The position numbers and the translations under genes were made by a program. 64,000 nt of DNA from an uncultured Hyphomicrobiales bacterium (lineage in GTDB: Bacteria; Bacteroidota; Ignavibacteria; Kapaibacteriales; UBA2268): positions 44,882 through 108,881 of the forward strand of contig CAZDXB010000007.1 in NCBI GenBank assembly GCA_964509335.1, in the 5' to 3' direction. The notes below the pieces were generated by a model, which saw only the letters and a list, made by a program, of their open reading frames with translations, searched no databases and had not been told where the DNA came from. Positions 1 to 64,000 of the stretch are shown piece by piece (position 1 is the first letter of the stretch; the number at the start of each line of letters is the position of its first letter).

Positions 1-1342
1 ACAATTTCCTCGGAAGGTCTGACTGAGTTTCCGCTCCGCCTTCTTCGTCGTCTTTTTTTTCCTCTTTCTTTTTGTCCTTCTCTTTCTTGACTCTTTCAGG
101 ACCGGACGAAGGCGTCATTCCCGCGGCGAGAACGACCAAATCCGCTTCCACGGAAATTTGCTCGCCCATAAACGTATCGTCGGCTTCTATCGTGATTTTG
201 CCGTCTTCGCCTTCGCTTACTTCTTTTATTTCGCCTTTGGTTAAAAATATATTGTCTTCGTATTGAACTCTCTTGTAGAATTTTTCGTAATTCCCCGGCG
301 TTCTGACGTCTTTATAAATAACGTATATCGCCGCGTTCGGATATTTCTCCCTGATATACATCGCTTGCTTAAAAGTGGCGGTGCAGCATACGTTCGAGCA
401 ATACGGCAGATGTTCCGGGTCTCTGGAGCCGGCGCATTGTATAAAAGCTACGCTCTTAATATCGCCGCCGTCCGAAGGCTTCTTGAGACCGCCGTTACTC
501 GCCATCTCTTCCACTTCGATATTGGTAACTACGTTCTTGATTTTGCCGTAGCCCAAATGACCCAATCGTTCCGCCGGATAAGGCTTCCAACCGGTAGCTT
601 GAACTATCGAGCCGACCTGAAAGCTCAAATCCTCGTCGCCTATTTTAGCGTTTACGTCAAACTGCCCCGGTTGCCCGGAGATTTTCTTAATAAAGCAATT
701 CGTCAATACTTTAATATTCGGATTAGCTTCGACCTCCGCGATTAGCGAATCGCAGGTGTTCGGCTCTAAAGAGAAATACGGAGCCTTCGTCGGAGCCAAC
801 TTATATAGCTTTTTAAAGAAACCGCCAATGTTTTCGTCTTTTTCGGCTAAAACGACGTTGTAGCCGGTCTTCGCTGCCGATAAAGCGGAGTTCATGCCCG
901 TTACGCCGCCGCCGACAACGAGAATAGTGTCGTTAATATCCAATACCATCGGTTTGGGAACGTTCGCCAGTCTCGCTTTTGCGACTCCCATTCTCATATA
1001 GTCGAGAGCCAAATCCTGAGTGTGCTGGTCGTTAGGTTCGTGAGACCAAGCGACGCCTTCTCTAAGGTTAACTCTTTCAACGAAAGTGTCGCCGTTAAAA
1101 TCAAAAATATCTTTGTGATACCTCGGCGAGCTCGCGCCAATAACAACGGCGTCCAGCGACTCCGCCTCGATATCTTTACGTATTTCGTCCGCCGCCCCGT
1201 CCGTGCAAAGCTTCTTATGAGTTTTGCATACGGCGACGTCTTTTTCCTCTTTCAATGTTTCGACGATTTTGTCGCAATCGAACGTATCGCCGATTCCTTC
1301 TCCAGTATATATATAAACGCCGATTTTCTTTTCTTCAGCCAT
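1..1342 (-). CDS. HdrA-like FAD/Fe-S flavoprotein, QmoB-like; start and N-terminal region only, the gene runs off the window edge
   Basis: This reverse-strand ORF is absent from the supplied track because it has no stop inside the window. ATG at 1342-1340 is preceded by an AAAGAGGAG RBS. Translation MAEEKKIGVYIYTGEGIGDTFDCD... shows a ~140-aa Cys-containing N-terminal domain, then a Rossmann motif (ILVVGGGVTGMNSALSAAKTGYNVVLAEKDENIGG), then CAGSRD and CC motifs as in the heterodisulfide reductase subunit A family. A low-complexity KEKDKKKEEKKDDEE linker sits near the window edge. Confidence 0.55.
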   Translation of the reverse strand, partial: MAEEKKIGVYIYTGEGIGDTFDCDKIVETLKEEKDVAVCKTHKKLCTDGAADEIRKDIEAESLDAVVIGASSPRYHKDIFDFNGDTFVERVNLREGVAWSHEPNDQHTQDLALDYMRMGVAKARLANVPKPMVLDINDTILVVGGGVTGMNSALSAAKTGYNVVLAEKDENIGGFFKKLYKLAPTKAPYFSLEPNTCDSLIAEVEANPNIKVLTNCFIKKISGQPGQFDVNAKIGDEDLSFQVGSIVQATGWKPYPAERLGHLGYGKIKNVVTNIEVEEMASNGGLKKPSDGGDIKSVAFIQCAGSRDPEHLPYCSNVCCTATFKQAMYIREKYPNAAIYVIYKDVRTPGNYEKFYKRVQYEDNIFLTKGEIKEVSEGEDGKITIEADDTFMGEQISVEADLVVLAAGMTPSSGPERVKKEKDKKKEEKKDDEEGGAETQSDLPRKL

Positions 1343-1343
1343 A

Positions 1344-2627
1344 TCACGAACTCCTCTTTATTATTTGAATTGCTTTTAAGGCGGCGCCGGTAGCTTCCTG
1401 AACGCAGCTAGCGACGTCTTTAGGTCCCGTTGCCGTCCCGCAACCGATTATCGAATCGCTAAGGTCGGTTCTGATGAATCCGTTCTCGTCCATTGTCGAT
1501 TTATCCAACAACGCTCCGTTCAAAGCGAGCGTCGGTTGCATTCCGGTAGCCAAAACAGCCATATCCACTGCTTTTTGTTTTAGCTCGCCTGCCATCGTAT
1601 CTTCCGCTTCCACTATCAAATCTTGACTTTCGTAATCCTTGAACACTTTGGCGACCTTGCCTCGGTGCCAGAAAATCTTTTCGTCCTCTTTCGTGTCGGA
1701 ATAAAAGTCTTCCAAAGCCCCCGGAGCGCGCAAGTCTATATAGAAGATATGTATCTCGGCGTCCGGATACTGCTCTCTCAAGTATCTCGCCTGTTTCATC
1801 GAGGCTAAACAGCATACCGTAGAACAGTATTCGAGATGATTTTCGTCTCTAGAGCCGGCGCATTGAACGAACGCTACTTTCTTTAATTCCTTGTCCATTC
1901 CGGGAATAACGATTTTCCCTTCCGTCGGTCCGTTAGGAGCCGCTAAGCGCTCCATCTCGACATTCGTAATTACGTTAGGCTCTTTGCCGTAGCTGAGGTA
2001 ATCTAAATTCTTTGCGTCGTATGGATTCCAGCCCGTGGCAAAAACAATCGCCTTAGTATTTATCTCTACAGTTTCTTCGCTTTGATTTGTATCAATGCAA
2101 TCGCCGCAACTGGACGAAACCTCTTTAATTTGCTCTTCGGTCAATTCGTCCTTGTCGAATGTGTATCTCATAGGAAAAGCGTTGTTATACGGCAGGTTCA
2201 CCGCTTTTTTCTTCGACAGCCCGTAATCGAAATCGTTGTCAATTTCGACGGGACAGTTTTTCGAGCATTCCTCTATAGCTTCTTGGTCCGAAGCGTCCTT
2301 CAAGTAGCGCGGTTTAATCTTAACTTTTGTTTTGTAATCGCCCGACTCGCCTTCAATAGCGACCGGTTCGGCTTGCGTGAAGTAATTAATATTAGAACTT
2401 TCCGTAAGCCTTTTTACGTTAATCTCTAAACCGCAAGTGGGCGGACATAATTTCGGGAAATAATGATTGAACTGCACGACTCTGCCGCCTAAATACGGTT
2501 TCTTTTCCAGCAAGATAACCGAATATCCTGTTTCGGCGGTTTCCAAAGCCGCGGTCATTCCGGCGATTCCGCCGCCCACGACTAATAAATCCGCTGTTAG
2601 CTTATTGTTATCCATTGAACCATCCAT
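1344..2627 (-). CDS. HdrA-like FAD-dependent oxidoreductase, QmoA-like (427 aa, no ferredoxin insert)
   Basis: ORF track 427 aa. N-terminal VVGGGIAGMTAALETAETGYSVILLEKKPYLGGR dinucleotide-binding motif, then CAGSRDENHLEYCSTVCC, which is typical of HdrA/QmoA. The size and the missing Fe-S ferredoxin domain match QmoA. It lies immediately upstream of the second HdrA-like gene (1342..1), a qmoA-qmoB-like order. Confidence 0.6.
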   Translation of the reverse strand: MDGSMDNNKLTADLLVVGGGIAGMTAALETAETGYSVILLEKKPYLGGRVVQFNHYFPKLCPPTCGLEINVKRLTESSNINYFTQAEPVAIEGESGDYKTKVKIKPRYLKDASDQEAIEECSKNCPVEIDNDFDYGLSKKKAVNLPYNNAFPMRYTFDKDELTEEQIKEVSSSCGDCIDTNQSEETVEINTKAIVFATGWNPYDAKNLDYLSYGKEPNVITNVEMERLAAPNGPTEGKIVIPGMDKELKKVAFVQCAGSRDENHLEYCSTVCCLASMKQARYLREQYPDAEIHIFYIDLRAPGALEDFYSDTKEDEKIFWHRGKVAKVFKDYESQDLIVEAEDTMAGELKQKAVDMAVLATGMQPTLALNGALLDKSTMDENGFIRTDLSDSIIGCGTATGPKDVASCVQEATGAALKAIQIIKRSS

Positions 2628-2895
2628 TATTCATACATAATTTATTTAGCGTAGAATTGTGTTTCATCTTTTTACATAAGTATGCCAAATAACAAACAAA
2701 TTGAATTATACAAATCTGAAATTATAATAGTTTAGCTCGTATTACAAATTTTAAAACTTTATTGTAATCTCGGTGTTGTCAACTCTAAGCGATTAATATA
2801 TTTGCAGATATATTAAATCGTTTAATTTTTTTTGTTCTATCTCGCCTAATAATCTTATCTTTGAACTTTATTTTCAATAATAAATAGGAACAGTT

Positions 2896-3855
2896 ATGAA
2901 AACTAAAATAATTACGTTAACGATTGTATTTGCTATAATCATAGCTGGAAAATTGGAAGCTCAAGAATCGGACTCCGTGAAAACATCTCCTTTATTCGAC
3001 GCGGGCGGCAAAGCTTCCTTGGTTTTCAATCAAATAGCGTTCGTTAACTGGGCGAAGGGCGGCGAAAACGCTTTTTCTACAACTAGCTTAGTCAATCTCT
3101 ACGCCAATATGAAGAAAAATAAATTATCTTGGGAGAATAACGCCGACTTAAAGTTCGGCTTACAAAACTCAGAGCAATACGGATTGAGATTCAACGAAGA
3201 TTTAATCGACCTTTCCAGCAAATTCGGCTATAAAGCTCTCGAACAATTTTATTATACGTTTCTGATGAACTTCAAAAGCCAATTCGCCGCCGGATATAAT
3301 TATCCCGACGACTCTACGGAGGTATCAAGATTTATGGCTCCCGGCTACCTAATAGTCTCTTTAGGTATGGACTACCAACCGACGGATTACCTATCTTTAT
3401 ATATATCGCCGATGACGGGCAAGTTCATTTTCGTGCAGGACGAGGAAATAGCCAATCGCGGTTCATATACCAACGAACCCGCTAAAAGAGACGCCGACGG
3501 AGCCATAATACAAAAAGGCGCTCAATCGCTAGCCGATTTCGGAGCGTATTTAAAAGCGAATTTCAAATACGAAATCTTTGAAAACATAGAAATAGCCTCT
3601 AAACTAGAGCTTTTTAACAACTACACCGACAAAAACATCAGCAACCGGGCGAACATCGACGTTGATTTGGAGACAAACATAAATATGAAAGTAAACGAAT
3701 TTATTTCGGCGGGCGCTTTCTTTCGATTATTATACGACCACGACATTAAATCTCCAATTTACAAAATGATAGAAGGCGATAAAACTAAAGTCGGCGAAGG
3801 TCCTCGTCTGCAAGTTAAAGAGTCGATAGGAATCAGCATTTCATATACGTTGTAA
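2896..3855 (+). CDS. DUF3078-like outer-membrane beta-barrel protein with signal peptide
   Basis: N-terminal signal peptide (MKTKIITLTIVFAIIIAGKLEA). The motif FVNWAKGGENAFS resembles the NW..GG signature of DUF3078. Composition is rich in alternating aromatic residues and the protein ends in aromatic ...ISYTL. Confidence 0.45.
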   Translation: MKTKIITLTIVFAIIIAGKLEAQESDSVKTSPLFDAGGKASLVFNQIAFVNWAKGGENAFSTTSLVNLYANMKKNKLSWENNADLKFGLQNSEQYGLRFNEDLIDLSSKFGYKALEQFYYTFLMNFKSQFAAGYNYPDDSTEVSRFMAPGYLIVSLGMDYQPTDYLSLYISPMTGKFIFVQDEEIANRGSYTNEPAKRDADGAIIQKGAQSLADFGAYLKANFKYEIFENIEIASKLELFNNYTDKNISNRANIDVDLETNINMKVNEFISAGAFFRLLYDHDIKSPIYKMIEGDKTKVGEGPRLQVKESIGISISYTL

Positions 3856-3873
3856 TAGCTGATTTTTCAACTC

Positions 3874-3920
3874 GTTCCGTCCGCTCCCGCGGCGGAACGC
3901 ATACTAAGAAGCTCTGCGTC
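3874..3920 (+). repeat. REP-like palindromic element family 1 (GTTCCGNCCGCTCCNGCGGCGGAAC + GACGCTCCGCGTC), copy a
   Basis: Imperfect inverted repeat GTTCCGTCCGCTCCCGCGGCGGAAC followed by a second small palindrome. Five further copies are in this window. This copy sits 19 bp after the stop of the DUF3078 gene. Confidence 0.8.
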
Positions 3921-3945
3921 TTCTAAAAACGCTTATTCTATAATC

Positions 3946-3975
3946 CTCCTTCCCAAATTGCAATTTGGGAAGGAG
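3946..3975. repeat. Hairpin repeat family 2 (CTCCTTCCCAAATTGCAATTTGGGAAGGAG)
   Basis: Perfect 30-bp palindrome. Related copies with core CC(G/C)AAATTGNAATTT(C/G)GG occur at 17428, 21159, 34116 and 43846, and in the 6342-6466 array. Confidence 0.7.
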
Positions 3976-4031
3976 CGCAAGCCTGAACGGCAACGTCGAA
4001 CGGTCTGTTCGCCCCGTTTTACAATTGATTC

Positions 4032-4059
4032 GTAGGAGCTGAAAATCTTCAGCCCCTAC
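4032..4059. repeat. GTAG-type REP palindrome family 4 (GTAGGNGCTGAAAATCTTCAGCCCCTAC)
   Basis: Perfect stem GTAGGGGCTGAA/TTCAGCCCCTAC with a 4-nt loop. It begins with GTAG, as do REPs recognised by REP-associated tyrosine transposases. A second, 1.5-unit copy is at 53560-53603. Confidence 0.7.
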
Positions 4060-4074
4060 ATTTTTAACTCTTCA

Positions 4075-4105
4075 CTCATCCGATGACTCCGAGTCATCGG
4101 ATGAG
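4075..4105. repeat. Palindrome family 3 (CTCATCCGATGACTCnGAGTCATCGGATGAG)
   Basis: 31-bp perfect palindrome between the convergent DUF3078 and yoeB genes. An identical copy is at 56504-56534, downstream of the 1873-aa gene. Confidence 0.7.
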
Positions 4106-4121
4106 TGATGTCTATAAGCTG

Positions 4122-4168
4122 ATTCCGTCCGCTCCCGCGGCGGAACGCATACTAAGACGCTGCGCGTC
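4122..4168 (+). repeat. REP-like element family 1, copy b
   Basis: TTCCGTCCGCTCCCGCGGCGGAACGCATACTAAGACGCTGCGCGTC. It lies 200 bp from copy a and is near-identical to it. Confidence 0.8.
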
Positions 4169-4180
4169 TTCAAAAAACGC

Positions 4181-4441
4181 TTATCCGTAATGCGTCCACA
4201 TTTTAAGTATCTTAATTATCCTATCTTTTTCGTAAACTTGATAAACCAATCTATGTTGTTTATTTATCCTTCTTGATACGAATCCTTTTAATCTTCCTTT
4301 TAAGATTTCGTATTTAGGAGGATACGAGAACGGATCTTCCTTAATTATATCAAGCAATTTCTGAACTTTGCTTTTTAAATTTGATGCGGCAATTTTCTTT
4401 GAATCTTCTCGCGCTTGTTTAGTGAAATATATCTCCCACAT
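4181..4441 (-). CDS. yoeB: YoeB/Txe-family type II toxin (RelE/ParE superfamily)
   Basis: 86 aa. ...GFVSRRINKQHRLVYQVYEKDRIIKILKMWTHY matches the YoeB C-terminal catalytic region (RRI...HRLVY...RYHY-like). It is directly abutted by an upstream small antitoxin ORF. Confidence 0.75.
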   Translation of the reverse strand: MWEIYFTKQAREDSKKIAASNLKSKVQKLLDIIKEDPFSYPPKYEILKGRLKGFVSRRINKQHRLVYQVYEKDRIIKILKMWTHYG

Positions 4442-4654
4442 TTACCATTCTAAGCTTTTTGAGCAGTCGTCTAATTTTTCTTTTGAAGCTTCTATAATTG
4501 AATCGGCGACGCCGGGAATACTTTCCAGATATTCAGTGTCGCTTTCTTTTTTATGCTTTTCTTTCAAAAAAATGGCGTAGTCAAGCAAATCTTGAAGATA
4601 ATAGTATGGTATTTCGTCGATTATCTTTATCAAATTTGATTGTAAACGGTTCAT
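4442..4654 (-). CDS. Putative antitoxin partner of YoeB (small acidic protein, not obviously YefM-like)
   Basis: 70-aa ORF whose stop abuts the yoeB start (4442/4441). Acidic C-terminus. The organisation is typical of a type II TA operon. Confidence 0.5.
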   Translation of the reverse strand: MNRLQSNLIKIIDEIPYYYLQDLLDYAIFLKEKHKKESDTEYLESIPGVADSIIEASKEKLDDCSKSLEW

Positions 4655-4808
4655 ATTTTTGCTAAATTAATAATTTGAACTAACTTAATTAAGTAATATA
4701 ACGTAAAAGAGCGTTTCATATTTCATTCACCTCTTCCAATTGGGAAAAAAATCGTATATTATAAACGTTGTTTTGCAAATAAAAGACGCTCCGCGTCAAT
4801 TCTTATTC

Positions 4809-5834
4809 CTATTCGTTCTGTTTTCTGTTCCGCCTGTATTTAGAGACGTATCTTTGATGCTGTTTGTTTGTCGAGGAAAAATAATGCTCGCCGCTGCCGT
4901 CGCCTTTAGCCACGAAAAACAAATATTTATGTTCGGCTGGTTTCAAAGCCGCTTCAATCGAGGCTTCCGAAGGGCAGTTAATAGGTCCCGGCGGCAATCC
5001 GGGGTATTTATAAGTGTTGTATTGGTTGTTTGTTTTCAAATCGCTGTAAGTCAAGCGTTTCTTGCCTTTTAAAGCGTATTGAACTGTTGGGTCGGCTTGC
5101 AGAAGCATCCCGCGCTCCAAGCGATTATGATATACTCCGCTAACAATCGGACGCTCCTTATCGACGGAAGTTTCCGCCTCTATTATCGAGGCTAAGGTCA
5201 AAACTTCTAGCCGCGTCATACCTCTTCTTTCCGCTAAATCCTCGAATTTTTCGTTCCATAATTTCTCTTGCGTTCTAATCAATTTATTTAAAACGTCATC
5301 GGCTGAAGCGTCGGCGTAAAATTCGTAAGAGCTCGGGAATAAAAATCCTTCCAACGAACTGGCTTTTATTTCCCATTGTTTTCGAGTCTTTCGCGAATTA
5401 GCTAGCTCTAAAAATTCCTCTTTAGTGAAATTAAAATTCGCCGCGCTTATCTCCGCGATTCTCTCGACCGTAACGCCTTCGGGATAAGTTACCGAAACGA
5501 TATTTTGATGAGTTCCGTCAAAAATAGCTTTTAATATTTCCTCGTTTGTCGAACCGCTTTTGAATCGATACAATCCCGCCTTTACTCCTCGCGAATTGAA
5601 ACGAGCGTAAAACTTCGCCAAGAAATCGTAGAACCAGCTCGGCTTTAAAAGACCGCTTTCGTTCATAATTGAAATCGACTCCGAGACGCTCGCGTTTTGC
5701 GGTATCTCGACAACCAACTCGCCGTTTATCGACGCCGCTTCGGAAAGCTCGCTTTTACTCCAACGATAACCCGCGTATGCCGCGATTAACACGACAATCG
5801 CAAATACCAGCGCGAAAATGAAAAATTTCTTCAT
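4809..5834 (-). CDS. mltG: Endolytic murein transglycosylase MltG (YceG family)
   Basis: Single N-terminal TM segment. Hallmark YNTYKYPGLPPGPI motif and EAETSVDKERPIVSGVYHNRL, as in MltG/YceG. Confidence 0.85.
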   Translation of the reverse strand: MKKFFIFALVFAIVVLIAAYAGYRWSKSELSEAASINGELVVEIPQNASVSESISIMNESGLLKPSWFYDFLAKFYARFNSRGVKAGLYRFKSGSTNEEILKAIFDGTHQNIVSVTYPEGVTVERIAEISAANFNFTKEEFLELANSRKTRKQWEIKASSLEGFLFPSSYEFYADASADDVLNKLIRTQEKLWNEKFEDLAERRGMTRLEVLTLASIIEAETSVDKERPIVSGVYHNRLERGMLLQADPTVQYALKGKKRLTYSDLKTNNQYNTYKYPGLPPGPINCPSEASIEAALKPAEHKYLFFVAKGDGSGEHYFSSTNKQHQRYVSKYRRNRKQNE

Positions 5835-5931
5835 TTTAAAATAATCACTCTACTATTTAGTTATATTACTTTAATGAAAATACGATTATAGCGTAATAAA
5901 ATTTAATTATAAAATTTGACAGGAAAAAATT

Positions 5932-6336
5932 ATGAGTATGAAAATTTCGTTTTCGGGAAATTTAAAAATCGACGCGGAAATAAACGGCAAAGTCATTAAA
6001 ACCGACCAGCCGGCGAAAGAGGGCGGCGACGAGTCGGCTCCGGCTCCTTTCGAATATTTTTTAGCTTCTTTGGGAACCTGCGCCGGCGTTTACGTCGCGA
6101 AGTTCTGCCAAACTAGAAACATATCGTATGAAAATATCGAAATCGAACAGAAAATAGATTACGACAGAAAAAACAAACGCATCGGCAAAGTCATAATAGA
6201 CATTAAGTTGCCGGAAGACTTTCCGGAAAAATACAAAAGAGCGGTCGTAAAAGCCTCAAATATGTGCGCGGTTAAGAAATATCTGGAAAATCCGTTCGAA
6301 ATAGAAACGAAGACAACGGCGGTAGAGAGAGTATAA
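5932..6336 (+). CDS. OsmC/Ohr-family peroxiredoxin-like protein
   Basis: 134 aa. APFEYFLASLGTCAGVYVAKFC carries the first conserved Cys, and ASNMCAVKKYL the second Cys, of the OsmC fold. Confidence 0.8.
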   Translation: MSMKISFSGNLKIDAEINGKVIKTDQPAKEGGDESAPAPFEYFLASLGTCAGVYVAKFCQTRNISYENIEIEQKIDYDRKNKRIGKVIIDIKLPEDFPEKYKRAVVKASNMCAVKKYLENPFEIETKTTAVERV

Positions 6337-6341
6337 GCCTT

Positions 6342-6466
6342 ATAGACCTAATTCCCAAATAGACCTAATTCCCAAATTAGAATTTGGGAATTAGAACTGA
6401 AGTGAAATCGGAATTTGGGAATTAGAACTGAAGTGAAATCGGAATTTGGGAATTAGAACTGAAATT
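6342..6466. repeat. Tandem array: 2 x 17-bp direct repeat (AGACCTAATTCCCAAAT) then ~2.8 x 31-bp unit (GAATTTGGGAATTAGAACTGAAGTGAAATCG) containing family-2 palindrome TTCCCAAATTAGAATTTGGGAA
   Basis: Read directly. Units begin at 6380, 6411 and 6442. The array sits between the convergent osmC-like and sensor kinase genes. Confidence 0.8.
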
Positions 6467-6552
6467 TGCATTAGATATCGCGGCAACGCCGATACAGTCG
6501 AGTTCTGAGACAGCCCCAGAGCGCGAGAAAGACGCCCCGTGGTCTTAAGCTC

Positions 6553-9500
6553 TCAAGAAATTCTTTCTGGAATTTTTATCGTGAAAATAATTTTTTCCCC
6601 TTCCGACTGGACGTTTGTCTCTCCCCCCAATATATCAGCGCAATCCTTAGCTATCGCCAAGCTAAAATTGTCCGCGTCGCTGTCTTCGCTCAAGTGTCCT
6701 TCGTAAAAAGGCTCGAATAAGTTCTCAACCCTTTCTTTATCGATTGAGGTCGCTCCGACGTAAATCTCGCAAAGAAGCCATCCGCCAGTTCTTTCTAAAC
6801 ACAGTTTCACTTGCGATTTGTCCAAAGCTAATTCCAAAGCCGTCTTTAAAATTTTGCCGACGACAATTTTCAGCAAATAAGGGTCTGTTTCTACTTTGTC
6901 GTCGTCGATATTGCATTCAACGGAAACGGAGACTTCCTTGTCTTCGGGCTTTGGCGCGCCTTTAACCAAATCGTCGCAGAATTGTTTTAAAACGATTTGT
7001 TCTTTTTTCACTTCGATATCGCTGGACTCAATTTTGCCGAGCAACAGAATATCCTCCAAAAACCGAATCATTCGGTCGATAGCGCTTTGTATCTTGCTTA
7101 AATTCTTTTCAAACTTGTCCTTGTCGCCTTTTTCGTAATGTATTCTTAATAAGTCGATTGAAGTCTGCACTATAGTCAGCGGAGTTCTGTATTGATGAGA
7201 AATATTCGAAATAATAGAAGATTTCATTACGCTGAGTTTGTGTTCTTCCTCGAGCGATTCTTTCAATTTCTTTTCTACGGCTTTACGTTCGTCTATATCC
7301 GTAACAATAATTAGCGCTCCGTATCCAATATCGTATTCTACCTTATTTAGTCGAGCGTCCGCCCAAAATTCGGAGCGGTCGTCTCTTCGTAATTTTATTT
7401 CCATCCTATCAGGCGCTTCCAAGCCTTTTTTCAATCTCTCGATAATTTCCTCGGCTTTGCTTTTGAACTCTTCCGCTACAAAATCGACTATTCTTCTGCC
7501 TATGAGCTTCTTCGGATTTATTCCCAACATTTCCGCCGCTTTAGGGTTCGTATAATTAAAAAGACCGTGTCTAGTGGTAACTATGCCGTCGTTTGCGTTC
7601 TCAATTATGTATCTATATCTCTTTTCGCTCTCTTCAAGGTTCAATCGCGATTGTTTTATCTCATTTAAATATCTCGCTCTTTTTAAGTAGAAAAAGACAA
7701 GAGCCAGATATAAAACTCCGGCTAAAGCTATTAGAGGAATAACAAACCAAGGGTTTTTATACATTGGCGTTTCAAGTTCAAACTTTTGTATAAAAATCTC
7801 TTTGCCTTTGGCGTCGAAAATCCGTTTAAATCTCAATTCGAACGTGTGTTCGCCCGAGCTTAAGTCGTTAAACTCCGCTTTTCTGGATTTTGTCCAACTT
7901 GACCACTCGCCGCCGTCGATTCTATATTGGGAGCAAATTTTCTTTAAATCTAACAAACAAAAACTATTAATTTTCCATTGAACTATTGTTTTGGAGCCTT
8001 CTTTTTTAGTAGAGCTTTCTAGGGCCACGCTGATTTTATCTTTACATACGCGTTCGGCTTGCAATATATTTATCCCGCCGCTGGAGCCGAAATATATTTT
8101 ATTTGAATCTATGAGAAGGGGCCAAATCTTGTCAGACGTCAAACCCGAAGAGATATCTATATTAAAAAAACAGTTGCCGTTATAGTATATCACGCCGCCG
8201 TTTGTGGCAATCCATAAACAGCCGTTATTGTCGATTTCGATTTCCGTTATCGTAAGCCCTTTCATACTTTCGCGTTGTATGATATGAACGGAATCGTCTT
8301 TAATAAAACCGATAGCGCCTTGATGAGTTAGAGAGAAGAACATTTTGTCCTTCGTTTTATCGTAAGCTAAGGAAGAAACTTTGTTTATAGGAAAATCGCC
8401 GTTCGAGTTCCAACGTTTAATTCCGCCGTTTTTATATCTTACGACTCCTTTTGCGGTCGCGAACCAATACGCTCCGGAAGAATCTTCGAGGAAATCGTAA
8501 ATTCTTTCTTCGCTAAACTTCCCGTCGGCGTCGAACTTTCGAATCTCACCGTTTTCCAGCGCGTAAGCGCAGTAACCTTTTGAAGGGTCTTTCGACGATA
8601 AAGTTAAAAACCACAATCTATTTTCTGAATCTTTTCGTATTTTATGCACTCGCAAATCTCTATTGCCGGGGTCGAGAATGACTTTCTTCCAGCGCTCGCC
8701 GTCCCATTTATAGCTTTGCTCCAGCAATGTCCCGCTTCCAACCCAAATATTTCCGTTTTCGTCTTCGTTTATTGCCGTAACTATAGAAAGGGGAACGCCT
8801 AAAATTTTAGTAATAAAACGTTTGCTACCATCGGAGCTTATTACGGTCAGTCCTTTATTGCTCGCTATCCAAGTTGTGCCGTCGCTAGCTTTATAGATTT
8901 CATTTATATTGTTTCTTCTAGAATTTTTGAAAGTTATATAGCTCCACAGCGTTGATTCCAATCGGCACAAGTATATTTTATTTGAGCTAATAACCCATAA
9001 ATCCCCGTTAAAATCGTAATGTATTTCTTTGGCGTATTTTAAATTAAAGGAGGGGTATTTAATGTTTTCCCATTTTGCGCCTTTCCATATCTTTACTTTG
9101 CCGTTTCCAAAAACGATTAGAGCTTCGCCTTCTTGGTTAATATCGGCAGTTTTTATTCTCGGCTCAATCTCCCATTCGTTAAGTTTAGGCTCTCCGTGGT
9201 TGGCGAATTCCCAAACTCCCATAAAATTTTGAGGAAAATAGCATTGAAAAAAGCCGTACCCAAGATTATTCTCCACTATTTTTTGTATTCCGAATTTGTT
9301 GGCGAACGGCGTTTGCATCTTTTGCGTCCATTTACCGTTCCTAAACGAATACAAACCCTGAGGAGCGTTGAGCCACAAACACTTAGATTTAGTATAAAAT
9401 AAAACGTTGTTTGCTTCTATTTCTCGATTTATTTTAACGGCTTTAGGCATAGGAAAACGCTTGAGGTTTTCGCCGTCGTATAAATAAAGTTTGTAGTTTT

Positions 9501-9978
9501 TATCCTCGTTGTTTTCCTGTTTAGCGAGAATTAAGTAGTTGTTATCGTAAGCGACGCCGTCCATAGCGTAATATCTCTTTCCATTCGCAAAGATTTTTTT
9601 TGTTACGGCGCCTTCTTTGTCAACAATAAACATTGAACCTTCGTTGAAATCAAATATTTCGTCTTTCAATCCGGCTCTGAAGTTCTTAAACGGAATGTTA
9701 GCGATTAATTCGATAGCTTTGGAAGAATCGTTCTTTAAAATCGGATGGAAAGAAAAATCCTCGTAATAGTATATTCCTTCTCCGCCCACTATATAGAGAG
9801 AACTGTCGGGCGTTTGGATTATATCGTTGATTGTAGCGCCTGTCAGCCCCGCGTTGGAACCGAACTCAATCCATCGCCACCGCTCATTTAACTTCTCCTC
9901 CAAATCAAGCGCTTTAGAGAAGTTAAAAGTAAAAACCAATATTAAAAGAGCGATTGCAAAACTAAAATAGCGTCTCAT
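6553..9978 (-). CDS. Sensor histidine kinase with periplasmic two-component-regulator beta-propeller/Y_Y_Y region, TM, PAS, HisKA and HATPase_c domains (no receiver domain)
   Basis: 1141 aa. Signal peptide, then a long repeat-rich extracytoplasmic region with WxxG..G..F propeller-like repeats. TM helix PWFVIPLIALAGVLYLALVFFYL. PAS (RYRYIIENANDGIV). H-box ISHQYRTPLTIVQTSIDLL. C-terminal ATPase with G-boxes (GGETNVQSEGEKIIFTIKIP). Confidence 0.8.
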   Translation of the reverse strand: MRRYFSFAIALLILVFTFNFSKALDLEEKLNERWRWIEFGSNAGLTGATINDIIQTPDSSLYIVGGEGIYYYEDFSFHPILKNDSSKAIELIANIPFKNFRAGLKDEIFDFNEGSMFIVDKEGAVTKKIFANGKRYYAMDGVAYDNNYLILAKQENNEDKNYKLYLYDGENLKRFPMPKAVKINREIEANNVLFYTKSKCLWLNAPQGLYSFRNGKWTQKMQTPFANKFGIQKIVENNLGYGFFQCYFPQNFMGVWEFANHGEPKLNEWEIEPRIKTADINQEGEALIVFGNGKVKIWKGAKWENIKYPSFNLKYAKEIHYDFNGDLWVISSNKIYLCRLESTLWSYITFKNSRRNNINEIYKASDGTTWIASNKGLTVISSDGSKRFITKILGVPLSIVTAINEDENGNIWVGSGTLLEQSYKWDGERWKKVILDPGNRDLRVHKIRKDSENRLWFLTLSSKDPSKGYCAYALENGEIRKFDADGKFSEERIYDFLEDSSGAYWFATAKGVVRYKNGGIKRWNSNGDFPINKVSSLAYDKTKDKMFFSLTHQGAIGFIKDDSVHIIQRESMKGLTITEIEIDNNGCLWIATNGGVIYYNGNCFFNIDISSGLTSDKIWPLLIDSNKIYFGSSGGINILQAERVCKDKISVALESSTKKEGSKTIVQWKINSFCLLDLKKICSQYRIDGGEWSSWTKSRKAEFNDLSSGEHTFELRFKRIFDAKGKEIFIQKFELETPMYKNPWFVIPLIALAGVLYLALVFFYLKRARYLNEIKQSRLNLEESEKRYRYIIENANDGIVTTRHGLFNYTNPKAAEMLGINPKKLIGRRIVDFVAEEFKSKAEEIIERLKKGLEAPDRMEIKLRRDDRSEFWADARLNKVEYDIGYGALIIVTDIDERKAVEKKLKESLEEEHKLSVMKSSIISNISHQYRTPLTIVQTSIDLLRIHYEKGDKDKFEKNLSKIQSAIDRMIRFLEDILLLGKIESSDIEVKKEQIVLKQFCDDLVKGAPKPEDKEVSVSVECNIDDDKVETDPYLLKIVVGKILKTALELALDKSQVKLCLERTGGWLLCEIYVGATSIDKERVENLFEPFYEGHLSEDSDADNFSLAIAKDCADILGGETNVQSEGEKIIFTIKIPERIS

Positions 9979-10162
9979 ATCTTTTCTAATTTAACCTTTT
10001 ATTATTGCAAAGATAAAACTAACTCAATAACCAAGCAATTTTATCTCAATATATTATAAAAAAATTATTCGAATTTCGCCCATAATTTTGAATATATTTG
10101 AAAAAATAATTAAGTTGATTTTTTTATTATCTTGTTATAAAGTAAAAAGGAAGGCGATAAAT

Positions 10163-11356
10163 ATGAGCGGTTCAAAAATAATACCGGCGGAGAAGACTAA
10201 AGGCATAACCTACGCTATCAGAGATATAATAGTAATAGCGAACGAAACGGCTAAAACCGGCAAGGAAATGATGTATCTAAACATCGGCGACCCAAACGCA
10301 TACGACCACGTAACGCCGCCTCATATAGTAGAAGCGGTTTGCAAGGCTATGCGCGACAACAAGAACGGCTATTGCCCATCTTCGGGAATACCGGAAGCTC
10401 TCGACGCGATAGTCGAGGACGCGGAGTCAAAAGGAATTACAAACGTATTGGACGCGTTCGTAACTTCCGGGGCGAGCGAGGCGATAGAAATTTGCTTGAC
10501 GGCGTTGCTGAACAAAGGCGAGAATTTTCTGATGCCGACGCCGGGGTATCCGCTATACACGGCGGTTCAGAGCAAATTGGAATTGGAGCCGAATCCTTAT
10601 TATCTGGACGAGTCGAACGGTTGGCAACCCGACATCGAGGACATTAAATCTAAGATAAACGATAAGACGCGCGCTATTGTAGTCATTAATCCAAACAACC
10701 CGACAGGTTCGGTCGCTTCGAAAGAAATTTTAGAGCGAATCGCGGAAATAGCTATCGAAAATAATTTGCTCGTCATAGCCGACGAAATTTACGATAAACT
10801 ACTTTTCAGCGGCGAGAAGCACGCTTCGATAGCGTCGTTGAGCGAAGATTTGTCTTGCGTAACCTTTTCCGGTATGTCGAAAAACTACGTCGTTCCCGGT
10901 TTCCGTTTGGGTTGGGGCGTAGCGAGCGGAAAAAAAGAAGAGACGGCGAAATTTATAGAAGCCGTCAATAGAATACTTCGAGCGAGAGTTTGCGCCAACC
11001 ATCCCGAGCAATACGGAGCGATAGCGGCTTTGAAGGGCGAACAAACTCACTTGAAAAAAATGAACGAAACTTTGAAGCGGCGAAACGACTTGACGGTAAA
11101 ATATCTTAACGAAATACCGAGAACTTCGTTAGTTCAGCCGAAGGGAGCGTTTTACGCTTTTCCGAGCGTAGAAGTCGAGGACGATTTTCAGTTCGTCAAA
11201 GATTTGATTAAAGCTACCGGCGTAGTTGTAGTTCCCGGTTCAGGATTTGGTCAAAAGTCCGGGACAACGCATTTCAGAGCGGTTATATTACCCGACGAAG
11301 AAACGATAGAGAAATCTTATAAATTGATAGGCGACTTTTTAGCGGATTACAAATGA
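10163..11356 (+). CDS. PLP-dependent class I/II aminotransferase (alanine/aspartate aminotransferase-like)
   Basis: Track ORF 10088 starts at TTG. ATG at 10163 has an AAAAGGAAGG RBS. Motifs LNIGDPN, ...NPNNPTGSV and the PLP-lysine context FSGMSKNYVVPGFRLGW. Confidence 0.8.
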   Translation: MSGSKIIPAEKTKGITYAIRDIIVIANETAKTGKEMMYLNIGDPNAYDHVTPPHIVEAVCKAMRDNKNGYCPSSGIPEALDAIVEDAESKGITNVLDAFVTSGASEAIEICLTALLNKGENFLMPTPGYPLYTAVQSKLELEPNPYYLDESNGWQPDIEDIKSKINDKTRAIVVINPNNPTGSVASKEILERIAEIAIENNLLVIADEIYDKLLFSGEKHASIASLSEDLSCVTFSGMSKNYVVPGFRLGWGVASGKKEETAKFIEAVNRILRARVCANHPEQYGAIAALKGEQTHLKKMNETLKRRNDLTVKYLNEIPRTSLVQPKGAFYAFPSVEVEDDFQFVKDLIKATGVVVVPGSGFGQKSGTTHFRAVILPDEETIEKSYKLIGDFLADYK

Positions 11357-13278
11357 ACCGTCGAAAGAATCTAATATGCTTTTTAGTCTCTTTCGTCGTA
11401 AGCTATGTTTTCTATATTATGACGACTGCGCCGGACGTTACTTTTACTGACAACGGCGAGCTAGCGGCGGTTTGCTCGACTTTGGGAATAGCTCATCCGA
11501 CTGGCTATCCGCTTTTCGCGATCCTCGGATATCTTTGGTCGCTTTTGCCGTTGCCATTTTCTGAGGTATATTCTCTAAATCTGTTCGCGGGTTTTTTAAC
11601 CGCCGCTTCCGTCGGCGTATTTTATTTACTGGTAGAATCTTTGTTAAAAATAAAGCCGCGGAACGAGACAAAATCTAAAAAGAGAAAAGGCGCGAAAGGA
11701 AAAAAGAATGATTCTTCGCTAAGCGAGAAATTAGGGGAGGACGGCGTAAAATTAATAGCTCTCGCGTCGGCGTTCTTCTACGCTTTCGCGGGAATTATTT
11801 GGGCGCAGGCGACTTCGCTGGAGGTTTACTCTTTGCATCTTTTGTTGATGAATTTAACGCTTTTGCTAGTAGTAAAAGGCGTGTCGTCTGAAAAGAAAAA
11901 GGAGGCTTATTTCTTCGTCGCCGCCTTGGTTCTTGGGATGAGTTTTTCGAACCATATGACGTCGATATTGTTAATCCCGCCGATATTATTTATGTACTTC
12001 AAGCGTCCGGGCGAGAAATTTGATTTCGGCGAGGGAAGATTTAAAATTCTGCTAGTATTGCTAATCCCATTCTTCGTTGGGTTGAGCTTCTATCTATATC
12101 TGCCGCTTCGCTCGGCGGCTATGCCCGAATTCAATTGGGGTTGGGTCTCGCGTAGTTTTGATAAATTTCTTTATCACGTTAGCGGCAAGCAGTATCAGGT
12201 TTGGATGTTTTCAGACCCTTCGACTTGGCAAACAAATATCCAAAAGTTTATAGAAATACTTCCTCGGCAATTAGCTTGGATAGGCTTTATTCCGGCGGTT
12301 GTCGGTATATACGCGAGTTATAAAGCGGCGAAAGAAATATTCTGGTTTTTGGCGCTTTTAGTTCTTTGCTGCGTCCTTTATTCGATGAATTACTCAATCA
12401 CGGATATCGAGTCCTACTTTATTACGGCGGTAGCGGGCTTGATAGTTTTCGCGGCTTTCGGGGTCGCTTATCTTATTCGAACTAAACCGAAGCTCGTTCC
12501 TTTGGCGTTCGTTCTACCGGTATTGGCTCTAGCGTTTAATTATACTTCCAACGACCGTTCGGACGGTTACGTCGTTCCAGAATACACAAGAATTTTACTA
12601 AAGAAAATAGAGCCGAACGCCGTAATAATATCGGCGCAATGGGATTTTTTCTGTTCGGCTTTTTGGTATAAACAGAGAGTCGAGGGCGTTCGACCGGATA
12701 TTACTTTAATCGAGCAGGAGTTGCTTAGAAGGACTTGGTATTTAGAACAGCTCAAACGCTGGTATCCCGAAACGATAACGCCCTGCGAAGCGGAAATAAA
12801 CGCTTATCTGAAGGACTTAGAACTGTTCGAATCAGGTGAAGACTATCAGGCGGGCGTTTTGCAAGGGAAATACGAAAATCTTCTTAATTGTTTTATCGAC
12901 AAAAATATCGGCGAAAAGCCAGTTTATATCACGCTCGACATAATGCAAAAAGAAAATAACGTCGGTAGGAAATACGAAAAAATTGCAGACGGCTTCGCTT
13001 TGAAATTAGTTGAAAACAGAAAAGGGATATCGGTTACAACCGACGATATAAATATTGAAAAATTCTTGAAATCCTTGAACGACAGCGAAGGATTGTTTGT
13101 AGAGGCGACGAGAAACAACGCGGCGATTAATTTTGTAAACGTAGCCCGCTACCAATTTACTACGGGAGACGTCGAGGGAGCGAAGAATACAATGCAAAAA
13201 GCTTATAAAATCGCGCCGGAGAACGAATACGTGTTAAATACAATGAGGAATATGACAAACGCAAATATTAGAAATTAA
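11353..13278 (+). CDS. DUF2723 family polytopic membrane protein (GT-C-like glycosyltransferase fold) with C-terminal helical/TPR-like domain
   Basis: 641 aa, >10 predicted TM helices. The N-terminal motif TTAPDVTFTDNGELAAVCSTLGIAHPTGYPLF matches the DUF2723 signature (D.GE...GIAHPPGYP). Start overlaps the upstream stop (ATGA). Confidence 0.65.
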   Translation: MNRRKNLICFLVSFVVSYVFYIMTTAPDVTFTDNGELAAVCSTLGIAHPTGYPLFAILGYLWSLLPLPFSEVYSLNLFAGFLTAASVGVFYLLVESLLKIKPRNETKSKKRKGAKGKKNDSSLSEKLGEDGVKLIALASAFFYAFAGIIWAQATSLEVYSLHLLLMNLTLLLVVKGVSSEKKKEAYFFVAALVLGMSFSNHMTSILLIPPILFMYFKRPGEKFDFGEGRFKILLVLLIPFFVGLSFYLYLPLRSAAMPEFNWGWVSRSFDKFLYHVSGKQYQVWMFSDPSTWQTNIQKFIEILPRQLAWIGFIPAVVGIYASYKAAKEIFWFLALLVLCCVLYSMNYSITDIESYFITAVAGLIVFAAFGVAYLIRTKPKLVPLAFVLPVLALAFNYTSNDRSDGYVVPEYTRILLKKIEPNAVIISAQWDFFCSAFWYKQRVEGVRPDITLIEQELLRRTWYLEQLKRWYPETITPCEAEINAYLKDLELFESGEDYQAGVLQGKYENLLNCFIDKNIGEKPVYITLDIMQKENNVGRKYEKIADGFALKLVENRKGISVTTDDINIEKFLKSLNDSEGLFVEATRNNAAINFVNVARYQFTTGDVEGAKNTMQKAYKIAPENEYVLNTMRNMTNANIRN

Positions 13279-13327
13279 CTTTTAGAAGGAAGACTTAAGT
13301 AAGTATAACAAATAAATTACAATTTAT

Positions 13328-14410
13328 ATGAGAAAAATAAACATAGCGCTAATAACGCTTATAATAGCTTTCGCGGCTATAGGGCGAGCCGCGGGACAGG
13401 AGCCTTTGGTAGCTTACAAATACATGGGGCAGTGGCATGTATTAGACAATCGAGGCAACGAGTTTTTTCCGCCTTTTCAAGCGAATAAAGTAAAGGGATA
13501 CGGCGACGGATTGATATGTTTTTCCAAAAAGCGTTTCGGATTGGAAAGATGGGGCTATATGAATATGAAGGGCGATGTCGTCATTTCGCCCCAATACGAC
13601 ATAGCTTTTCCTTTTTCCGACAATAGAGCCTTGGTAGCTAATTACTTAAACGAAACGACGATGGCTCTTAATTTTCATTATATAAATAAAAAAGGCGAGA
13701 AAATAAACGATAAAGAGTATATCGACGCTTTGCCATTCAGCGAGGGGTTGGCTTTTTGTATGGAGAAAAAAAACAAAAGCGGATATATTGATACTTCAGG
13801 CGCTAAGGTTCTCGATATGAACGGTCTAATCGGCAATAAATTCAGCGAAGGATTGGCTTCGTTTGTCGACCATTCGATGCAACAAGGATATATTAATAGG
13901 GACTCTGAAGTAATTATCGAGTCAGAATATTCTACGGCAAAGGAATTTTCGGAAGGATTAGCCGCCGTTTCTATCGGTACCAAATTCGGATACGTTAACG
14001 CCAAAAGCGAAACGCAAATAAAGCTCAAATTCGACGACGCCAAATCGTTCAATTGCGGCAGAGCGTTCGTAGGAGATTTATACCCCAAAAAGTTTCAAAC
14101 AAAATGGGGTATTATCGATACTTCCGGCTTTTTTGTTGTTCACTATAAATATTGGAAAATTAATAATTTCAGAGAAGGATTAGCTTCCGTAAAGGAAACA
14201 GATAAGTGGGGATTCGTCGATAAAAAAGGCGAATACGCAATCGAGCCGAAATTCAGCTACGCCGGTTCTTTCTTCGACGGATTAGCTTACGTCGCTATCG
14301 AGGAAGAAGAAAAATTCGGATTTATAGATAAAAAGGGGAAGTTCATTTTGCAGATTCCTCGCTTTTCTTTGGCGGTAGATTTGAGATTAAACGAACAAGT
14401 TTATAAATAA
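13328..14410 (+). CDS. WG-containing repeat (KWG) secreted protein
   Basis: Signal peptide. Repeated units of the form WGYM/WGII/WGFVDKKG...PxF..A..FSEGLA, characteristic of the WG_beta_rep family. Confidence 0.6.
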   Translation: MRKINIALITLIIAFAAIGRAAGQEPLVAYKYMGQWHVLDNRGNEFFPPFQANKVKGYGDGLICFSKKRFGLERWGYMNMKGDVVISPQYDIAFPFSDNRALVANYLNETTMALNFHYINKKGEKINDKEYIDALPFSEGLAFCMEKKNKSGYIDTSGAKVLDMNGLIGNKFSEGLASFVDHSMQQGYINRDSEVIIESEYSTAKEFSEGLAAVSIGTKFGYVNAKSETQIKLKFDDAKSFNCGRAFVGDLYPKKFQTKWGIIDTSGFFVVHYKYWKINNFREGLASVKETDKWGFVDKKGEYAIEPKFSYAGSFFDGLAYVAIEEEEKFGFIDKKGKFILQIPRFSLAVDLRLNEQVYK

Positions 14411-14422
14411 AAGGATTTTGCT

Positions 14423-15361
14423 ATGAAACGGTTAAATTTAATTCTCGCCGTTCTCTTTTCCGGTCTTATCATTTTCGGTTCTTGCGAGGAGGAATCTTCG
14501 GGTCCTTCTTGCAACACCGATATAGACGACAGAGTAGCCGATTTATACGATTGTCCGCCCGACGCCGGCAATTGTTACGAGGGCGACCTCGCGCAAAGGG
14601 TGCAAGACGACGTTTTAGAGCGAGTCAACTATTTCAGAAATATTCACAATTTGCCGGACGTATCCTACAATCCAACCTTCGACGATTACGTTCAAAAAGC
14701 TTCTCTTATTGCCGCCGCGAACAAGGCGCTAACGCATTACCCGAGCGAATCGGCAAAATGTTATACAGCCGTCGGCGATACGGGCAGCCAGAAAAGCAAT
14801 TTAGCTCTTTCTTGGAGCGGCGGATTTGTAGATAAAGCATCCGAGTATTTTGTAGATGGATGGATAAGCGAAATCCACTCTGCCAGTATCGGACACAGGC
14901 GTTGGATTCTACATCCTTTTTTAAATACGGTTTCTTTCGGCAGGGTGGATAGTTTTGAAGAAGGACACGTCGTCGGTTCGGCGTTATACGTAATGGATTC
15001 GAAATCGCCAAGCCAAGCAAACGTAGAGTTCATAGCTTGTCCGTTCCATAATTATCCATCGTCCGCTTTTCCGAATAACGCGCGATTTTCTTTTCAAATT
15101 CTCGCCGATAAGGATTCGCCTTGGGGCGCTAACCGAAACGTAGATTTTTCTAACGCGAGCATAGAGGTTTACCAAGGCTCGCCGGATAATTCGCTCTCCG
15201 TTAATTCCGTTAAATACGACAACGATGGATACGGTTTGCCGAATTGCATTCAATGGAAAACAAGTACGTTTTCCTACGGGGCGAGATATACGGTTAACGT
15301 TTCGAACGTTATTGTCGGCGGCGAATCAAAAGATTACGAATATTGGTTCGAGATTGATTAA
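14423..15361 (+). CDS. Lipoprotein with CAP/SCP-like domain (tentative)
   Basis: Signal peptide ending IIFGSC (lipobox-like). VNYFRNIHNLP resembles the CAP2 motif and GHRRWILHP is a CAP1/3-like motif. The assignment is weak. Confidence 0.4.
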   Translation: MKRLNLILAVLFSGLIIFGSCEEESSGPSCNTDIDDRVADLYDCPPDAGNCYEGDLAQRVQDDVLERVNYFRNIHNLPDVSYNPTFDDYVQKASLIAAANKALTHYPSESAKCYTAVGDTGSQKSNLALSWSGGFVDKASEYFVDGWISEIHSASIGHRRWILHPFLNTVSFGRVDSFEEGHVVGSALYVMDSKSPSQANVEFIACPFHNYPSSAFPNNARFSFQILADKDSPWGANRNVDFSNASIEVYQGSPDNSLSVNSVKYDNDGYGLPNCIQWKTSTFSYGARYTVNVSNVIVGGESKDYEYWFEID

Positions 15362-15468
15362 CAAAATATGCCCGTAATACCTACTTTGATTTTTTGACAA
15401 AGATGAAAGATAATAAAGCAAAAAATCGCCGAAAATTAATACGTTTGGAGTAAGACGGAAAAGCGAAG

Positions 15469-15903
15469 TTGAATGACGCGGGCAAAATGATTGAGAAATG
15501 GTATCTTGAGTTAGAGAATAAATTCAAAGACGTTCAGAGCGATTATTTTGTAGTAATGCCAAATCATTTTCATTGTATCATATCAAAAGTAGGGGCAGAC
15601 CTATGTGTCTGCCCCAAGAATAAGCGGATAGAGAAAAATAGCGAACGCGATATTAATAAGGAATCCATAAAAAGGGTCGAACACACAGGTTCGCCCCTAC
15701 ACTCGATAATCCAATGGTTTAAAACAATGACAACCAATGAATATATTAGAGGAGTTAAAAACAACAATTGGCGTCCTTTCCCCAGCAAATTGTGGCAACG
15801 CAACTACTACGAACGTGTTATCCGAAGCGACCGCGATTTATACGAATTACGAAAATATATCAAATACAACCCATTAAAATGGACATACGACAAATACTAT
15901 TAA
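15469..15903 (+). CDS. IS200/IS605-family Y1 (HuH) transposase, REP-associated tyrosine transposase (RAYT)-like; N-terminally short or interrupted
   Basis: HuH motif VVMPNHFHCII at residues ~30-40. C-terminal LWQRNYYERVIRSDRDLYELRKYIKYNPLKW carries the catalytic-Tyr motif (WQ..YY.H/R.IR) of Y1 transposases/RAYTs. The usual ~30-aa N-terminal beta-strand region is absent. An in-frame TAA at 15451-15453 separates an upstream MKDNKAKNRRKLIRLE segment (15403..) from the rest. Confidence 0.7.
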   Translation: MNDAGKMIEKWYLELENKFKDVQSDYFVVMPNHFHCIISKVGADLCVCPKNKRIEKNSERDINKESIKRVEHTGSPLHSIIQWFKTMTTNEYIRGVKNNNWRPFPSKLWQRNYYERVIRSDRDLYELRKYIKYNPLKWTYDKYY

Positions 15904-15924
15904 ATAAAAACAAGTAATTGAAAT

Positions 15925-17235
15925 ATGACCCATTACAACATAATTAGCTTCTTCGGTTTGTTTGTTCTGATGGGAGTCGCTTGGCTGTTCTCTTCGGATA
16001 AAAAAAATATGAACTGGAGGGCGATTCTGTGGGGGACGGCGTTTCAATTCGCGATAGCGGCTTTTGTTTTTCTCGTTCCAATTGGAACGGACATATTTCT
16101 ATTCGTAAATAAATCGGTGATAAAATTCCTCGATTCCGCTTTCAAAGGGGCGGAATTCGTATTCGGACCTTTAGCGATACCGCCCGGAGAGACCGGCGAA
16201 GGCGGACAAAAATCTTTGGGCTTCATACTCGCTTTTCAAGGCTTGCCGACTATAATCTTCTTCGCCGCTTTTATTTCCATACTTTACTTCTTCGGCATAA
16301 TGCAAGTTATAATCAGGGGCTTCGCTTACGCGTTCGCCAAGCTGATGAAACTTTCCGGCGCCGAATCGCTCTCGGCGGCGAGCAATATATTCGTCGGCAT
16401 CGAGTCGGCTCTGACGATTAAGCCGTATTTGGAAAAGATGACGAAATCGGAGTTGTGCCTTGTTTTGACGGCGGGAACGGCGACAATCGCGTCAAGCATC
16501 CTCGCGACATACGTTTATATTTTGCAGAACCAAATCCCAACTATAGCGGGGCATCTAGTTTCCGCCTCGCTAATTTCCGCGCCCGCCGCGATTGTTATGG
16601 CGAAAATCGTCGAGCCGGAAAAAGACGAGCCGGAGACTTTGGGCGAAAGAGTCGAGCCATACTACGAAAAAGACCGCAACTTCTTCACGGCAATTATCAA
16701 CGGAGCGAATTCGGGCGTGAAAATGATTGTCGGCATAGTCGCTTTGCTCATCGCCGTCGTCAGCTTAGTGGCATTAGCGAACCAAATAGTAGGATTGCTC
16801 GGAGACTTAATAAACTGGATTTTCGGAACGGAAATAGACTTATCTTTGGAGAAAATTCTCGGCTACGTTTTCTATCCGTTCACTTTACTTATAGGAATAC
16901 CGCTGGAAGACGCCGCTAAAATGTCGGAAATAATAGGCGAGCGAATAATCGTTACCGAGCTGGTGTCTTATCAAGATTTAGCGGAGGCGATTAATCGGGG
17001 ACAAATAACTAATCCGCGTTCGATGGTCGTCGGCGCTTACGCTCTGTGCGGTTTCGCGCATTTCGCCTCAATCGCGATATTCACTGGCGGCATATCCGCT
17101 CTAGTCCCCAATAAAACGAAAGTCCTTACTTCGGTTGCGCTGAAAGCCTTGTTCGCCGCCGTTCTGGCTACGCTCGCCACCGCTTGCGTCGCCGGCGTTT
17201 TCTACGTTCAGGATCCGTCGATAATAGAGTTTTAA
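15925..17235 (+). CDS. nupC: NupC/CNT-family concentrative nucleoside transporter
   Basis: 436 aa polytopic protein. Conserved CNT motifs (GIESALTIKPYL, LTAGTATIASSILATYV, GFAHFASIAIFTGG). Confidence 0.85.
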   Translation: MTHYNIISFFGLFVLMGVAWLFSSDKKNMNWRAILWGTAFQFAIAAFVFLVPIGTDIFLFVNKSVIKFLDSAFKGAEFVFGPLAIPPGETGEGGQKSLGFILAFQGLPTIIFFAAFISILYFFGIMQVIIRGFAYAFAKLMKLSGAESLSAASNIFVGIESALTIKPYLEKMTKSELCLVLTAGTATIASSILATYVYILQNQIPTIAGHLVSASLISAPAAIVMAKIVEPEKDEPETLGERVEPYYEKDRNFFTAIINGANSGVKMIVGIVALLIAVVSLVALANQIVGLLGDLINWIFGTEIDLSLEKILGYVFYPFTLLIGIPLEDAAKMSEIIGERIIVTELVSYQDLAEAINRGQITNPRSMVVGAYALCGFAHFASIAIFTGGISALVPNKTKVLTSVALKALFAAVLATLATACVAGVFYVQDPSIIEF

Positions 17236-17250
17236 ATATTATATCGACTC

Positions 17251-17296
17251 GTTACGTCCGCTCCGGCGACGGAAAGCATACTAAGACGCTCCGCGT
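17251..17296 (+). repeat. REP-like element family 1, copy c (degenerate)
   Basis: CGTTACGTCCGCTCCGGCGACGGAAAGCATACTAAGACGCTCCGCGT, 16 bp after the nupC stop. Confidence 0.65.
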
Positions 17297-17331
17297 TGGT
17301 AGAGCCGAGCCGCTAACCAAAACAGTAGAAC

Positions 17332-17423
17332 GGGCTTTCTAGCCTGATTATTATACCTTTTTATTGTTTTTTTTATTGCTCAAGCTAGGAAGCTTGAGCT
17401 ACTTTTGGAGATGTTATTACGCG
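17332..17423 (+). repeat. ~95-bp repeat family 5 (GGGCTTYCTAGCCTG...CTCAAGCTRGGAAG.TTG.GCTACTTT.GAGA.ATRTTATTACG), copy A; contains terminator-like hairpin GCTCAAGCTAGGAAGCTTGAGC (17378-17399)
   Basis: Aligns at ~75 % with 56238-56330. Both copies lie just downstream of a + strand gene stop. The internal perfect 22-bp hairpin is followed by ACUUUUGG. Confidence 0.65.
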
Positions 17424-17427
17424 TCTT

Positions 17428-17451
17428 TTTCCGAAATTGCAATTTCGGAAA
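17428..17451. repeat. Hairpin repeat family 2 copy (TTTCCGAAATTGCAATTTCGGAAA)
   Basis: Perfect palindrome. Confidence 0.7.
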
Positions 17452-17594
17452 GAGAGAATGGAACCCGCCCTTACTTTTATGTATTTCACAGCTTTATAGC
17501 TTATTAACAAATTTTTCCTTAACTTACGCCTTCAAGAATTCTGAAAAAATTACGATAACTATACTTATAATATGTGATTCTAAAGAATTTGACT

Positions 17595-19625
17595 ATGAAA
17601 CGCTTAATACTGTCGCTTTTTATACTCGCTCTGGCGGCTACTCAGCTTGACGCCGGTCCTTACGACTCGACTCGCTACCGCTTCGGCGTCTGGGGCGATT
17701 ATTATATGAACTTCCACTATCCAAAGCTGAATCATATCGAGGGAATAACCGCTCAGCCGGCGGATTTTTCTTCTCTGCCTTGGCTCGGCTACGCCGGAGG
17801 CGTCGTGTTTGAGTACCCTCTGCTGAACGATTTCCTAATTTCGTTTAAGTTGGGACATTACGCCAAAAACGGCATCGTAGTTTTAGAAAGCGCGTCCGAC
17901 CAAACTATTTACTCTTATCTAAATATTGTCGGTCTGGAGCCGACTTTTAAATATCGGCTTTTTGACGAGTTCTATTTCAATTTCGGCTATACCATAGGCG
18001 TTTTATACGACGCGAAGTATAAATTGGATTTAGGCTACAAAGGAATCGACTTAATCGACGGGGAATTCAACAACGCTTATCCGCTCTACGCGGATATAGC
18101 GGCGGGATTCGGCTACGATATATTTTTCAACGACAGGAGGACTTTTTTAATAACGCCCGAAGTTTCTTATTCGGTGGGTCTGACGGACGTCAGCGAAGAC
18201 GGATACTGGAAAGTCAACTCGTTTAGAGCGGGGCTCTCTTTTAAATATTCTCCCGCGCCTACGATTTACGCGACGAGAGAGAGATTCCACATCGACACGG
18301 TTGAGAAAAAATCAATTGAGTACATAGTTGAAACGATTGAACCGGGAGTAGCCGATTTCGAGAAAAGAATAGTCGAGCGCGGCGACTCGGTCCTGACTAT
18401 TTGGGACGTTTACCGAACCGACACTTTATTCGTTCCGAAACCGACGACCGCCGCGACTATGGAAGTTTACGGCAAATTGCTTTCGGGAGAGTTAACGCCC
18501 GTTAATTCGATACTAATTAAAACCAGACAGCTTAAAGAGGTTTTTCCTTTGCTCATCCAGATATTCTTCGATTCCAAATCGACTAATATACCAAGCAGAT
18601 ACGAGTTTGTTGAGAACAAAGATTATTTCGATATTGAGGAACTAAATCCAAATCCTTTATCTTATCATAAGAATCTTCTGAATATAATCGGCTACAGAAT
18701 GGAGCAAAAGACGGGAACGGAGATTAACTTAATAGGGTTTGCCGACCCAAACACGGAAGAAAATCTCTGCCCTCTGGCAAACAAAAGAGCGGAGAAAATA
18801 GCGGCTTATTTGAATGAAATTTTGGGAATCGACAAGAGCAGAATTATTCCCGAGAAACAAAAGAAAAACTGCTATCCCGCCGACGCTTTTAAAATAAACA
18901 ATTTAGATTACTTCGCGGAAAACCGGAACGTTAGTCTTTACGGTTCGGTTAGCGCTTTGAAACCGATAGAATTAGGCTTTCGCAAAGAAGCTTTGACAGT
19001 CGCGCCGGAAGAAATTATATTCGACTTCTCGGCGAGCGATTTTTCCCAAATTGATTACTGGAACTTTAAACTGAAGCAAGGCGATTTTGTTTTCTACGAC
19101 ATAAAAGGCGACGGAGAGACGAAAAAGATAAAATACGCTTTCCAAAAAGAATTGGTGGAATATTTGGACTTTGACCGACCGATAACCGCGGAGTTTTACG
19201 CTTTCAACGAGCGGGGAGAATACACTTCGGCGACGAAGTCGCTTAATCTGGTTATTGATTCTATAAATCAAAAAGTAACGTCGTTAAAATTCGTTTTATT
19301 CGATTACGGCGAGAGCGATTTGACGGAAAAAGCTAAAACGCTAATCGGCTTGTATTGGAACGACATACAACGAGCCGAACATATTACTATAAAAGGATAC
19401 GCCGATAAATACGAACGGCAATTCGAATCCGGCTTTTTGCCATTGGAAAGAGCTTTGAACGCCGCTTATTATATTCGCCAGAAACTGCCGACCGCGGTCG
19501 TAAAAGAAGCCGTCGCCGGCGACGAGAAACAGCCCGACTGGATAGATTCGCAAGACCTGCCGGAAGAGCGCAAATTATCCAGAACCGTCGAAATCCGTCT
19601 TTTTTATACTATAGATGGATTGTAG
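17595..19625 (+). CDS. Outer-membrane protein with N-terminal beta-barrel-like region and two OmpA-like peptidoglycan-binding domains
   Basis: ATG 17595 gives signal peptide MKRLILSLFILALAATQLDA; the track start 17574 is GTG. INLIGFADPNTEENLCPLANKRAEKIAAYL and ITIKGYADKYE...LERALNAAYYIRQKL resemble OmpA-C-like domain cores (G.[TA]D..G....N..LS..RA..V). Confidence 0.55.
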   Translation: MKRLILSLFILALAATQLDAGPYDSTRYRFGVWGDYYMNFHYPKLNHIEGITAQPADFSSLPWLGYAGGVVFEYPLLNDFLISFKLGHYAKNGIVVLESASDQTIYSYLNIVGLEPTFKYRLFDEFYFNFGYTIGVLYDAKYKLDLGYKGIDLIDGEFNNAYPLYADIAAGFGYDIFFNDRRTFLITPEVSYSVGLTDVSEDGYWKVNSFRAGLSFKYSPAPTIYATRERFHIDTVEKKSIEYIVETIEPGVADFEKRIVERGDSVLTIWDVYRTDTLFVPKPTTAATMEVYGKLLSGELTPVNSILIKTRQLKEVFPLLIQIFFDSKSTNIPSRYEFVENKDYFDIEELNPNPLSYHKNLLNIIGYRMEQKTGTEINLIGFADPNTEENLCPLANKRAEKIAAYLNEILGIDKSRIIPEKQKKNCYPADAFKINNLDYFAENRNVSLYGSVSALKPIELGFRKEALTVAPEEIIFDFSASDFSQIDYWNFKLKQGDFVFYDIKGDGETKKIKYAFQKELVEYLDFDRPITAEFYAFNERGEYTSATKSLNLVIDSINQKVTSLKFVLFDYGESDLTEKAKTLIGLYWNDIQRAEHITIKGYADKYERQFESGFLPLERALNAAYYIRQKLPTAVVKEAVAGDEKQPDWIDSQDLPEERKLSRTVEIRLFYTIDGL

Positions 19626-19697
19626 AGTTGTTTTTATTATATCTCCGTTCTGAAAGAAGTATTCATAAATTTTCATTTGGAATTACGCGTAATATTG

Positions 19698-19711
19698 CGT
19701 ATAATTATACG
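19698..19711. promoter_or_regulatory. Perfect 14-bp palindrome CGTATAATTATACG embedded in direct repeats GCGTAATATT / ACGTAATATT, 30 bp upstream of the Phd-like antitoxin; candidate autoregulatory operator/-10 region
   Basis: Read from 19685-19725: ACGCGTAATATTGCGTATAATTATACGTAATATTATTCGC. It contains TATAAT. Confidence 0.45.
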
Positions 19712-19742
19712 TAATATTATTCGCAAGATATAAGGAAGTAAA

Positions 19743-20033
19743 ATGATAACATACGCAAAAGACGAATTGGTCTCCGCTTCTAAACTGGGGCGGAAACTGG
19801 GTAGCATCCTTAAAAGGCTTAGGGAAAAGAAAATAAAGAAAGTGGGCGTATTGAGAAACAACAATCTCGAAGCGGCTCTTATCCCGATAGAAGAATACGA
19901 AAGGCTGTTGGAGATAGTCGAGCATATTGAAACGGCAAAACAGATAGAGGAACGCGAAAAAACAGATTTGAAAGAAGCCGTCAGTATGGAAGATTTGGCT
20001 AAAGAAAATGGGATAGATATTGATGAGTTATGA
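19743..20033 (+). CDS. Phd/YefM-family type II antitoxin
   Basis: 96 aa. MITYAKDELVSASKLGRKLGSILKRL...VLRNNNLEAALIPIEEYERLLEIVEHIE matches the Phd/YefM N-terminal fold and its IP.EEYE..LE motif. Its end overlaps the start of a toxin remnant. Confidence 0.7.
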   Translation: MITYAKDELVSASKLGRKLGSILKRLREKKIKKVGVLRNNNLEAALIPIEEYERLLEIVEHIETAKQIEEREKTDLKEAVSMEDLAKENGIDIDEL

Positions 20034-20190
20034 AGTTTTATTCCATCCTGAAGCGAATTATAAAAAGCTTATCAAAGAAAAAGCAGAGATAATTTTTGAA
20101 TAAGAATCCTTCTCCGCCCTAAAGGACGGAGATAGCGAGTTGTTCATCCGAATTGGAGCGTTTTAGAAATAGCTTATCAAGTCTTCTTTC
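20023..20190 (+). pseudogene. Decayed RelE/ParE-family toxin gene (in-frame stops)
   Basis: ATG at 20023 overlaps the antitoxin stop, a classic TA junction. MSYEVLFHPEANYKKLIKEKAEIIFE resembles a RelE/ParE N-terminus but ends at TAA 20101. The same frame continues ...SELFIRIGAF, resembling the RelE core ELR[IV]GDYR, before a TAG. Confidence 0.4.
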
Positions 20191-20234
20191 CTTATTTTAG
20201 CGCTTTTGTTGTTTACATAAAAGCGAGGAGAAAT

Positions 20235-21140
20235 TTGAAAGCTTGGAAAGCGGAATTGGCTTTGTTGTTCGTTACAAGCGTTTGGGGCGGGACTTTCATA
20301 TTCACTAAGCTCGGTCTCGGCGACGCTTCGCCTTCGCTATATCTTTTTTTCCGCTTCTTAATCGCTTTTGTCATATCTTTGGCGCTCTTCCGCAAAAAAA
20401 TAACGAAAATTAACAGAGACACGTTATTCAAAGGCGTCGTTTTAGGTCTGTTCTTCGGCGGCGGCTTTTTGCTGCAAACGTTGGGACTAAAATACACCAT
20501 AGTTACCAAATCCGCTTTTATCACCGGACTATCGGTTGTTTTGACGCCGTTCGTCTTTTGGCTTTTGAAGCGAAAGAAAGTTCAACTGGGACCGAAAATC
20601 GGCGTTATCGTCGCGGCAATAGGACTATGGATTTTTACCAATCCGCGCTTCGGCTCGATTAATATCGGCGATATGATTACTATAGTATCAACTTTTTTCT
20701 GGGCGTTTTATATTGTTTATATGGACACATTCACGAAAGGCAAAGAGTCCTTCGACGAAACGGTGCAACTCGTTTTCCTTCAAATAACGACGACTATGAT
20801 AATCGCGGCGCTCGGCGCTTTCGCTATCGACGGGGCAAGCGTTAGAATAGAATTCACGAGCTTCCTGATTATCTCGCTCGCTTACAACGGCATACTAGCT
20901 TCCTTCGTCTTGACGTTTATTCATACCAGCTTCCAAAGATATACTACGCCCGTAAAGGCGGCTTTGATATTCTCGTTGGAGCCGGTCTTCGCGGCGTTCT
21001 TCGCAGTTTTGGCGATGCAAGAAATCCTATCGGTCAGAGGCTATATCGGAGCCGCGGTATTGTTCTTGGGCGTTTTAATCGCGGAGTTGGGAGAACCTTT
21101 GGCTATGCGCTTCAATAGGAAAATCAAAGCGGGAGAGTAG
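20235..21140 (+). CDS. DMT-superfamily transporter (two EamA domains)
   Basis: TTG start 20235 with a GAGGAG RBS 5 nt upstream. 10 TM helices in two halves. Composition is typical of EamA/RhaT drug-metabolite transporters. Confidence 0.75.
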   Translation: MKAWKAELALLFVTSVWGGTFIFTKLGLGDASPSLYLFFRFLIAFVISLALFRKKITKINRDTLFKGVVLGLFFGGGFLLQTLGLKYTIVTKSAFITGLSVVLTPFVFWLLKRKKVQLGPKIGVIVAAIGLWIFTNPRFGSINIGDMITIVSTFFWAFYIVYMDTFTKGKESFDETVQLVFLQITTTMIIAALGAFAIDGASVRIEFTSFLIISLAYNGILASFVLTFIHTSFQRYTTPVKAALIFSLEPVFAAFFAVLAMQEILSVRGYIGAAVLFLGVLIAELGEPLAMRFNRKIKAGE

Positions 21141-21158
21141 GGGATAAATAATCTTATT

Positions 21159-21190
21159 CTCATTCCAAAATTTCAATTTCGGAATGAGGG
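21159..21190. repeat. Hairpin repeat family 2 copy (CTCATTCCAAAATTTCAATTTCGGAATGAGGGG)
   Basis: Imperfect palindrome between the convergent DMT transporter and S24 peptidase genes. Confidence 0.65.
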
Positions 21191-21231
21191 GAATACCGGT
21201 GAAAATACGCTTTTCCTTAAAAGACACGGGG

Positions 21232-21660
21232 TTACAAATCTTTGATAACGTGCTTGACGACGCCTTGAATTTCGAAACGCCAGAACGGTTTTATTTCGAT
21301 TGGAAGGAAGTTTTTGTTCGCGGAGAAGAGGTATATAGCGCCGTCGATTACTCTAAGCGTTTTTACGGCTAACTCGCCGTTTACGGCGGCGATAACGACT
21401 TTTCCGTTTTTGGGTTCTTCGCTCGAATCGACCACTAGAATATCGCCGGCGTCTATTCCTTCCTCTATCATACTGTCGCCGACCACTCTGACCAGATAGG
21501 TGTTTTTTGGATTTGGCGTCAAATACGCTTTGAGGTCTATTTTTCTTATTCCGCTACCGTTCTTCTTAGCTAATCCGAGCGGTATAGCGGTTTTATAGAC
21601 TTCTGTCTCAAAGGCGTACTTAGCGCTCACCTTTATCGTTTTGTCTATTTTTGTTCCCAT
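21232..21660 (-). CDS. UmuD/LexA-like S24 peptidase domain protein (no DNA-binding domain); Ser/Lys dyad intact
   Basis: 142 aa. VVGDSMIEEGIDAGDILVVD holds the Ser nucleophile and NGELAVKTLRVI the Lys of the S24 dyad. No N-terminal wHTH. Leu-Gly sits where the Ala/Cys-Gly cleavage site is expected. Confidence 0.75.
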   Translation of the reverse strand: MGTKIDKTIKVSAKYAFETEVYKTAIPLGLAKKNGSGIRKIDLKAYLTPNPKNTYLVRVVGDSMIEEGIDAGDILVVDSSEEPKNGKVVIAAVNGELAVKTLRVIDGAIYLFSANKNFLPIEIKPFWRFEIQGVVKHVIKDL

Positions 21661-21663
21661 AAG

Positions 21664-22089
21664 CTAAAGCGAATGAATTACTTTTGTTACAAGCCCGAGT
21701 ATTTCGAATTTGACGTAGGGATTGATTTCCATAGGCAGAAATTGATTGTTAGTCGATTGAAGAAAAGCTTCTCCGTCGAAGACCCTATAGACTTTCAACG
21801 TCAATTCCTCGTTGCATCGCGCTACGACAATTTTGCCGTCTTTAGGTTCGAGCGACGAGTCGAATATAACCAAATCGTCGTCTCGGACGCCCAAATCCGC
21901 CATAGCGTCGCCGCAGACTTTTGCGAAAAAAGTCGCCGCCGGATGTTTGACGAGAAATTCGTTAATGTCAACCTCTTCGTCCTTCTCGCTGCCGACCGAA
22001 ACAGGCGTTCCGGCGGAAACGGACATAGAATAAAGAGGCGCTTTCTCGCCCGCTCCCGGCTCTAAAGCGAAAACTTCTTTTAGTTCCAT
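21664..22089 (-). CDS. UmuD-like S24-fold paralog with nucleophile Ser replaced by Ala (GDAM) but a canonical Ala-Gly cleavage site
   Basis: 141 aa. VCGDAMADLGVRDDDLVIFD aligns with GDSM of the neighbour but is S->A. The Lys is retained (EELTLKVYRV). VSAGTP places Ala-Gly exactly 35 residues upstream, as in UmuD/LexA. Confidence 0.7.
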   Translation of the reverse strand: MELKEVFALEPGAGEKAPLYSMSVSAGTPVSVGSEKDEEVDINEFLVKHPAATFFAKVCGDAMADLGVRDDDLVIFDSSLEPKDGKIVVARCNEELTLKVYRVFDGEAFLQSTNNQFLPMEINPYVKFEILGLVTKVIHSL

Positions 22090-22198
22090 ATGTCTTTTAA
22101 AGTATTTATTTAGAATTCCCCCCGAAAGTTTGAGCTAATATAAGGGAAATTCCTCAAAATTCCTAACAATTCTTGTTTTCTATCCTTATCTTGCGATT

Positions 22199-22696
22199 AT
22201 GACGAAGACAAAAAAAGTAATTATATATACGGACGGCTCAAGTTTAGGCAACCCGGGACCGGGTGGTTGGGCGGCGGTTCTAATTTACGGACCGAAGCGC
22301 AAGGAGATTAGCGGCGGTTTTCGCTCGACCACCAATAACAGAATGGAGCTTTACGCGGCTATTCGCGGCTTGGAAGCGATTAAGCGAAGCGACAAATGGA
22401 CGATTGAATTGCACACCGATTCGCGCTACTTAGCCGACGCCGTCAACAAAGGCTGGCTGGAAAGCTGGCGAAGACGCGGCTGGAAAAGAAAAAGCGGCGA
22501 AATCCTGAATTTGGACTTATGGAAAAGATTTTGGAAAGCTTACGAGGCGAGAAAAATGGAAATCGTTTGGGAGCGGGGGCATTCCGGCGTAAAAGAAAAC
22601 GAACGCTGCGACGAGTTAGCCAAGAAAGCCGCCCAAGAGCCAAATTTGCCTCGAGATGAAGAGTATGAGAGGTATTATGGGAATAAAAAGGGATGA
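22199..22696 (+). CDS. rnhA: Ribonuclease HI
   Basis: IYTDGSSLGNPGPGGWAAVL, ...NNRMEL..., HTDSRYL and GHSG..ENERCDELAKKAA are canonical RNase H catalytic DEDD-context motifs. Confidence 0.9.
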   Translation: MTKTKKVIIYTDGSSLGNPGPGGWAAVLIYGPKRKEISGGFRSTTNNRMELYAAIRGLEAIKRSDKWTIELHTDSRYLADAVNKGWLESWRRRGWKRKSGEILNLDLWKRFWKAYEARKMEIVWERGHSGVKENERCDELAKKAAQEPNLPRDEEYERYYGNKKG

Positions 22697-22705
22697 GGAT
22701 TTAAT

Positions 22706-23635
22706 TTAGTAGGAGTTTTGGGCGACTTCTTCTGCAAATAACGATTTTTGAGCAATTGTATCGTCTTCTCCGTGATTGTGATCTTTAATATTTTTGTCCA
22801 ATTCAAAATTACATACTAAAGCTTCTACTATTCTATTTCTATTTTCAATTTTACCGCCCGAATGATAGAAATGGTCTCTTGTGATTATGTTGAAATTGTC
22901 CCAATATTTATTTATCATTTCGTTGTTACGGAAGTCGTTGTGATGCCAAGTAGAAAGGATAAAATAAGCGTCCGTCTCTTTTAATTGGTTGAACAATAAT
23001 TCTTCTTCCTTTTCGGACCAGCCGTTGTAATAATCTACATAACGTCCGAGATACGGAGGATCGCAATATATAATATCGCCCTTTCTAGCCTTAGGTATAA
23101 CTTTATGAAATTGCTCGTTCAGAAATATCCATTCCTTTCCAATTCTTCTCTTTGCTTTATAGGCTTGATTTACAATTTTAGTAATGTAAGATTTCGAAAA
23201 TCTATTTGGTTTTTTACAAAACGGTATATTCCATTCCCCTTTTTTATTGAATCTCATCATTCCGTTAAATGCGGCTCTAGAAAGAAAAATGAAATCTAAC
23301 GACGACCCTTCTTCGTTAAATCTATTTTTAACGAATCTGTAATGAACGTAGCCGTCTTCTTTTGCGTTTCTTAAATTCTCGCCTTCTTTTTTTAAGTATA
23401 TCCTCACGGTTTCAGGAGTTATGTCGTTGTTTTGTAGCTCTTTGTAGAACTTTATGATATGAGGATTTATATCGTTTAGTATTGCTTTCTCAAAATTCAA
23501 ATTTAGAGCGACAACTCCGGTTCCCAAAAAAGGTTCTACCCAACGTCCGCTTGAACTTGGAGCAATCGATTTTATCCACGGGACTAATTTTGTTTTAATA
23601 CCCTGGCTTTTTATAGGCGGCACGCAAACTTTCAT
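22706..23635 (-). CDS. Dam-family (alpha-class) N6-adenine DNA methyltransferase, M.EcoRV-like
   Basis: N-terminal motif PPIKSQGIKTKLVPWI (AdoMet/Dam K.QG.K motif) and catalytic DPPY (IIYCDPPYLGR). Overlaps the start of the adjacent EcoRV-like endonuclease by 4 nt. Confidence 0.85.
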   Translation of the reverse strand: MKVCVPPIKSQGIKTKLVPWIKSIAPSSSGRWVEPFLGTGVVALNLNFEKAILNDINPHIIKFYKELQNNDITPETVRIYLKKEGENLRNAKEDGYVHYRFVKNRFNEEGSSLDFIFLSRAAFNGMMRFNKKGEWNIPFCKKPNRFSKSYITKIVNQAYKAKRRIGKEWIFLNEQFHKVIPKARKGDIIYCDPPYLGRYVDYYNGWSEKEEELLFNQLKETDAYFILSTWHHNDFRNNEMINKYWDNFNIITRDHFYHSGGKIENRNRIVEALVCNFELDKNIKDHNHGEDDTIAQKSLFAEEVAQNSY

Positions 23636-24555
23636 AACGTTTTCTTTCTTTTTTTAGCTCCTTTTAATATAACTTTTTTGAATAAATCTTTTCTTCCTTT
23701 GAACTCTAAAAAATCCCAAATATTAGTAATTTTTACCGTCTTGTCTTTTTTAACCATAGTGGCTTCTCCATAGTTCATCCAGTATTCGTCAAACCATTCC
23801 TCGCCTAAATTACTGAATACGCCATTTTCATTTTTCAAATCTTTAATGTCCTTAATAGAACCAATATTTGCAGTATTGCCCGACCCTCTACTATCGCTTG
23901 CTATTTTCCATTTTTCCGCTACGAAAAAGTCAAAATCTTTAATTATGGAAGTTAAGGAAACCAATTTATCGACAGTTCTAATTCGCTTTTTATTAAAGGA
24001 GTTTCTAAACTCTTCTTTGCATTCGTTCAGCTCTTTAACGCGATAAATTTCAGTTTCTCCAAGTTTATCGGAATAATCAATTTTCGAATAAATAATACCT
24101 AAACAATAATGCCCAAGATATTGATTATATGGAAATTGTATGTTCTTATCTTTATTCCTTTCTTTGAAATAACCGCCGTGGCTCCCTAACGTGAAGCCTG
24201 CGGTCTTGTCGTTTCGTCTGTAAGTAGTTTTTAGATCTAATGCAAACTTAACGTCGTCGTTGTTCTTATAAATGAACGTTAAATCAGGATAGTAATTCTG
24301 TTTTTCCGCTAGTATAATTTTGTAATCATTTTCTTCCGCAAATTTTAAAATCAACGGGAAAATGTGGGTTTCAAGGATTTTCGATACAATTTTTGTATCC
24401 GGCGATATCGTATATATATTCTTATAAATATCTATAAATCCTTTAATCGTCCAGCTACCGTCGTCCGAAGAAACATAATCCTTGAGTTCTAATACAAATT
24501 TTTTTAGATTGTTTGAAAATTCTCTTTTATACTTTTTCTTTTCCAATAATTTCAT
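23632..24555 (-). CDS. Type II restriction endonuclease, EcoRV family (predicted GATATC specificity)
   Basis: From recall of R.EcoRV, collinear matches include: DTKIVSKILE (EcoRV DTKVLSTIFE); AEKQNYYPDLTF (EPKQQNHYPDFTL, Asp74 region); ALDLKTTY (AIDIKTTY, Asp90/Lys92); FTLGSHGGYF; QFPYNQYLGHYCLGIIYS (VYPFDQYIAHWIIGYVYT); KWKIASDSRGSGNTANIGSI (KWVIAGDLAGSGNTTNIGSI); WFDEYWMNY (FLDYWRNY). Confidence 0.8.
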   Translation of the reverse strand: MKLLEKKKYKREFSNNLKKFVLELKDYVSSDDGSWTIKGFIDIYKNIYTISPDTKIVSKILETHIFPLILKFAEENDYKIILAEKQNYYPDLTFIYKNNDDVKFALDLKTTYRRNDKTAGFTLGSHGGYFKERNKDKNIQFPYNQYLGHYCLGIIYSKIDYSDKLGETEIYRVKELNECKEEFRNSFNKKRIRTVDKLVSLTSIIKDFDFFVAEKWKIASDSRGSGNTANIGSIKDIKDLKNENGVFSNLGEEWFDEYWMNYGEATMVKKDKTVKITNIWDFLEFKGRKDLFKKVILKGAKKRKKTL

Positions 24556-24732
24556 TTTTTTCGTTTAGTGATTTTTGATAATCAGATATTATAAAATATT
24601 TGAGTCATTTACAAATAAAAATAATAATTGTCTTATCAAGTAAAAAGGACGAACGATTCCGTCCGTCCCTTTAAATTATGAAGTCAACTTGTTTGAATTT
24701 GTATTGATTGTGTCGCTTAATTCCTGACTTCG

Positions 24733-25347
24733 CTAGAACTTGCCGAATTTAAAGGCGCAGTTAATCGATAATCCGCTAAAATCGGCGTCGCTCGAATGCG
24801 GAATGTTTAATCCGCCGATAAATCTATAGCTCGCGCCCACTTCCATTCGAAAGAACTTCAGGAAATTGATTTCGGCGCCAATTCCCGGCTCGAATATGAA
24901 GAAACCGGACGATTCGTATTCTCCGTCAATATCTTCTTCCATTAAGTCTAGTTCCGGCGTATAGCTTAGTCCGCCGCCGCCTATTAGCGACGACATTATT
25001 ATATGCACGACTTTGTTAGGCTTGTAGGCGTATTGCAGATATAAACCGCCCCAACCGGCTCTGGCGTAATAATTTGTATCTACGTCTTCTTTGTAGCCTT
25101 CGACTAACGGACTAGAAACCAGACCGTAACCGCCGCCGCCGATGGAAAAGGAGTGGTCGATTATCCAGCCGCCTCTTCCGCCGATTAAAATGGCGTTATG
25201 GTCGAAAAGTCTCGAATATTTCATTTCAAGAGCGCCGTAACCGCCGTGAGTTACGTCTTCGCCGCCAAAAATTGTTTCTGCCTTATCTTTAGCAAGCGCT
25301 TGCGTAGCTATTAATAACGCGATTAGGACTAAAAATTTTGACTTCAT
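24733..25347 (-). CDS. Small secreted beta-barrel-like outer-membrane protein (hypothetical)
   Basis: Signal peptide MKSKFLVLIALLIATQALA, with the start probably at the internal Met. Gly/aromatic-rich alternating pattern. Ends ...CAFKFGKF with an aromatic terminal residue. Confidence 0.4.
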   Translation of the reverse strand: MKSKFLVLIALLIATQALAKDKAETIFGGEDVTHGGYGALEMKYSRLFDHNAILIGGRGGWIIDHSFSIGGGGYGLVSSPLVEGYKEDVDTNYYARAGWGGLYLQYAYKPNKVVHIIMSSLIGGGGLSYTPELDLMEEDIDGEYESSGFFIFEPGIGAEINFLKFFRMEVGASYRFIGGLNIPHSSDADFSGLSINCAFKFGKF

Positions 25348-25460
25348 TATCCTTTCTCCCAACTTTTATTTCACATAATCCAAACTCATCTAATCGAAAT
25401 AAATTTCTTATTTTTGATATTCTACGAATTGCAATTGTATTTGTTTCATAAATTAATGTT

Positions 25461-27191
25461 ATGTTAAGTATGCTGGAATTAGATTTAAACGACCAAGAAA
25501 AAAGGAGACTGGAAGAGCTGGAAGAGCTTGAAGAAGCTGGAATTAATCCGTATCCTCACAAATTTGAAAAGACTCATTCCGCTAATGAAATATTGGATAA
25601 ATTTTCCGACGATAACCCTGACGAATTAAGCGAAGTCGCCGTCGCCGGAAGAATTATGAGCATCCGAAAAATGGGCAAGGCGAGCTTTTGCCATATGCAA
25701 GACCAGAGCGGCAAGATACAGATATATCTGAAGAAAGACGACTTAGCCGAAATGTACGAGCATTTCAAGAAGCGTTTCGATATTGGCGACATAATCGGCG
25801 TTAAAGGATTCGCTTTCAGAACGAAGATGGGCGAAATTTCCGTTCACGCGAAAGAGTTGCGCTTGCTGACCAAATCGCTTAGAATACTTCCCGTGAGAAA
25901 GGAAGAGACAGACGAAAAGGGGAACAAAATAGTCCACGACGCTTTCGCCGACGTTGAGTTGCGTTATCGCAGAAGATACGTGGATTTAATCGTAAATCCC
26001 GAAGTAAAAGAGACTTTCGTGAAAAGGTCGAAAATCATCGCCGAAATACGCGACTATTTCAATTCGAGAAACTGGCTGGAAGTGGAAACGCCGATATTGC
26101 AACAGATATACGGCGGCGCTACGGCGCGACCGTTTATCACGCATCATAACGCTTTGGACGTGGACTTCTATTTACGAATAGCCGACGAATTGTATCTTAA
26201 AAGGTTAATCGTAGGCGGCTTCGAAGGCGTTTACGAGATAAGCAAGAACTTCAGGAACGAGGGAATGGACAAGATGCACAATCCCGAGTTCACGGCGCTG
26301 GAAATTTACGTCGCTTACAAGGACTACGAGTGGATGATGGAAATGACGGAGAACCTTATTAACGAAGTCGCCAAGCGAGTCAACGGCGAGGAGTATATAG
26401 AATACGCGGGCAAGAAAATTAATTTGGAACTGCCTTTCAAAAGGGCGAAAATGTTCGATTTATTCGAAGAATATACAGGAAAAGACATAAGAGGTAAAAG
26501 TCGGGAAGAACTTTACGAAATAGCCAAAGACTTGGATTTGGAAGTTGAGAAAGATTTCAGCAAGATGAAGTTATACGACGAGATATTCAGCGAAAAAGTC
26601 GAACCGAACTTAATCGAGCCGACCTTCGTAGTTGATTATCCCATTGAATTGTCTCCCTTGGCTAAAAAGCATCGTTCAGGCGAAGAAAAGATAGTGGAGA
26701 GATTCGAATTATTTATCAACGGTTTTGAAATCGCCAATGCCTTCACCGAATTGAACGACCCGAGAGACCAAAGGGAAAGACTGGAAGAGCAAGCCAGAAT
26801 TAGAGCCGCCGGCGACGACGAAGCTATGATTGTCGATGAGGACTTCCTTTACGCGTTGGAAGTGGGGATGCCGCCCACGGCGGGATTAGGAATCGGCGTC
26901 GATAGGCTGGTTATGCTTCTAACCGGAGCGACGACAATCAGAGACGCCGTGCTGTTCCCGCAAATGAGACCGGAAAAGAAATCCAAGCCGTCGCCCGAGC
27001 CTGCGTTTAAAGAAATGGGCGTCCCGGAAGAATGGATAAGACACTTAATAAAAATGGGATTCGAAACAGCCGAAGATTTAAAAAAGGAACATCCGAACAA
27101 GCTTTTCAACGATATGGCGGTTTACAGAAAAAAGAACAAGCTCGACATAAAATTGCCTTCTAACAAAGAAGTTAAAAAGTGGCTTAAATAA
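25461..27191 (+). CDS. lysS: Lysine--tRNA ligase (class II) with ~75-aa C-terminal extension
   Basis: N-terminal anticodon-binding OB domain and class II motifs ([30 protein letters not shown]). An extra C-terminus [37 protein letters not shown]... follows the catalytic core. Confidence 0.9.
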
Positions 27192-27205
27192 ATAGCGGGG
27201 ATAAT

Positions 27206-28120
27206 ATGTTTCAAGACGCCTTCGATATAATTAAAGAGAAATTCGGCTCGTGGGGAAACGATTTGGTAAATATTCTACCTTATTTTTTCGTTTCGCTTTT
27301 AGTATTTTTTATTTTCGCTTTGATAGCTAAAATTTCCAAGAAAATTACGCAAAAGGCGCTGGGTAGATTAACTTTCTCAAAATCGGTCAACAAGTTAATA
27401 TCAAATCTGATTTTTCTGACTATATTGATTATAGGCGCCGTCGTAGCTTTGGGAGCTTTAAAGTTGGAGAAAACGGTAACGTCGGTTTTAGCCGGCGCCG
27501 GTATCGTCGGTTTGGCTTTAGGCTTCGCTTTTCAGGATTTGGCTTCTAATATTATTTCCGGCGTAATACTTTCTATTCGCAAACCTATTAATATCGGCGA
27601 CTACATAGAGGCGAAAGGATATTTTGGACGAGTGATGGATATTAGATTGCGCTCGCTCGAGATGCACAATCTCGACGGACAAATAGTCTATATCCCGAGC
27701 AAGGAAGTTTTGCAAAATCCGATTACGAATTACACCCAAATGGGCAAACGCAGAGTCGTTTTAGACGTTGGCATCTCTTACGGGGATAACCTTGAAAAAG
27801 TAAGGAAAGTAACCTTAGAAGCTATTGACGAAGTGGAAGGCATCTTGAAAGACGAACCGGTAGAGTTTTACTATAAAGAATTCGGAGATAGCTCGATTAA
27901 TTTTATCGTCAGGTATTGGGTGAATTTCGAGAGACAGCCGGATTATTTGCAGTCGGTTAGCGATTCGATAATGAACATAAAAGCTAAATACGACGAGAAC
28001 GATATTACTATACCGTTCCCGATTTCGACTTTGGATTTCGGAATAAAAGGCGGCGAGAAACTTCACGAATCTTTGAACGAGTTGAGCGAGTTTAATTTTA
28101 AAGATAGCAACGGAAGTTGA
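27206..28120 (+). CDS. MscS-family mechanosensitive ion channel
   Basis: 3 TM helices, then conserved MscS beta-domain motifs (INIGDYIEAKGYFGRVMDIRLRSLEMHNLDGQIVYIPSKEVLQNPITNYT). Confidence 0.85.
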   Translation: MFQDAFDIIKEKFGSWGNDLVNILPYFFVSLLVFFIFALIAKISKKITQKALGRLTFSKSVNKLISNLIFLTILIIGAVVALGALKLEKTVTSVLAGAGIVGLALGFAFQDLASNIISGVILSIRKPINIGDYIEAKGYFGRVMDIRLRSLEMHNLDGQIVYIPSKEVLQNPITNYTQMGKRRVVLDVGISYGDNLEKVRKVTLEAIDEVEGILKDEPVEFYYKEFGDSSINFIVRYWVNFERQPDYLQSVSDSIMNIKAKYDENDITIPFPISTLDFGIKGGEKLHESLNELSEFNFKDSNGS

Positions 28121-28135
28121 TTAGATTTTGCCGAT

Positions 28136-29215
28136 ATGAAAGAAGACGAATTAAATTTTGAGCAAGCTGGACGGAAAAAGAAGAAACCGTCGTCGATAAT
28201 AAATATACTTTTAATCGTAGCGACTTTTTTTACGACTTCGATAGCCGGAGTCTTGTGGGCGGGCAAGGATTTTACCGACCTGTCCAACATTCATTTGGGA
28301 TTCGCTTACGCTATATTGATTGTAACTTTTTTAGGAGCGCACGAGTTCGGACATTACATAGCGTCGCGAGTTCACAAAGTGGACGCTACTTTGCCGTTTT
28401 TTATTCCGTTCCCGCCCGCGCCCAATTTGCCGAGTATATTCGGAACTTTCGGCGCTGTAATCAAAACTTATTCGCCTATACGCTCTCGCAAAGCTTTGTT
28501 CGACATAGGAGTAGCGGGACCTATCGCGGGCTTTGTCGTAGCGTTCGCCTTTTTGATTTACGGGCTTTCGACTTTGCCCGGCAAAGAGTTCATCTACAAT
28601 ATTCATCCCGAGTATTTAACCGAATTCGGCGGGAAAATACCTGAAACGAGCTTGCACTTTGGCGACACTTTGCTCTTTTGGATTAGCGCGAAACTCTTCG
28701 CTAATCCGGACGGCTTTCTGCCGCCGATGAACGAAATTTATCACTATCCTTTTCTGAACGTCGGCTGGTTCGGTTTGTTCGTAACGACTTTAAATTTAAT
28801 ACCCATCGGTCAGTTGGACGGCGGACACGTAGCCTACGCTATGTTCGGCGAGGAAAAACAATACAAAGTCGCCAATATCGCTTGGAAAATTATGATGGCG
28901 ATAGGGATAGTTGGATTGCTGGGAATATTATACGATTTTATGTCCTTTGATTATCCCGACAAAACTTATCAGTTTTTCAAAGATTTGCTCCTGCCGCCTC
29001 TGAAATTTATTAAAGCAAAGGTCCCTTGGTTGCTGCAGTGTTGGCCCGGATGGCTCTTTTGGGGATTGATAGCTAGATTTTTCATTAAGTTGCGGCATCC
29101 TCCTTTAATTGAACACGGCGAACCGCTAGATTCAAAAAGAAGAGCAATTGGTTGGTGCGCCTTCGTAATTCTTTTCTTGAGCCTATCTTATAACGGCATA
29201 TACTTTATTCAGTAA
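28136..29215 (+). CDS. Site-2 protease (M50) family intramembrane zinc metalloprotease
   Basis: Polytopic. HExxH inside a TM helix (LGAHEFGHYIASRVH). A second conserved motif region is LNLIPIGQLDGGHV (LDG of the S2P family). Confidence 0.7.
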   Translation: MKEDELNFEQAGRKKKKPSSIINILLIVATFFTTSIAGVLWAGKDFTDLSNIHLGFAYAILIVTFLGAHEFGHYIASRVHKVDATLPFFIPFPPAPNLPSIFGTFGAVIKTYSPIRSRKALFDIGVAGPIAGFVVAFAFLIYGLSTLPGKEFIYNIHPEYLTEFGGKIPETSLHFGDTLLFWISAKLFANPDGFLPPMNEIYHYPFLNVGWFGLFVTTLNLIPIGQLDGGHVAYAMFGEEKQYKVANIAWKIMMAIGIVGLLGILYDFMSFDYPDKTYQFFKDLLLPPLKFIKAKVPWLLQCWPGWLFWGLIARFFIKLRHPPLIEHGEPLDSKRRAIGWCAFVILFLSLSYNGIYFIQ

Positions 29216-29320
29216 AAACATATGCTATACAGTATCCGATTTATTTGATAAGGCTAATTATTTTTTTTATATTGTCAAATCTAAGAAACAGTGTTAAAAA
29301 ATAAACAGAGGTAGATAGTA

Positions 29321-30868
29321 ATGGGTGAAAAGGTAGAAAATTTAGCTTTAACGAATCCTTTGTCGAAAATAATTGATAAAGGCCCTAAGGATTTTACTAG
29401 AGAAGACTTAATTAAAGTTATAGAAGAAAAAGAGATAGAAAGAATCACCTTCCATTATACGGGCGTTGACGGAAAAATAAAAGAATTAAAACTGCCGGTA
29501 AATAGCAAAAGATACGCGGAGCTAGTTTTAACCGAAGGCGAGCGAGCGGACGGCTCCTCGTTGTTCAAAGGAATGGTTGACCCCGGCAAATCGGATTTAT
29601 ACGTAGTTCCCAAATACAGCACGGCTTTTCTTAATCCTTTTGTGGAAGGCAGTTTGGATTTCGTTTGCCGTTTTATCAATCCTCAAGGCGAGTTGGCGGA
29701 GTTCCCGCCGGATAACATTCTTCGCCGAGCGAGCGATATGTTAAAGGACAATACGGGATTCGATTTGCACGCTTTGGGCGAGCTGGAATTCTTTCTTTTA
29801 AGCGACCCGGAAAACAGAACGTTTCCGCTTCCTAAGCAAGCGGGCTATCACGCCAGTTCGCCGTTCGTTAAGAACAACGAAGCTCTAAACGAAATGCTCA
29901 GGCTGATAACGCAAATAGCGGGGAACGTAAAATACGCTCACAGCGAAGTTGGCTTTTTGTCTAGAGTGGAAAGCGAATTAGAAGAAATCGACGGCAAAAT
30001 GGCGGAACAAGTGGAAGTTGAATTCCTGCCGACGCCTATAGAAGAAACGGGCGACTCGCTGGTGTTGGCGAAATGGATTATTCGCAACGTAGCTTATAAA
30101 CACGATTGCGTCGCTACTTTCGCTCCGAAAATTGAAGTCGGGCACGCCGGCAACGGAATGCACGTTCATCTTGCTTTAATGAAGGACGGCAAGAACGCGA
30201 TGGTCGATTCAAACAACCAATTGAACGAAAATTCCAAAAAAGTAATAGGCGGTTTGTGTAAATACGCTTCTAGCTTGAACGCTTTCGGCAATACGGTAGC
30301 CGGTTCTTATTTAAGACTGGTGCCGCATCAAGAAGCGCCGACAAAAGTATGCTGGAGCGAGATGAACCGCAGCGCGTTGATTCGCGTGCCGCTTGGATGG
30401 AACGAAGTCGAAAATTTAGCGTCAATAGTCAATCCCAACGAAAAGCTGCCCGAAACAAAGTTCGATTCAAGGCAGACCGTCGAGCTTAGAAGCCCAGACG
30501 GAAGCTGTAACTCGCATTTGCTATTGTCCGGAATTACTATGGCTGTCGATTGGGGATTGACCAACGGCGAAGAAGCTCTTAAAATTTCCGACAAATGTTA
30601 CGTAGCCGGCAATATCCACGACGAGGACAACGAGTTAAACTTGGAAGAAATCGCCGAAAGTTGCGAAGATTCCGCCGACGTATTGCTCGAGCATAGGGAT
30701 ATATTCGAAAGGAAAGATATTTTCCCCAAAAACGTAATAGACTTCATTGCTGAAAAGTTAAAAGAAGAGGAAGATAGAGATTTACATAAACGATTGATGT
30801 CGCTTTCGGACGAAGAAAAAGTTAAAGAGTCGAGACGAGTTATGCACAAGGATTTGCATAAACATTAA
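29321..30868 (+). CDS. Glutamine synthetase family protein (GS beta-grasp + catalytic domains)
   Basis: 515 aa. The N-terminus ITFHYTGVDGKIKELKLP resembles the GS beta-grasp domain. Catalytic-domain-like motifs NGMHVHLAL and SYLRLVPHQEAPT... are present. Type I versus other GS classes was not resolved. Confidence 0.65.
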   Translation: MGEKVENLALTNPLSKIIDKGPKDFTREDLIKVIEEKEIERITFHYTGVDGKIKELKLPVNSKRYAELVLTEGERADGSSLFKGMVDPGKSDLYVVPKYSTAFLNPFVEGSLDFVCRFINPQGELAEFPPDNILRRASDMLKDNTGFDLHALGELEFFLLSDPENRTFPLPKQAGYHASSPFVKNNEALNEMLRLITQIAGNVKYAHSEVGFLSRVESELEEIDGKMAEQVEVEFLPTPIEETGDSLVLAKWIIRNVAYKHDCVATFAPKIEVGHAGNGMHVHLALMKDGKNAMVDSNNQLNENSKKVIGGLCKYASSLNAFGNTVAGSYLRLVPHQEAPTKVCWSEMNRSALIRVPLGWNEVENLASIVNPNEKLPETKFDSRQTVELRSPDGSCNSHLLLSGITMAVDWGLTNGEEALKISDKCYVAGNIHDEDNELNLEEIAESCEDSADVLLEHRDIFERKDIFPKNVIDFIAEKLKEEEDRDLHKRLMSLSDEEKVKESRRVMHKDLHKH

Positions 30869-30875
30869 ATCGCCC

Positions 30876-31085
30876 TTAACGTTTGGGCTTGAAGTCGGGT
30901 TTTTCTTCTTTTTCCCAGAATTCCGGCGAGTTGACTTTTTTGTAAGAATCCTCGCTTTCGATGATAGATTCGATACTATTATCGGCGGGGATTTTTTTAT
31001 GAATTTCCCGACTAGAAGTATAGCCCGCGTCTCCTATAAAAGACGCGAGCCATACGAAAGTCAATATTGCTAAAACTGCTTTCAT
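30876..31085 (-). CDS. Small secreted protein (hypothetical), C-terminal ...EKPDFKPKR motif
   Basis: 69 aa with signal peptide MKAVLAILTFVWLASFIG. Shares a C-terminal motif with the adjacent 84-aa ORF. Confidence 0.3.
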   Translation of the reverse strand: MKAVLAILTFVWLASFIGDAGYTSSREIHKKIPADNSIESIIESEDSYKKVNSPEFWEKEEKPDFKPKR

Positions 31086-31096
31086 AGTTAACTAAA

Positions 31097-31351
31097 CTAG
31101 TCGTTGATTGGGTCTCTCTTAGGCTTCCAATCGGGCGGGTCGTCCCAAGGTTCTACAACGCCGCAATTCGGGTCGTAGGTTTCCTCGAAATACTGAACCG
31201 CGTCTTGCTGAAGGTTTTCGTCGTAGTACACGTCTTCGACGACTTGCTGGTTTTCTTCGTAGATGTAGATTAGGTCGTCGGCAGTGTACTGAGTTCCCGT
31301 TCCCGGTATCAACAATTGAAGATACCATAAAATAGCGATTAAAATATCCAT
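31097..31351 (-). CDS. Small secreted acidic protein (hypothetical), C-terminal ...PDWKPKRD motif
   Basis: 84 aa, hydrophobic N-terminus, acidic Tyr-rich body. Paralogous C-terminus to 30876-31085. Confidence 0.3.
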   Translation of the reverse strand: MDILIAILWYLQLLIPGTGTQYTADDLIYIYEENQQVVEDVYYDENLQQDAVQYFEETYDPNCGVVEPWDDPPDWKPKRDPIND

Positions 31352-31644
31352 TTTTACCCCCTATAATAATAAATAAAAAACGAATTTAACGGCTATAGTT
31401 CCAACTGGCGTGCCATATAAAACAGAAGAGCTTTAAAAAAGGGGAGTCTAAGGGTTTTTGCTCCTTTCGGCAAACCAATGACGCTGTAAACGCTTTAACA
31501 TCTATAATTTGCAAGTTCGGTAAAAAAAGCAATGCTTTAACGATTAGTTTTAAATAAATGGTATGGGTTTTGCTTAAAAGGAAACAAATAGGTTTATTTT
31601 AGCCAATGCGGCTAATTATTTAACCAATTGAAAAATGGTAGGAT

Positions 31645-34035
31645 ATGCGAAAGATGAAAAATAAAAGCTTGACTGGGGCTATAATCGCGATTATAGTAAC
31701 GGCGATTTGTATTTTTCAAACGCCGTTGTTAGCGAAAGGGCGCTTGGATAGTTTGACCAAGTCGCTTCAAGCCGCTGATTACGAGGACAGCGCCGAGATA
31801 TATAATGAAATATCCGAAAAGTATTTAGCCGAATCCCCCAAAAAGAGCATAGCTTTCGGCAAAAAGGCTTTGATGGTCGCCGAAAGAAACAACGACGAAG
31901 CCTTAAAAGCCAGAGCCTATATGTCTATCGGAGCCGGGTTCGAGTTTCAAGAGCAATACGATTTGGCTTTGTCTTATTACAAAGACGCTTTGTCGATTCA
32001 AAAGAAAATTGGCGACCAAAAAGATATTTCGAGGTCTCTAAACAATATCGGGGTTTTATATCAAAAAGCGGGGAATTTAGATTCAGCCGCCAAATATTAT
32101 GAAATAGCCTTGAATATTAAAGAGAAATTTAGCAATTACGAAGAGATAGCTAAAACGCTATATAACTTGGGTTCGGTTTATTCAATAAAGGGAGAGTATA
32201 ACAAAGCCATAGAATTTTTTAATAGACTGCTTAAAATACAAAAGAGACTTTCGAACAAAGAAGAACTCGCGAATGTTCACAACTACTTAGCCTATTCTTA
32301 CCAAAAAGTTGGCAAATACGACGCCGCTTTAAACAATTATTTGTCTGAATTGAAATTACGAGAGGAACTGAATCAAACCGAAAACGTCGAGAGATTCTTC
32401 TCGAAAATCGGGAAAATATACTACCAGATGCAGAATTACGAGAAGGCTATCGAATATTATAACAAAGCTTTGTTGATTGTTAAAGATAAAGACGAGGAGA
32501 TGGAAACGGCGAAGACTCTATCGAATCTAGGCAACGTTTATTACGAGGCAAAAGACTTTCGGGAAGCTTTGGAATACTATAAAAAATCGTTAAAAATAAC
32601 GGAGGACAAAGAGCAGTCCAGCGAAGACTTTAAATTGAGCGACAACGCCTTAAGGGGCAAGGCAATTCTTCTTAACAACTTGGGTTTGGTTTATAAAAAT
32701 TCCGGCGATTACGAAAAAGCGCTAGTTTATTGCAAAAGAGCAATTGAACTGAAAGACTCGATAAGCGAAGACAGCGACATTTTCTATCCGCTCACAAGCT
32801 TAGCCGAGATTTATTTGAAATTGGACAAACCCCAAGAAGCGCTAAATAACCTCGAAAAATCACTCGATATAGCCGAGCGAAAAGACAATATAAATTTAAA
32901 GAAAATCGCCCGAAAATTGCTCTACGAAGTTTACGCGAAAATCGGCGATTACGAACATGCTCTTGAAAACCATAAGAAATACTCCGCTCTAAAGGACAGC
33001 ATCTTGAACAAAACGACTAATAAGATAATTTCGGAGATGCAGGTCAAATACGAGACGAAAAGAAAAGAGCAGGAAAACAAAGCTCTGAAACGCGTAAACG
33101 AGACTCAGCGAAATTATTTTATAGTAATATCCGCTCTGATACTAATTATTTTAGGCGTTCTATATAGTAGATACAGAGGCAAGCAAAAAGCCAACAAGAT
33201 GTTGCGCGATATGAACAAGCAAATCAAAAAGCAGCACGGCGAGTTAGAATACATGTTTTCGCAATTGCAAGCGAAAGAAGAGCGATTGCGAGAAGCCAAC
33301 GCCACAAAAGACAAATTCTTTTCAATAATAGCGCACGATTTGAAGAATCCCTTGCAAGCTATAACCTTGTCGGCGGATATGCTGAAGAACAAATATAGAT
33401 ACATGGAAGCCGAGCAATTGGTTTCGCTAATCGGTAACATCAATAACGCCGGCGAGCATCTGTCCTCGCTTTTGGAAAATCTGCTGCAATGGTCGAGAAC
33501 GCAGAACGGAAAAATCAAGTATTATCCAGAGGAAATAGATTTAAAGGTCGTGGCGAAAGAGAACGTACAACTGATTTCCGCTTACGCCGAAAAGAAAGGC
33601 GTAAAAGTAAAAAGCGACATCGCCGCTCAAAAGAGAGCTTTTATCGACAAAAACATGATAAGCACCGTATTCCGCAATTTGATTTCCAACGCCGTTAAAT
33701 TTACCGAGGAAGACGGAGAGGTCAACTTGTCGGTAAACGAAAAAGATTTGTTTTACGAGGTGGCGGTAAAGGACACCGGAGTCGGCATAAGCGAAAAAGA
33801 CTTAGATACATTGTTTAGAATAGACGCTCATCGCACAACCAAAGGCACCCGCGACGAAAAAGGCACTGGCTTGGGCTTGATTTTATGCAAAGAATTCGTC
33901 GAGATGAACGGCGGAAGGATTTGGGCTGAAAGCGAGCTTGGCGAAGGCTCGACATTCTATTTCACCGTCCCGAAATTTATGAAAGACAAAAACAAAGGAC
34001 CGAGAGACGACGTTAATATCGTTAATATGAATTAA
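31645..34035 (+). CDS. TPR-repeat sensor histidine kinase (signal peptide, ~12 TPR units, TM, HisKA, HATPase_c; no receiver)
   Basis: 796 aa. Repeated A..YY..AL.I....G TPR pattern. TM NYFIVISALILIILGVLY. H-box FFSIIAHDLKNPLQAI. G-boxes DTGVGIS and GTGLGLILCKEFVEMNGGRIWAESE. Confidence 0.8.
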   Translation: MRKMKNKSLTGAIIAIIVTAICIFQTPLLAKGRLDSLTKSLQAADYEDSAEIYNEISEKYLAESPKKSIAFGKKALMVAERNNDEALKARAYMSIGAGFEFQEQYDLALSYYKDALSIQKKIGDQKDISRSLNNIGVLYQKAGNLDSAAKYYEIALNIKEKFSNYEEIAKTLYNLGSVYSIKGEYNKAIEFFNRLLKIQKRLSNKEELANVHNYLAYSYQKVGKYDAALNNYLSELKLREELNQTENVERFFSKIGKIYYQMQNYEKAIEYYNKALLIVKDKDEEMETAKTLSNLGNVYYEAKDFREALEYYKKSLKITEDKEQSSEDFKLSDNALRGKAILLNNLGLVYKNSGDYEKALVYCKRAIELKDSISEDSDIFYPLTSLAEIYLKLDKPQEALNNLEKSLDIAERKDNINLKKIARKLLYEVYAKIGDYEHALENHKKYSALKDSILNKTTNKIISEMQVKYETKRKEQENKALKRVNETQRNYFIVISALILIILGVLYSRYRGKQKANKMLRDMNKQIKKQHGELEYMFSQLQAKEERLREANATKDKFFSIIAHDLKNPLQAITLSADMLKNKYRYMEAEQLVSLIGNINNAGEHLSSLLENLLQWSRTQNGKIKYYPEEIDLKVVAKENVQLISAYAEKKGVKVKSDIAAQKRAFIDKNMISTVFRNLISNAVKFTEEDGEVNLSVNEKDLFYEVAVKDTGVGISEKDLDTLFRIDAHRTTKGTRDEKGTGLGLILCKEFVEMNGGRIWAESELGEGSTFYFTVPKFMKDKNKGPRDDVNIVNMN

Positions 34036-34037
34036 GC

Positions 34038-34067
34038 GAGCGTTATCGGAACGCTCTCTTACTTTTT
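34038..34067 (+). terminator. Rho-independent terminator after TPR-HK gene
   Basis: GAGCGTT-atcgg-AACGCTC hairpin followed by TCTTACTTTTT, 3 bp after the stop. Confidence 0.6.
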
Positions 34068-34115
34068 CCCGCATCCGACGAGCTAAATCTCGTCGCAATT
34101 GAACGACTTTTTATA

Positions 34116-34147
34116 TCATTCCGAAATTGGAATTTCGGAATGAGGGA
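34116..34147. repeat. Hairpin repeat family 2 copy (TCATTCCGAAATTGGAATTTCGGAATGAGGG)
   Basis: Perfect palindrome. Confidence 0.7.
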
Positions 34148-34195
34148 TAGAGATAGAAGACTTGTTCTGCCGTTCTATCTACGGCTAATCAGAGT

Positions 34196-34869
34196 TTAAG
34201 GTGACAGGCGCTAACGATAGGCGGATAACCGACACGCTTTAGCGGTCGGATATCCTTTTTCGGCGATATCGAGCGATGGCAAATAGTTAAAGAGACTGTC
34301 TCGAAAGCAATAAATTCATACACGGGGGGCAAGCCCCGTGTGCTTCCAAAGTAAATCAGCGTAAAGCGATGGAATATAAACTTATCAGTCAATATTGAAA
34401 GGACGCATCGGGGCTAGCCCCGATGTAATATTTAAGTTTTTTAGGCAGTCGCTTCAGTTGTCGGCTTTCGTCAAGCGGCTTCTTAGCGTTAGCGGAAAGC
34501 TAAAGCTTTCCGTTTCCTTGGATTGCGAAGACGGGGGCGTCTTCGCTACTCTGTTTTGAAAAAATAAAAATAATATTTGGATTGTATAAATTTTGTTTTT
34601 ATATTTGTATTGGAATGTTATAAGTTCATATATATATATGATTTACAAAAACAAATAGAGGAGGCGTAAATTTGCCGGACATAATAGTTATAGAATGCCA
34701 AAGATTAAAACTGCCAAAATAAAGGACCGGCGAGAGTAAGCCGCGTCGCCGGTCCAATTATTGCGTCAACGCGCGTTCCCGAGTTTAAGATGTTATATTC
34801 GCGTTATAACTGCGGCTCGGGAACGCCGCCTATAATAACAATTACAAATTTAATAAAAAGGAAAGAGTT
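34196..34869 (+). promoter_or_regulatory. Long conserved non-coding leader, copy 1: ~100-bp conserved block (34196-34300), ~260-bp hairpin-rich unique segment, then ~310-bp block (34560-34869) with AT-rich promoter-like region, SD-preceded 16-codon uORF (34672-34722) and two GC-rich stem-loops (34724-34755; 34773-34826)
   Basis: 34560-34886 is ~95 % identical to 38566-38891, and 34196-34300 is ~85 % identical to 38336-38440. Hairpins GGACCGGCGA-N12-TCGCCGGTCC and GCGTTCCCGAG-N32-CTCGGGAACGC are identical in both copies. The uORF AGAGGAGG-7nt-TTG is MPDIIVIECQRLKLPK. Confidence 0.6.
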
Positions 34870-35457
34870 ATGAAAAAGATAATTTTGTTAATAATAGGTT
34901 TAATGTTTTTATCGTTTGTAATTTTGAAATCGCAACCAGCTTGCGAGCCTTGTTCATCTCAAACTACTTGGGCAAATGCACCTGTTAGTGTTTTACACGT
35001 TGTAATATCTGGTTCGGGATGCGAATTTGACGTTGAATACCAAACAATATTCTGCCTGACAGATGGAACTTGTAATTTTAGAATATTAAAACTCTACAAT
35101 ATTTTGGAGGCTTGCGACGGTTATGGTCCATTGGAATTACTAGAACAAGCGGCGCTGCAAATTATAAAAAACGATGGTATGTTCAAACAATGCTGGCCAT
35201 CTGGCTCTGGAGATTGTGTAGAACAAACTAGAGAGTGGTCCGCGGCTTGCTGGAAGTGGAAAGGAAACGTTGGTCCAGGACCGGGAACTACAGCTACGCT
35301 TAAGCCTTGCGAAACAGAGTCCTGTTGCGAATCCTATTATATGATTTGTAATGAAGGAGGAGCAATTATTGTTTATAAAACATATACAGAGGCAACTCAT
35401 CCTTGCGTGAATCCCGGTCCTGAGTGCTTTATAAGATGTGATTCTGGAGAAAAATAA
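34870..35457 (+). CDS. Cysteine-rich secreted protein (195 aa, ~19 Cys), uncharacterised family; paralog of 38875-39450
   Basis: Signal peptide MKKIILLIIGLMFLSFVILKS. C.PC near the mature N-terminus and the motif GCEFDVEYQTIFC match C.C and HCVFEAYYC in the paralog. The first 17 nt of the CDS are identical to the paralog, as part of the duplicated leader. Confidence 0.6.
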   Translation: MKKIILLIIGLMFLSFVILKSQPACEPCSSQTTWANAPVSVLHVVISGSGCEFDVEYQTIFCLTDGTCNFRILKLYNILEACDGYGPLELLEQAALQIIKNDGMFKQCWPSGSGDCVEQTREWSAACWKWKGNVGPGPGTTATLKPCETESCCESYYMICNEGGAIIVYKTYTEATHPCVNPGPECFIRCDSGEK

Positions 35458-35467
35458 GGAGTAAAAT

Positions 35468-35992
35468 ATGAAAAAAATAATGTATATAATCGTGATGGCG
35501 TTAATGTTAACGATTATTTCGTCGGAGCAAAAATTAGACGCCAAAACAATATCGTTTGACGAAATTAAATACAAAACGTTTATTTATTATAACTTAGAAG
35601 ATAATTATGTTAAAAGATTTTACGAAGGATATTCTCTTAAAGAATACTTGCCGGTTAAAAAAGTAAAAGAGATAAAAAATAATCTGGAAACAATAAGGAA
35701 TGATAGCCAAGCTAAAATAGAAAATTTCGATTGTTTCAACGTCGATATAAGAATTTATCCGAATCCCGCTAGTAGTTATTTTAACGTTTCGCTAAATTCT
35801 GACGACGATATTAAGGAAGTGAAGATAGAGATAATAGACAAATTGGGAAGAACTATTCGCGTTTACAATCGCGAAGGATTGAAAGGAAAAAATAAAGTTA
35901 GAATAGATTTAAGCGGCGTTGAGAAAGGTAGCTACATAGTTAGAGCGGCAATAGGCTCGGCGATGAAAACGGCAAAATTAATCGTTTATTAG
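35468..35992 (+). CDS. Small protein consisting mainly of a T9SS C-terminal sorting domain
   Basis: 174 aa, signal peptide. The C-terminal ~80 aa IRIYPNPASSYFNVSLN...IEIIDKLGRTIRVYN...IDLSGVEKGSYIVRAAIGSAMKTAKLIVY matches the T9SS type-A CTD pattern. Confidence 0.6.
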   Translation: MKKIMYIIVMALMLTIISSEQKLDAKTISFDEIKYKTFIYYNLEDNYVKRFYEGYSLKEYLPVKKVKEIKNNLETIRNDSQAKIENFDCFNVDIRIYPNPASSYFNVSLNSDDDIKEVKIEIIDKLGRTIRVYNREGLKGKNKVRIDLSGVEKGSYIVRAAIGSAMKTAKLIVY

Positions 35993-36062
35993 AGAAGGAT
36001 AAAAGGGGAGGGAATAAATTCTCTCCCCTCGAATTTTCAATAAAAATCGGAGGCTTAATAAA

Positions 36063-38219
36063 ATGAAACGAAATATAATGTTATCAATATTAATATTTAC
36101 CGCTTCTTTCGCCGTTTGTTTTTCCCAGTTAGTTCCAAAATGGGAAATTGGCGCAGCGTCATTTACTCATAATGAATACAGATACGACGGATACCAATTT
36201 AATAAAATAGCGGGAACGAGTGAAAACGATATTATCGTTTTAGGTCAAAGTTACAATGCTGAAAATGGTTATTTTCCTGCAATTTGGCGTTTTAAAAATA
36301 AAGCCGACGAAAGAGAAATATTATATACAGACACAACTAAACAAGATAAAGGCCCCGATATCGCTACTCACGAGTTTAGGTCAATCGCGAAACCCGCACA
36401 TAACTACATAATCGCCGTCGGGGATTCTAACAAATATCAAGGAGAGTTTAAAGTCGAAGGAAAATTCGGCGAAGCTTGGCAAGAGTTTTATTTTAGAACT
36501 GGTTTTATGTTAATCTCAACCGACGGCGGCGAAAGTTGGAATAAAACAACGCTCGATTCTAACACCAAGTTAAACGAGGTAAGAATGCTCGATAACGACT
36601 ATGGGGTAATACTCGAGGAAGGTTGGGAGAATTATTACAACCAAAGAGAATTAATAAATAACGACACTTTGCTAATAACTAAAGACGGATGGAAAACATA
36701 CGAACAAATAAAACTTCCAGAAACAATAGAATATCCGGACGATATTTTCATTTTATCAAAGGATACGTTGGCTATTTTATGCTGGGACGCGGACACAAAA
36801 CGAACGTTTATTATTTTTTCCTACGACGGCGGCAAAAATTGGGAAGACGAATTTTACTTCGACGAAACCGTTCGTATTCAGGATATTGAATTTATAGGAA
36901 ACAAAGCTTACGCCGTTGGATGGTACGAACCGAGTTTATTGTCCGACACCGTTACTAATCCTTATGTTGATATTTCCGTTCAATTTCCTTATATCGCTTA
37001 TAGCGAAAATCGCGGACGTTCTTGGAGAAAACTCGAAAGCTTTCCAGTAGAAATTAACGATATAATTAAAGATTACGGACATAGGTTATACAGCGTTGAT
37101 TTTTGCGACAGTATAAACGGTATCGTAAGCGGATTTAGCGACAGTGCGAATCCTTACGTTTTTAAAACGACCGACGGCGGCGAAAGTTGGGAACGAGAAT
37201 ATTTGCCCTTTAGTTATCACAATCAAGCTTTGCTTATGAATATATATTTTCCGAGAAAAAATTACGCTCTAGTTTTTAATCAATCCAGATATGTTTACAA
37301 ATATGAAGGCGATAAACTTTTGGCTATGCCGAAATTTTATAAATTTAGCAACGTTCCAATAGAGAATTTGAAATTGAGATGGGCGTCGATAGAAGGGGCT
37401 AAAAATTATAGAATAAAAATTGACAGCACGAGAAAATGGTTTAGCGAATCTACCGGAATTAAAACCTATCCCGAGCCGGATTTCGAAAGTCCAATTATCG
37501 ATACTACAATAGCAGATACGTCTGTACTATTTGAGAAACTTATGTACGAATCGCGCATAGTCGCTTTTGTGAAAGCTATCGGCGAGTCGAGAGAAAGTTA
37601 CTGGCGTCGCTATATATTTGTAACTAATACTAGAGAAAATTATTTATATCAACCGAAGTTTGTATTTCCTAAATCTGTTACGATTATACGTGAATCGAGA
37701 GCGGAATTTAAATGGCGCGCTGTTAAGCCCGCAACCAAATATTACTTGACCATAGAAAATAAAGCTAACAGAGAAGTAATATTCAGGGATACGTTATCAG
37801 CCGTAGATACTAGCGTCGTAGTAATCGGTTTCGAGCCGAACACGGGTTATATGGCGCGTTTAGAAGCGACGAGAGGAAATGAATCATCCGGGGACTTAGC
37901 TTTTTTTATAACGGCGACGGAGTTGCCTGTTAGAGAGCGCAAAGAATACGAACCGATAACGAGTTTACGTATTTACCCTAACCCGACTTATTCTAGTATT
38001 AATCTTTCCGTGAATTTAAAAAGCCGAAGCAAAATTGAAATAGATTTGATAAATAGTTGGGGTTCAAAAATTGACAGGATATTTGGCGGTTATCAAACTG
38101 ACGGTTGTCATACTTTCCGCCATGCGCCGGAACCGGATTTGCCATCGGGAACGTATTGGATACGAGCGACTATTGACGGAGAGAAGCAAGTAGCAAAGCC
38201 GGTTGTGATATTAAAATAG
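36063..38219 (+). CDS. BNR/Asp-box repeat beta-propeller protein with FN3-like domains and T9SS C-terminal sorting domain
   Basis: 718 aa, signal peptide. Asp-box repeats STDGGESWNKT, SYDGGKNWEDE, TTDGGESWERE. FN3-like segments (KLRWASIEGAKNYRIKID; EFKWRAVKPATKYYLTIEN). C-terminal LRIYPNPTYSSINLSVN...VVILK CTD. Confidence 0.7.
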   Translation: MKRNIMLSILIFTASFAVCFSQLVPKWEIGAASFTHNEYRYDGYQFNKIAGTSENDIIVLGQSYNAENGYFPAIWRFKNKADEREILYTDTTKQDKGPDIATHEFRSIAKPAHNYIIAVGDSNKYQGEFKVEGKFGEAWQEFYFRTGFMLISTDGGESWNKTTLDSNTKLNEVRMLDNDYGVILEEGWENYYNQRELINNDTLLITKDGWKTYEQIKLPETIEYPDDIFILSKDTLAILCWDADTKRTFIIFSYDGGKNWEDEFYFDETVRIQDIEFIGNKAYAVGWYEPSLLSDTVTNPYVDISVQFPYIAYSENRGRSWRKLESFPVEINDIIKDYGHRLYSVDFCDSINGIVSGFSDSANPYVFKTTDGGESWEREYLPFSYHNQALLMNIYFPRKNYALVFNQSRYVYKYEGDKLLAMPKFYKFSNVPIENLKLRWASIEGAKNYRIKIDSTRKWFSESTGIKTYPEPDFESPIIDTTIADTSVLFEKLMYESRIVAFVKAIGESRESYWRRYIFVTNTRENYLYQPKFVFPKSVTIIRESRAEFKWRAVKPATKYYLTIENKANREVIFRDTLSAVDTSVVVIGFEPNTGYMARLEATRGNESSGDLAFFITATELPVRERKEYEPITSLRIYPNPTYSSINLSVNLKSRSKIEIDLINSWGSKIDRIFGGYQTDGCHTFRHAPEPDLPSGTYWIRATIDGEKQVAKPVVILK

Positions 38220-38239
38220 CTTCGAATATCATTAAACTC

Positions 38240-38313
38240 TTCCGTCCGCTCCAGCGGCGGAACGCATATTGAGACGCTCCGCGTCGTTTTTTCTTTGCCG
38301 CGCAGAGCGCGGG
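38240..38313 (+). repeat. REP-like element family 1, extended copy d (three hairpins: GTTCCG..CGGAAC, GACGCTCCGCGTC+T6, CCGCGCAGAGCGCGG)
   Basis: Begins 21 bp after the 36063-38219 stop. The long form is shared with copy e. Confidence 0.8.
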
Positions 38314-38335
38314 TTATTTTGGAATGAGGGGGAAG

Positions 38336-38874
38336 AGGGCGCTAACGATAGGCGGTAAACCGACACGCCTTAGCGGTCGGCAATCGTATCGCGGCAATAT
38401 TGAGCGCTGGCAAATAGTTAAAGCTATCGGTTGCCGAAAGATTACTTTGAAATATCGCATAGTTTTTGTGCGTATAAACCAATATAATATAAAATATTTA
38501 TAGAATATCTATGTTCACATGTGAACATTTTCAGCCCGCTATGTTCATATGTGAACATAGCTTAAATAATAAAAATAATATTTGGATTGTATAAATATTG
38601 TTTTTATATTTGTATCGGAATGTTATAAGTCCATATATATATATGATTTACAAAAATAAATAGAGGAGGCGTAAATTTGCCGAACATAATAGTTTTAGAA
38701 GGGCGAAGATTAAAACTGCCTAAATAAAGGACCGGCGAGAGTAAGCCGCGTCGCCGGTCCAATTATTGCGTCAAAGCGCGTTCCCGAGTTAAAGATGTTA
38801 TATTCGCGTTATAACTGCGGCTCGGGAACGCCTCCTATAATAACAATTGCAAATTTAATAAAAAGGAAAGAGTT
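38336..38874 (+). promoter_or_regulatory. Conserved non-coding leader, copy 2 (100-bp block 38336-38440; unique AT-rich segment with two perfect palindromes at 38511-38528 and 38539-38560; 310-bp block 38566-38874 with uORF 38677-38727 MPNIIVLEGRRLKLPK and the same two stem-loops)
   Basis: See copy 1. Palindromes ATGTTCACATGTGAACAT and CTATGTTCATATGTGAACATAG, read directly. Confidence 0.6.
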
Positions 38875-39450
38875 ATGAAAAAGATAATTTTAATATCGAT
38901 AACAATAGTCTTATTAGGATTAACTTTTAGCGCTAATAAGCTTAACGCACAGTGCGATTGCCCTCAAGACATACCGCCAACGAATATACCTTGGACTGTG
39001 GAAGGTCCCCATTATATCTTCATATACGACGACGAAGGTGACCATTGCGTTTTTGAGGCATATTATTGCTGGCGTAAAATTCTAGATTATTATCCGTCGC
39101 CGGAAATTCAAGTTGTTGTTTGTAAATATAGTCCTACGGAAGATTGCAACGAGAATTTTAATCTTTCGGTTTGGGAAATATATAAAAAATTGGGAATAAA
39201 AATAATTGAATTAAATCCAGATAATTTAGATTGGCCCGCTCCACCTTGTCCATATGGTTATCCATATTACTCAGTAGTAACTTTCGGTTGCTATGATGTA
39301 TATGACGAAACCCCGTGCGGCGGTTTAGTGTATTGTAAATACTTATTTGAAGTTTGTATGAGTGCGGGTCAAAGGATAACTAAGCCATTAGGAGCGACGA
39401 CGGTTGGAGACGAATGTCCGGTCGGGTGCGATAACAAATGCGGCGATTAA
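38875..39450 (+). CDS. Cysteine-rich secreted protein (191 aa, ~18 Cys), divergent paralog of 34870-35457
   Basis: Signal peptide MKKIILISITIVLLGLTFSANKLNA. Mature QCDCPQD...; HCVFEAYYC; C-terminal ECPVGCDNKCGD. Confidence 0.6.
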   Translation: MKKIILISITIVLLGLTFSANKLNAQCDCPQDIPPTNIPWTVEGPHYIFIYDDEGDHCVFEAYYCWRKILDYYPSPEIQVVVCKYSPTEDCNENFNLSVWEIYKKLGIKIIELNPDNLDWPAPPCPYGYPYYSVVTFGCYDVYDETPCGGLVYCKYLFEVCMSAGQRITKPLGATTVGDECPVGCDNKCGD

Positions 39451-39476
39451 TGATTGTAATAAAAAAGGAACTTGCT

Positions 39477-41954
39477 ATGTCGATTACAAAATATATTTTA
39501 ACAACGATAACAATAACTATAATCTTAGTTAATCCGTTGAAAGCCGAAAAGAAAATTGTTTGGCAAAATACAATATCGCGAATTTTGGATTGTCAAGTTA
39601 TCGATTCGCAGAATTACGTGATAGTCGGCGACGACGGCAAGATAATCTCGACGAGCGACGGCGGTTTTACTTGGCGATGGTTAGAATGCGGTTTGAGAAA
39701 TATATTTTACGGCGTAGATTTCCTCGACAAGAATACGGGCGTCGTTGTCGGCGACGGCGGCGCCTTCACCGCCACTACCGACGGCGGCGAGACTTGGCGT
39801 ACAGAAACTATAGATACGACCGCGTTTTTTTCGGTCGAAATGAAGAGCAAAAACGCGATATTCGCAAGCGGAATGAATACTTGTATTTACAAATCGAGCG
39901 ATTTCGGCGAGACTTGGAAAAAGGTTTTTAGCGGCGATAACGCCGTATTAGAAAACTATTTTTTCTTTAAAGACAGCATAAAAACAATAAAAGCCTATTC
40001 AAACAATAGCGATATTCATTTTGTAAACGACTCTATCGGTTTTGCCGCGGGCGTCGGACCTTTCGTTTTAAAAACCGAGGACGGCGGGGAGAGCTGGCGC
40101 AAAGTTCTGCAAAAAGGAGACAGCGCTCTATTTACGGATATCGACTTTTACGACGATAAACGCGGCGTAGCGGCGGGAGGCGATTTCGTATATAACGATT
40201 CGTTAAACTATGGGTATTTAAAAGCGAAGGCGTATTATACATTGGACGGAGGAGAAAACTGGATAGAAATGGATGCGCCGGGAGCGGGGCATTATATAGG
40301 CGCGAAGATGTTCGATAGCTCTTATATATATTTACTCGGCGGAACTCATTGGTCTCATATAACTAAAGATTTCGGTAACAGTTGGCGAAAAATTAAGTTT
40401 ATCGATTACAAATACTTCAAAAACAATCTGGACACTGATAATTATAAAGATACGACCGCGGCTTGGGGATCTGATTATACGCCGACAGCTATGTCCTCCG
40501 ATAACGAAGGGGTTATATTGTCTATCGACAAACAAGGAGTGATAATGAAATCGACCAATTTCGGCATAAATTATCAAACTTTAAAGAAGTTTGAAATGTA
40601 TGAATTTATTGGACATTATTTTAGACGCATTCACGGTTTTGCATCGCTTTCGGAAAACAAAGCGTTATTTTTTGGCGAGGAAAGCAAAGTTTATAGAACT
40701 TCCGACGGGGGAACAAGCTGGGACATTATTTTCCCTCGTTATGAAATAAAAAACTGGGATGATAAAGAATTTTGGAGTAGTATTTCATCGTCCAACGCTT
40801 CTTTTTATACTAGTTATTTACCCGATAGCGCGAACGGTTTCATTGCAGGCAAACTCGACGGTTGGAAGCCGTCAAATACGATATTTACTTCCGACGGCGG
40901 CGAAACTTGGGATATCGTAAATAATTTGAAATCGAAGAGCCTTAGTTTTATATCAAGAGATACAGGATTCGCAATAGGTTACGATTCATTACTTTTAAAA
41001 ACTGAAAATTTTGGGCTTAGTTGGGATACTCTGAGAATTTTTCATAGATCGGGCGATTATAATGAACGGCAACTTAACAATCGACCTCTACAAATAGTTT
41101 TTCCCGACTCAAGCGCCGGATATCTAATCATTAATTCAGCTTATATAAAAACAAACGATACGATTACTTATCCTACGGGTTATAAAGGGATCTCTAAGCT
41201 TTATAGAACTACAGACCGCTGGCAAACTTTCGATTCAATTTTTTGCGAGGAAACTCGCTGGCCCTTCGATAAAATTCACTTTATGGATAAAAATACGGCG
41301 TATATTTTTAGCGGCGACCATAAAACAATCTATAAAACGACCGACGGTTGCAAGACTTGGGATACGCGTATGCTTCCGGGAAATTACCATTTCGTAAACG
41401 ACGTTCATTTTATAGACGAAAATTTCGGGGTCGCCGTGGGGCGGCAGGACACAATATTTACTACGCGAGACGGCGGAAAATCTTGGGAAATAAAAGTTCT
41501 GCCTTTTAATAGAAATTATTTTGGCGATAAAAGGGGGGAGGATTTATATGATTTTATAGAAATAACCGAAGCAAAAAACGGTGATTTGTTTATTGTTGGC
41601 AAGGGCAGGGTTGTTAGAGGGTTAATAATAAACGACACGACGACGGTAGAGGGCCAAACGGAAGGCGGCAGGTATTGTCAGTTTTATTACATCACGATTA
41701 TCCCAAATCCTGTTAAGGGAACAGCGAAAATAAATTTATATGGATTGACACAGGCTAAGGGGCATAAATTGAGCTTAAAAATATACGATATAAACGGAAA
41801 TTTCGTTAAAGATATATCTAAGAAGGCGAACGCCAACAGCGATGGCAAAACCGCCGAGTTTGAAGTTAATTTGCACGGTTTGCCGAGCGGCATATATTTT
41901 ATTCAATTGGAGAGCAACAGCCGGACTAGATCCCGGAAGTTTATAAAGTATTAA
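39477..41954 (+). CDS. Large BNR/Asp-box repeat (Ycf48/sortilin-like) double beta-propeller protein with T9SS C-terminal sorting domain
   Basis: Track start 39438; ATG 39477 gives signal peptide MSITKYILTTITITIILVNPLKA. At least 12 Asp-box-like repeats (SDGGFTWRW, TDGGETWRT, SDFGETWKK, EDGGESWRK, LDGGENWIE, SDGGTSWDI, SDGGETWDI, TDGCKTWDT, RDGGKSWEI ...). C-terminal IIPNPVKGTAKINLYGL...FIKY CTD. Confidence 0.7.
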   Translation: MSITKYILTTITITIILVNPLKAEKKIVWQNTISRILDCQVIDSQNYVIVGDDGKIISTSDGGFTWRWLECGLRNIFYGVDFLDKNTGVVVGDGGAFTATTDGGETWRTETIDTTAFFSVEMKSKNAIFASGMNTCIYKSSDFGETWKKVFSGDNAVLENYFFFKDSIKTIKAYSNNSDIHFVNDSIGFAAGVGPFVLKTEDGGESWRKVLQKGDSALFTDIDFYDDKRGVAAGGDFVYNDSLNYGYLKAKAYYTLDGGENWIEMDAPGAGHYIGAKMFDSSYIYLLGGTHWSHITKDFGNSWRKIKFIDYKYFKNNLDTDNYKDTTAAWGSDYTPTAMSSDNEGVILSIDKQGVIMKSTNFGINYQTLKKFEMYEFIGHYFRRIHGFASLSENKALFFGEESKVYRTSDGGTSWDIIFPRYEIKNWDDKEFWSSISSSNASFYTSYLPDSANGFIAGKLDGWKPSNTIFTSDGGETWDIVNNLKSKSLSFISRDTGFAIGYDSLLLKTENFGLSWDTLRIFHRSGDYNERQLNNRPLQIVFPDSSAGYLIINSAYIKTNDTITYPTGYKGISKLYRTTDRWQTFDSIFCEETRWPFDKIHFMDKNTAYIFSGDHKTIYKTTDGCKTWDTRMLPGNYHFVNDVHFIDENFGVAVGRQDTIFTTRDGGKSWEIKVLPFNRNYFGDKRGEDLYDFIEITEAKNGDLFIVGKGRVVRGLIINDTTTVEGQTEGGRYCQFYYITIIPNPVKGTAKINLYGLTQAKGHKLSLKIYDINGNFVKDISKKANANSDGKTAEFEVNLHGLPSGIYFIQLESNSRTRSRKFIKY

Positions 41955-41974
41955 GCGGAAACTAACTTTCAACT

Positions 41975-42051
41975 CGTTCCGCCCGCTCCAGCGGCGGAAC
42001 GCATACCCAGACGCTCCGCGTCGTTTTTTCTTTGCCGCGCAGAGCGCGGGG
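41975..42051 (+). repeat. REP-like element family 1, extended copy e
   Basis: GTTCCGCCCGCTCCAGCGGCGGAACGCATACCCAGACGCTCCGCGTCGTTTTTTCTTTGCCGCGCAGAGCGCGGG, 21 bp after the 41954 stop. Confidence 0.8.
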
Positions 42052-42153
42052 AATTTATGAGGCGAAACACTGATTCAGCTTACCCTCCTTCCAAAACTCC
42101 GATTTTGGAAGGTTATTTATATCAATTTGTCGCGGTGTCGTTTAATGACGCGC

Positions 42154-43740
42154 CTAAGGTAGATTCGGCTCCGCCATTATTACTTGCTCCCTCGCTATTA
42201 CGACGCTGCCGGGATTCGCTCCTTTCGGTTTGCGAACGTATTTTTTGTATGTGTAGGCGACCGGAGCGTATTTGGCGTTTCTCGCTTTTGAGTAATACAA
42301 AGCTATAGAGGCGGCTTTTTGTATTATGTGTTTCGACGGTTTTTGCTTTTTTCCCAGTCTAAGAACGGCGTGCGAGCCGCCCGCGCCGCGAGCGTGAAAC
42401 CATAAGTCGTTTGGCTTGGCGAATTTCATCGTCAGTTCGTCGTTTTCGGCGGCGTTCTTGCCTACGTATAGAACGAAGCCTTCGCCTAAATCGAATGTTC
42501 TGAATTTCGCGTCTGCGCTATCTTCTTTCATTCCGCTTCCCAATATTTTATTCGCTTCTTTCTGTATCTTTTCAATTTCTTTGACGGTTCGCGCTTTTTC
42601 TAATTGATTGAGAATTTTTTGAACCGCGCTAAGCTCGTCTTTTGTTTTCGGTATTCTTTTCTTTCTGATTTTTAACTCTTCCCTCGTCGAGCGGGCTTTG
42701 TCGAAATATTTTTGCGCGTTCTCCAGCAAGCTTCTTTCTTTTTCGAGCGGTATTTCGATAGTTTCGCCGCTAAAATCTTCGAGATTTATCGAATCGCCCG
42801 CTTTGATTTTTGGATTTGGTTGCGCCATTAACACTTCGGCGTATTTTTGGTATTTTGCCGCTCTACTTTCCGCTTTCGTTTCGTTTTGCAATTCCGTTAG
42901 CGTTTTCGCGAGCTTATCTTTCCTTCTAATTAATCTCTTTTCGAGGCTTCCGCTAATCGAATCGAACTTTTCATTTTTCAAATAGCCGACGACGCGTTCG
43001 CGAATGGCAGCGCTTATTGAATCGAATATTTTTTCCGGCTCTTCCCTTTCGCTTAGCGGCGTTAAAGACAAAACCGAAGAACGCCCGCCGTATAAATAGA
43101 ATTTTTCCGAAGACTTTAGCTCGGCGATAAATTTCTCCGCTTCGCTTTTCAAGCGCTCTAGCGAAAATTCTCCGAGCTTCGCGTTTTTATCGATTCCCGC
43201 GCGACTTAATATCTCGGCGGCGTAGCGTTTGCCGAGCTTATAGTTGGATTTAGAAAGAACTTTGTAAATTGTCGTTTCGGGCTTGAAATCATCTATAGAC
43301 TTAAGCGAGCCTTTCGGCGCGGATAATTTCGAGCCGACGTATTTATCGGAAGATTTGAACGCGTCTGTAACGGTATCCTTCGAGTCGGTCAAGAAAACGT
43401 TGCTTTTAGGACCGCCGAAGACGAAAAAATATAAGTTATACTCGCCAAAGTAGAGTTTAATAATTCTATCGTCGGAAGAAATCTCGACGGATTCAACGGT
43501 TTCGCCGACGATTGGCGCGAATAAATCGACGACGTTCTTTCTGGCTTTGGCGAAGTCGTCCCTGAGAAACATGGACGCTATTTGCGGCTTGCCGTAATAT
43601 TGAACGTAAAATTCCTCGTCGCCAAAAAGCTCCAGAACGAGCGAATTCTTCTCTTGGCTAAAGCAATCCGACAGAGTCGCCCCCTTAAGAACTTGAAATT
43701 CCTCGACGACCTTTAGCAATGTATAGTAATTTCTAATCAT
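42154..43740 (-). CDS. rqcH: NFACT-family protein (FbpA/RqcH-like ribosome quality-control factor) with C-terminal NFACT-R/DUF814 domain
   Basis: 528 aa. The C-terminal WFHARGAGGSHAVLRLGKKQKPSKHIIQKAASIALYYSKARNAKYAPVAYTYKKYVRKPKGANPGSV is typical of DUF814/NFACT-R. A coiled-coil middle region is present. Confidence 0.7.
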   Translation of the reverse strand: MIRNYYTLLKVVEEFQVLKGATLSDCFSQEKNSLVLELFGDEEFYVQYYGKPQIASMFLRDDFAKARKNVVDLFAPIVGETVESVEISSDDRIIKLYFGEYNLYFFVFGGPKSNVFLTDSKDTVTDAFKSSDKYVGSKLSAPKGSLKSIDDFKPETTIYKVLSKSNYKLGKRYAAEILSRAGIDKNAKLGEFSLERLKSEAEKFIAELKSSEKFYLYGGRSSVLSLTPLSEREEPEKIFDSISAAIRERVVGYLKNEKFDSISGSLEKRLIRRKDKLAKTLTELQNETKAESRAAKYQKYAEVLMAQPNPKIKAGDSINLEDFSGETIEIPLEKERSLLENAQKYFDKARSTREELKIRKKRIPKTKDELSAVQKILNQLEKARTVKEIEKIQKEANKILGSGMKEDSADAKFRTFDLGEGFVLYVGKNAAENDELTMKFAKPNDLWFHARGAGGSHAVLRLGKKQKPSKHIIQKAASIALYYSKARNAKYAPVAYTYKKYVRKPKGANPGSVVIAREQVIMAEPNLP

Positions 43741-43845
43741 TCAAATCTTCAGATTGTATTTGTCGCAAAAATAAAAAAAGGAGAGGAGTATTTAACAATT
43801 CCCCTCTCATAAAACTCTGTTGAGAGAACGTTTAATGAACTCCTA

Positions 43846-43866
43846 CTGAAATTGAAATTTCGGAAG
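43846..43866. repeat. Hairpin repeat family 2 partial copy (CTGAAATTGAAATTTCGGAAG)
   Basis: Read directly. Confidence 0.5.
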
Positions 43867-43893
43867 AGACAAACAAAATCGCTACGATTAAAC

Positions 43894-43943
43894 GACGCGG
43901 AGCGTCTCAATATGCGTTCCGCCGCGGGAGCGGGCGGAACGAG
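43894..43943 (-). repeat. REP-like element family 1, copy f (reverse orientation)
   Basis: Reverse complement reads GTTCCGCCCGCTCCCGCGGCGGAACGCATATTGAGACGCTCCGCGTC. It lies ~80 bp downstream of the minus-strand metalloprotease stop, in matching orientation. Confidence 0.8.
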
Positions 43944-44020
43944 CCGAGTAAACGGGGTATCCCTTCTACTAGTCGTTGTAGAGACGCAAAATTTTGCGTC
44001 TCTACTTTTTCAGCTTCGAA

Positions 44021-47000
44021 TTATTGTTGCTTAACTATTAATTTACCGCCGCCTATTCTTTCGCCGTCGATAATCTTATAGAAATACATTCCGGGCGCGA
44101 CTGAGTTGTTTTGAGAGTCCGTCGCGTCCCAAACGACGGTTTGAATTCCTTGAGAGAGCTTGTTTGCTTCTATAGTTTTGATTTTGCTTCCTAAGGAATT
44201 ATAGATTAAAACTTTCGTTCGCTCCGGTTTGTCCGAATAAAACGAAATCGTCGTTTTATAAGTGAGCGGGTTAGGCGAAGCTTTATATTTGCTCAAACTT
44301 AAATCGCTTTCGTCATCAACTGAATATGCTAAACTCGCCGTTAGAACTTCGAAATCGTCTATAAGAGCGTCGGTAAATGAAGCTGGGTATCCCCCTTGAC
44401 CGGGTTTCCCGTAAAACAAAAACTTCATCTGGAATTCGCTTAAATCGTCGCCTATAACTTGAATTGGCAACAGAAGTTGTCCCCATTGGAAATTCCCTTG
44501 CTGTAATTGTTCGGTAACTGACCAGCTGTCGCCGCCGTTCGTAGAATGATATATTATTAAAGACGATTGTCCGTTTTGAAATAGCGGCACGTTTGAATAG
44601 AAATAGTAAAAACGAATTAAGGGATTGCGCAAAGGAGATAAATCCAGCACGGGAGTAAACAAAGTTGTTCTTCCGTCCGGAGTGCTTTGAATCATTTGCA
44701 TTATATTTCCGCCGCCTTCAGCTCCCGTAACCGCGCAAATATTTCCAAATTGGGTATGGTCGTTTTCCGGTTGTATAGGAATTTGGGTTCCTTGGATGTT
44801 AAGAGTGTATCCTCTTGGGTTGTCTATTTCCCATTCGCCTTTGTTCGCGTTATCGTTGGCGTCTCCAATCGACCAATCAGGAGCGTTATCTTCAAAATCT
44901 TCCAAATAAGCGGACTTATATCCGACTAAAAATCTATAAGGTTGAAACGAGGAAATATCTTTTGTAAGCGTTAGCTCGGCGTCGGAATACTTGTCTTTCG
45001 CTTCCATATAATAAGAAACTATCGTTCCAGCCTCCAGAGCCGGAATTTCCGCCCTGAATTTTCCTTCTTCGTATTCTACGGCTTCAACGGTATTTTGGGT
45101 TGTCATCCCGTCCGTCGAATAAATTAACTTTACGTCGTAAGGGTCGTTGTCGAGGAATTCCAGAGGATTGTTAAGCGTGAATTCCGCTACGTAAGGGCTC
45201 TCGGTTTCCTGCGTGTCTTCTAATGGGTCGTGATTGTAAGTGGTTCTGACTAACAAACTAGTTCCAATATTATGATTTCCGAAGGATTCAATAATTTCAT
45301 CGTCGTGCGGAGTTCCGTTTGACAAATCGTTGTCGCCCTCGGGACCGCTATCGTCCGTTATTAATGTTTCTAAAAACCATTCGGCGAAAGCTATAGCAAT
45401 GTCGGGGTCGTCGGGAGTTCCCATTTTTTTAGTATAATGCGAAATCCATCTGCCGTAATCCAAAGAAGTCATTTCGCGCAAATCCCAAAGGGAACCTCCT
45501 AGTATTAAACCGTTAATGTGGGAGTCGCTTTCTAAATCGTCAGGGTATTTATTGTTGTTTTTTAGATTTCGTATTACTTTATTAGTGTCTGCGAACGCCT
45601 TGTATCCTATTTTATTATCGTCTAATAAAAAGCCGGCGTAAATGTCCGCCAAAGCCTCGTGGCAAGACATATTAACCATGCCTTGATACGCTCCGACCTC
45701 GTAATATAATTGTTGGTTAACGGTATGACCGTATTCGTGATACAAAATGCCCGCCGTTAAGGGGAAACGATAACTAGGGTTTGAAATACCGGTAAAAGTA
45801 ATATTAGACTCAAGGTCCGACATCGCGTTTGGCGTGGATTGCTCCGTCAAAGTTACGGTTATTTGATAATCGACGGCTTCGGATTCCGGATCCAATGTTT
45901 TATAATAACTATGCGCGTTGTTTGTGTGGTGGTATAAACTTCTTTCGTATATGTGCGAATTATCGTCGTCCCAGAGTAACTCGAAATCCTCTCCGGGCGT
46001 TACGTTCCCCGAATAATTTGCGGAAGCTTTTCCGTCAAAAACTACTTTCGCCCAAGTTCCCGCAAGTCTCGCGGTAATAGAAGATTCTTCGCTAATATCT
46101 TTAAAAATTTCGCCGTTTTCGTCTGTGTAAACGTTATCTCCGTCTATTGTAGTTTTTAAATTTCCGAAAGGTTTAACGGTGGTTTCGTCTTCTGAAGTTC
46201 TTTCTTTTATTCCGCCTTTGGCGGTAATTTTAGTCTGCGCTCTAGTTATCATATCGCGTCGCCATACGATATCCGAGGAATGAGCGTCCACGAATGATTT
46301 GTATTTGAATGGGATTCCAATTTTGCAGCCCTCGACAAGTATATCGTAAACTAGGCTGTAATTAACTCCGTTTTTAGTTTTTACCGGCAGAACGTAAAGC
46401 TTCCCAGCCGACTGGATTTTTGCTTTTTTGTCGTCGATATTCAATCCTTTTGTAGCGGCGTTCTTCGCCGTTTGGATATTTACCTTCGGTTCGGTCGGTA
46501 TATTTATATCCTCGTAATACTGAACGCCTAAAGCGGAAACTTTGCCGTCGGTTCTTATTCTTAACTCTACTTCGGTTAACAACACTTCGATTCCGTTGTA
46601 AGTTTGAGCGTAAGAAAGCGACCATAAGTCGTTAATCTTGATTTTCTTAGTTAGTTTCAGGTTTTCTGTATTCAAATCAAGCAAATCGGAGTATTCGTTC
46701 AAGAAACGCAAAGCCGCCGACTCGACGTTTTCTTCCGTTATATCGTAATATCCGTTTATCTGAATCGGTTTTCCGAAAGCTCTATGGGCGTCGCCGGTTA
46801 AATTATCAAATAATATAGTCCAAGACGGATTATTCTCTTTAAATTTATTCCATTTTTGCTGTTGGAAATTCGGTTTGGCGGTTAAACCTACAGAGTTTTG
46901 AAAAGATTCTGTCGGCAATTGAATAGCTCCAGAATTTATGGTCCCCGGCGAATTGTTTTCTAATTTTTCTCCGGTAATCGCGAAAGCGTGAAGCGCCGCA

Positions 47001-47041
47001 AATATAAGCGCGATAAACAAAGCGGAAGCGAACTTTTTCAT
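44021..47041 (-). CDS. Secreted thermolysin-like (M4/M36-type) zinc metalloprotease with T9SS C-terminal sorting domain
   Basis: 1006 aa, signal peptide. HExxH (GILYHEYGHTVNQQL) with the third zinc ligand in HEALADIYAGF ~28 residues on, comparable to thermolysin NEAISDIFG. N-terminal propeptide-like region. C-terminal ...VLIYNSLGSKIKTIEAN...GMYFYKIIDGERIGGGKLIVKQQ CTD. Confidence 0.65.
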   Translation of the reverse strand: MKKFASALFIALIFAALHAFAITGEKLENNSPGTINSGAIQLPTESFQNSVGLTAKPNFQQQKWNKFKENNPSWTILFDNLTGDAHRAFGKPIQINGYYDITEENVESAALRFLNEYSDLLDLNTENLKLTKKIKINDLWSLSYAQTYNGIEVLLTEVELRIRTDGKVSALGVQYYEDINIPTEPKVNIQTAKNAATKGLNIDDKKAKIQSAGKLYVLPVKTKNGVNYSLVYDILVEGCKIGIPFKYKSFVDAHSSDIVWRRDMITRAQTKITAKGGIKERTSEDETTVKPFGNLKTTIDGDNVYTDENGEIFKDISEESSITARLAGTWAKVVFDGKASANYSGNVTPGEDFELLWDDDNSHIYERSLYHHTNNAHSYYKTLDPESEAVDYQITVTLTEQSTPNAMSDLESNITFTGISNPSYRFPLTAGILYHEYGHTVNQQLYYEVGAYQGMVNMSCHEALADIYAGFLLDDNKIGYKAFADTNKVIRNLKNNNKYPDDLESDSHINGLILGGSLWDLREMTSLDYGRWISHYTKKMGTPDDPDIAIAFAEWFLETLITDDSGPEGDNDLSNGTPHDDEIIESFGNHNIGTSLLVRTTYNHDPLEDTQETESPYVAEFTLNNPLEFLDNDPYDVKLIYSTDGMTTQNTVEAVEYEEGKFRAEIPALEAGTIVSYYMEAKDKYSDAELTLTKDISSFQPYRFLVGYKSAYLEDFEDNAPDWSIGDANDNANKGEWEIDNPRGYTLNIQGTQIPIQPENDHTQFGNICAVTGAEGGGNIMQMIQSTPDGRTTLFTPVLDLSPLRNPLIRFYYFYSNVPLFQNGQSSLIIYHSTNGGDSWSVTEQLQQGNFQWGQLLLPIQVIGDDLSEFQMKFLFYGKPGQGGYPASFTDALIDDFEVLTASLAYSVDDESDLSLSKYKASPNPLTYKTTISFYSDKPERTKVLIYNSLGSKIKTIEANKLSQGIQTVVWDATDSQNNSVAPGMYFYKIIDGERIGGGKLIVKQQ

Positions 47042-47337
47042 ACTAGTCCTCTGAATTATTGTTACTGTAGAATTACGTTCAATATAGTATTAAGACACAT
47101 AAATTAATTAAAAGTTACAAAAAGGCAAGATAATGAAAAATTCAGCCAATTTGCAAAACAAATTCGATAGTTATTACATAACCCCGCAGTTATATATAAA
47201 TTAACGTATTAGAACGTAAATATTTTATAAAAAAAGCCCGAAAGCGCCGCGGCGTTTCAGGCTTACAACTTCAAGAGGACTTTAAGGTCTAACCTTGACA
47301 GAGAATACGAACGCTTTCAAAAAAAGTTTCAAAAAAA

Positions 47338-48447
47338 TTAACGCCAATTAATAAGCATCGAAAAACGCATAGTGTTCGCTAGCGGATGGTTCGCTTCGAC
47401 AGTGTTAATGTAACTGAAGTCAAGCTGGAACATATCGTAACGAACTCCGGCGCCGAAATTATAAAACTTTCTGTTGCCTAAGGTGGAAGGCTCCCAGAAA
47501 TAGCCTCCTCTAAGAGCGACGAGATGTTGGTACCAATACTCCAATCCGAAAGAAACTTCCGCTCCGGGATTTTCCCAGCCGGTGATTAAAGATTTCGGCA
47601 ACGGGTCGGAGTCGATAGAATCTCTTTTGACTAATAGCTTCGAAACGTCAAAAGCGAACTTCAATTCGTTAAATTCGTTTTCGAATACTTTAATTGCCGT
47701 GCCGACTCTCAAAGTAGTGGGAAGCGGGTCGGCTTCGTTTCTGTAAGTCATTTTCGGACCTACGTTCTGGATATTAAAACCTAAAGCGATTCTGTCCCGA
47801 ATAGGAAGTCCGAAAACGTTCAAATCTTGCGGCGACCACAGTATGCCCAAATCAAAAGCGCCGCTGATTCCGGTGCCGGCTCCTTCGTTCTGTCCGGGAG
47901 CGGCGGGCGCTAAGTTCGATTGTATATATTTAAGTTGAACTCCGACAGCTAAGTCTCTCGCCACTATTGTTCCGTAAGCGATATTAAAAGCGAATTCGCT
48001 CGAAAGGAATTTTCCGAGAACTCTGCCGCTTTCGTGAGTTCTGGTAAATTCGCCTAAGTTCATAAAAGTAAAATTAGCGGCGACGGTTCCGTCGAGTTCT
48101 TCGAAGAATTGACCGAATGTTCCGTAACTGTAAAATAAATCAGCGTTAAATTGCGGCAGCCATCGCGAAAAGGCGAACGCTATTTGCCTCCAAGGGCTGT
48201 AGTCGTCCGGGTTTGTCGGATTCACGAAATAGTCGTGAAACCCTAAACCGGCGGGATTCCAGTAAATAGCGTTTATATCGTCGGCTATTGCCGTGCCTAC
48301 CTCGCCCATTCCGCTAGCTCTGGCGTCGGGTGAAATCAATAGGAAGGGAACGGCGGCGCCGCCCGCTTGCGATTTCGCTACGTTTGTGGAAAACCCAAAA
48401 ACTAGTAGGGCTATTAGTATGATTTTTAGTTTGCTTAACCGTTTCAT
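47338..48447 (-). CDS. porV: T9SS outer-membrane shuttle protein PorV (LptO) family, FadL-like beta-barrel
   Basis: 369 aa, signal peptide. N-terminal AAVPFLLISPDARASGMGEVGTAIADD, as in PorV-family proteins. Immediately downstream of a C25-peptidase PorU-like gene, the canonical porU-porV order. Ends in aromatic ...LINWR. Confidence 0.65.
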   Translation of the reverse strand: MKRLSKLKIILIALLVFGFSTNVAKSQAGGAAVPFLLISPDARASGMGEVGTAIADDINAIYWNPAGLGFHDYFVNPTNPDDYSPWRQIAFAFSRWLPQFNADLFYSYGTFGQFFEELDGTVAANFTFMNLGEFTRTHESGRVLGKFLSSEFAFNIAYGTIVARDLAVGVQLKYIQSNLAPAAPGQNEGAGTGISGAFDLGILWSPQDLNVFGLPIRDRIALGFNIQNVGPKMTYRNEADPLPTTLRVGTAIKVFENEFNELKFAFDVSKLLVKRDSIDSDPLPKSLITGWENPGAEVSFGLEYWYQHLVALRGGYFWEPSTLGNRKFYNFGAGVRYDMFQLDFSYINTVEANHPLANTMRFSMLINWR

Positions 48448-48508
48448 CTTTATTCCTCCTAAATTTTATTTTAATAATTTATTTTCATTTATTCCAAAAA
48501 TAATACCA

Positions 48509-51500
48509 TTATTTGATAATATTCAAAAAATTTGTTGATTCTACCATAATTCCGTCTTTATTTATCGCTTTTAGACGATAATAATAAGCTCCGCTAGTTA
48601 GATTTTTTCCGTTGTCGTCTTGGCAATTCCAACGTATTTCGGTTTTATATTTCGTTTGCGCTTCGCTCGATAGGGTAGATACGATTCTGCCCAAAGCGTC
48701 GCGCACGGTAATTTCGTAATCGAACGGCGGGTTTATAGTGTGATTAAAACTGAAAGTCAAGCTTGAACTAGCGGGATTTGGATAGGTCGTAAGATTATGA
48801 ATAATCAATCCGTCGCAAGACGCGGTTCTGAAGTAGGTCTCGGTTATCGAAAAGTTGTTGAACACGTCCCAAGCGCGAATTTTTATTTTATGTAGCCCGG
48901 GTTCCAAATCATACAGGATTTTTGTCGCTTCTCCCGAACGTGAATCTCCGAAAGAAGCGGAGAAGTTATCAGTTAAATCGATAGATTTGCGCGCGTCGTC
49001 TATCCAAGCTTCGATATTATGTCCTAAACCTATGCCTGTGGCGTTAATGCCGCTCTCGTCTGATAGCTCGACGATTAGCGTAGGCTCGCAACTAACGTAA
49101 TCGCCGGAAACGAACTCTTTTGAGTCTAAATAAACTTCGATTTCCGGTCCTCTGGAATCTGCGTGTGTGGTAGTATCAAGCCCGTCTATTATAAATTTGC
49201 GAGTGTCGCCTTTAGCAAATCTGTCGTCGTCGGAGTAAGCGTAAACTAAAAGTCTGCCGGGTTCGCCGGAAAAACTAATATCCTTCGGAATAATAAACTC
49301 GCTCGTAAATTTTCCGTTCTTAACTTCGCAGGAGCTTTGGTTTAGCGTTCCGCCGTATTTTGTGAAATGATGAGTCGTGCCGTTCGGAGAGCCGTCGTCT
49401 TCGAAAGCTCTTATTTGTTTGTCGCTATCGAGCATAGTGATTATTGCCGTTCCGTTGAATGTTTCGTCCGTAACGGTTGAAGACGCAGAAGTTACGCTTC
49501 CTTCAATCGTTACTTCCGACAAACCTTTCAATTTAGCCGTGTCTCCTTTTGATACGTTTACGTCGTTAATCTTGTTAATACGAGCGTTGTATTCGGGAAT
49601 TAGTATTTTTATCGTGGGGTCGCCGAGCAAACAGTATTTTTTGTCGTTCCTTTTATACTTTTCGTATTTTGTAATCATATTCACTACGCCTAAAGAGAAA
49701 TATTCGCCCGTTTCTTCGTTTTTTTCGAAGAAATTTCGGTAAAGAGTTTCGTTAAGCCTAGCGTTTGGGTCTGCAAATACGAGTCTCGTCGAAGAGAAAA
49801 CGCCTATGGCTCCGCCTCGCTCGCTAAGCAATAATTCTTCGGCGCCGCTTCTTATCTCCGGCGAATCGAATCGTCCGAAGTCGCAACTGGCGGCGGTGGC
49901 GAAAAATAATTTATCGAGATTAGTGAATTGCGGAATCGTTAAACTCCTCTCTAAGATTTCTTCGTGCGCCCAAACTCTTGGATTTCCGTGTCCAATATAG
50001 CATAAGAATAAGTTGCCGTCGTTATTGGAAGCCGAGAGCATTTCCTGAGTTACGCGCGGTTTTCTTTTGCCGCCGGTAACGCTTTCGCTTGGATATTCTG
50101 CCATATAGATTTTATTTACTCGCAAAAAATTCGGGAGATGATTTCTACATAGCTGTTCAGCGTCGTTTGTATGCAAGGTTCCGTCGGTAGAACCGCTTTT
50201 TTTCCAGCTATCGTCGGCGACGACCGTTATATTAGTTCTCCAAGAGTCCTCGCTCGATTCGTTTTCGTATTTACCGATTTTTTCTATCATCCAATTTCCC
50301 TCGCCGTTGGATTGAACGGGGATTCTGCCCAGCGCTATATCGATTAAGTCGTCGTCGCCCGCTATATTGGCGAAAAAGTCGTCGCTTGTGTAAGAATCAA
50401 TTTCGTCGTAAGAAAAAGAACTATTCGGTATTTGATAAGTCGGCGCGTAATTTTTCTCGTCCGTTCCTATTAACTTATAGTCGTAATGCCCGTCGCCCCA
50501 AAGCAAAACATATTTCGGCTTGCGCTCCCAACGGTCGAAAGCGTCCGCTATAAAATCTCTTATCGCCGTCGGGTCGGGCGTTCCTGAATTATATTCGTTG
50601 TAAATTTGAGTCAATGTCGCTATAAAAACTGAAATGTTCGAGCGCTCTTCTCTATATTCTTTATAATTGTTCGCCGATTCGAGTAAGTCTTTATGCGTTA
50701 TTAAAATTAAGTCAGAGCCTTTGCTCTCGCCCCTTAAGTTAGCGAATTCGGCTATTTGCAGAGACGGTTCTTTTATTTTTGAAGAAATGAAAAACTTCTT
50801 AGGACGATTTGCTTCCGTCTCGTTTTTAAAGCGGAACATTCCGCCGGTAACCGCTTTGTTTTCGATTAGTTTCGGATTCGCCGCGTCGGTTGTTTCAAAA
50901 CCGTAGATTTCCCCGCCGGAAAAGCCGTTTGTTAAGTATTCAACTACTCCGTCGTTTTCGGGATTTGAAAAGAAACTTAATTCATTGTTTATCGGCTCTA
51001 GATAGGCGGGATAGTGGATTTCATACCAATCGAAGTATCCTTGCGCTCCGCCGTCGCCGGAATAGTTTGTGTATTCAAATTTCAACGAGCTTCTGTTGTC
51101 AGCCGATACGTAGGAGGCGGGAGCTTTCGCGGTAACTTCTTCTCGTTCGGCGTCGTCGTGTCCCGAAGTTATTTTTAAATGCGCCTCGCATAACTTGTTG
51201 TCGTTTTCGTAGATGTCGAAAGTTCCAGTGTAGGGAGCGCGGTGCGCCACTGAAAAGCGGTAGAATATTTCGCCGTCTCTTTTCAAATTATTTAGTCGCT
51301 CGACAAACACAGCCGGCAACAAGTTCCTGCCGAACCAAGCCCTTCCCGAACCCGCGATATAAGCGTTGTGCATCTCTTCTTCGTAAAATATTCTTCTGGT
51401 ATAGGTATTCGGTTCGTAATCGGCTTCATATGTCGGTTGAACAATCGGTTCGGCTCTTTTGCCCGAATCGCCCGACCAAGTCAACATATAATAAGAGTTC

Positions 51501-52543
51501 TCGCTGAAATGGTTTATGTAATGACGGAATCCATTTGCGGAGTCGTATTTAAAACCCGAAGCGGGCGAGGCGTAAAAGATTATTTTATCCAGCGTTCCGT
51601 CGCCTTTTTTTTTGACGATTATTTCTTGTTCGTTCATTTCGTTGTTTACCGCGTCGGTTACGTTTTCGCTTAATTGCAAACCGCCGTTTCCGTAAATCTT
51701 TATTTTATGGATGTCTTCTTTGGGTATTAAAAATCCCAAGTTGTTTAATTTTCCTGCGGTTATTTGATAAACGCCCTCTTCCTCGATTTTTATTTTTACC
51801 CAGTCAGCGTCTGTTTCCGATTGAGTGTGGGATTTTTTAAGCGACAAGTCCGATTCTAAATTTTCTTTTATCAGCCAAGATTTAGTTTCGTTGTGGTTTA
51901 AGGAAAGGGGCGGGTCGAATATTCGTTCATTATTATAATAAGCGCCGCCTTCAGATTGGCTGTTGAATTTAATCTCGACGGTAATTTTTTTGGGGATTAA
52001 TATCGCTTTTTGTTCGGAAGAATATTTAGCGGCAATCAATTGAAGTTTTGCTAAGTGGCGATGACGGGAAATCCCCGAATACGATAATTTCGCCCAAACG
52101 ATATTGTTGTTTCGCCTGTAATCTTGCTCGTCGGTTATATAAATAGCGTGATAATTCCCGTCCAATTTATAGCGCATAGGGTAGGGAACGATTTTAACCG
52201 GAATTTTCTTAAACCCTGAAATATCATAATCGATTAACTCGAATCCTTCGGGATTTGGAACGGTTATGAAACTTTCGCCGACATACGTAGTCGGCGCGCC
52301 CGCTCCGCCGTTAAGAGAAGTCGCGTTGGTGAATTTTGGACGGACTAATCTTTGCCCGTCGGCGGCGTCGATAGTGTCTAACGCGACAAAATCAGGCTTG
52401 AAAACAAGCGTCAAACTTTGCTTGTTGGAATGAACGACTTGCCAGCCGTCTTTTGCCGATGATATAGAATAAGCGCTCGCGGTTAAAAAAGTAAAAGCCG
52501 CGACTATATATAGAGCCTTTTTAAGTTTACTTAAAATCTTCAT
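48509..52543 (-). CDS. porU: T9SS C-terminal signal peptidase PorU-like (gingipain-family C25 peptidase domain + CTD)
   Basis: 1344 aa, signal peptide. C25-like catalytic region with His (LFLCYIGHGNPRVWAHEEIL) and Cys (FFATAASCDFGRFD). YVLLWGDGHYDYK region. C-terminal CTD-like ...LIIHNLTTYPNPASSSLTFSFN...FLNIIK. Confidence 0.7.
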   Translation of the reverse strand: MKILSKLKKALYIVAAFTFLTASAYSISSAKDGWQVVHSNKQSLTLVFKPDFVALDTIDAADGQRLVRPKFTNATSLNGGAGAPTTYVGESFITVPNPEGFELIDYDISGFKKIPVKIVPYPMRYKLDGNYHAIYITDEQDYRRNNNIVWAKLSYSGISRHRHLAKLQLIAAKYSSEQKAILIPKKITVEIKFNSQSEGGAYYNNERIFDPPLSLNHNETKSWLIKENLESDLSLKKSHTQSETDADWVKIKIEEEGVYQITAGKLNNLGFLIPKEDIHKIKIYGNGGLQLSENVTDAVNNEMNEQEIIVKKKGDGTLDKIIFYASPASGFKYDSANGFRHYINHFSENSYYMLTWSGDSGKRAEPIVQPTYEADYEPNTYTRRIFYEEEMHNAYIAGSGRAWFGRNLLPAVFVERLNNLKRDGEIFYRFSVAHRAPYTGTFDIYENDNKLCEAHLKITSGHDDAEREEVTAKAPASYVSADNRSSLKFEYTNYSGDGGAQGYFDWYEIHYPAYLEPINNELSFFSNPENDGVVEYLTNGFSGGEIYGFETTDAANPKLIENKAVTGGMFRFKNETEANRPKKFFISSKIKEPSLQIAEFANLRGESKGSDLILITHKDLLESANNYKEYREERSNISVFIATLTQIYNEYNSGTPDPTAIRDFIADAFDRWERKPKYVLLWGDGHYDYKLIGTDEKNYAPTYQIPNSSFSYDEIDSYTSDDFFANIAGDDDLIDIALGRIPVQSNGEGNWMIEKIGKYENESSEDSWRTNITVVADDSWKKSGSTDGTLHTNDAEQLCRNHLPNFLRVNKIYMAEYPSESVTGGKRKPRVTQEMLSASNNDGNLFLCYIGHGNPRVWAHEEILERSLTIPQFTNLDKLFFATAASCDFGRFDSPEIRSGAEELLLSERGGAIGVFSSTRLVFADPNARLNETLYRNFFEKNEETGEYFSLGVVNMITKYEKYKRNDKKYCLLGDPTIKILIPEYNARINKINDVNVSKGDTAKLKGLSEVTIEGSVTSASSTVTDETFNGTAIITMLDSDKQIRAFEDDGSPNGTTHHFTKYGGTLNQSSCEVKNGKFTSEFIIPKDISFSGEPGRLLVYAYSDDDRFAKGDTRKFIIDGLDTTTHADSRGPEIEVYLDSKEFVSGDYVSCEPTLIVELSDESGINATGIGLGHNIEAWIDDARKSIDLTDNFSASFGDSRSGEATKILYDLEPGLHKIKIRAWDVFNNFSITETYFRTASCDGLIIHNLTTYPNPASSSLTFSFNHTINPPFDYEITVRDALGRIVSTLSSEAQTKYKTEIRWNCQDDNGKNLTSGAYYYRLKAINKDGIMVESTNFLNIIK

Positions 52544-52715
52544 AGTATTCCCGTTGAACTTAACGTCAAACTTAATTATTTAATCCGTAACAAAGGCTCT
52601 ATAAACGCGACTTCTTTTGTTTGAAATACTTAACTCAAAGATAATACAAAATTTCTTTTTTCAAAAACTTTTTTATAAGACGGAAGTGAATAACTTATAT
52701 TATTGGTATAAATAA

Positions 52716-52755
52716 AAAAATGCCTCGCCATCGGGGGGAATGACGGCAAGGCACG
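52716..52755 (-). terminator. Terminator-like hairpin downstream of tRNA-Gly (minus strand), followed by T7
   Basis: TGCCTCGCCATCGGGGGGAATGACGGCAAGGCA forms an imperfect stem, and the minus-strand reading is followed by TTTTTTTATT. Confidence 0.5.
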
Positions 52756-52789
52756 CAGCATAAAGAGGAAATGACGACGTGGGCCGTCG

Positions 52790-52862
52790 AGCGAAAGACG
52801 AGATTCGAACTCGCGACCCCAACCTTGGCAAGGTTGTGCTCTACCAGCTGAGCTACTTTCGC
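52790..52862 (-). tRNA. tRNA-Gly (anticodon GCC)
   Basis: The reverse complement GCGAAAGTAGCTCAGCTGGTAGAGCACAACCTTGCCAAGGTTGGGGTCGCGAGTTCGAATCTCGTCTTTCGCT folds as a cloverleaf. 7-bp acceptor stem, D-arm GCTC/GAGC, anticodon stem CAACC/GGTTG with loop TTGCCAA (anticodon GCC), T-arm GCGAG-TTCGAAT-CTCGT. Confidence 0.85.
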
Positions 52863-52917
52863 TTAATTACTTCCTCATATTTCAAAGGACAATTCTAATT
52901 TAAAATTATTTTAGCTT

Positions 52918-53547
52918 CTATCCAAATTTTTTTTCAAAAACCTCAGAACATTCGTTTTTTAATCTATCAAAATCAATTTCAGCGCCAATTTCCCGTTCTA
53001 TGGAAGTTATTTCTTTATCCTTTATGCCGCAAGGCGTTATGTAATCGAACTCGTCTATATTATTTTTGGCGTTAAGGGCGAATCCGTGCGAAGTTACCCA
53101 TTTGGAGCAATGCAACCCCATAGCGCATATTTTTCTTTCGCCGCCGACCCAAACCCCCGTAAGCCCTTTCATTCTATCTGATTCTATGCCGTAGAGACTC
53201 AACAAGTCTATAATCGCTCCTTCAATTTCTCTTAGAAACCAATGCAAATCTTCTTTATAGTCCGACAAATTGAAAATTGGATATCCGACAAGCTGACCGG
53301 GGTTGTGCAAAGTTACGTCTCCGCCTCTGTCGTTATGTATTATTTTGACGCCGCGGGATTCGAGAAAGGAACGCGCGCTCAGAACGTTTGTTTCCGAGCC
53401 TGTTCTGCCGATAGTGATTACGGTCGGATGCTCGCACAATATGAGAACGCTTCGGTTTCTTTTCGCCTTTATATCCTCGGCTAATTCTCTTTGCCGCCGC
53501 CAACCTTCTTTGTAATCTATTAGACCCCAGTCTTGTATTTCTATCAT
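52918..53547 (-). CDS. lipB: Lipoyl(octanoyl) transferase LipB
   Basis: LILCEHPTVITIGR, DRGGDVTLHNPGQLVGYP and KICAMGLH (catalytic Lys context) are canonical LipB motifs. Confidence 0.9.
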   Translation of the reverse strand: MIEIQDWGLIDYKEGWRRQRELAEDIKAKRNRSVLILCEHPTVITIGRTGSETNVLSARSFLESRGVKIIHNDRGGDVTLHNPGQLVGYPIFNLSDYKEDLHWFLREIEGAIIDLLSLYGIESDRMKGLTGVWVGGERKICAMGLHCSKWVTSHGFALNAKNNIDEFDYITPCGIKDKEITSIEREIGAEIDFDRLKNECSEVFEKKFG

Positions 53548-53559
53548 TTTCGTTGTTTA

Positions 53560-53603
53560 GTAGGGGCTGAAAATCTTCAGCCCCTACAATCTTCAGCCCC
53601 TAC
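53560..53603. repeat. GTAG-type REP palindrome family 4, 1.5-unit copy
   Basis: GTAGGGGCTGAAAATCTTCAGCCCCTACAATCTTCAGCCCCTAC between lipB and lpd. Confidence 0.7.
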
Positions 53604-53633
53604 ATTATATTACAATTATACTATACAATTTTA

Positions 53634-55037
53634 CTATATATTCACCGCTTCGTCGTATGCTTGCGCGGAAGCTTCCATAATCGCTTCGCTTAAAGTCGGA
53701 TGCGCGTGTATCGTTTTGAAAATCGTTTTCGCGTCCGCTTCCAAAGTTCTAGCGGTTCCTACTTCTCCAATTAATTCCGTAACGTCCGGTCCTACTATAT
53801 GCGCTCCCAAGATTTCGCCGTATTTTGCGTCGAAAATCATTTTTACGAATCCTTTAGCTTCGCCTATGCCGTGCGCTTTGCCGTTAGCCGTGAACGGGAA
53901 CTTGCCGATTTTGAGCTCGTAGCCGGCTTCTTTTGCCTCGTCTTCGGTCATACCGACGCTTGCCACTTGCGGATTGCAGTATGTGCAGCCGGGGATGTTA
54001 TTGTAGTCTATTCCGGTAGTTTCCTCGCCGGCGATATATTCGGCGCACTCGATTCCCTCGGCGGAAGCTTTGTGAGCCAGCCAAGGCGGTCCGGCGACGT
54101 CGCCGATAGCGTAAACGCCCTCGACGTTCGTTCTCATATGCTCGTCTATCTTGATGAAACCGCGTTCGATTTTCACTCCTAAATCTTCTAAGCCTATATT
54201 TTCGAGATTTGCTTGTATGCCGATGGCGTTTAATGCTATGTCGGCTTTCAGAGTTTCTTCTTTGCCGTCTTTCTTTTCTACTTTTACTTCTACTCCGTCG
54301 CCCTTGGCTTTCGCGGAAAGGACTTTTGTTTTGGTCATTAACTTCATCCCGCTTTTCTTAAAGTGTCGATTCAATTCGCGGGATACGTCTTTATCCTCGA
54401 CGGGCAGAATTCGGTCCATCATTTCAATTATCGTTACTTTCGTTCCGAAAGCGTTGTAGAAATAAGCGAACTCGACGCCTATCGCGCCCGCGCCCATTAT
54501 TATCATAGACTTCGGCGGCTCTTTCGGTACCAACGCTTGTTTGCTGGTTATAATTTTCTCGCGATCGACTTCAATTCCTTCGAACATTCTCGGTCTCGCT
54601 CCGGTGGCGATTATAATGTTCTTGGCTTCGATTAGCTCTTTCGCTTTGCCGTTTTCGTCTCTTACTTCAACTTCGTTCTTGTTCTTTATATATCCGAAGC
54701 CCTTAGCGTGTTCTACTTTGTATTTCTTAAACAAAAAGCCGATGCCGTTAGACATTCGCTTGGAAACGTCTCTGCTTCTTTTGATGATTTTGTCGAAATT
54801 AACGTCGTAGTCTTTGATATCGAATCCCAACTTCTTCGATTCTTTGAGAAAGTTAGCTTGCTCGGCGCTTTTAAGCAGCGCTTTGGTGGGTATGCAACCC
54901 CAATTGAGGCAAATTCCGCCTAAATCCGATTTCTCTATGCAAACAGCTTTTAATCCAAGTTGCGAAGCTCTAATAGCGGCAACGTATCCTCCGGGACCGG
55001 AACCTATAACCGCTATGTCAAATTTTCTTTTATCCAT
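53634..55037 (-). CDS. lpdA: Dihydrolipoyl dehydrogenase (E3)
   Basis: FDIAVIGSGPGGYVAAIRASQLGLK, then the redox disulfide GGICLNWGCIPTKALL. NADH-binding GAGAIGVEF. C-terminal HAHPTLSEA dimerisation motif. Confidence 0.9.
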   Translation of the reverse strand: MDKRKFDIAVIGSGPGGYVAAIRASQLGLKAVCIEKSDLGGICLNWGCIPTKALLKSAEQANFLKESKKLGFDIKDYDVNFDKIIKRSRDVSKRMSNGIGFLFKKYKVEHAKGFGYIKNKNEVEVRDENGKAKELIEAKNIIIATGARPRMFEGIEVDREKIITSKQALVPKEPPKSMIIMGAGAIGVEFAYFYNAFGTKVTIIEMMDRILPVEDKDVSRELNRHFKKSGMKLMTKTKVLSAKAKGDGVEVKVEKKDGKEETLKADIALNAIGIQANLENIGLEDLGVKIERGFIKIDEHMRTNVEGVYAIGDVAGPPWLAHKASAEGIECAEYIAGEETTGIDYNNIPGCTYCNPQVASVGMTEDEAKEAGYELKIGKFPFTANGKAHGIGEAKGFVKMIFDAKYGEILGAHIVGPDVTELIGEVGTARTLEADAKTIFKTIHAHPTLSEAIMEASAQAYDEAVNI

Positions 55038-55385
55038 TTCGCTTCCTTTTATTATTCAAAATGATAATACGCGATTGTCAATTTATGAATTTAACGTAAT
55101 TAGGCGAAGCATATTATTAATTATTTATTTACTTTCCGCGCGACTTTTTCTTAACTTATGACTCTATTTATATAAAGCGAATTAGACCAAATTGATTTTA
55201 ACACCGAATACAGCGGCAACGTAAGTTTACACACTTACGGTTTTAATGAAAATCAACTGGATTTAAACGATTTTATTCCTTTTCATAAAAAGTTAGTTTC
55301 TTTATACTATTTAGAATTTAAATCCAACAAAATTCCAGAAAAATTTCCCCCGAAAGTTGATAGTAGTATAAAAAAATTAAATTCA

Positions 55386-56234
55386 TTGTTAGTTGAATAT
55401 CAATCGGCGACGGAAGGCTTCGAGATACTTGAACATAAGATTGAGCAAAAACTTACGGGAATATATAATTACTTCGAGAAAATATCCTATAAAAATAACG
55501 ACTTGAGTAAAAGAAGAAACGATAGTTCTGACAAAGATAGCACGGAAGACATCTACAGAGAAAATTTTTACTCAGACGGAGAAAGCGACGATGATTCAGA
55601 GGGAGAAAATAACGAATGGAGCGATTTGGGAGTTCATACAAATTATGTAGATAATATAACTTTTATGGAAAAAATATTAAAGAGAAGATACAAATCCCTC
55701 GAAGAAAAACTGACGGCGCTTCACGATAAAATTGAAAATTACGTGATGATAAATAAGATGATAGCTATTAATATTTCGTTCAAAGACGACCCGGAAAACG
55801 AGGGACTGCTGTTCTGGTATAAGCCGTCCGAAAAATTGCTGAAATATCTGCCCAAAGACGCAAGGGCTCAAATCAAAAGGGAGTTTGAACTGTTGGAATC
55901 GGGAGCTATATGCGGCGCTCCGATAGACGGGGAGAACGCTTATATGGATATCTGGAAGTCTTGCAGCGGCGACGTTCAGAATTTGAGGATATTCCCGAAT
56001 CCCGTTAGCGAAGCGCTGAAAGTGAAATTCGAGCTCGCGACCCCCAGAAAAATATCCATAGCGGTTTGCAATTTAAAGGGACAAAAAGTCTTAACGCTCA
56101 AAGACCGCGAAGATTTAACGACGGGAACGCATTTTACGACGTTCGACGTCTCATCGCTAAAGCCCAATATATATTTCATCGTAGTAACTTCGGAGAAGGG
56201 CGAAAAGGCGTCTTTAAAGTTTATTAAGGAGTAG
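55386..56234 (+). CDS. T9SS C-terminal-domain protein without recognisable signal peptide (start uncertain)
   Basis: The C-terminal ~80 aa LRIFPNPVSEALKVKFELATPRKISIAVCNLKGQKVLTLK...NIYFIVVTSEKGEKASLKFIKE is a type-A CTD. The ORF is open upstream to 55176 with no ATG, and the TTG at 55386 gives a non-hydrophobic N-terminus. Confidence 0.45.
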   Translation: MLVEYQSATEGFEILEHKIEQKLTGIYNYFEKISYKNNDLSKRRNDSSDKDSTEDIYRENFYSDGESDDDSEGENNEWSDLGVHTNYVDNITFMEKILKRRYKSLEEKLTALHDKIENYVMINKMIAINISFKDDPENEGLLFWYKPSEKLLKYLPKDARAQIKREFELLESGAICGAPIDGENAYMDIWKSCSGDVQNLRIFPNPVSEALKVKFELATPRKISIAVCNLKGQKVLTLKDREDLTTGTHFTTFDVSSLKPNIYFIVVTSEKGEKASLKFIKE

Positions 56235-56237
56235 AGC

Positions 56238-56330
56238 GGGCTTCCTAGCCTGCTTCTTACTATGGTCTTTAATAATTTCTCTTTTTTCTCAAGCTGGGAA
56301 GTTTGCGCTACTTTGAGAAATATTATTACG
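56238..56330 (+). repeat. ~95-bp repeat family 5, copy B
   Basis: GGGCTTCCTAGCCTGCTTCTTAC...TCTCAAGCTGGGAAGTTTGCGCTACTTTGAGAAATATTATTACG aligns with 17332-17423. It lies 4 bp after the 56234 stop. Confidence 0.65.
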
Positions 56331-56503
56331 TTGTCATTTAATTTATCAAATCGAGGAATGTTTTGTTTCGCCGCATTTGTGAGGCGTTCTAAGGGGGATT
56401 TGATTAATCATATCTATACCTCTACGGAAACAAATTGTAGTTTTCACTAGCTCCGTCCTTTAGAGCGGAGGAATGAAAACTACGTAATTCGTAATTTTTC
56501 CTA

Positions 56504-56534
56504 CTCATCCGATGACTCGGAGTCATCGGATGAG
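56504..56534. repeat. Palindrome family 3 copy (CTCATCCGATGACTCGGAGTCATCGGATGAG)
   Basis: Perfect palindrome 29 bp downstream of the 1873-aa gene stop. Confidence 0.7.
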
Positions 56535-56562
56535 TTTCGTCTCTTCAGAAGATTAATTAAAT

Positions 56563-59500
56563 CTAGTCTTTTACAAATCTTCCCGAATAAGTTACGGGTT
56601 TGCCTTCGGAATCTATTCCGTCGAACGAATATATATAAGTTCCCTTTGGATGATTCGAAGCTCGCCAGTAAATTGAATTTCTGCCCAAATCGATTGGACA
56701 ATCCTTGAATTTGGCGACTTCCGAGCCGTCGAAGGAATATATCGTCAGCTTCAACGAATTCATTTCGCGAGTCAGATAATACGAAATATACGTTCTGTAA
56801 TCCATCGGGTTCGGATAGTTCTTTACTTCTACTATCCAATCTGGACCTTTCATCGGAATTTGCAATTTTCGGTCGTTGTTTTGAGAGCAGAATTCCGAGT
56901 TGGGGTCTTGCGACTCAACCGACGCGTAGAATTCGACGTATTCCGCCGAATCTTCGATAGCGTAATATACGTCCATGCGTCTTTCTTGGAATCTGTCGAG
57001 CGAATCCAAGGGTTTCTCGCCGATAAGAAGCGTGTCGCCGTCATTGCCGATAGCGAAGAATCTGACTATCGCGCCGCTAATCGCTCTTGCGCCGTTGCGG
57101 ACTTTTCCGGTAATTCTAACGTCCGAACCTCTTTCCAGAACTTCTTTATTAGCGCTCAAGTCGTATAAATATAAGTCGGGCGCTTCCAAGTCGAGATTTT
57201 CCCAGTCGGGATATCTGAATATAGTAGGTCCGGCGGAGCTTTTGCCCGCGTTTCCGCGATAGCTCACCATTACGTTCGGAATAACGGCGTTCGTGTCGAA
57301 CAAGCAGGAACATACGCCCGCTTTCTCGATAAACGGCAAATGTATTCTCTTCTTCTCGCCGGGAACGCAAGCGCCTATGCTCGCTACAATTCTATTGTTT
57401 GTGTAGGCGCAATTTGGCGGCAGAGCTTCGGCGATTGGGTTGAAATACGGTCCGACTTCGATGTCCAAAATCACGTTTTCAGCCATATCGTTGCCGTAGT
57501 TTGTTACTTGAACCATCGCGTCCACTCGTTTCCTGCCTTCCGAATCGAACTTCAGCGGTTGATTTTCTTTTATTTCTTTGCCGTTAATCGCCGCTATTTT
57601 CTTGAAGTTCATCAGTTTCGGACCGACCGCGGTTACCTCTACGTCTCTTCCGCTAGTCAGTAATTGAGAGCCGAAGTCGTCGCTTTCGTAACTCAGTATT
57701 TGCCGGTCTGATAATAGTATATCTCTTTTATCAGAATAAGCTTGAACTTTGCCTTTCTGTAGAATATAGAATTTCGAAAAATCGGTATTCGGGAAATTTG
57801 TAAATTGAGACAAATCTATCGTCTCTTTGCCGGCTTCGGCGTCGTATTCGGACGGGAGAGACGCCAAATCGTCAAATTCTGTGTAGTTGACGTCCTCGTC
57901 CGACCATCTCGCTTCTCCCATACCTTCGAAAAATCCGCTAGTTTCGACTAGCAAGCTCTTCAAATCGGCGTCGCCGACTACGATTTTTTCGTATCCGACG
58001 GGCGCGCCGTTCTCGTTTCTGTCCGAAACGCTGAACTTAAGCGGGGGAACTTCGTAGTTAATATCAATCGATTGCGCTTTGTCTTTCTTTCTAGCGTTCG
58101 ATTCGTCGTAATGCTTGCGAGTTCCGGATATTGAGAAGTTGATGTCGTAAACGTCGTTTTCCAAGTTCTCGTCGATTTTGAATAAAATGACGAAGTAAGC
58201 CCTACGGGAAGGTTGCATTAGCGGCAAAGTGTTGCCCATTTTAATCAAGACTTCGTCTTCGGGCTGATTGAAGCGCCAACCGGCTCTGAACGAGCCTAAG
58301 TCGTCGCCGCCTCTTATAACTTCGCCGGTCGCCGGGTCAACCTTCGCCGGCACGAGAGGTCTCGGATACGCGACGTATGACATTACGACTTCGCTATTGC
58401 CAAGCCCGTTAGGTATTTGCGGCGTTATAGTAGTGTTAATCCAATTGTCGTCGGTGCCGTTCATTATCTCGATTTTCGCTTCCAAGAAACAGCCGCTGAC
58501 CGTCTTTGGATAATCGGCTAAATCTGGATTGTCCGGGTCGGCGTTTGGAATTAAAGTAACGTTTTCTCTATAGTTATAATCGCCGTCTATTATGGTGGAC
58601 ATATTAAAAGACGGTTCTATTAAACTGCACGGGTCTCTGCCGCCGGCGTAAGTAGTAATTGTCGCCTCGCCGTAGCCGTATGAAACGCGGTACGGGTCGA
58701 ATCTGGCGTCGAAATAATGCGGCTCGTTTCTGTCTTCGATAGAGTATTTAATATAAGCGGTGTCTAAACCGAACTTAACAATAGAAGGCGTCGGTTTGGC
58801 GATTAATCTGTAATCGACGCCCTTGGCGTAGCCGGTCAATACGTGCGAGAATATCACCCAAGGCGAACCGCCGAATATCTCCTCCACTACAAGCCAGCCG
58901 CCTTTGCTAATATCGACAGAGCCTTCTTTGCCGTTGCCCTCGTATTTACAATTGAACTTGAAATGCGTCTTACCTAAAGTTTCGAAATAATCGTCTCCGT
59001 ATTCGCCGTCGGGTCCGTGATACCAGCCCGAATCGACTCTGCCGTAGATGTCGTCGATAAAAGGCTCTTCGGGATAATCCAGCCAGTCCTCGCCGTCGTC
59101 TAGCATAAAGTCGTCGTGCAAGAAGCCCGTGCTGGAACAGAACCTGTCGCCTCTGTCGTCAATCCAGTCGTCGATTCCGTCGAAGTTGTCATCGTCCAAC
59201 GCCGGCGGTATCAATACTTGCGGAATGTAGATATGATATTGATACGGGTCTTCCCATATCTCAATCGAATCTTTTGTGTTTGGATTATCTATCCATTTGT
59301 GATAGGGCGCGCCGTCTATTTCTACTATTGCGTCGATGTCGTAAGTTCCGTCTTGTCGTTTCGGCAATTTGATATTATATCCGCCGATGCCCTTCGGGAT
59401 ATCGTAAACAAAATAGCCGAAAACGCCGTCGCCCAACTCTTCGACATCTTCGTATTTCAAATCGCCCGAAGAGTCGTTATAATCGACGTCGTAGCCGACG

Positions 59501-62184
59501 TTTCTTATCCAATAATACGAGTATTCAGTCGAAGCGTCAACGTCGAACGTCAAGTTTGCCTCGCCGTTGGCGGGCAAATACTTTAACGTGTCGCCGTCGT
59601 CGTTCGTTATCGTGAAGTTGTTCGTCAAATACTCGAATTGCAGAGGATTGGGAAGCGGCGCCCAGTAGGTGTACGTGCTCCTAATAGGAGTTTTTCTGTT
59701 TTCGTCGAATATCGTTTTGTATTCCAAGTTCGAATAGGGCGAATTCGACGGTCGATAATGTTCCATATCTATTTCCTCGCCGCCTAGCGAAAGAACCGCT
59801 ATAAATTCTCTGTGCGGTTGCGGAACGGTTCCGACGCATTTATCCGTCGGCTTTAATTTATAGCCGGTCTTGGCGGTATCTATAAAAGTAAAGCCCTGGT
59901 AATTGTTAATTCTTTGGTATATCAATTGTTTCCAGATTACGTTGCCGTCGTCGTCTCTTTCCATCCAGTGCGACCAAGTCGTATCGTTCAAATCGGCGTT
60001 TTCGATGTTCGGCGTATAGGGGTAGAACATACCGCCGTTATAATTATCGTCCAAAGAGCCGTGAGCTTTGCCTACTGCCGCGGATAGATTGACTAGCTTT
60101 GGCGGGTCAACCCATATTTCGTAGTAACAGTAAGGGTCGAAATAATCGTAGCCGGAAATATCGCCTATATCCCAAGTTACTTTCCAGACCCGAATTTTAT
60201 CGCCGGCTTCCTCTAGGTCGATTTCGCCGTCGCCGTCCAAGTCTTTAGCTCTTCTGCCGTCGTGGTCGATGTCCTCGTAATAATCGTAATTCCCGGAACG
60301 CAGATGCTCCCAAGGATTTCTCCAATAAACAGAATCTTCTTCTATGGTGTATCCTTTCGGATAAATCGAAGCGGTGTCGAGCCATACGTCCGGATTTCCG
60401 TCGTTGTCCATATCGTATTCGGGATTGTCTTCGTCGTTGCTTCCCCGCAGAACATCGACAAATTTACCGCCGGGGGTTTTCAGAATCGGTATATTAATAG
60501 ATTTGTCGCTCCAGTAAAACGGCACGTCTTTGGGTATGTATTGAACGTATTTGGTTTCCAGAGCGGGCGTTCTTTCTTTGTTCTCCATTATCATAAACAC
60601 TTTGAAAGGCTGATAGTAAAGCCCGAGGAAGTTTTTCCAGTTTAAATCGGTGTCCGCCGCTAAGAAGGCGCTGAACATCATATCGGCGTAGTTGCGGTAT
60701 TTCCAGAACTTCCTTTTTGAGCCTTGATTCTCGTATTCCGTTTCATTATAGGAGACGTAAATATACGTCTTCCAGGATATGTATTTATCGACTTGCTCGT
60801 GAATTTCGTCGTCCGGTTCTGGGGTAGCCAATCGATAAACTATTACCTTCTCGGAGCGAGGAGGCATATTTAATCCGGTGAACTTGACGTCCTCGCCGTT
60901 GACTTCGTAAGTAACTCCCTGCGTTTCGACGTTCAGAAATTCGAAATAGTCCCTTACGTTTTCCTCGATTTCTATGCTGTTAATTGGCTCGTCGGACAAG
61001 TTTCTGACAGTGATTTGCACCTTAAACGTGTCTTTTCTGTCGTAAGAAACGGCGTTTTTACCCGCCGCGAGAGTGTCCGGGACCTCGTTTAAAATCGCTC
61101 GGGTTACGTCAATTTTCTGAACCCAAGTATAGAATATAGCGTTGAGCGACCACTGAAGCTGACGACTATCGTATTCTACTTCCTTAATTCCCCCGATAGT
61201 GGGGATTCCGGCGTTGCAAAGGATGCGTCCGCCGTCGGCTTTGTCGTCTTCGATTAGGAAGCAAGCGGGATAGCCTTTGTTGGCGGTCGAAGCTATTATT
61301 TTAGAGGAGCCTACGTCGGTATTAGGAATAATCGTAGCGTATAAGTTGCCGTTTACCGCGTCTTCTGTAAACGCGATGGGGTATTGCGAACTATTAAAGT
61401 TCACGCCGATTAAATTCGTTTGATAATCCGCTTCGTCGTAATCGTCGAAATCAACAGCGCCGGCGCTTAGATAGCCGAGCTTCTCGATAAAGTAAGAAGC
61501 GTTGCCCTCGGCGTAAATCGTTCCGCCGCTTTGCAAAAAGCTCTCGATTTTCTCTCCTATATTCGGGCAGATTTTGAATACGCTGTCGATATAATACTTT
61601 TGGTCTTCTCCTTTCAGCGAAAACGAGGGGATAATCAACAGCTGGGTGGCGCTTGAAATATCGTTAGTATCCAAGAAGCTTTCGTTTACTTCGTAATAGA
61701 TGTTGTCGTAAAGATATGTATTGAACAAATTCTCGAAGTAAATCGCCCCCCAAGTTACCGTGTTGTCGTCTTTTAGGATTTCGCTCCTAAAAATCGCTAC
61801 TCTTTTGGAATTTGGTTTATACTGCAGGGAATAGTGCGGAGTCGCTTCCCAGTCGTATTCGTCGTAGCTCTCGTTAGTAACGGAGCGATAGTTGTAAGGA
61901 ACTTTTTCCGGCAAAATGAAACTTCCTTTATTCTCGCCTTCGGCAGCCCAGTAAATTGAAAATTCTCCCCAGCGCGAGAATAAATTTGTGTCGAGATTTT
62001 GTCGGTAGAATCGCATATCAGCGTACGATTCGTACATAGCTAGTTTATACGCTTTCAGGAAATCCTCCTGAGTAGCGTCCGTCGGTATTATCGCGCCGCC
62101 GTCGGCAAGGGCGGGACGAAAAAGAGGCGTCAGAGTCAATAAAAGCGTTATTAAGGCAAGTTTAAGCGGTAGATTTTTTTTCAT
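56563..62184 (-). CDS. Giant (1873 aa) secreted protein with Asp-rich Ca-binding-like segments and T9SS C-terminal sorting domain; function unknown
   Basis: Signal peptide MKKNLPLKLALITLLLTLTPLFRPALA. Asp-rich stretches (DMDNDGNPDVWLD; DIDHDGRRAKDLDGDGEIDLEE; DDDNFDGIDDWIDDRGD). C-terminal VKNYPNPMDYRTYISYYL...SGRFVKD CTD. The N-terminal ~350 aa is possibly a GATase1-like/ThuA-like fold (weak). Confidence 0.65.
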   Translation of the reverse strand: MKKNLPLKLALITLLLTLTPLFRPALADGGAIIPTDATQEDFLKAYKLAMYESYADMRFYRQNLDTNLFSRWGEFSIYWAAEGENKGSFILPEKVPYNYRSVTNESYDEYDWEATPHYSLQYKPNSKRVAIFRSEILKDDNTVTWGAIYFENLFNTYLYDNIYYEVNESFLDTNDISSATQLLIIPSFSLKGEDQKYYIDSVFKICPNIGEKIESFLQSGGTIYAEGNASYFIEKLGYLSAGAVDFDDYDEADYQTNLIGVNFNSSQYPIAFTEDAVNGNLYATIIPNTDVGSSKIIASTANKGYPACFLIEDDKADGGRILCNAGIPTIGGIKEVEYDSRQLQWSLNAIFYTWVQKIDVTRAILNEVPDTLAAGKNAVSYDRKDTFKVQITVRNLSDEPINSIEIEENVRDYFEFLNVETQGVTYEVNGEDVKFTGLNMPPRSEKVIVYRLATPEPDDEIHEQVDKYISWKTYIYVSYNETEYENQGSKRKFWKYRNYADMMFSAFLAADTDLNWKNFLGLYYQPFKVFMIMENKERTPALETKYVQYIPKDVPFYWSDKSINIPILKTPGGKFVDVLRGSNDEDNPEYDMDNDGNPDVWLDTASIYPKGYTIEEDSVYWRNPWEHLRSGNYDYYEDIDHDGRRAKDLDGDGEIDLEEAGDKIRVWKVTWDIGDISGYDYFDPYCYYEIWVDPPKLVNLSAAVGKAHGSLDDNYNGGMFYPYTPNIENADLNDTTWSHWMERDDDGNVIWKQLIYQRINNYQGFTFIDTAKTGYKLKPTDKCVGTVPQPHREFIAVLSLGGEEIDMEHYRPSNSPYSNLEYKTIFDENRKTPIRSTYTYWAPLPNPLQFEYLTNNFTITNDDGDTLKYLPANGEANLTFDVDASTEYSYYWIRNVGYDVDYNDSSGDLKYEDVEELGDGVFGYFVYDIPKGIGGYNIKLPKRQDGTYDIDAIVEIDGAPYHKWIDNPNTKDSIEIWEDPYQYHIYIPQVLIPPALDDDNFDGIDDWIDDRGDRFCSSTGFLHDDFMLDDGEDWLDYPEEPFIDDIYGRVDSGWYHGPDGEYGDDYFETLGKTHFKFNCKYEGNGKEGSVDISKGGWLVVEEIFGGSPWVIFSHVLTGYAKGVDYRLIAKPTPSIVKFGLDTAYIKYSIEDRNEPHYFDARFDPYRVSYGYGEATITTYAGGRDPCSLIEPSFNMSTIIDGDYNYRENVTLIPNADPDNPDLADYPKTVSGCFLEAKIEIMNGTDDNWINTTITPQIPNGLGNSEVVMSYVAYPRPLVPAKVDPATGEVIRGGDDLGSFRAGWRFNQPEDEVLIKMGNTLPLMQPSRRAYFVILFKIDENLENDVYDINFSISGTRKHYDESNARKKDKAQSIDINYEVPPLKFSVSDRNENGAPVGYEKIVVGDADLKSLLVETSGFFEGMGEARWSDEDVNYTEFDDLASLPSEYDAEAGKETIDLSQFTNFPNTDFSKFYILQKGKVQAYSDKRDILLSDRQILSYESDDFGSQLLTSGRDVEVTAVGPKLMNFKKIAAINGKEIKENQPLKFDSEGRKRVDAMVQVTNYGNDMAENVILDIEVGPYFNPIAEALPPNCAYTNNRIVASIGACVPGEKKRIHLPFIEKAGVCSCLFDTNAVIPNVMVSYRGNAGKSSAGPTIFRYPDWENLDLEAPDLYLYDLSANKEVLERGSDVRITGKVRNGARAISGAIVRFFAIGNDGDTLLIGEKPLDSLDRFQERRMDVYYAIEDSAEYVEFYASVESQDPNSEFCSQNNDRKLQIPMKGPDWIVEVKNYPNPMDYRTYISYYLTREMNSLKLTIYSFDGSEVAKFKDCPIDLGRNSIYWRASNHPKGTYIYSFDGIDSEGKPVTYSGRFVKD

Positions 62185-62597
62185 CTCGACCTCGTTCTAT
62201 GTTAATAATTCCATTTCAAAACAGTCGTTAGTCAAAGGATTGGCTGTCTCTGACTAAAATTTCACGGAACGCGTAATTGACCCCGTTTTTTAACGTTCCT
62301 AACTTTCTATTAATCTTTATTGATTATAATATAAAAATAATTTGTAAAATCCAAATAAAAATTAAAAGAAGATTTAATCAAGATGAATTAACATTAATGA
62401 TTTTGGACATAAAGAGCGGGACGGAGTTTTCGCTCATCGCGTATGACAATTCAAGGAAAAGAAAAATTAGCGCTTTTAAGGGCGGCAACTCATAACTGTT
62501 TTTATATCAACAGTATAAGAAATTATATTCTTGGCATATCTATTGCTTATAGCACAAAAAGAAGCTATATTATTAATTAATTATTTGGGGGGATAAA

Positions 62598-62741
62598 ATG
62601 AACGAGCAACTGCTGAAATCGTGTTTTATCTTGGCGGCTACCGTCGGAATGATTTTGTTCGGCGTTAGTTCGAAAAGGAATTTGAGGAAAATCAAACGAC
62701 TATTTTTTAAATCAAAGAGCAAGAATCCTCGGGTAGCGTAG
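62598..62741 (+). CDS. Small hypothetical membrane peptide (47 aa)
   Basis: ATG 62598 preceded by GGGGGGATAAA. MNEQLLKSCFILAATVGMILFGVSSKRNLRKIKRLFFKSKSKNPRVA has a hydrophobic core and a basic tail. Not in the track because it is under 60 aa. Confidence 0.25.
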   Translation: MNEQLLKSCFILAATVGMILFGVSSKRNLRKIKRLFFKSKSKNPRVA

Positions 62742-62745
62742 AGCA

Positions 62746-63303
62746 ATGAAGGCGAAATTAATTATAGCGGTCGTTTTGGGGAGCGCGTTGCTTGCCAGTT
62801 GCTCTCAGAGCGTTCGTTTCACTTCGGCGGATAATTCTTATAATCGCGATGCGCGGAAAGCGACTGTAAAATCCAACGAAGTCAAAAGAAAAATAGGAAA
62901 AGCCGAGAACGTTTTTTCTTTCGGGGCTTCAGTAGTGGAAAAGGCTAAGGATTATTTAGGCGCGCCTTACTGTTGGGGCGGCGAAAGCGAAGATTGTTTT
63001 GATTGCTCGGGATTCGTCTCGAAGGTTTTTAACGAAGCCGGCGTTCAGTTGCCGCGAACCTCTTACAATCAGTATGACTATTGCGTTAAAATAGACAAAG
63101 ACGACGCGCGAATCGGCGACTTGGTGTTTTTCTATAGGAAAGGAAAAATTGGACACGTAGGCATATATTTAGGCGGCGGCAAGTTTATTCATTCATCGTC
63201 GTCTAACGGCGTCGAGTTGCAATCTCTTTCGAATTCGTATTATAAACAAACCTTTGCCGGTTTTGGTAGAGTTGATTTGGACCGAGATTATTCGAGAAAA
63301 TGA
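62746..63303 (+). CDS. NlpC/P60 (C40) family peptidoglycan endopeptidase lipoprotein
   Basis: Lipobox LLASC. Catalytic Cys in GAPYCWGGESEDCFDCSGFVSKVF, His in GHVGIYLGGGKFIHSS, and a third polar residue. Confidence 0.85.
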   Translation: MKAKLIIAVVLGSALLASCSQSVRFTSADNSYNRDARKATVKSNEVKRKIGKAENVFSFGASVVEKAKDYLGAPYCWGGESEDCFDCSGFVSKVFNEAGVQLPRTSYNQYDYCVKIDKDDARIGDLVFFYRKGKIGHVGIYLGGGKFIHSSSSNGVELQSLSNSYYKQTFAGFGRVDLDRDYSRK

Positions 63304-63515
63304 GTTCTGTCGCGTATAAATTGCCCTTCCGAAAGTTATGAGCTATCGGAAGGGCGCCCCCTATACTTTAAAATCTATACTTCCGGAAACGTCTATTTAC
63401 TCGCTGAATCAAAAGCTAATATAAATAGTAAATAATCAAAGACTATTTAGAGTCAATTTTTTAAAAAACTTTCCTTATATTAGAAATTTGAACATTTTAT
63501 AGAATTCCAGAAAAT

Positions 63516-64000
63516 ATGACGCTTAACAAAATAGTGATAAAAGAGGCGGAAGCGCTACTAAGTCAAATCGATTCGGTAGCGAATTTTATTCCTCTGTCTG
63601 CGATAGCCGAGAAAGACTCGATTGACAAAGCCTATAAGCAATTCTTCAACGCCGAGGTTGAATGGCGAATATTCGAAGAAAAGCTCTTTCGCAAATTGAA
63701 CAGAGGCTCCTTCATCGAAAAATTTATTGAAAAAGCCGAGCCGGAAATCGAGAAAATCTATCGCGAGAACGCGGGATTCGCTAAGGACGAATTGCGTCGT
63801 TTAGCCGAAACGGCGGTTAAAATGCGAATGAATTACTTGATTAGACCGCGTTTTACTTTGAACTGGTTTGTCTTCCGCGGCGAGAATTTTAAAAGATACG
63901 GCGAAATTGAGAAAAGACTCTACTATTTTAGCGACTATCCTTATTTAATCGAGGCGGTCAAAAATTTCGTCCGCGAAAACAATTTGAACTTAAAGCAGGA
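63516..64000 (+). CDS. Hypothetical protein, 5' part (ORF continues past the window end)
   Basis: ATG 63516. Open frame to the window end (MTLNKIVIKEAEALLSQIDSVANFIPLS...). No recognisable motif. Confidence 0.35.
   Translation, partial: MTLNKIVIKEAEALLSQIDSVANFIPLSAIAEKDSIDKAYKQFFNAEVEWRIFEEKLFRKLNRGSFIEKFIEKAEPEIEKIYRENAGFAKDELRRLAETAVKMRMNYLIRPRFTLNWFVFRGENFKRYGEIEKRLYYFSDYPYLIEAVKNFVRENNLNLKQ

What the first reader, a model, noticed from the sequence alone, without database searches (positions are those of the whole stretch)
1..2627. Tandem HdrA-like paralogs in a qmoA-qmoB-like arrangement at the window edge
A 427-aa HdrA-like flavoprotein without a ferredoxin insert, QmoA-like, is followed by a larger HdrA-like protein with an extra Cys-containing N-terminal domain, QmoB-like, which runs off the window start.

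This order matches qmoABC of sulfate reducers and sulfur oxidisers, where it neighbours aprAB and sat. It may instead belong to another Hdr/Flx-type electron-bifurcating complex.

Either reading points to sulfur or redox energy metabolism that is not typical of T9SS-bearing heterotrophs.
Basis: partly seen in the sequence, partly recalled or inferred. Interest (0 to 1): 0.5.

Follow-up and report, generated by a model that had tools for sequence, protein, structure and literature searches.

The report
Unlinked QmoA-QmoB pair, Kapabacteria type
Two neighbouring flavoprotein genes are real relatives of the QmoA and QmoB electron-transfer subunits of sulfate reducers, but here, as in a whole lineage of Kapabacteria-like bacteria, they sit apart from every known partner gene, so they do not show that this organism respires sulfur.

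Summary
On the minus strand, a 427-aa HdrA-like ORF (1344-2627) is followed one base later by a second HdrA-like ORF (1342 to 1) that runs off the window. An identical public contig completes the second ORF to 755 aa, with a C-terminal 2x[4Fe-4S] ferredoxin and an MvhD-like domain. That is the QmoB architecture.

NJ trees place both proteins inside the Qmo family. They fall in a monophyletic Kapabacteria/Ignavibacteria-type clade (99 and 96 of 100 bootstraps) that includes the qmoAB of a close relative of the sulfate reducer 'Ca. Thermonerobacter'.

The local context is not qmoABC-aprBA-sat:
- The gene after qmoB encodes the start of a roughly 777-aa all-alpha TPR-like protein, not QmoC or HdrBC.
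- No apr, sat or dsr gene was found in the 64-kb window.
- None lies within 8-10 kb of the pair in ten related loci.

This subclade has also lost Cys ligands. QmoA keeps 3 of the 8 Cys in its ferredoxin insert. QmoB has lost three of its N-terminal cluster ligands.

Verdict: a new member of a known kind (unlinked Kapabacterial qmoAB). Whether it serves APS reductase here cannot be decided without the rest of the genome. Interest is modest.

The parts
1344..2627 (-). qmoA-like gene: an HdrA-type FAD/[4Fe-4S] flavoprotein of 427 aa (423 aa by the public gene call)
   Evidence: ORF. HdrA2 E=6e-105 and PDB HdrA E=2e-76. JGI names its relatives QmoA. It falls in the Qmo clade. The GxGxxG motif and the 4-Cys CxGSRD...C..CC motif are intact.
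2106..2291 (-). Degenerate ferredoxin insert of QmoA (about aa 113-174). Only C121, C125 and C174 remain of the eight cluster ligands.
   Evidence: Alignment to the HdrA insert. Cys-column table and alignment block. No Fer4 Pfam hit.
1..1342 (-). qmoB-like gene, first 447 of 755 codons. The rest (ferredoxin domain and MvhD-like domain) lies beyond the window start.
   Evidence: Completed from the identical contig L001. VhuD/MvhD-like match at aa 621-753, E=1e-13. The full protein is on the 141,445-bp NCBI contig.
938..1342 (-). N-terminal HdrA-type domain of QmoB (about aa 1-135) with an incomplete cluster-ligand set: Y12, E15 and S71 where canonical QmoB has Cys. C39 and C46 are kept.
   Evidence: Alignment to HdrA residues 10-140. 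Cys columns and alignment block.
383..436 (-). Intact FAD-proximal 4-Cys motif of QmoB (C303, C315, C319, C320).
   Evidence: Cys table; sequence.
2628..2895 (.). AT-rich intergenic region between qmoA (-) and the divergent DUF3078 gene (+). Presumed promoter region of the qmoA-qmoB-(TPR-like gene) transcription unit.
   Evidence: Sequence. No terminator-like site lies between qmoA, qmoB and the next gene on their strand. The promoter itself is inferred, not shown.

Best explanation
These are the QmoA and QmoB subunits of the Kapabacteria-type, 'unlinked' version of the Qmo complex.

Shown:
- Two translationally coupled, paralogous HdrA-type flavoproteins.
- QmoA keeps its FAD site and the FAD-proximal [4Fe-4S] motif.
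- QmoB keeps FAD, the proximal [4Fe-4S] motif, a C-terminal 2x[4Fe-4S] ferredoxin domain and an MvhD-like domain.
- They belong to a monophyletic clade, nested in canonical apr-linked Qmo, in which qmoAB is never next to qmoC, aprBA or sat. In the window's subclade the pair is usually followed by a roughly 777-aa TPR-like solenoid gene.
- A close relative of 'Ca. Thermonerobacter thiotrophicus' has the same arrangement.

Inferred:
- As published for Thermonerobacter, where sat-aprBA-hyp-hyp-qmoC-dsr lies elsewhere in the genome, the pair forms the cytoplasmic electron-transfer head. It docks on a QmoC encoded at a distance and passes menaquinol-derived electrons through the QmoB Fe-S chain and the flavins to APS reductase.
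- The solenoid protein would act at most as a scaffold.
- The lost clusters (QmoA insert, QmoB N-terminal domain) mean a shortened electron path compared with canonical Qmo.

My confidence that these are Qmo-family orthologs of the Kapabacterial type is about 0.9. My confidence that they serve APS reductase in this particular organism is about 0.45. The stated confidence is the second figure.
For: - Architecture and homology.
- Paralogy and translational coupling.
- Nearly all other QmoB loci recovered by the scans (58% identity or less) are (sat)-aprBA-qmoABC clusters.
- NJ trees: the Kapabacteria/Ignavibacteria-type clade is monophyletic in 99 of 100 (QmoA) and 96 of 100 (QmoB) bootstraps. 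It is nested in canonical Qmo. Its sister is a Zixibacteria type in which qmoAB abuts dsrAB.
- The window proteins are 67% (QmoA) and 75% (QmoB) identical to those of L067. L067's downstream 777-aa protein is in the same 90%-identity cluster as ROL62233.1 of the ChocPot_Mid MAG of 'Ca. Thermonerobacter'.
- PMC6338057 reports qmoAB apart from sat-aprBA-hyp-hyp-qmoC-dsr, and all 20 sulfate-reduction genes, qmoAB included, in the night-expressed classes.
- PMC7509429 reports a closed Kapabacteria genome with the full pathway, Qmo included.
- Thermonerobacter DsrAB is closest to Zixibacteria DsrAB, which matches the Qmo tree.
- Cofactor-ligand losses also occur in canonical, apr-linked Qmo lineages, so they do not argue for loss of function.
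Against: - No qmoC, hdrBC, aprBA, sat or dsr was found in the 64-kb window or in the 1.1 kb known beyond it. None lies within 8-10 kb in ten related loci.
- The clade includes MAGs labelled Kapaibacterium, Kapaibacteriales, Kapaibacteriota and Ignavibacteria. The literature reports dsrAB only in Kapabacterial family UBA2268 (PMC10591310) and describes other members of this lineage (the OPB56 clade) as chemoheterotrophs (PMC6338057). Most carriers of this pair may therefore not respire sulfate.
- In Thermonerobacter two conserved hypothetical genes occupy the slot between aprA and qmoC where qmoAB normally lie. Even there the role of the unlinked pair is assumed, not shown.
- Night expression is shared by about 44% of that organism's genes.
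Confidence: 0.45

Rival explanations
1. The pair is an orphan module descended from Qmo with a role independent of APS reductase. The organism would be a non-sulfate-reducing Kapabacteria-like heterotroph. The pair would act as a soluble FAD/Fe-S electron-transfer unit that uses QmoB's ferredoxin and MvhD-like domains to exchange electrons with another partner, such as a ferredoxin, a thiol/disulfide protein or a distant membrane complex. The conserved 777-aa solenoid protein might serve as its scaffold.
For: - The pair is conserved across a broad clade with shuffled flanks and never sits beside apr, sat or qmoC.
- The same ~777-aa gene follows qmoB in 8 of 9 genomes of the window's subclade. 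The gap is 23-76 nt in six of them and 213 and 395 nt in L059 and L062, and L001 shows no terminator there.
- Contig-length matches suggest the same link in the subclade that keeps all its clusters (P0053 with P0141).
- Cluster ligands erode progressively and variably within the subclade, which suggests relaxed or changed constraints.
- The literature restricts dsrAB to one Kapabacterial family.
Against: - No genome carrying this pair has actually been shown here to lack the sulfate-reduction pathway.
- The nearest characterised carrier is a predicted sulfate reducer that expresses the pair together with the pathway genes.
- The 777-aa family also occurs without qmoAB, in a Gammaproteobacteria MAG after cox/ctaB and in a Bacteroidota contig before adk. 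Conversely, L081 and L082 have the pair without it. The linkage may therefore be inherited synteny.
- No alternative partner or substrate is identified.
Confidence: 0.4
2. The two proteins are HdrA subunits of a heterodisulfide-reductase or Flx-Hdr type electron-bifurcating complex, not Qmo.
For: The best curated-model hits are HdrA2 and HdrA, and the only solved homologs are HdrA. NCBI names some relatives 'CoB--CoM heterodisulfide reductase iron-sulfur subunit A family protein'.
Against: - Scores are far below the curated cut-offs: 352 and 437 bits against 1100 for HdrA2, and 278 and 266 bits against 1400 for HdrA.
- No hdrBC, flxABCD or mvh genes lie nearby, here or in relatives.
- The QmoA form (no N- or C-terminal domains) and the QmoB form (no inserted ferredoxin; C-terminal ferredoxin plus MvhD) are Qmo architectures.
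- Trees put both proteins inside Qmo, with only 30-33% identity to an HdrA-like pair.
Confidence: 0.04
3. The pair is a decaying remnant of a lost sulfate-reduction gene set and no longer functions.
For: Fe-S ligands are lost in two domains, in patterns that differ between relatives. No partner genes are nearby.
Against: - Both reading frames are intact and tightly coupled.
- The FAD motifs, both proximal 4-Cys motifs, all 8 ferredoxin Cys and the MvhD-domain Cys are invariant across the clade.
- The pair is retained down to 55-75% identity in many lineages.
- G+C has followed each host genome.
- The Thermonerobacter ortholog is among the highly transcribed genes.
Confidence: 0.04

Closest known systems
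qmoAB of 'Candidatus Thermonerobacter thiotrophicus' and Kapabacteria Ch6 (family UBA2268): PMC6338057, PMC7509429
   Same: - Same clade in both trees. The window proteins are 67% (QmoA) and 75% (QmoB) identical to the Thermonerobacter-like locus L067.
- The same gene order, qmoA, qmoB, then a 777-aa TPR-like gene.
- The same lost Cys ligands.
- qmoAB is unlinked from sat-aprBA-qmoC in both.
- The hosts are T9SS-bearing members of the Bacteroidota/Chlorobi group.
   Different: - That organism is known to carry sat, aprBA, qmoC and dsr elsewhere. For the window's genome this is unknown.
- The window sequence branches outside the Thermonerobacter/L059/L060/L061 group.
- The window's host has higher G+C: 42%, against 34-38.5% for the three Thermonerobacter MAGs.
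Canonical QmoABC of sulfate reducers and sulfur oxidisers (Desulfovibrio; Chlorobaculum sat-aprBA-qmoABC)
   Same: The QmoA and QmoB domain architectures, the qmoA-then-qmoB order, the FAD and proximal [4Fe-4S] motifs, and QmoB's ferredoxin and MvhD-like domains. Identity is 42-58%.
   Different: - No adjacent qmoC and no aprBA or sat neighbourhood.
- The two clusters of the QmoA insert and the QmoB N-terminal cluster lack full ligand sets.
- A TPR-like gene sits where qmoC would be.
Zixibacteria-type qmoAB (locus L006 and relatives)
   Same: It is the sister group in both trees. It also has no qmoC directly after qmoB, and its QmoA has already lost the second cluster of the insert.
   Different: There qmoAB is followed directly by dsrAB-dsrD-dsrN, a clear link to the sulfate-reduction pathway. 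Its QmoB N-terminal Cys are intact.
HdrA of methanogens (PDB 5ODC, 8RVU)
   Same: The thioredoxin-reductase-like FAD domain with the CxGSRD...C..CC cluster. QmoB also shares the N-terminal domain.
   Different: Identity is about 30-40%. There are no HdrBC partners. The domain arrangement differs. Curated HdrA cut-offs are missed by a wide margin.
QmoAB-HdrBC of Gram-positive sulfate reducers (arrangement as reviewed in PMC8477390)
   Same: It shows that QmoAB can work without QmoC.
   Different: There hdrBC directly replaces qmoC in the operon. Here the next gene has no redox motifs or CCG domains: it is all-alpha and has no Pfam hit beyond a faint TPR match.

Membership tests
Qmo complex (QmoABC) | QmoA: an HdrA-like FAD flavoprotein of about 400-430 aa without HdrA's N- and C-terminal domains | tested here: met
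   427 aa. It aligns to HdrA residues 143-562 only. The GxGxxG and 4-Cys motifs are present.
Qmo complex (QmoABC) | QmoB: an HdrA-like protein with a C-terminal 2x[4Fe-4S] ferredoxin and an MvhD-like domain, about 740-780 aa | tested here: met
   755 aa on the identical contig L001. Fer4 and FlpD hits. VhuD-like match at aa 621-753. All ferredoxin and MvhD-domain Cys are conserved.
Qmo complex (QmoABC) | Phylogenetic placement inside the Qmo clade rather than with HdrA or other flavoproteins | tested here: met
   NJ trees with 100 bootstraps nest both proteins among apr-linked Qmo. These are distance trees only; no maximum-likelihood tree was made.
Qmo complex (QmoABC) | A membrane or quinone module (qmoC, or hdrBC in its place) encoded with qmoAB | tested here: not met
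   The next gene is the N-terminus of a 777-aa TPR-like family member. No qmoC or hdrBC lies within 8-10 kb in ten related loci. Whether one exists elsewhere in this genome cannot be tested with these tools.
Qmo complex (QmoABC) | Genomic association with aprBA and sat | tested here: not met
   No match was found among the 30 larger window ORFs scanned against Pfam, and none in the relatives' flanks. Presence elsewhere in the genome cannot be tested here.
Qmo complex (QmoABC) | Full sets of Fe-S ligands as in most canonical QmoA and QmoB | tested here: not met
   The QmoA insert keeps 3 of 8 Cys. The QmoB N-terminal domain lacks 3 of the conserved Cys. Some canonical lineages also lack some clusters, so this feature is not strictly defining.
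Kapabacteria-type unlinked qmoAB (as in 'Ca. Thermonerobacter', PMC6338057) | qmoA and qmoB adjacent but separate from sat-aprBA-qmoC; same clade; followed by the 777-aa gene | tested here: met
Kapabacteria-type unlinked qmoAB (as in 'Ca. Thermonerobacter', PMC6338057) | sat-aprBA-hyp-hyp-qmoC-dsr operon elsewhere in the same genome | not testable with these tools
   The 141,445-bp NCBI contig and the rest of the MAG could not be fetched. A DsrB search with contig-length matching was cut off at about 81% identity and gave no match to any contig carrying this pair.
Methanogen-type HdrA (NCBIfam NF041778, NF040770, NF041891) | Score at or above the curated cut-off | tested here: not met
   352 and 437 bits against 1100 for HdrA2, 278 and 266 against 1400 for HdrA, and 250 and 299 against 1300 for the Methanobacteria HdrA model.
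Flx-Hdr or HdrABC electron-bifurcating complexes | Neighbouring hdrB/hdrC (CCG-domain) or flxABCD genes | tested here: not met
   None in the window, in L001 or in the related loci.

The most novel reading that the evidence does not exclude
The Kapabacteria/Ignavibacteria-type qmoAB, often together with the uncharacterised 777-aa alpha-solenoid protein, is a soluble redox module that needs no QmoC. On this reading it was recruited from the sulfate-reduction toolkit to a different task and is kept across the class whether or not the sulfate-reduction pathway is present. 'qmoAB' hits in these genomes would then be false markers of sulfur respiration, and the trimmed Fe-S chain would reflect a new electron path.
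Probability: 0.3. Interest if true: 0.55.

Novelty: new member of a known kind. Interest (0 to 1): 0.33.

Why it matters
QmoA and QmoB hits are routinely used as markers of dissimilatory sulfate reduction or sulfur oxidation when metagenomes are annotated. This case shows a whole Bacteroidota-group lineage in which the pair is always unlinked from qmoC, aprBA and sat. Within the window's subclade the pair has fewer Fe-S ligands and usually travels with an uncharacterised TPR-like gene.

If these genomes mostly lack the rest of the pathway, the marker over-calls sulfur metabolism, and the pair has a function not yet described. If they do carry the pathway, the lineage is a natural experiment in a Qmo complex with a reduced set of cofactors.

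For this window alone the practical message is caution. The finding is real, but it does not establish sulfur respiration.

Tried and rejected
1. Exact look-up of the 427-aa ORF found nothing, because the public gene call starts 4 codons later. The 423-aa form returned only two short Logan contigs, not the 141-kb NCBI contig.
2. The genome-contig scan did not return the window's own genome. Only one close relative came back.
3. The metagenome-contig scan added one more locus of this clade, L081.
4. I searched with Zixibacteria DsrB and matched 'longest contig' lengths, to learn whether contigs carrying this qmoAB type also carry dsrB. The list stopped at about 81% identity. The only length match (165,098 bp, P0372 with P0113) belongs to the Zixibacteria-type sister group. 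The result is inconclusive for this clade.
5. A literature search for the two SRA runs found nothing.
6. The 777-aa protein has no NCBIfam model and only a faint TPR_8 Pfam hit. Foldseek against the PDB returned only generic TPR/HAT scaffolds such as Ctr9, Ski3 and IFT-A, with TM-scores of 0.13-0.27 normalised to the query length. No function follows from this.
7. I checked whether the 777-aa gene is tied to a UbiA-family neighbour. The two cases are different enzymes: MenA-like below cut-off, and heme o synthase. Rejected.
8. I checked for recent horizontal transfer by G+C. The two genes (46-48%) lie about 1 SD (0.042) above the window's gene mean of 42.4%, and in relatives they follow each host's G+C. 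Rejected.
9. A first bootstrap attempt with Biopython's distance calculator timed out. I redid it with my own distance code.
Full report
**What is in the sequence**

The minus strand of window 1-2627 holds two tightly packed reading frames. ORF A runs from 2627 down to 1344 and is 427 aa. ORF B starts with the ATG at 1342-1340, one base after ORF A's TGA, behind an AAAGAGGAG ribosome-binding motif. It stays open to the window edge, so 447 aa are visible. The short plus-strand ORFs listed over the same bases lie antisense to these two long, strongly homologous genes, so I read them as non-coding; they were not tested separately.

Both proteins hit HdrA models strongly but far below the curated cut-offs: HdrA2 gives E=6e-105 and E=4e-90. 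Both also match solved HdrA chains, at E=2e-76 and E=3e-67. They are paralogs of each other, 42% identical over the core, E=4e-49.

**Completing ORF B and looking past position 1**

The public gene call for ORF A starts four codons later (P0001, 423 aa, 100% identical). It lies on a 5,013-bp Logan contig, L001, that matches window 1-3899 without a mismatch and extends 1,114 bp further.

On L001, ORF B is 755 aa. It has a 2x[4Fe-4S] ferredoxin domain and an FlpD/MvhD-like domain at the C-terminus; the VhuD-like match covers aa 621-753 at E=1e-13. This exact protein is also on record from the 141,445-bp NCBI contig that the window must come from. Together with a 427-aa HdrA core that lacks HdrA's terminal domains, this is the QmoA/QmoB architecture.

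The gene 36 nt after qmoB is not qmoC or hdrBC. Its first 50 residues are 66% identical (E=2e-19) to the N-terminus of a roughly 777-aa protein family. No terminator-like site separates the three genes.

**Context here and in relatives**

The 64-kb window carries housekeeping genes and T9SS genes: PorU-like C25 peptidase, PorV, Por_Secre_tail cargo, LysS, GlnA, Lpd and LipB. It also holds two sensor kinases, an EcoRV-type restriction-modification pair and a toxin-antitoxin pair. I scanned 30 of the larger ORFs against Pfam and found no apr, sat, dsr, qmoC or hdrBC. The remaining smaller ORFs were not scanned.

Scans of representative genomes and of JGI metagenomes with QmoB returned about 70 loci. 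Nearly all of them, at 58% identity or less, are classical (sat)-aprBA-qmoA-qmoB-qmoC clusters from Desulfobacterota, Gemmatimonadota, Desantisbacteria, Bacteroidales and others.

The close relatives of the window proteins are different. Seven further genomes carry qmoA, qmoB and then a 774-779-aa gene, with otherwise unrelated flanks and no apr, sat or qmoC within 8-10 kb. These are L059, L060, L061, L062, L063, L064 and L067. Two further members of the clade, L081 and L082/L083, have the pair alone.

**Phylogeny**

I made neighbour-joining trees with Kimura distances and 100 bootstraps, rooted on an HdrA-like pair from a Bacteroidaceae MAG. They place both window proteins inside the Qmo family. 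Identity is 42-58% to apr-linked Qmo proteins and 30-33% to the outgroup.

The Kapabacteria/Ignavibacteria-type sequences form one clade, supported in 99 of 100 bootstraps for QmoA and 96 of 100 for QmoB. Adding 20 database hits shows a grade of sequences that keep all their Fe-S ligands. These come from MAGs labelled Kapaibacterium, Kapaibacteriales, Kapaibacteriota and Ignavibacteria. From that grade arises a derived subclade with eroded ligands, which contains the window and L067.

The sister group is a Zixibacteria type in which qmoAB directly precedes dsrAB. Both first-reader tests can now be answered. Phylogeny says Qmo. The visible context says no partners.

**Link to a published organism**

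The 777-aa protein of L067 is in the same 90%-identity cluster as ROL62233.1 of 'Bacteroidetes/Chlorobi group bacterium ChocPot_Mid', one of the MAGs of 'Ca. Thermonerobacter'.

Thiel et al. [quoted passage not shown] They report qmoA and qmoB adjacent to each other but elsewhere in the chromosome. All 20 sulfate-reduction genes, qmoAB included, fall in the night-expressed classes. A closed Kapabacteria genome with the same pathway is reported in PMC7509429.

The window proteins are 67% and 75% identical to the L067 pair. The arrangement seen here is therefore already known, though the trailing TPR-like gene and the ligand losses were not mentioned in the passages of PMC6338057 that I read.

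**Cofactor sites**

Canonical QmoA carries eight Cys in an inserted ferredoxin segment. The window protein has the segment but only C121, C125 and C174, so neither cluster has a full ligand set. Relatives in the subclade retain different subsets.

Canonical QmoB has conserved Cys at positions 12, 15, 46 and 71 of its N-terminal HdrA-type domain. The window has Y, E, C and S at those positions, and S71 is shared by the whole eroded subclade.

Everything else is invariant: the FAD motifs, the proximal CxGSRD...C..CC motif in both proteins, all eight ferredoxin Cys and the MvhD-domain Cys. Several apr-linked lineages have lost other clusters, for example the second cluster of the QmoA insert in Desulfobacterota and the proximal motif of QmoB in some Gemmatimonadota. 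Ligand loss is therefore not evidence of inactivity.

**The third gene**

The 777-aa family has no Pfam or NCBIfam model apart from a faint TPR_8 hit. It has about 141 clusters (at 50% identity) with E of 1e-30 or better among 1.84 billion representatives, and its length is strikingly constant. It folds with high confidence (pLDDT 90.8) into about 45 helices. Structure search finds only generic TPR/HAT scaffolds. One Cys (C14) is invariant and another (C81) nearly so.

The family also occurs without qmoAB, in a Gammaproteobacteria MAG after the cox/ctaB cluster and in a Bacteroidota contig before adk. Its link to qmoAB holds in 8 of 9 genomes of the subclade. The gap between the genes is 23-76 nt in six of them and 213 and 395 nt in the other two. 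The link may be functional, as a scaffold, or it may simply be inherited gene order.

**Interpretation**

With confidence of about 0.9, these are QmoA and QmoB orthologs of the Kapabacterial unlinked type. What they do in this organism depends on genes I could not see.

The reading best tied to direct evidence is the published one. The pair is the cytoplasmic head of a Qmo complex whose QmoC, together with AprBA, is encoded elsewhere. I put this at about 0.45.

Nearly as likely, at about 0.4, the pair works independently of APS reductase. The clade spans many lineages for which no dsrAB is reported (PMC10591310; PMC6338057). In Thermonerobacter two unknown genes sit in the qmoAB slot of the apr operon.

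An HdrA or Flx role and a dead relic are both unlikely. G+C gives no sign of recent transfer.

**Limits**

- The trees are distance-based.
- The rest of the genome was out of reach.
- The DsrB search with contig-length matching was truncated and inconclusive.
- The absence of the sulfate-reduction pathway from other Kapabacteria rests on the literature, not on a test made here.

**Verdict**

This is a new member of a known kind and of modest interest. Its main value is as a caution against reading qmoAB alone as a marker of sulfur respiration, and as a pointer to an uncharacterised, widely conserved solenoid protein that travels with it.

Noticed in passing
L001:4862-5011 (just beyond window position 1); full-length copies at L060:13623-15956 and L059:13752-16085: An uncharacterised, very acidic family of about 777 aa with constant length. 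It is an all-alpha solenoid of about 45 helices (AF2 pLDDT 90.8) with an invariant Cys14 and a near-invariant Cys81. There is no Pfam or NCBIfam model. About 141 clusters at 50% identity score E of 1e-30 or better. It also occurs without qmoAB, in a Gammaproteobacteria MAG after cox/ctaB (L065) and in a Bacteroidota contig before adk (L066).
   Followed up: partly
window 22706-24555 (-): A complete EcoRV-type restriction-modification pair: a D12-class N6-adenine methyltransferase (22706-23635) overlapping an EcoRV-family endonuclease (23632-24555, Pfam E=3e-100).
   Followed up: partly
window 21232-22089 (-): Two adjacent ORFs of about 141 aa, each a Peptidase_S24 (LexA/UmuD-like) domain: a tandem duplication or a split gene.
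   Followed up: no
window 4181-4654 (-): A YoeB-family toxin gene (4181-4441) directly preceded by a DUF2281 antitoxin-like gene (4442-4654), three genes from qmoA.
   Followed up: no
window 47338-52543 (-): T9SS components side by side: a 1344-aa PorU-like C25 peptidase with a Por_Secre_tail, and PorV.
   Followed up: partly
window 56563-62184 (-): A 1873-aa ORF with a signal-peptide-like N-terminus and no Pfam hit at E of 1e-4 or better.
   Followed up: no
window 34870-41954 (+): Two similar cassettes. Each has a lipoprotein-like gene of about 190 aa with a Cys-rich start, followed by a large BNR/Sortilin-repeat protein (718 and 838 aa; the second has a T9SS sorting tail). The first cassette has a further 174-aa ORF in between.
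   Followed up: no
L059:1-6158 (upstream of qmoA in the closest NCBI relative): A cluster with a possible link to sulfur respiration: a Fer4_11 protein, an NrfD-cytochrome c3 fusion, a Cytochrome_cB multihaem protein, a Ni_hydr_CYTB protein, and two Sulf_transp proteins, one fused to rhodanese. It lies 4-10 kb upstream of the qmoAB-777 trio in that genome only.
   Followed up: no
window 2896-3855 (+); also L060 and L064: A DUF3078 gene lies divergently upstream of qmoA in three of the related genomes. This is conserved gene order of unknown meaning.
   Followed up: no
L006:9416-17549: In a Zixibacteria genome, the sister group in the trees, qmoA and qmoB are followed directly by dsrA, dsrB, a small dsrD-like ORF and a dsrN-like gene, with no qmoC in between. 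Only dsrA and dsrB are supported by a database match (DsrB is named as such by NCBI); the dsrD and dsrN labels are my reading of ORF size and order. This is another natural case of Qmo without an adjacent QmoC.
   Followed up: partly

Follow-up and report, generated by a model that had tools for sequence, protein, structure and literature searches.

What are the hairpin-forming repeats that recur beside stop codons in this DNA from an uncultured member of the Bacteroidota, whose nearest relatives are found among the Kapabacteria and Ignavibacteria? The initial annotation described them as six copies of a REP-like, three-hairpin element placed just downstream of stop codons in gene orientation, and proposed that they function as terminators and mRNA 3′-end stabilisers. 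We analysed the whole stretch of 64,000 nt, hereafter called the window, and conclude that this family (family 1) is probably, at roughly 60%, a new lineage-restricted dispersed repeat of the REP type in 3′ untranslated regions.

Anatomy of the repeat

The oriented core of ~59 nt occurs in exactly six copies in the 64-kb window, with zero expected by chance. All six had been placed correctly in the initial annotation, and they match the pattern with 0-3 mismatches, as compared to no match in 100 shuffles. When the window was searched with a covariance model built on the 59-nt core, the six copies scored 73-84 bits and the next best match scored below 10 bits, indicating that there are no diverged extra copies. 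The stem-2 register of this model is off by one column, with the six copies still cleanly separated; the pair count across copies was made with the correct register. In addition, the junction between the DUF3078 stop codon and the element is present in three independent Logan assemblies (L008-L010), and therefore the element is not an assembly artefact. The contigs in these assemblies all end 44 nt past the DUF3078 stop, within the repeat, and family 1 is a small natural test case for why short-read assemblies of the host break at gene ends.

The core is built, in order, of a leader of 7-8 nt (TCAACTC), a GC-rich hairpin, a linker and a second hairpin, followed by interchangeable tails (Table 1). 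Stem 1, a GC-rich hairpin, spans 25 nt and pairs 10 bp around a 4-nt TCCN loop, interrupted by one conserved bulged base; the 5′ foot of the hairpin reads ACTC, GCTC or GCTG, and the other strand ATGC. The linker of ~10 nt (GCATAYTRA) is unpaired and conserved, and stem 2 pairs 5 bp around a TCC loop. In one tail type a U-tract and a third hairpin follow, and this long form (T6 + CCGCGCAGAGCGCGG), which the initial annotation had recognised, is present in exactly two copies, 4 and 5. The repeat folds into two or three hairpins, of which stem 1 and stem 2 are conserved between copies together with the linker, while the terminator-like tail varies.

When the copies were folded, a check that had been suggested, stem 1 reached -13 to -16 kcal/mol in five of the six. 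Stem 1 of copy 3 has decayed to -7.9 kcal/mol with three broken pairs, and stem 2 of copy 1 is disrupted (-0.8 kcal/mol). Over all copies, 93% of the cells pair, with zero compensatory changes.

Table 1. Copies of family 1 and related features, in window coordinates
Feature	Extent	Strand	Stem 1	Form and other parts	Relation to gene end	Score (bits)
Copy 1	3866-3937	+	3874-3898	short form, type-A tail (TTCTAAAAACGCTTAT); stem 2 3908-3920 (disrupted)	core 10 nt past DUF3078 stop (3855)	83.4
Copy 2	4114-4185	+	4122-4146	short form, type-A tail; core 4114-4172	core 8 nt from yoeB stop (TTA at 4181-4183, plus strand); antiparallel to yoeB	77.5
Copy 3	17243-17301	+	17251-17275	decayed (three non-compensated stem-1 mismatches), own unrelated tail	begins 7 nt past nupC stop (17235)	73.2
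Copy 4	38231-38329	+	38239-38263	long form; stem 2 38273-38285 then GTTTTTTCTTT; stem 3 38298-38312 then GTTATTTT	starts 11 nt past BNR/T9SS gene stop (38219)	78.8
Copy 5	41968-42062	+	41976-42000	long form; stem 2 42010-42022 + T6; stem 3 42035-42049	13 nt past second BNR/T9SS gene stop (41954)	83.5
Copy 6	43870-43948	-	43916-43940	core 43890-43948 + own tail (AATCG-TAG-CGATT hairpin, then TTGTTTG)	72 nt past stop (44021) of gene for 1006-aa T9SS cargo protein	82.7
Isolated stem-2 module	4785-4797	-		GACGCTCCGCGTC, 13/13 identical; on the minus strand GACGCGGAGCGTC then TTTTATTT, terminator-like	11 nt past yceG stop (4809)	
Degraded RAYT-like Y1/HUH tyrosine transposase gene	15403-15903	+		NF047646, 4ER8		

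Placement at gene ends

Where do the copies lie with respect to genes? For five of the six cores the distance to a stop codon is 7-13 nt, which has a P of ~5e-6 if copies are placed uniformly in intergenic DNA. Among these five, four are parallel to the gene and the core at 4114-4172 (copy 2) is antiparallel; the arrangement of four of the six copies, parallel with the 5′ end proximal, has a P of ~1e-5. The REP-like label of the initial annotation is upheld by this dispersed, extragenic, palindromic pattern with five cores at most 13 nt from a stop, and the distances that it gave from stop to stem 1 were confirmed for five copies (18, 15, 19, 21 and 80 nt). Its statement that the elements follow gene orientation holds in part: five of the six are parallel to the nearest gene end, but this count is not significant alone, and copy 2 points against yoeB. 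That gene, which encodes a toxin (4181-4441, minus strand; TIGR02116, E=1.5e-27), had been overlooked, and copy 2, the one copy left without a stop codon in the initial annotation, proves to be stop-proximal, its type-A tail running over the yoeB stop codon. Copies 1 and 2, with 94% identity across 62 nt, are in direct orientation at a spacing of 248 nt in the same convergent spacer (3856-4180).

All six copies occupy tandem or convergent spacers and none a divergent one, and they adjoin gene 3′ ends at the ends of transcription units, not at operon-internal junctions. At 7-13 nt past stops, five cores are held in a narrower interval than would be expected from neutral tolerance by itself, a point against the REP-type reading. 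The neighbours of the copies in the window are large housekeeping or T9SS genes. Upstream of the five parallel copies are the genes for the DUF3078 protein, NupC and three T9SS cargo proteins, all of them membrane or secreted proteins. The last of these genes (44021-47041) had been labelled a metalloprotease, a label that Pfam does not support, giving only FlgD_ig and a T9SS sorting domain. With six copies, orientation relative to the replication strand is inseparable from gene orientation, and the GC-skew pattern looks local.

Other palindromes, of at least three families and among them GTAG...CTAC hairpins, occupy gene 3′ flanks alongside family 1. Gene ends in the window are rich in such repeated palindromes, with ~2.8 perfect hairpins (stem of 9 bp or more) in every 10 kb. 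One relative (L011) has no perfect hairpin with a 9-bp stem, and a looser 8-bp threshold yields 2, 7 and 4 in the three relatives.

Terminator and 3′-end roles

Do the copies terminate transcription? The arrangement of an intrinsic terminator, a GC-rich hairpin followed by a U-rich tract, is found in two of the six copies, both of the long form, and the hairpins followed by a T-tract are only those at 38273-38285, 38298-38312 and 42010-42022. Scanning of the cores of copies 1, 2 and 3 revealed no hairpin with a T-tract, and copy 6 has just three T in the tail after stem 2. The terminator assignment of the initial annotation is supported for the long variant only; judged from its sequence, the long variant alone seems to be built like an intrinsic terminator.

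A stronger version of this idea is that every copy is a dedicated modular terminator and 3′-end stabiliser, selected at gene ends. The position of all six copies beside gene 3′ ends, at transcription-unit ends, agrees with it, as do the stability of stem 1 in five copies, the two hairpins of the long form, each followed by a T-rich stretch, and the isolated stem 2 with its T-tract past the yceG stop. The long form indeed resembles Rho-independent terminators in its GC hairpins and T-tracts just past the stop codon. However, the conserved part of the family, namely stem 1, the linker and stem 2, has no U-tract and is not the terminator-like tail, and in four of the six copies no core hairpin is followed by a U-tract. 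Moreover, stem 2 is broken in copy 1, stem 1 of copy 3 has decayed without compensation, and copy 2 is antiparallel to its nearest gene. Other potentially terminating hairpins also lie before or after several copies (3946-3975, 17331-17399, 42087-42112 and 43978-44005); among them are two separate terminator-like hairpins downstream of copy 3 (17331-17346 and 17378-17399) and a GTAG...CTAC palindrome (43978-44005) between the stop of the 1006-aa T9SS cargo gene and copy 6. We thus regard a dedicated terminator as possible but doubtful.

We consider a role as mRNA 3′-end stabiliser plausible. In our model of a REP-type repeat, the copies would be transcribed within the 3′ untranslated region, where the strong stem 1 could stop 3′-to-5′ exonucleases.

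Copying and candidate enzymes

How did the copies come to lie beside unrelated genes? Copies 4 and 5, the long ones, have 93% identity along ~95 nt, and their similarity has a sharp edge on the 5′ side, whereas the 3′ coding DNA of their genes is unalignable and the proteins are 24% identical. Therefore, the unit was copied and not inherited through segmental duplication. Spread by transposition, as the initial annotation suggested, is plausible but unproven, and the high similarity among the copies could also come from purifying selection on function. The aligned copies and paralogous spacers showed neither a target-site duplication nor a terminal inverted repeat nor an empty site; for the last of these, spacer 34036-34869 was aligned with its paralogue 38220-38874, and no clean boundary of an insertion emerged. 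The 5′ flanks of the copies have AT-richness as their sole common feature.

We propose that the copies may have been duplicated to unrelated genes by an enzyme acting on single-stranded DNA hairpins, or by gene conversion, and that they would survive only in the short non-coding stretch right after stops, where they would be harmless. Mobility, transcription and an RNA-level effect of family 1 are thus properties that we infer.

A degraded RAYT-like gene lies in the same window. It matches NF047646 with an E-value of 7.9e-16 and 58 bits, under the cut-off of 80, and it retains the HUH motif (PNHFH) and the Tyr motif (YIKYNP); a 26-codon deletion takes out the conserved first strand, and an in-frame TAA is present at 15451-15453. 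No copy of family 1 flanks this relic at its locus, and two homologous loci carry GTAG-type hairpins beside the gene and nothing resembling family 1. We found no mobilising enzyme tied to family 1 in the window, and an intact RAYT-like gene may be present elsewhere in the genome. Family 1 coexists with the GTAG palindromes and the decayed RAYT-like gene, and provides a small natural test case for the spread of non-GTAG palindromic repeats and for the recruitment of such repeats as 3′-end structures.

Could family 1 itself be the recognition hairpin of an enzyme of single-stranded DNA, either a diverged Ssn-like nuclease or a transposase other than the GTAG-specific RAYT, whose action or retention would be tied to the first ~10 nt past stops? 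We consider this unlikely. If true, it would reveal a second, independent hairpin-repeat system beside the GTAG REPs in an uncultured Bacteroidota lineage, with a possible termination-coupled effect on the upstream gene.

A narrower proposal, that stem 1 is a diverged CGTC-tagged or NTS-like repeat, the single-stranded DNA target of a small GIY-YIG nuclease of the Ssn family encoded elsewhere, is very unlikely. The shape of stem 1 is like that of the Neisseria NTS, CGTCATTCCCGCGMAVGCGGGAATCYRG (PMC11893778), with an unpaired (A/G)CTC tag, a (G/A)TTCC...GGAA(C) stem and a GCA tail, and CGTC repeats, some of them carrying the variant tag CCTC, have been reported from Chlorobi and Bacteroidetes, with no transposase dedicated to them (PMC3733652). 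Family 1 thus resembles the CGTC REPs, the Neisseria dRS3-NTS and the Ssn-related motifs in several respects: four unpaired nucleotides form a tag with TC at its end, the stem begins with (A/G)TTCC and ends with GGAA(T/C), the loop has 4 nt, the 3′ tail is short, and the repeats lie in 3′ gene flanks and are reported in the Bacteroidetes/Chlorobi group. The tag of family 1 is nevertheless ACTC or GCTC instead of CGTC, and its stem is longer and bulged, with 10 bp and a bulge as compared to 8-9 bp in the CGTC families. The published SRM pattern, HGTCWYN(0-2)YYVSBRHN(0-5)WNVSBRGN(0-2)RNCYNB, is matched exactly nowhere in the window and misses all six copies even with 2 substitutions. Furthermore, the small single-domain GIY-YIG (cd10448) gene is usually flanked by the Ssn-related motif, but the window contains no Ssn gene, and no GIY-YIG protein is encoded among its large or small open reading frames.

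Effects on the upstream gene and distribution of the family

Does the hairpin, lying just past the terminating ribosome, modulate the upstream gene through translation termination? In four copies stem 1 begins within the very narrow interval of 15-21 nt past the stop, and E. coli REPs less than 16 nt from a stop codon down-regulate translation, as summarised in PMC12306157. Of the four distances, 15 nt is just inside the reported 15-nt limit and 18, 19 and 21 nt exceed it; two further copies are at 80 nt and 266 nt. We consider such coupling highly improbable for the family. A conserved RNA structure with a cis-regulatory or protein-binding role, located in the 3′ untranslated regions of mRNAs for envelope or secreted proteins, is hardly credible: the linker is conserved although unpaired and the five parallel upstream genes all encode membrane or secreted proteins, but the latter association is weak because envelope proteins are common throughout the window, covariation is absent, Rfam gives no match even at permissive thresholds, and the element is found neither in ~65 kb of relatives nor in public collections.

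How widely is family 1 distributed? The exact core motif was not found in ~185,000 representative genomes or in metagenome, viral, plasmid and phage collections. The 23-nt core pattern used in these scans matches all six window copies, and in the representative-genome and metagenome collections it matched one chance sequence only, in a Clostridia MAG and the matching metagenome contig; viral, plasmid and phage collections gave no match to it. A blastn search with the long form against plasmids and phages gave zero matches, and the translated open frames of the element, used as a single artificial query for spurious ORFs over copies, likewise matched nothing. The covariance model detected no copy in ~65 kb from three relatives (72-78% LysRS identity), where ~6 would be expected at the density of the window. 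The family is restricted to the lineage of its host.

Comparison with known systems

Several classes of element were rejected as homes for family 1. The aligned copies share no terminal inverted repeats or flanking direct repeats of the MITE kind. In an integron attC site (R''(RYYYAAC)...R'(GTTRRRY)) the order is the reverse of the 5′-GTT...AAC-3′ stem, no integrase is present, and the neighbouring genes are large housekeeping or T9SS genes, not of cassette size. Group II intron domain V was excluded on anatomy or scores, and membership of an Rfam family on scores: only a tRNA passes the gathering threshold in the window, and the best permissive matches on the element have E-values of at least 0.5.

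The pneumococcal BOX and the enterobacterial ERIC/IRU elements are modular intergenic repeats with multiple hairpins that are probably co-transcribed with their neighbours. Family 1 resembles them in its intergenic position, its several hairpins and its combination of conserved and optional modules. In contrast to them, it is shorter and strictly stop-codon-proximal, and it has no sequence similarity to them.

The closest comparison is with the REP and BIME sequences, for example the GTAG repeats of E. coli and Pseudomonas mobilised by RAYT/TnpA_REP. [quoted passage not shown] Described REPs lie <20 bp from the 3′ ends of open reading frames, mostly between tandem or convergent genes (PMC3733652), and family 1 is likewise dispersed, extragenic, lineage-specific and ~20 nt or less from such ends. 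It is also grouped with other palindromes in the convergent spacer 3856-4180, in a genome that has a RAYT-like gene. On the other hand, family 1 has no GTAG tag at the 5′ foot of the hairpin, its copies are all singletons without the inverted pairs of REPINs and BIMEs, none of them borders the RAYT-like relic, and GTAG hairpins occur separately in the window. Classical REPs number tens to hundreds of copies per genome, whereas family 1 is known from six in 64 kb. Finally, the unit of family 1 is composite: its two hairpins differ from each other, the linker is conserved and the tail varies. This build and the unusually strict position 7-13 nt past the stop codon distinguish a repeat that is ordinary in kind and leaves the current understanding of REPs unchanged, while contributing one more family of the REP type, from an uncultured lineage of the Bacteroidota that is poorly sampled.

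Family 1 elements in the window

Family 1 is a genuine repeat of the REP type; it is lineage-specific, and its placement after stop codons is unusually strict. The stem-1 pattern of the initial annotation proved sound: with up to three mismatches allowed, it matches only six sites in the window, and no matches are expected in shuffled sequence. Scored with a covariance model built on the 59-nt core, the six copies reach 73–84 bits while no other part of the 64 kb reaches 10 bits, and therefore the window holds no diverged family 1 relics. Stem 2 occurs alone, without the rest of the element, at 4785-4797.

At their apex, the two stems have the motif CGC-TCC(N)-GCG in common. The predicted folding energy of stem 1 is −13 to −16 kcal/mol in five of the six copies, and −7.9 kcal/mol in copy 17251, where three positions are unpaired; stem 2 is broken in copy 3874. 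Pairing is kept in 93% of cells across the copies, and among the six we found no compensatory stem changes, all changes being disruptive or wobble. Past stem 2, four types of tail can be distinguished.

The DUF3078 stop codon is joined to the element in the same way in three independent Logan assemblies, all made from other runs. All three (contigs L008, L009, and L010) break 44 nt past this stop codon, within the repeat, as expected because the sequence is multi-copy. Family 1 fragments the assemblies of the host organism. The ends of the Logan contigs L003, L008, L009, and L010 (SRR7048219, SRR7048220, SRR7048228) all lie inside the element, 27 nt past the nupC stop or 44 nt past the DUF3078 stop.

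Features of the window and parts of the family 1 core
Feature	Coordinates	Strand	Description
Family 1 stem-1 sites	3874, 4122, 17251, 38239, 41976	+	pattern match
Family 1 stem-1 site	43940	−	pattern match
Core leader			7-8 nt, TCAACTC
Core stem 1			25-nt hairpin, 10 base pairs, one-base bulge (T or C), TCCN loop
Core linker			unpaired, GCATAYTRA
Core stem 2			5-bp hairpin, GACGC-TCC-GCGTC
Tail, copies 3874 and 4122			TTC(T/A)AAAAACGCTTAT, common to both
Tail, copies 38239 and 41976			GTTTTTTCTTTG-CCGCGCAGAGCGCGG, then T-rich stretch, common to both
Tails, copies 17251 and 43940			one own type each
Toxin-antitoxin pair	4181-4654	−	yoeB 4181-4441, upstream 70-aa ORF 4442-4654
Degraded RAYT-like Y1/HUH transposase gene	15403-15903 (ORF 15469-15903)	+	directly upstream of nupC
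Two tandem S24 (LexA/UmuD-like) peptidase genes	21232-22089
RNase H gene	22199-22696		between S24 pair and restriction genes
EcoRV-like restriction endonuclease, D12 adenine methyltransferase	22706-24555
1873-aa ORF	56563-62184	−
GTAG...CTAC palindromes	4032-4059, 43978-44005, 53560-53587 (partial tandem copy to 53609)		gene 3′ ends
AT-cored hairpin family	3946-3975, 6365-6394, 17428-17451, 21160-21190, 34116-34143, 42087-42112, 43844-43865		TTCCNAAATT-N3-AATTTNGGAA
Perfect palindrome, two copies	4072-4108, 56503-56535		ACTCATCCGATGACTC-N-GAGTCATCGGATGAGT, 33-37 nt, −28 kcal/mol

Placement relative to genes

We redrew the gene map from Pfam and NCBIfam matches. Five copies run parallel to the upstream gene, as initially described. 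Their core starts 10 nt after the stop codon of the DUF3078 gene, 7 nt after that of nupC, 11 and 13 nt after those of two BNR/T9SS genes, and 72 nt after that of a T9SS cargo gene encoding 1006 aa. Copy six (4114-4172), at first an apparent orphan, ends 8 nt from the stop codon of the yoeB toxin gene (TIGR02116, E=1.5e-27), which the initial annotation had overlooked, and is antiparallel to it; the tail common to copies 4122 and 3874 overlaps this stop codon. The toxin-antitoxin pair lies in a seemingly empty 950-nt spacer, and a weak Phd/YefM-like ORF lies at 19743-20033.

Against a null of uniform placement in intergenic DNA, the proximity to stop codons holds (5/6 within 13 nt, P ~5e-6), while gene orientation alone (5/6) is not significant; four of the six copies are both parallel and proximal by their 5′ end (P ~1e-5). 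Each of the six sits in a tandem or convergent spacer and follows the final gene of what appears to be a transcription unit.

Is family 1 a terminator, as originally proposed? Since a hairpin followed by a T-tract is found solely in the long form, the terminator reading is limited to this one variant. None of the cores at 3874, 4122, and 17251 was picked up by the terminator scans, the tail of copy 43940 has just three T past stem 2, and separate terminator-like hairpins lie downstream of copy 17251. The other variants plausibly form a putative 3′-UTR hairpin that might protect the mRNA.

Copying and distribution

Over ~95 nt the two long-form copies are 93% identical, and this similarity has a sharp edge on the 5′ side, while the products of their upstream genes are 24% identical and the 3′ coding DNA of these genes is not alignable. 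Sequence comparison thus indicates that the long form was copied, not inherited.

A 23-nt core pattern, searched against 185,579 species (one genome each) and 241 million metagenome records, found a single unrelated sequence, present in a Clostridia MAG and in a metagenome contig that matches it; the pattern had no match in viral contigs, and blastn against plasmids and phages gave no family 1 match. LysRS places the host near Bacteroidota, Kapabacteria, and Ignavibacteria MAGs (best identity 78%), and no family 1 copy occurs in ~65 kb of sequence from three relatives of this kind. Long perfect hairpins are few in these relatives: one of them (L011) has none with a 9-bp stem, and a threshold of 8 bp gives 2, 7, and 4 in the three.

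Separately, two paralogous uncharacterised genes (34870-35457, 38875-39450) are preceded by duplicated stretches: 34559-34858 and 38564-38863 (300 nt, 95% identical), as well as 34207-34292 and 38338-38423 (86 nt, 86% identical). These stretches hold conserved hairpins and may be a common promoter/leader or a non-coding RNA.

Other palindromes and the RAYT-like gene

Further repeated palindromes sit at gene ends across the window, and the convergent spacer 3856-4180 is packed with five palindromic elements. The AT-cored hairpins (at least seven, with stems up to 13 bp) lie 29-91 nt past stop codons, mostly without a T-tract; the one at 6365-6394 is followed by three 31-nt tandem repeats (6374-6466). 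The second copy of the perfect palindrome (56503-56535) lies 28 nt past the stop of the 1873-aa gene, which has no Pfam domain at E<=1e-5; its region encodes the T9SS components PorV (47338-48447) and a C25 PorU-like protein (48509-52543).

The GTAG...CTAC palindromes are perfect or near-perfect, with 11-12-bp stems and an AAAT/ATTT core. They resemble the hairpins flanking RAYT-like genes in other genomes (L018 169-198 and L019 778-798, two loci with a homologous gene). These palindromes probably represent the host genome's classical REPs.

The RAYT-like ORF matches NCBIfam REP_Tyr_transpos (E=7.9e-16) and, weakly, TnpA_REP (4ER8), and its HUH and Tyr motifs line up; its full-length homologs also miss the equivalog cut-off. 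The alignment with these homologs shows the gene to be a relic: a 26-codon deletion takes out the conserved segment YDYS..YFVTICT, and the TAA at 15451-15453 is an in-frame stop. Since GTAG-containing hairpins flank the gene in two homologous loci, the enzyme was probably the partner of the GTAG palindromes, not of family 1. A GTAG-tagged perfect hairpin lies inside the coding sequence itself (15588-15615, VGADLCVCP codons), and L018 and L019 carry a similar hairpin at the matching place.

Relation to known repeat families

No Rfam family matches family 1. Its stem 1 is similar to the CGTC/NTS repeats, now recognised as Ssn nuclease targets (PMC11893778), but fails their published search pattern, and the 64-kb window contains no GIY-YIG gene. 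Family 1 resembles the described REPs in placement and hairpin geometry (PMC3733652, PMC3479197), although it lacks their GTAG tag and inverted-pair arrangement. Family 1 is a new family of the known REP type.

Follow-up and report, generated by a model that had tools for sequence, protein, structure and literature searches.

The window that we analyzed is a 64-kb stretch of DNA (64,000 nucleotides) from a metagenome-assembled genome, and it contains a single RAYT gene copy, as judged by tblastn with two full-length relatives (P0004 and P0003). The gene is located on the forward strand between a gene for a CAP-domain protein, which ends at position 15361, and a gene for a concentrative nucleoside transporter, which starts at position 15925. 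The genes around it are ordinary chromosomal genes, and the spacers that separate it from its two neighbors are 41 and 21 nt in length; no hairpins were found in either spacer. The mechanically defined open reading frame (15469-15903, with its stop codon at 15901-15903) starts with TTG and specifies 144 amino acids, and the gene call in the database (P0001) starts at the ATG at 15487 and specifies 138. Consistent with an earlier note on this DNA, which had recognized HuH and catalytic-Tyr motifs in the 144-aa ORF, we located the HuH motif NHFH at 15562-15573 (residues 32-35 of that ORF), the sequence WQRNYYERVIR, which corresponds to the WQ or GTAG-recognition region of REP-associated Y1 enzymes, at 15793-15825, and the catalytic-Tyr motif YIKYNP (family consensus YIxNNP) at 15856-15873. 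The same note had also pointed to an in-frame TAA at 15451 that separates an upstream segment from the gene, and this too holds: a mini-ORF at 15403-15453, made up of an ATG and 15 further codons (MKDNKAKNRRKLIRLE), ends at the TAA at 15451-15453, and the retained gene body (15454-15903) starts with the codon immediately after it.

Two REPs lie within the reading frame, on the C-terminal side of the HuH motif. The left one (15589-15615, forward strand) has a GTAG foot, a perfect 9-bp stem (GGGGCAGAC/GTCTGCCCC) and a 6-nt loop, and it encodes VGADLCVCP. The right one (15674-15700; GTAGGGGCGAACctgtgtGTTCGACCC) is inverted, i.e. it reads on the reverse strand, and its 9-bp stem contains one mismatch; on the forward strand this segment encodes (R)VEHTGSPL(H). 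A variable linker (15616-15673; KNKRIEKNSERDINKESIK...) separates the two. (This inverted pair of GTAG-footed REPs inside the reading frame had escaped the earlier note.) When the segment that carries both REPs is folded as single-stranded DNA it forms two hairpins, with a z-score of -5.2 when compared to shuffled sequences.

A database search with the protein returned 4337 homologs, most of them 184-250 aa in length. The best non-self homologs are 53-62% identical, and several are labelled 'REP element-mobilizing transposase RayT' by their source; the closest homologs are ~190-210 aa long and come from the Bacteroidota, Chloroflexota, Deltaproteobacteria and many other phyla. In the window, the tblastn matches to P0004 and P0003 extend from 15454 to 15891-15900 with 56-60% identity (E about 1e-60), and a family profile built from 74 relatives scores the window copy at 237 bits. 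The homologs, the family profile and the motifs thus bear out the previous assignment of the gene to the RAYT-type Y1/HuH transposases. The matches to the curated models NCBIfam NF047646 (REP_Tyr_transpos; E = 7.9e-16, 58.3 bits) and Pfam PF01797 (Y1_Tnp; 19.3 bits) fall under the respective cut-offs of 80 and 23 bits, as would be expected of a gene that has lost a third of the domain and whose match is split by the REP linker. (Note that a precomputed Pfam match is absent for many intact relatives, too.)

Among the classes of Y1 transposases, the gene resembles TnpAY1 subclass 2.4 of Quentin, Siguier, Chandler & Fichant (2018; PMC6006769), which these authors equate with RAYT Group 4 as defined by Bertels et al. 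(2017; PMC5581495). Members of this subclass occur in Cyanobacteria, Bacteroidetes and scattered phyla, have a mean length of 194 aa and are characterized by NH[IFV]H, WQ and YIxNNP motifs; their REPs are of the 'canonical long' and 'double foot' GT[AG]G types, and a unique feature of the subclass is the presence of REPs in frame within the gene, between the HuH and Tyr motifs (PMC6006769). The consensus of the relatives that we collected begins with MKYNPxIHHRRSIRLKGYDYSQAGLYFITICxQNRxCLFGxIxNGxMILNDAGxMIEKWY and continues with ...MPNHFHCII.NVGADLRVCP...GEHxGSPLHRVVQWFKTMTTNEYIRGVK..GW.PF.GKLWQRNYYEHIIRNE......EYIINNP. The NHFH of the window copy fits the subclass signature (Table 1 of PMC6006769), and the residues of the Tyr motif that are invariant in the relatives (Y180, N184 and P185) are all kept; YIKYNP deviates from YIxNNP once, by an N-to-Y change at the fourth position. 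The window copy shares with the subclass the HuH, WQ and Tyr motifs, the closest relatives, in-frame REPs between HuH and Tyr, GT[AG]G REPs with GGG/CCC at the base of the stem, double-foot REPs in the same genome and low REP copy numbers. It differs from the subclass in failing to present a complete HuH/Tyr core (beta1 to alphaD), with ~26 N-terminal codons gone and a TAA in the frame, in the absence of REPs from the 1 kb to either side, and in reading YIKYNP (N to Y) and YYER instead of YYEH. Judged by sequence, motifs and intragenic REPs, the gene is a descendant of TnpAY1 subclass 2.4. The locus is most likely a decayed member of a known family, and nothing about it falls outside known biology.

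More distant comparisons bear on the fold of the family. A profile of 28 relatives matches the TnpA-REP of E. coli (PDB 4ER8; E = 1.7e-5), with the alignment covering the HuH strand as well as the WQ...YI.NP region; an alignment profile was required for this, as a single-sequence search of the PDB sequences with a full-length relative gave no match. The NHFH region aligns to PEHMHCIW of 4ER8 and WQRNYYERVIR aligns to IWQPRFWEHAIRN, with the H replaced by R in the window copy. (Roles for the W, Q, E, H and R residues of the WQ region of REP-associated Y1 enzymes are described in PMC6006769.) An AF2 model of the full-length relative P0004 (pLDDT 78, pTM 0.73) has 30 significant matches in the PDB (E <= 0.001), all of them to Y1 HuH transposases, including those of ISDra2, IS608 and IS200 as well as 4ER8. 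Note that the fold, a four-stranded sheet with the HuH motif and a C-terminal helix with the Tyr, is read here from the model of a full-length relative, and the window copy is without one of its strands. The E. coli enzyme (RAYT, YafM) resembles this family in its Y1 HuH fold and in its type of substrate, REP hairpins with a GTAG foot; it differs in belonging to subclass 2.2, in being only ~19% identical, and in that its gene is flanked by REPs (a REPtron) and carries no REP in the reading frame. The TnpA proteins of the IS200/IS605 family (IS608, ISDra2), which are the top structural matches, share the catalytic core and the fold, but these elements are autonomous and multi-copy, with left- and right-end hairpins and often tnpB, and none of these features is found at the window locus.

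We then compared the 5' end of the gene with its full-length relatives. The part that is homologous to these relatives begins with the codon that follows the TAA, at 15454 (DGKAKLNDAGK versus DGRIRLNDAGK in the tblastn alignment). When the 16-residue peptide encoded upstream of the TAA is aligned on its own to the family profile, it matches positions 6-21 (mkynpeihkRrsiRlk), and as high a score was obtained with just 3 of 2000 composition-preserving shuffles; the nearly invariant family residues R10, I13, R14 and L15 are all kept in it. On this evidence, the mini-ORF is a relic of the original 5' end of the gene and of the family N-terminus (MKYNPxIHHRRSIRLK...). An alternative placement of the peptide, against QNRECLFGEI, was returned by global MAFFT and glocal HMM alignments and was rejected, given that it mismatches the invariant residues F39 and G40; the N-terminal placement is preferred because R10, I13, R14 and L15 match and because the profile picks it for the lone peptide. 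Family positions ~16-43 (KGYDYSQAGxYFxTICxQNRxCLFGEIx) are lost, with 'E' and the TAA in their place, such that the net in-frame loss is ~26 codons (78 nt) and the TAA sits at the junction. In the model of P0004, beta1 (YFxTIC) spans residues 24-32 and the next hairpin spans residues 40-49, with its first strand in the lost part (40-43). The first beta-strands had previously been said to be missing, and beta1 and half of the following hairpin are indeed absent; for beta1 this is true whichever placement of the upstream peptide is taken. The accompanying statement that the HuH motif lies only ~30 residues from the N-terminus instead of ~60 was right about the short spacing, but the spacing in full-length relatives is ~80 rather than ~60 residues.

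A search for the orthologous locus through the neighboring nucleoside transporter gene yielded a closest homolog that is only 64% identical, among matches carrying a mixture of WOR-3, Omnitrophica and Planctomycetota names; as the databases hold no close genome, the ancestral allele and the exact end-points of the deletion are not reconstructable. We also considered deletion by RAYT-mediated excision between REPs, and the junction neither supports nor refutes it. (Some relatives carry REP insertions between the beta-hairpin and helix A, near the position of the right-hand break.)

A short N-terminus might in principle be the mark of a genuine short subfamily rather than of a lesion, and the earlier note had proposed asking whether it is common among homologs. 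It is not. We took 80 relatives from GTDB representative genomes and extended each upstream in frame; these relatives span the Bacteroidota, Chloroflexota, Deltaproteobacteria, Kapaibacteria, Francisella, Acidobacteriota, Planctomycetota, a Firmicute and others, and the best of them in the scan of genome contigs is 58% identical to the window copy. (Cultured isolates, such as Francisella philomiragia and Sphingobacterium thermophilum, are among them.) At least 74 of the 80 have the full N-terminal motif in frame, and none of the 80 has the deletion found in the window copy. Four relatives appear to be damaged in other ways: L012 is frameshifted, L030 is without an in-frame N-terminus, and L028 and L077 contain in-frame stops. 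The database does hold 'short' homologs of 147-154 aa that start M-x-LNDAG; P0016 and P0110 have a complete N-terminus in frame ahead of the called start, and P0037 contains a frameshift. These short entries are therefore miscalled starts or the product of a frameshift and do not constitute a short subfamily. With most relatives at 184-250 aa, the survey confirms the earlier description of the gene as truncated and interrupted and, of the two fates offered for it, favors decay.

To gauge the state of what remains, the retained core was scored, with the REP linker removed, against an independent profile made from other sequences. It scores 1.55 bits per residue when compared to 1.53±0.17 for 67 intact relatives, which places it at rank 32 of 68. 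There are 65 columns that are conserved in at least 90% of the relatives; the window copy is identical at 49 of these and has lost 12 to the gap. Where the alignment is secure, only two residues depart from such columns, namely an H-to-R change (YYEH to YYER) and an I-to-L change. Moreover, the 144 retained codons contain no frameshift, no stop and no excess of substitutions. This cleanliness is equally expected from continued selection on a truncated product and to that extent counts against reading the gene as a pseudogene. Either the lesion would be recent or the remainder would still be under selection, and we favor the former, given that the HuH motif sits on the very sheet from which the strand is missing. 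Loss of that strand suggests that catalytic function has been lost.

Taken together, these observations make it likely that a REP-associated Y1 HuH transposase gene of TnpAY1 subclass 2.4 has decayed here into a pseudogene or, at best, persists as a crippled remnant; the locus is filed as such because neither a complete core domain nor a score above the curated HMM cut-offs is present. What is currently an unannotated 138-aa 'hypothetical protein' would thus be corrected to a RAYT pseudogene. By analogy with what the literature describes for the E. coli TnpA-REP and IS608, intact members of the family (~190-210 aa) would cut and rejoin single-stranded DNA at GTAG-footed REP hairpins, presumably using a His-hydrophobic-His metal site on the central beta-sheet together with the C-terminal catalytic Tyr. 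In the window copy, an in-frame loss of ~26 codons has taken out strand beta1 and half of the next beta-hairpin. The deletion has left the TAA at the junction, and with it a 16-codon mini-ORF and an ORF of 138 or 144 aa that is without beta1. The remainder, including the REP pair (VGADLCVCP...EHTGSPL) between HuH and Tyr, is intact and no less family-like than functional relatives, which suggests that the lesion is recent.

The alternative that survives best is that the locus encodes a functional short form, that is, the 138-aa protein made from the ATG at 15487, which might be a nuclease in itself or might pair with or inhibit a full-length RAYT encoded at another site in the genome. The ATG lies 34 nt past the stop of the mini-ORF, such that re-initiation there is conceivable; all catalytic motifs are kept, the conservation of the retained core is indistinguishable from that of intact relatives, and, given that Y1 transposases are dimeric (PMC6006769), a truncated subunit could interfere with a full-length partner. 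Such a protein would, however, be missing beta1 and half of the adjacent hairpin from the very sheet that carries the HuH motif, its architecture occurs in 0 of the 80 relatives, and the homologs that look similarly short owe this to annotation artefacts or frameshifts. Furthermore, a relic start codon and N-terminal peptide lie upstream, for which a designed short form would have no need, and no promoter-like site is prominent upstream of 15487 (the scan for promoters and terminators around the gene was otherwise uninformative). We consider a functional short form to be unlikely.

The REP pair inside the gene raises a second alternative, which concerns the DNA rather than the protein. GT[AG]G-footed hairpins within the ORF are the rule among the relatives: 72 of the 80 carry one or more, and 62 carry two or more. 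The left head of the window copy (GTAGGGGCAGAC) is found on the coding strand within the genes of 54 relatives and the right head (GTAGGGGCGAAC) on the opposite strand within the genes of 51; the same two heads dominate the REPs outside the relatives' genes, with 35 instances of GTAGGGGCAGAC and 30 of GTAGGGGCGAAC. The linker between the intragenic REPs is hypervariable and internally repetitive among the relatives, and it is predicted to be disordered, with residues 92-120 of the P0004 model having a pLDDT below 50. The REP-coding codons are, by contrast, nearly fixed across phyla (GTA GGG GCA GAC ... GTC TGC and GGC GAA CAC ... GGT TCG CCC CTA). By simple codon counts, made without a phylogenetic rate test, a single codon accounts for 92-98% of the occurrences of the four-fold degenerate residues V, G, S and P in the REP segments, whereas the top codon reaches only 38-50% for the four-fold degenerate residues T, P and R in catalytic motifs that are just as conserved. 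On these counts, the nucleotide-level conservation of the intragenic REPs far exceeds what the protein sequence needs, and the comparison suggests that the hairpins within the transposase gene may have a function of their own throughout the family. Note that the existence of intragenic REPs was already published (PMC6006769); it is the strength of their conservation at the nucleotide level that is observed here. In-frame palindromes are also known from the RPEs of Rickettsia and from intragenic GTAG/CGTC REPs (PMC3733652), which likewise end up, once translated, in surface or linker regions of a host protein; the present case differs in that the decorated protein is the REP-processing enzyme itself and in that the inserted REPs are conserved as DNA across phyla.

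Accordingly, the protein could be dead and the DNA kept, with the REP pair (15589-15700) serving as a cis element, either as a substrate or 'seed', akin to a REPIN, on which a RAYT could act in trans, or as structural or regulatory hairpins. The near-fixation of synonymous sites across phyla and the predominance of the same two heads among the extragenic REPs beside the relatives' genes both speak for this idea, as do the intact state of both hairpins in the window copy and the folding of the segment (z = -5.2 relative to shuffles). Intact hairpins are, however, equally expected if the lesion is merely recent. The right REP has a stem-weakening change, GTC at the position where 52 of 54 relatives read GGC, and the 64-kb window contains no extragenic copy of either type and hence no sign of propagation. 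We judge retention of the DNA as a cis element in the window copy to be somewhat less probable still than a functional short form. A broader conjecture is that the inverted REP pair is a selected unit, such that each RAYT gene of subclass 2.4 would come with a master REPIN of its own or with self-targeting or regulatory hairpins, and that the window copy is a 'protein-dead, REP-intact' non-autonomous allele or else a gene whose truncated product modulates a full-length paralog. The pair is read as a selected unit because the synonymous sites are near-frozen and because the same two types dominate the REPs beside the relatives' genes, and as a whole we put the conjecture forward as speculative and improbable. 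The wider interest of these findings lies in the apparent family-wide selection on the embedded REP-pair DNA and is not specific to the window.

Two further explanations can be dealt with more briefly. The stop and the deletion might be an assembly or sequencing artefact of a metagenome-assembled genome, with the real gene being intact, and, apart from Logan assemblies, a single NCBI contig is indeed the sole source of the protein. Nevertheless, two runs that were assembled separately (SRR7048219 and SRR7048220) yielded contigs that match the window exactly over the whole locus, including the junction and its TAA, and an in-frame loss of 78 nt combined with a stop is untypical of assembler errors, which makes an artefact very unlikely. 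Derivation of the locus, as a fragment, from an ordinary autonomous insertion sequence of the IS200/IS605 family, with which it has the fold and the motifs in common, is the least plausible explanation of all, given that there is no tnpB, that there are no subterminal IS hairpins and only the 41 and 21 nt to the host genes, that the window holds a single copy, and that the sequence, the motifs and the intragenic REPs are those of subclass 2.4 and not of subclass 1.1 (TnpA-IS200).

We next asked how the palindromes elsewhere in the window relate to the putative pseudogene. The claim that small palindromic repeats are abundant held up within the 64-kb window, where there are 27 perfect hairpins with a stem of at least 9 bp when compared to 3.2 in mononucleotide shuffles, and 8 with a stem of at least 11 bp when compared to 0.17. 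With the exception of the pair inside the RAYT remnant, the repeated palindrome families all lie outside long ORFs (as defined by a crude ORF map), and each family has only 2-6 copies in 64 kb. The gene had also been described as lacking flanking inverted REPs, and we agree: its spacers are free of hairpins, no canonical GT[AG]G REP is present within ±1000 nt, and the nearest extragenic GTAG-footed hairpin (17378-17402) is ~1.5 kb away. When the same detector was applied to the relatives, a REP was found within 1 kb in 34 of 80 (none in 46) and on both sides in 7 of 80. By this detector, a REP within 1 kb of a subclass 2.4 gene is thus not universal.

The remaining claim, that the RAYT occurs 'together with its REP population', is not supported. 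The remnant's own heads (GTAGGGGCAGAC and GTAGGGGCGAAC) occur nowhere in the 64-kb window besides the gene. A double-foot REP (GTAGGGGCTGAAaatcTTCAGCCCCTAC) is found outside genes at 53560-53587, with a partial extra arm (a duplicated right arm) that extends to 53603, and a second copy (GTAGGAGCTGAAAATCTTCAGCCCCTAC; family D8), which differs by one mismatch, is located at 4032-4059 in a cluster of unrelated palindromes. The exact sequence of this REP (GTAGGGGCTGAA/GTAGGGGCTGAAaatcTTCAGCCCCTAC) is found in at least 120 metagenome contigs. Four contigs have both the double-foot REP and a RAYT gene, and in these the REP lies within or adjoins the matched span of the gene; translation of two of these contigs, L165 and L156, shows that it encodes NVGAEDFQPL directly after the HuH strand. 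Neither the double-foot REP nor the other palindromes of the window that were searched for had a match in the 80 RAYT loci. These sequence comparisons suggest that the extragenic GTAGGGGCTGAA double-foot REPs probably belong to a sister RAYT lineage of subclass 2.4 and not to the gene studied here, and nearby palindromes should not be taken for the progeny of the remnant.

Other GTAG-footed palindromes are also present. One of a different double-foot GTAG type (GTAGAGACGCAAAATTTTGCGTCTCTAC; 43978-44005) has 14-bp arms and no loop, an architecture that would fit the 'double foot' type of subclass 2.4 (PMC6006769), and single GTAG-footed extragenic hairpins are found at 17378, 34525 and 56231. 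Four sequences of families A and B gave 0 matches in the loci of the 80 relatives. An Rfam search of the window identified only a tRNA, such that no repeat family corresponds to a known RNA. The remaining palindrome families are not GTAG-footed; they comprise TTCC[CG]AAATTGCAATTT[CG]GGAA, CACTCATCCGATGACTC... and a six-copy module, the last of which resembles a terminator.

The RAYT (REP-associated tyrosine transposase) genes of a sister lineage within subclass 2.4 carry, in frame, a double-foot REP, GTAGGGGCTGAAGATTTTCAGCCCCTAC (loci L165, at 5138-5801, L156, L121 and L135). In two of these genes (L165 and L156) the REP encodes NVGAEDFQPL, and in the sister lineage it occupies the same site downstream of the HuH motif as VGADLCVCP, the translation of the left intragenic REP, does in the lineage of the window copy. 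L165 has a second copy of the double-foot REP just beyond the end of the gene, and at L135 it occurs five times within 1.4 kb.

We also observed a second hotspot for in-frame insertions in the RAYT ORFs of relatives, located in the upstream part of the ORF, after the beta-hairpin (LFGEI) and before helix A (LNDAG). Insertions at this position were present in L008, L015, L019, L020, L035, L038, L064 and L074, and include repeated MTCSPE units (L020) and the peptide GANLRVCPE (L008). The right-hand break of the N-terminal deletion in the window RAYT falls near this hotspot. In approximately 5% of the sampled family members the gene is itself disrupted, being frameshifted, containing in-frame stops or lacking the N-terminus (L012, L028, L030, L077 and L002, the last being the locus of the short database homolog P0037); decay of such RAYT genes is therefore not rare.

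No close relative of the host was found in the databases. The best database match of the nucleoside transporter encoded at 15925-17235 is 64% identical, and its matches bear a mixture of candidate-phylum names (WOR-3, Omnitrophica and Planctomycetota). The GC content of the RAYT locus is 36.7%, versus 41.8% for the window, which also contains a tRNA gene on the minus strand (52790-52862).

Several other repeats are present in the window. Near-perfect palindromes of the form TTCC[CG]AAATT(G/N)CAATTT[CG]GGAA, with a loop of 0-2 nt, are found at 3946-3975, 6348-6466 (with three 31-nt units in tandem at 6374-6466), 17428-17451, 21160-21190 and 34116-34143. Every copy is intergenic, and the palindromes were found at none of the 80 RAYT loci from relatives; they may serve as a site for protein binding or represent a further mobile palindrome. 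A perfect palindrome of 16-18 bp, (T)CACTCATCCGATGACTC-N-GAGTCATCGGATGAGTG(A), has two copies, both intergenic (4072-4108 and 56503-56535), the first of which sits together with three other repeat families in a mosaic cluster at 3875-4184.

An extragenic module of 60-80 nt is present in six copies where none would be expected, five on the plus strand (3875-3936, 4123-4184, 17252-17313, 38240-38319 and 41977-42056) and one on the minus strand (43910-43933). It consists of a hairpin, TTCCGYCCGCTCCNGCGGCGGAA, followed by CATACTAAGACGCTCCGCGTC; two of the six copies also have a T-run, and at least five lie shortly 3' of a gene end, on the same strand as that gene. The module, which lacks the GTAG foot and has no match in Rfam, appears to be a terminator-like 3' element in multiple copies.

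The repeat finder also reported a 30-nt family, ACCGACGGCGGCGAAAGTTGGGA, with 12 copies across 36512-37208 and 39770-41488, all except one of which fall inside two large ORFs (36063-38219 and 39438-41954). This repeat looks like a coding-sequence motif, with TDGGESW as its putative in-frame reading, and resembles an Asp-box/BNR-type protein repeat rather than a DNA element. Finally, direct repeats of 86 nt (34207-34292 and 38338-38423; 86% identity) and 300 nt (34559-34858 and 38564-38863; 95% identity), whose partners are 4 kb apart, each lie 5' of apparently paralogous gene pairs (beginning at 34870 and 38875). They represent a duplicated leader or regulatory region, which includes the hairpin GGACCGGCGA-12 nt-TCGCCGGTCC.
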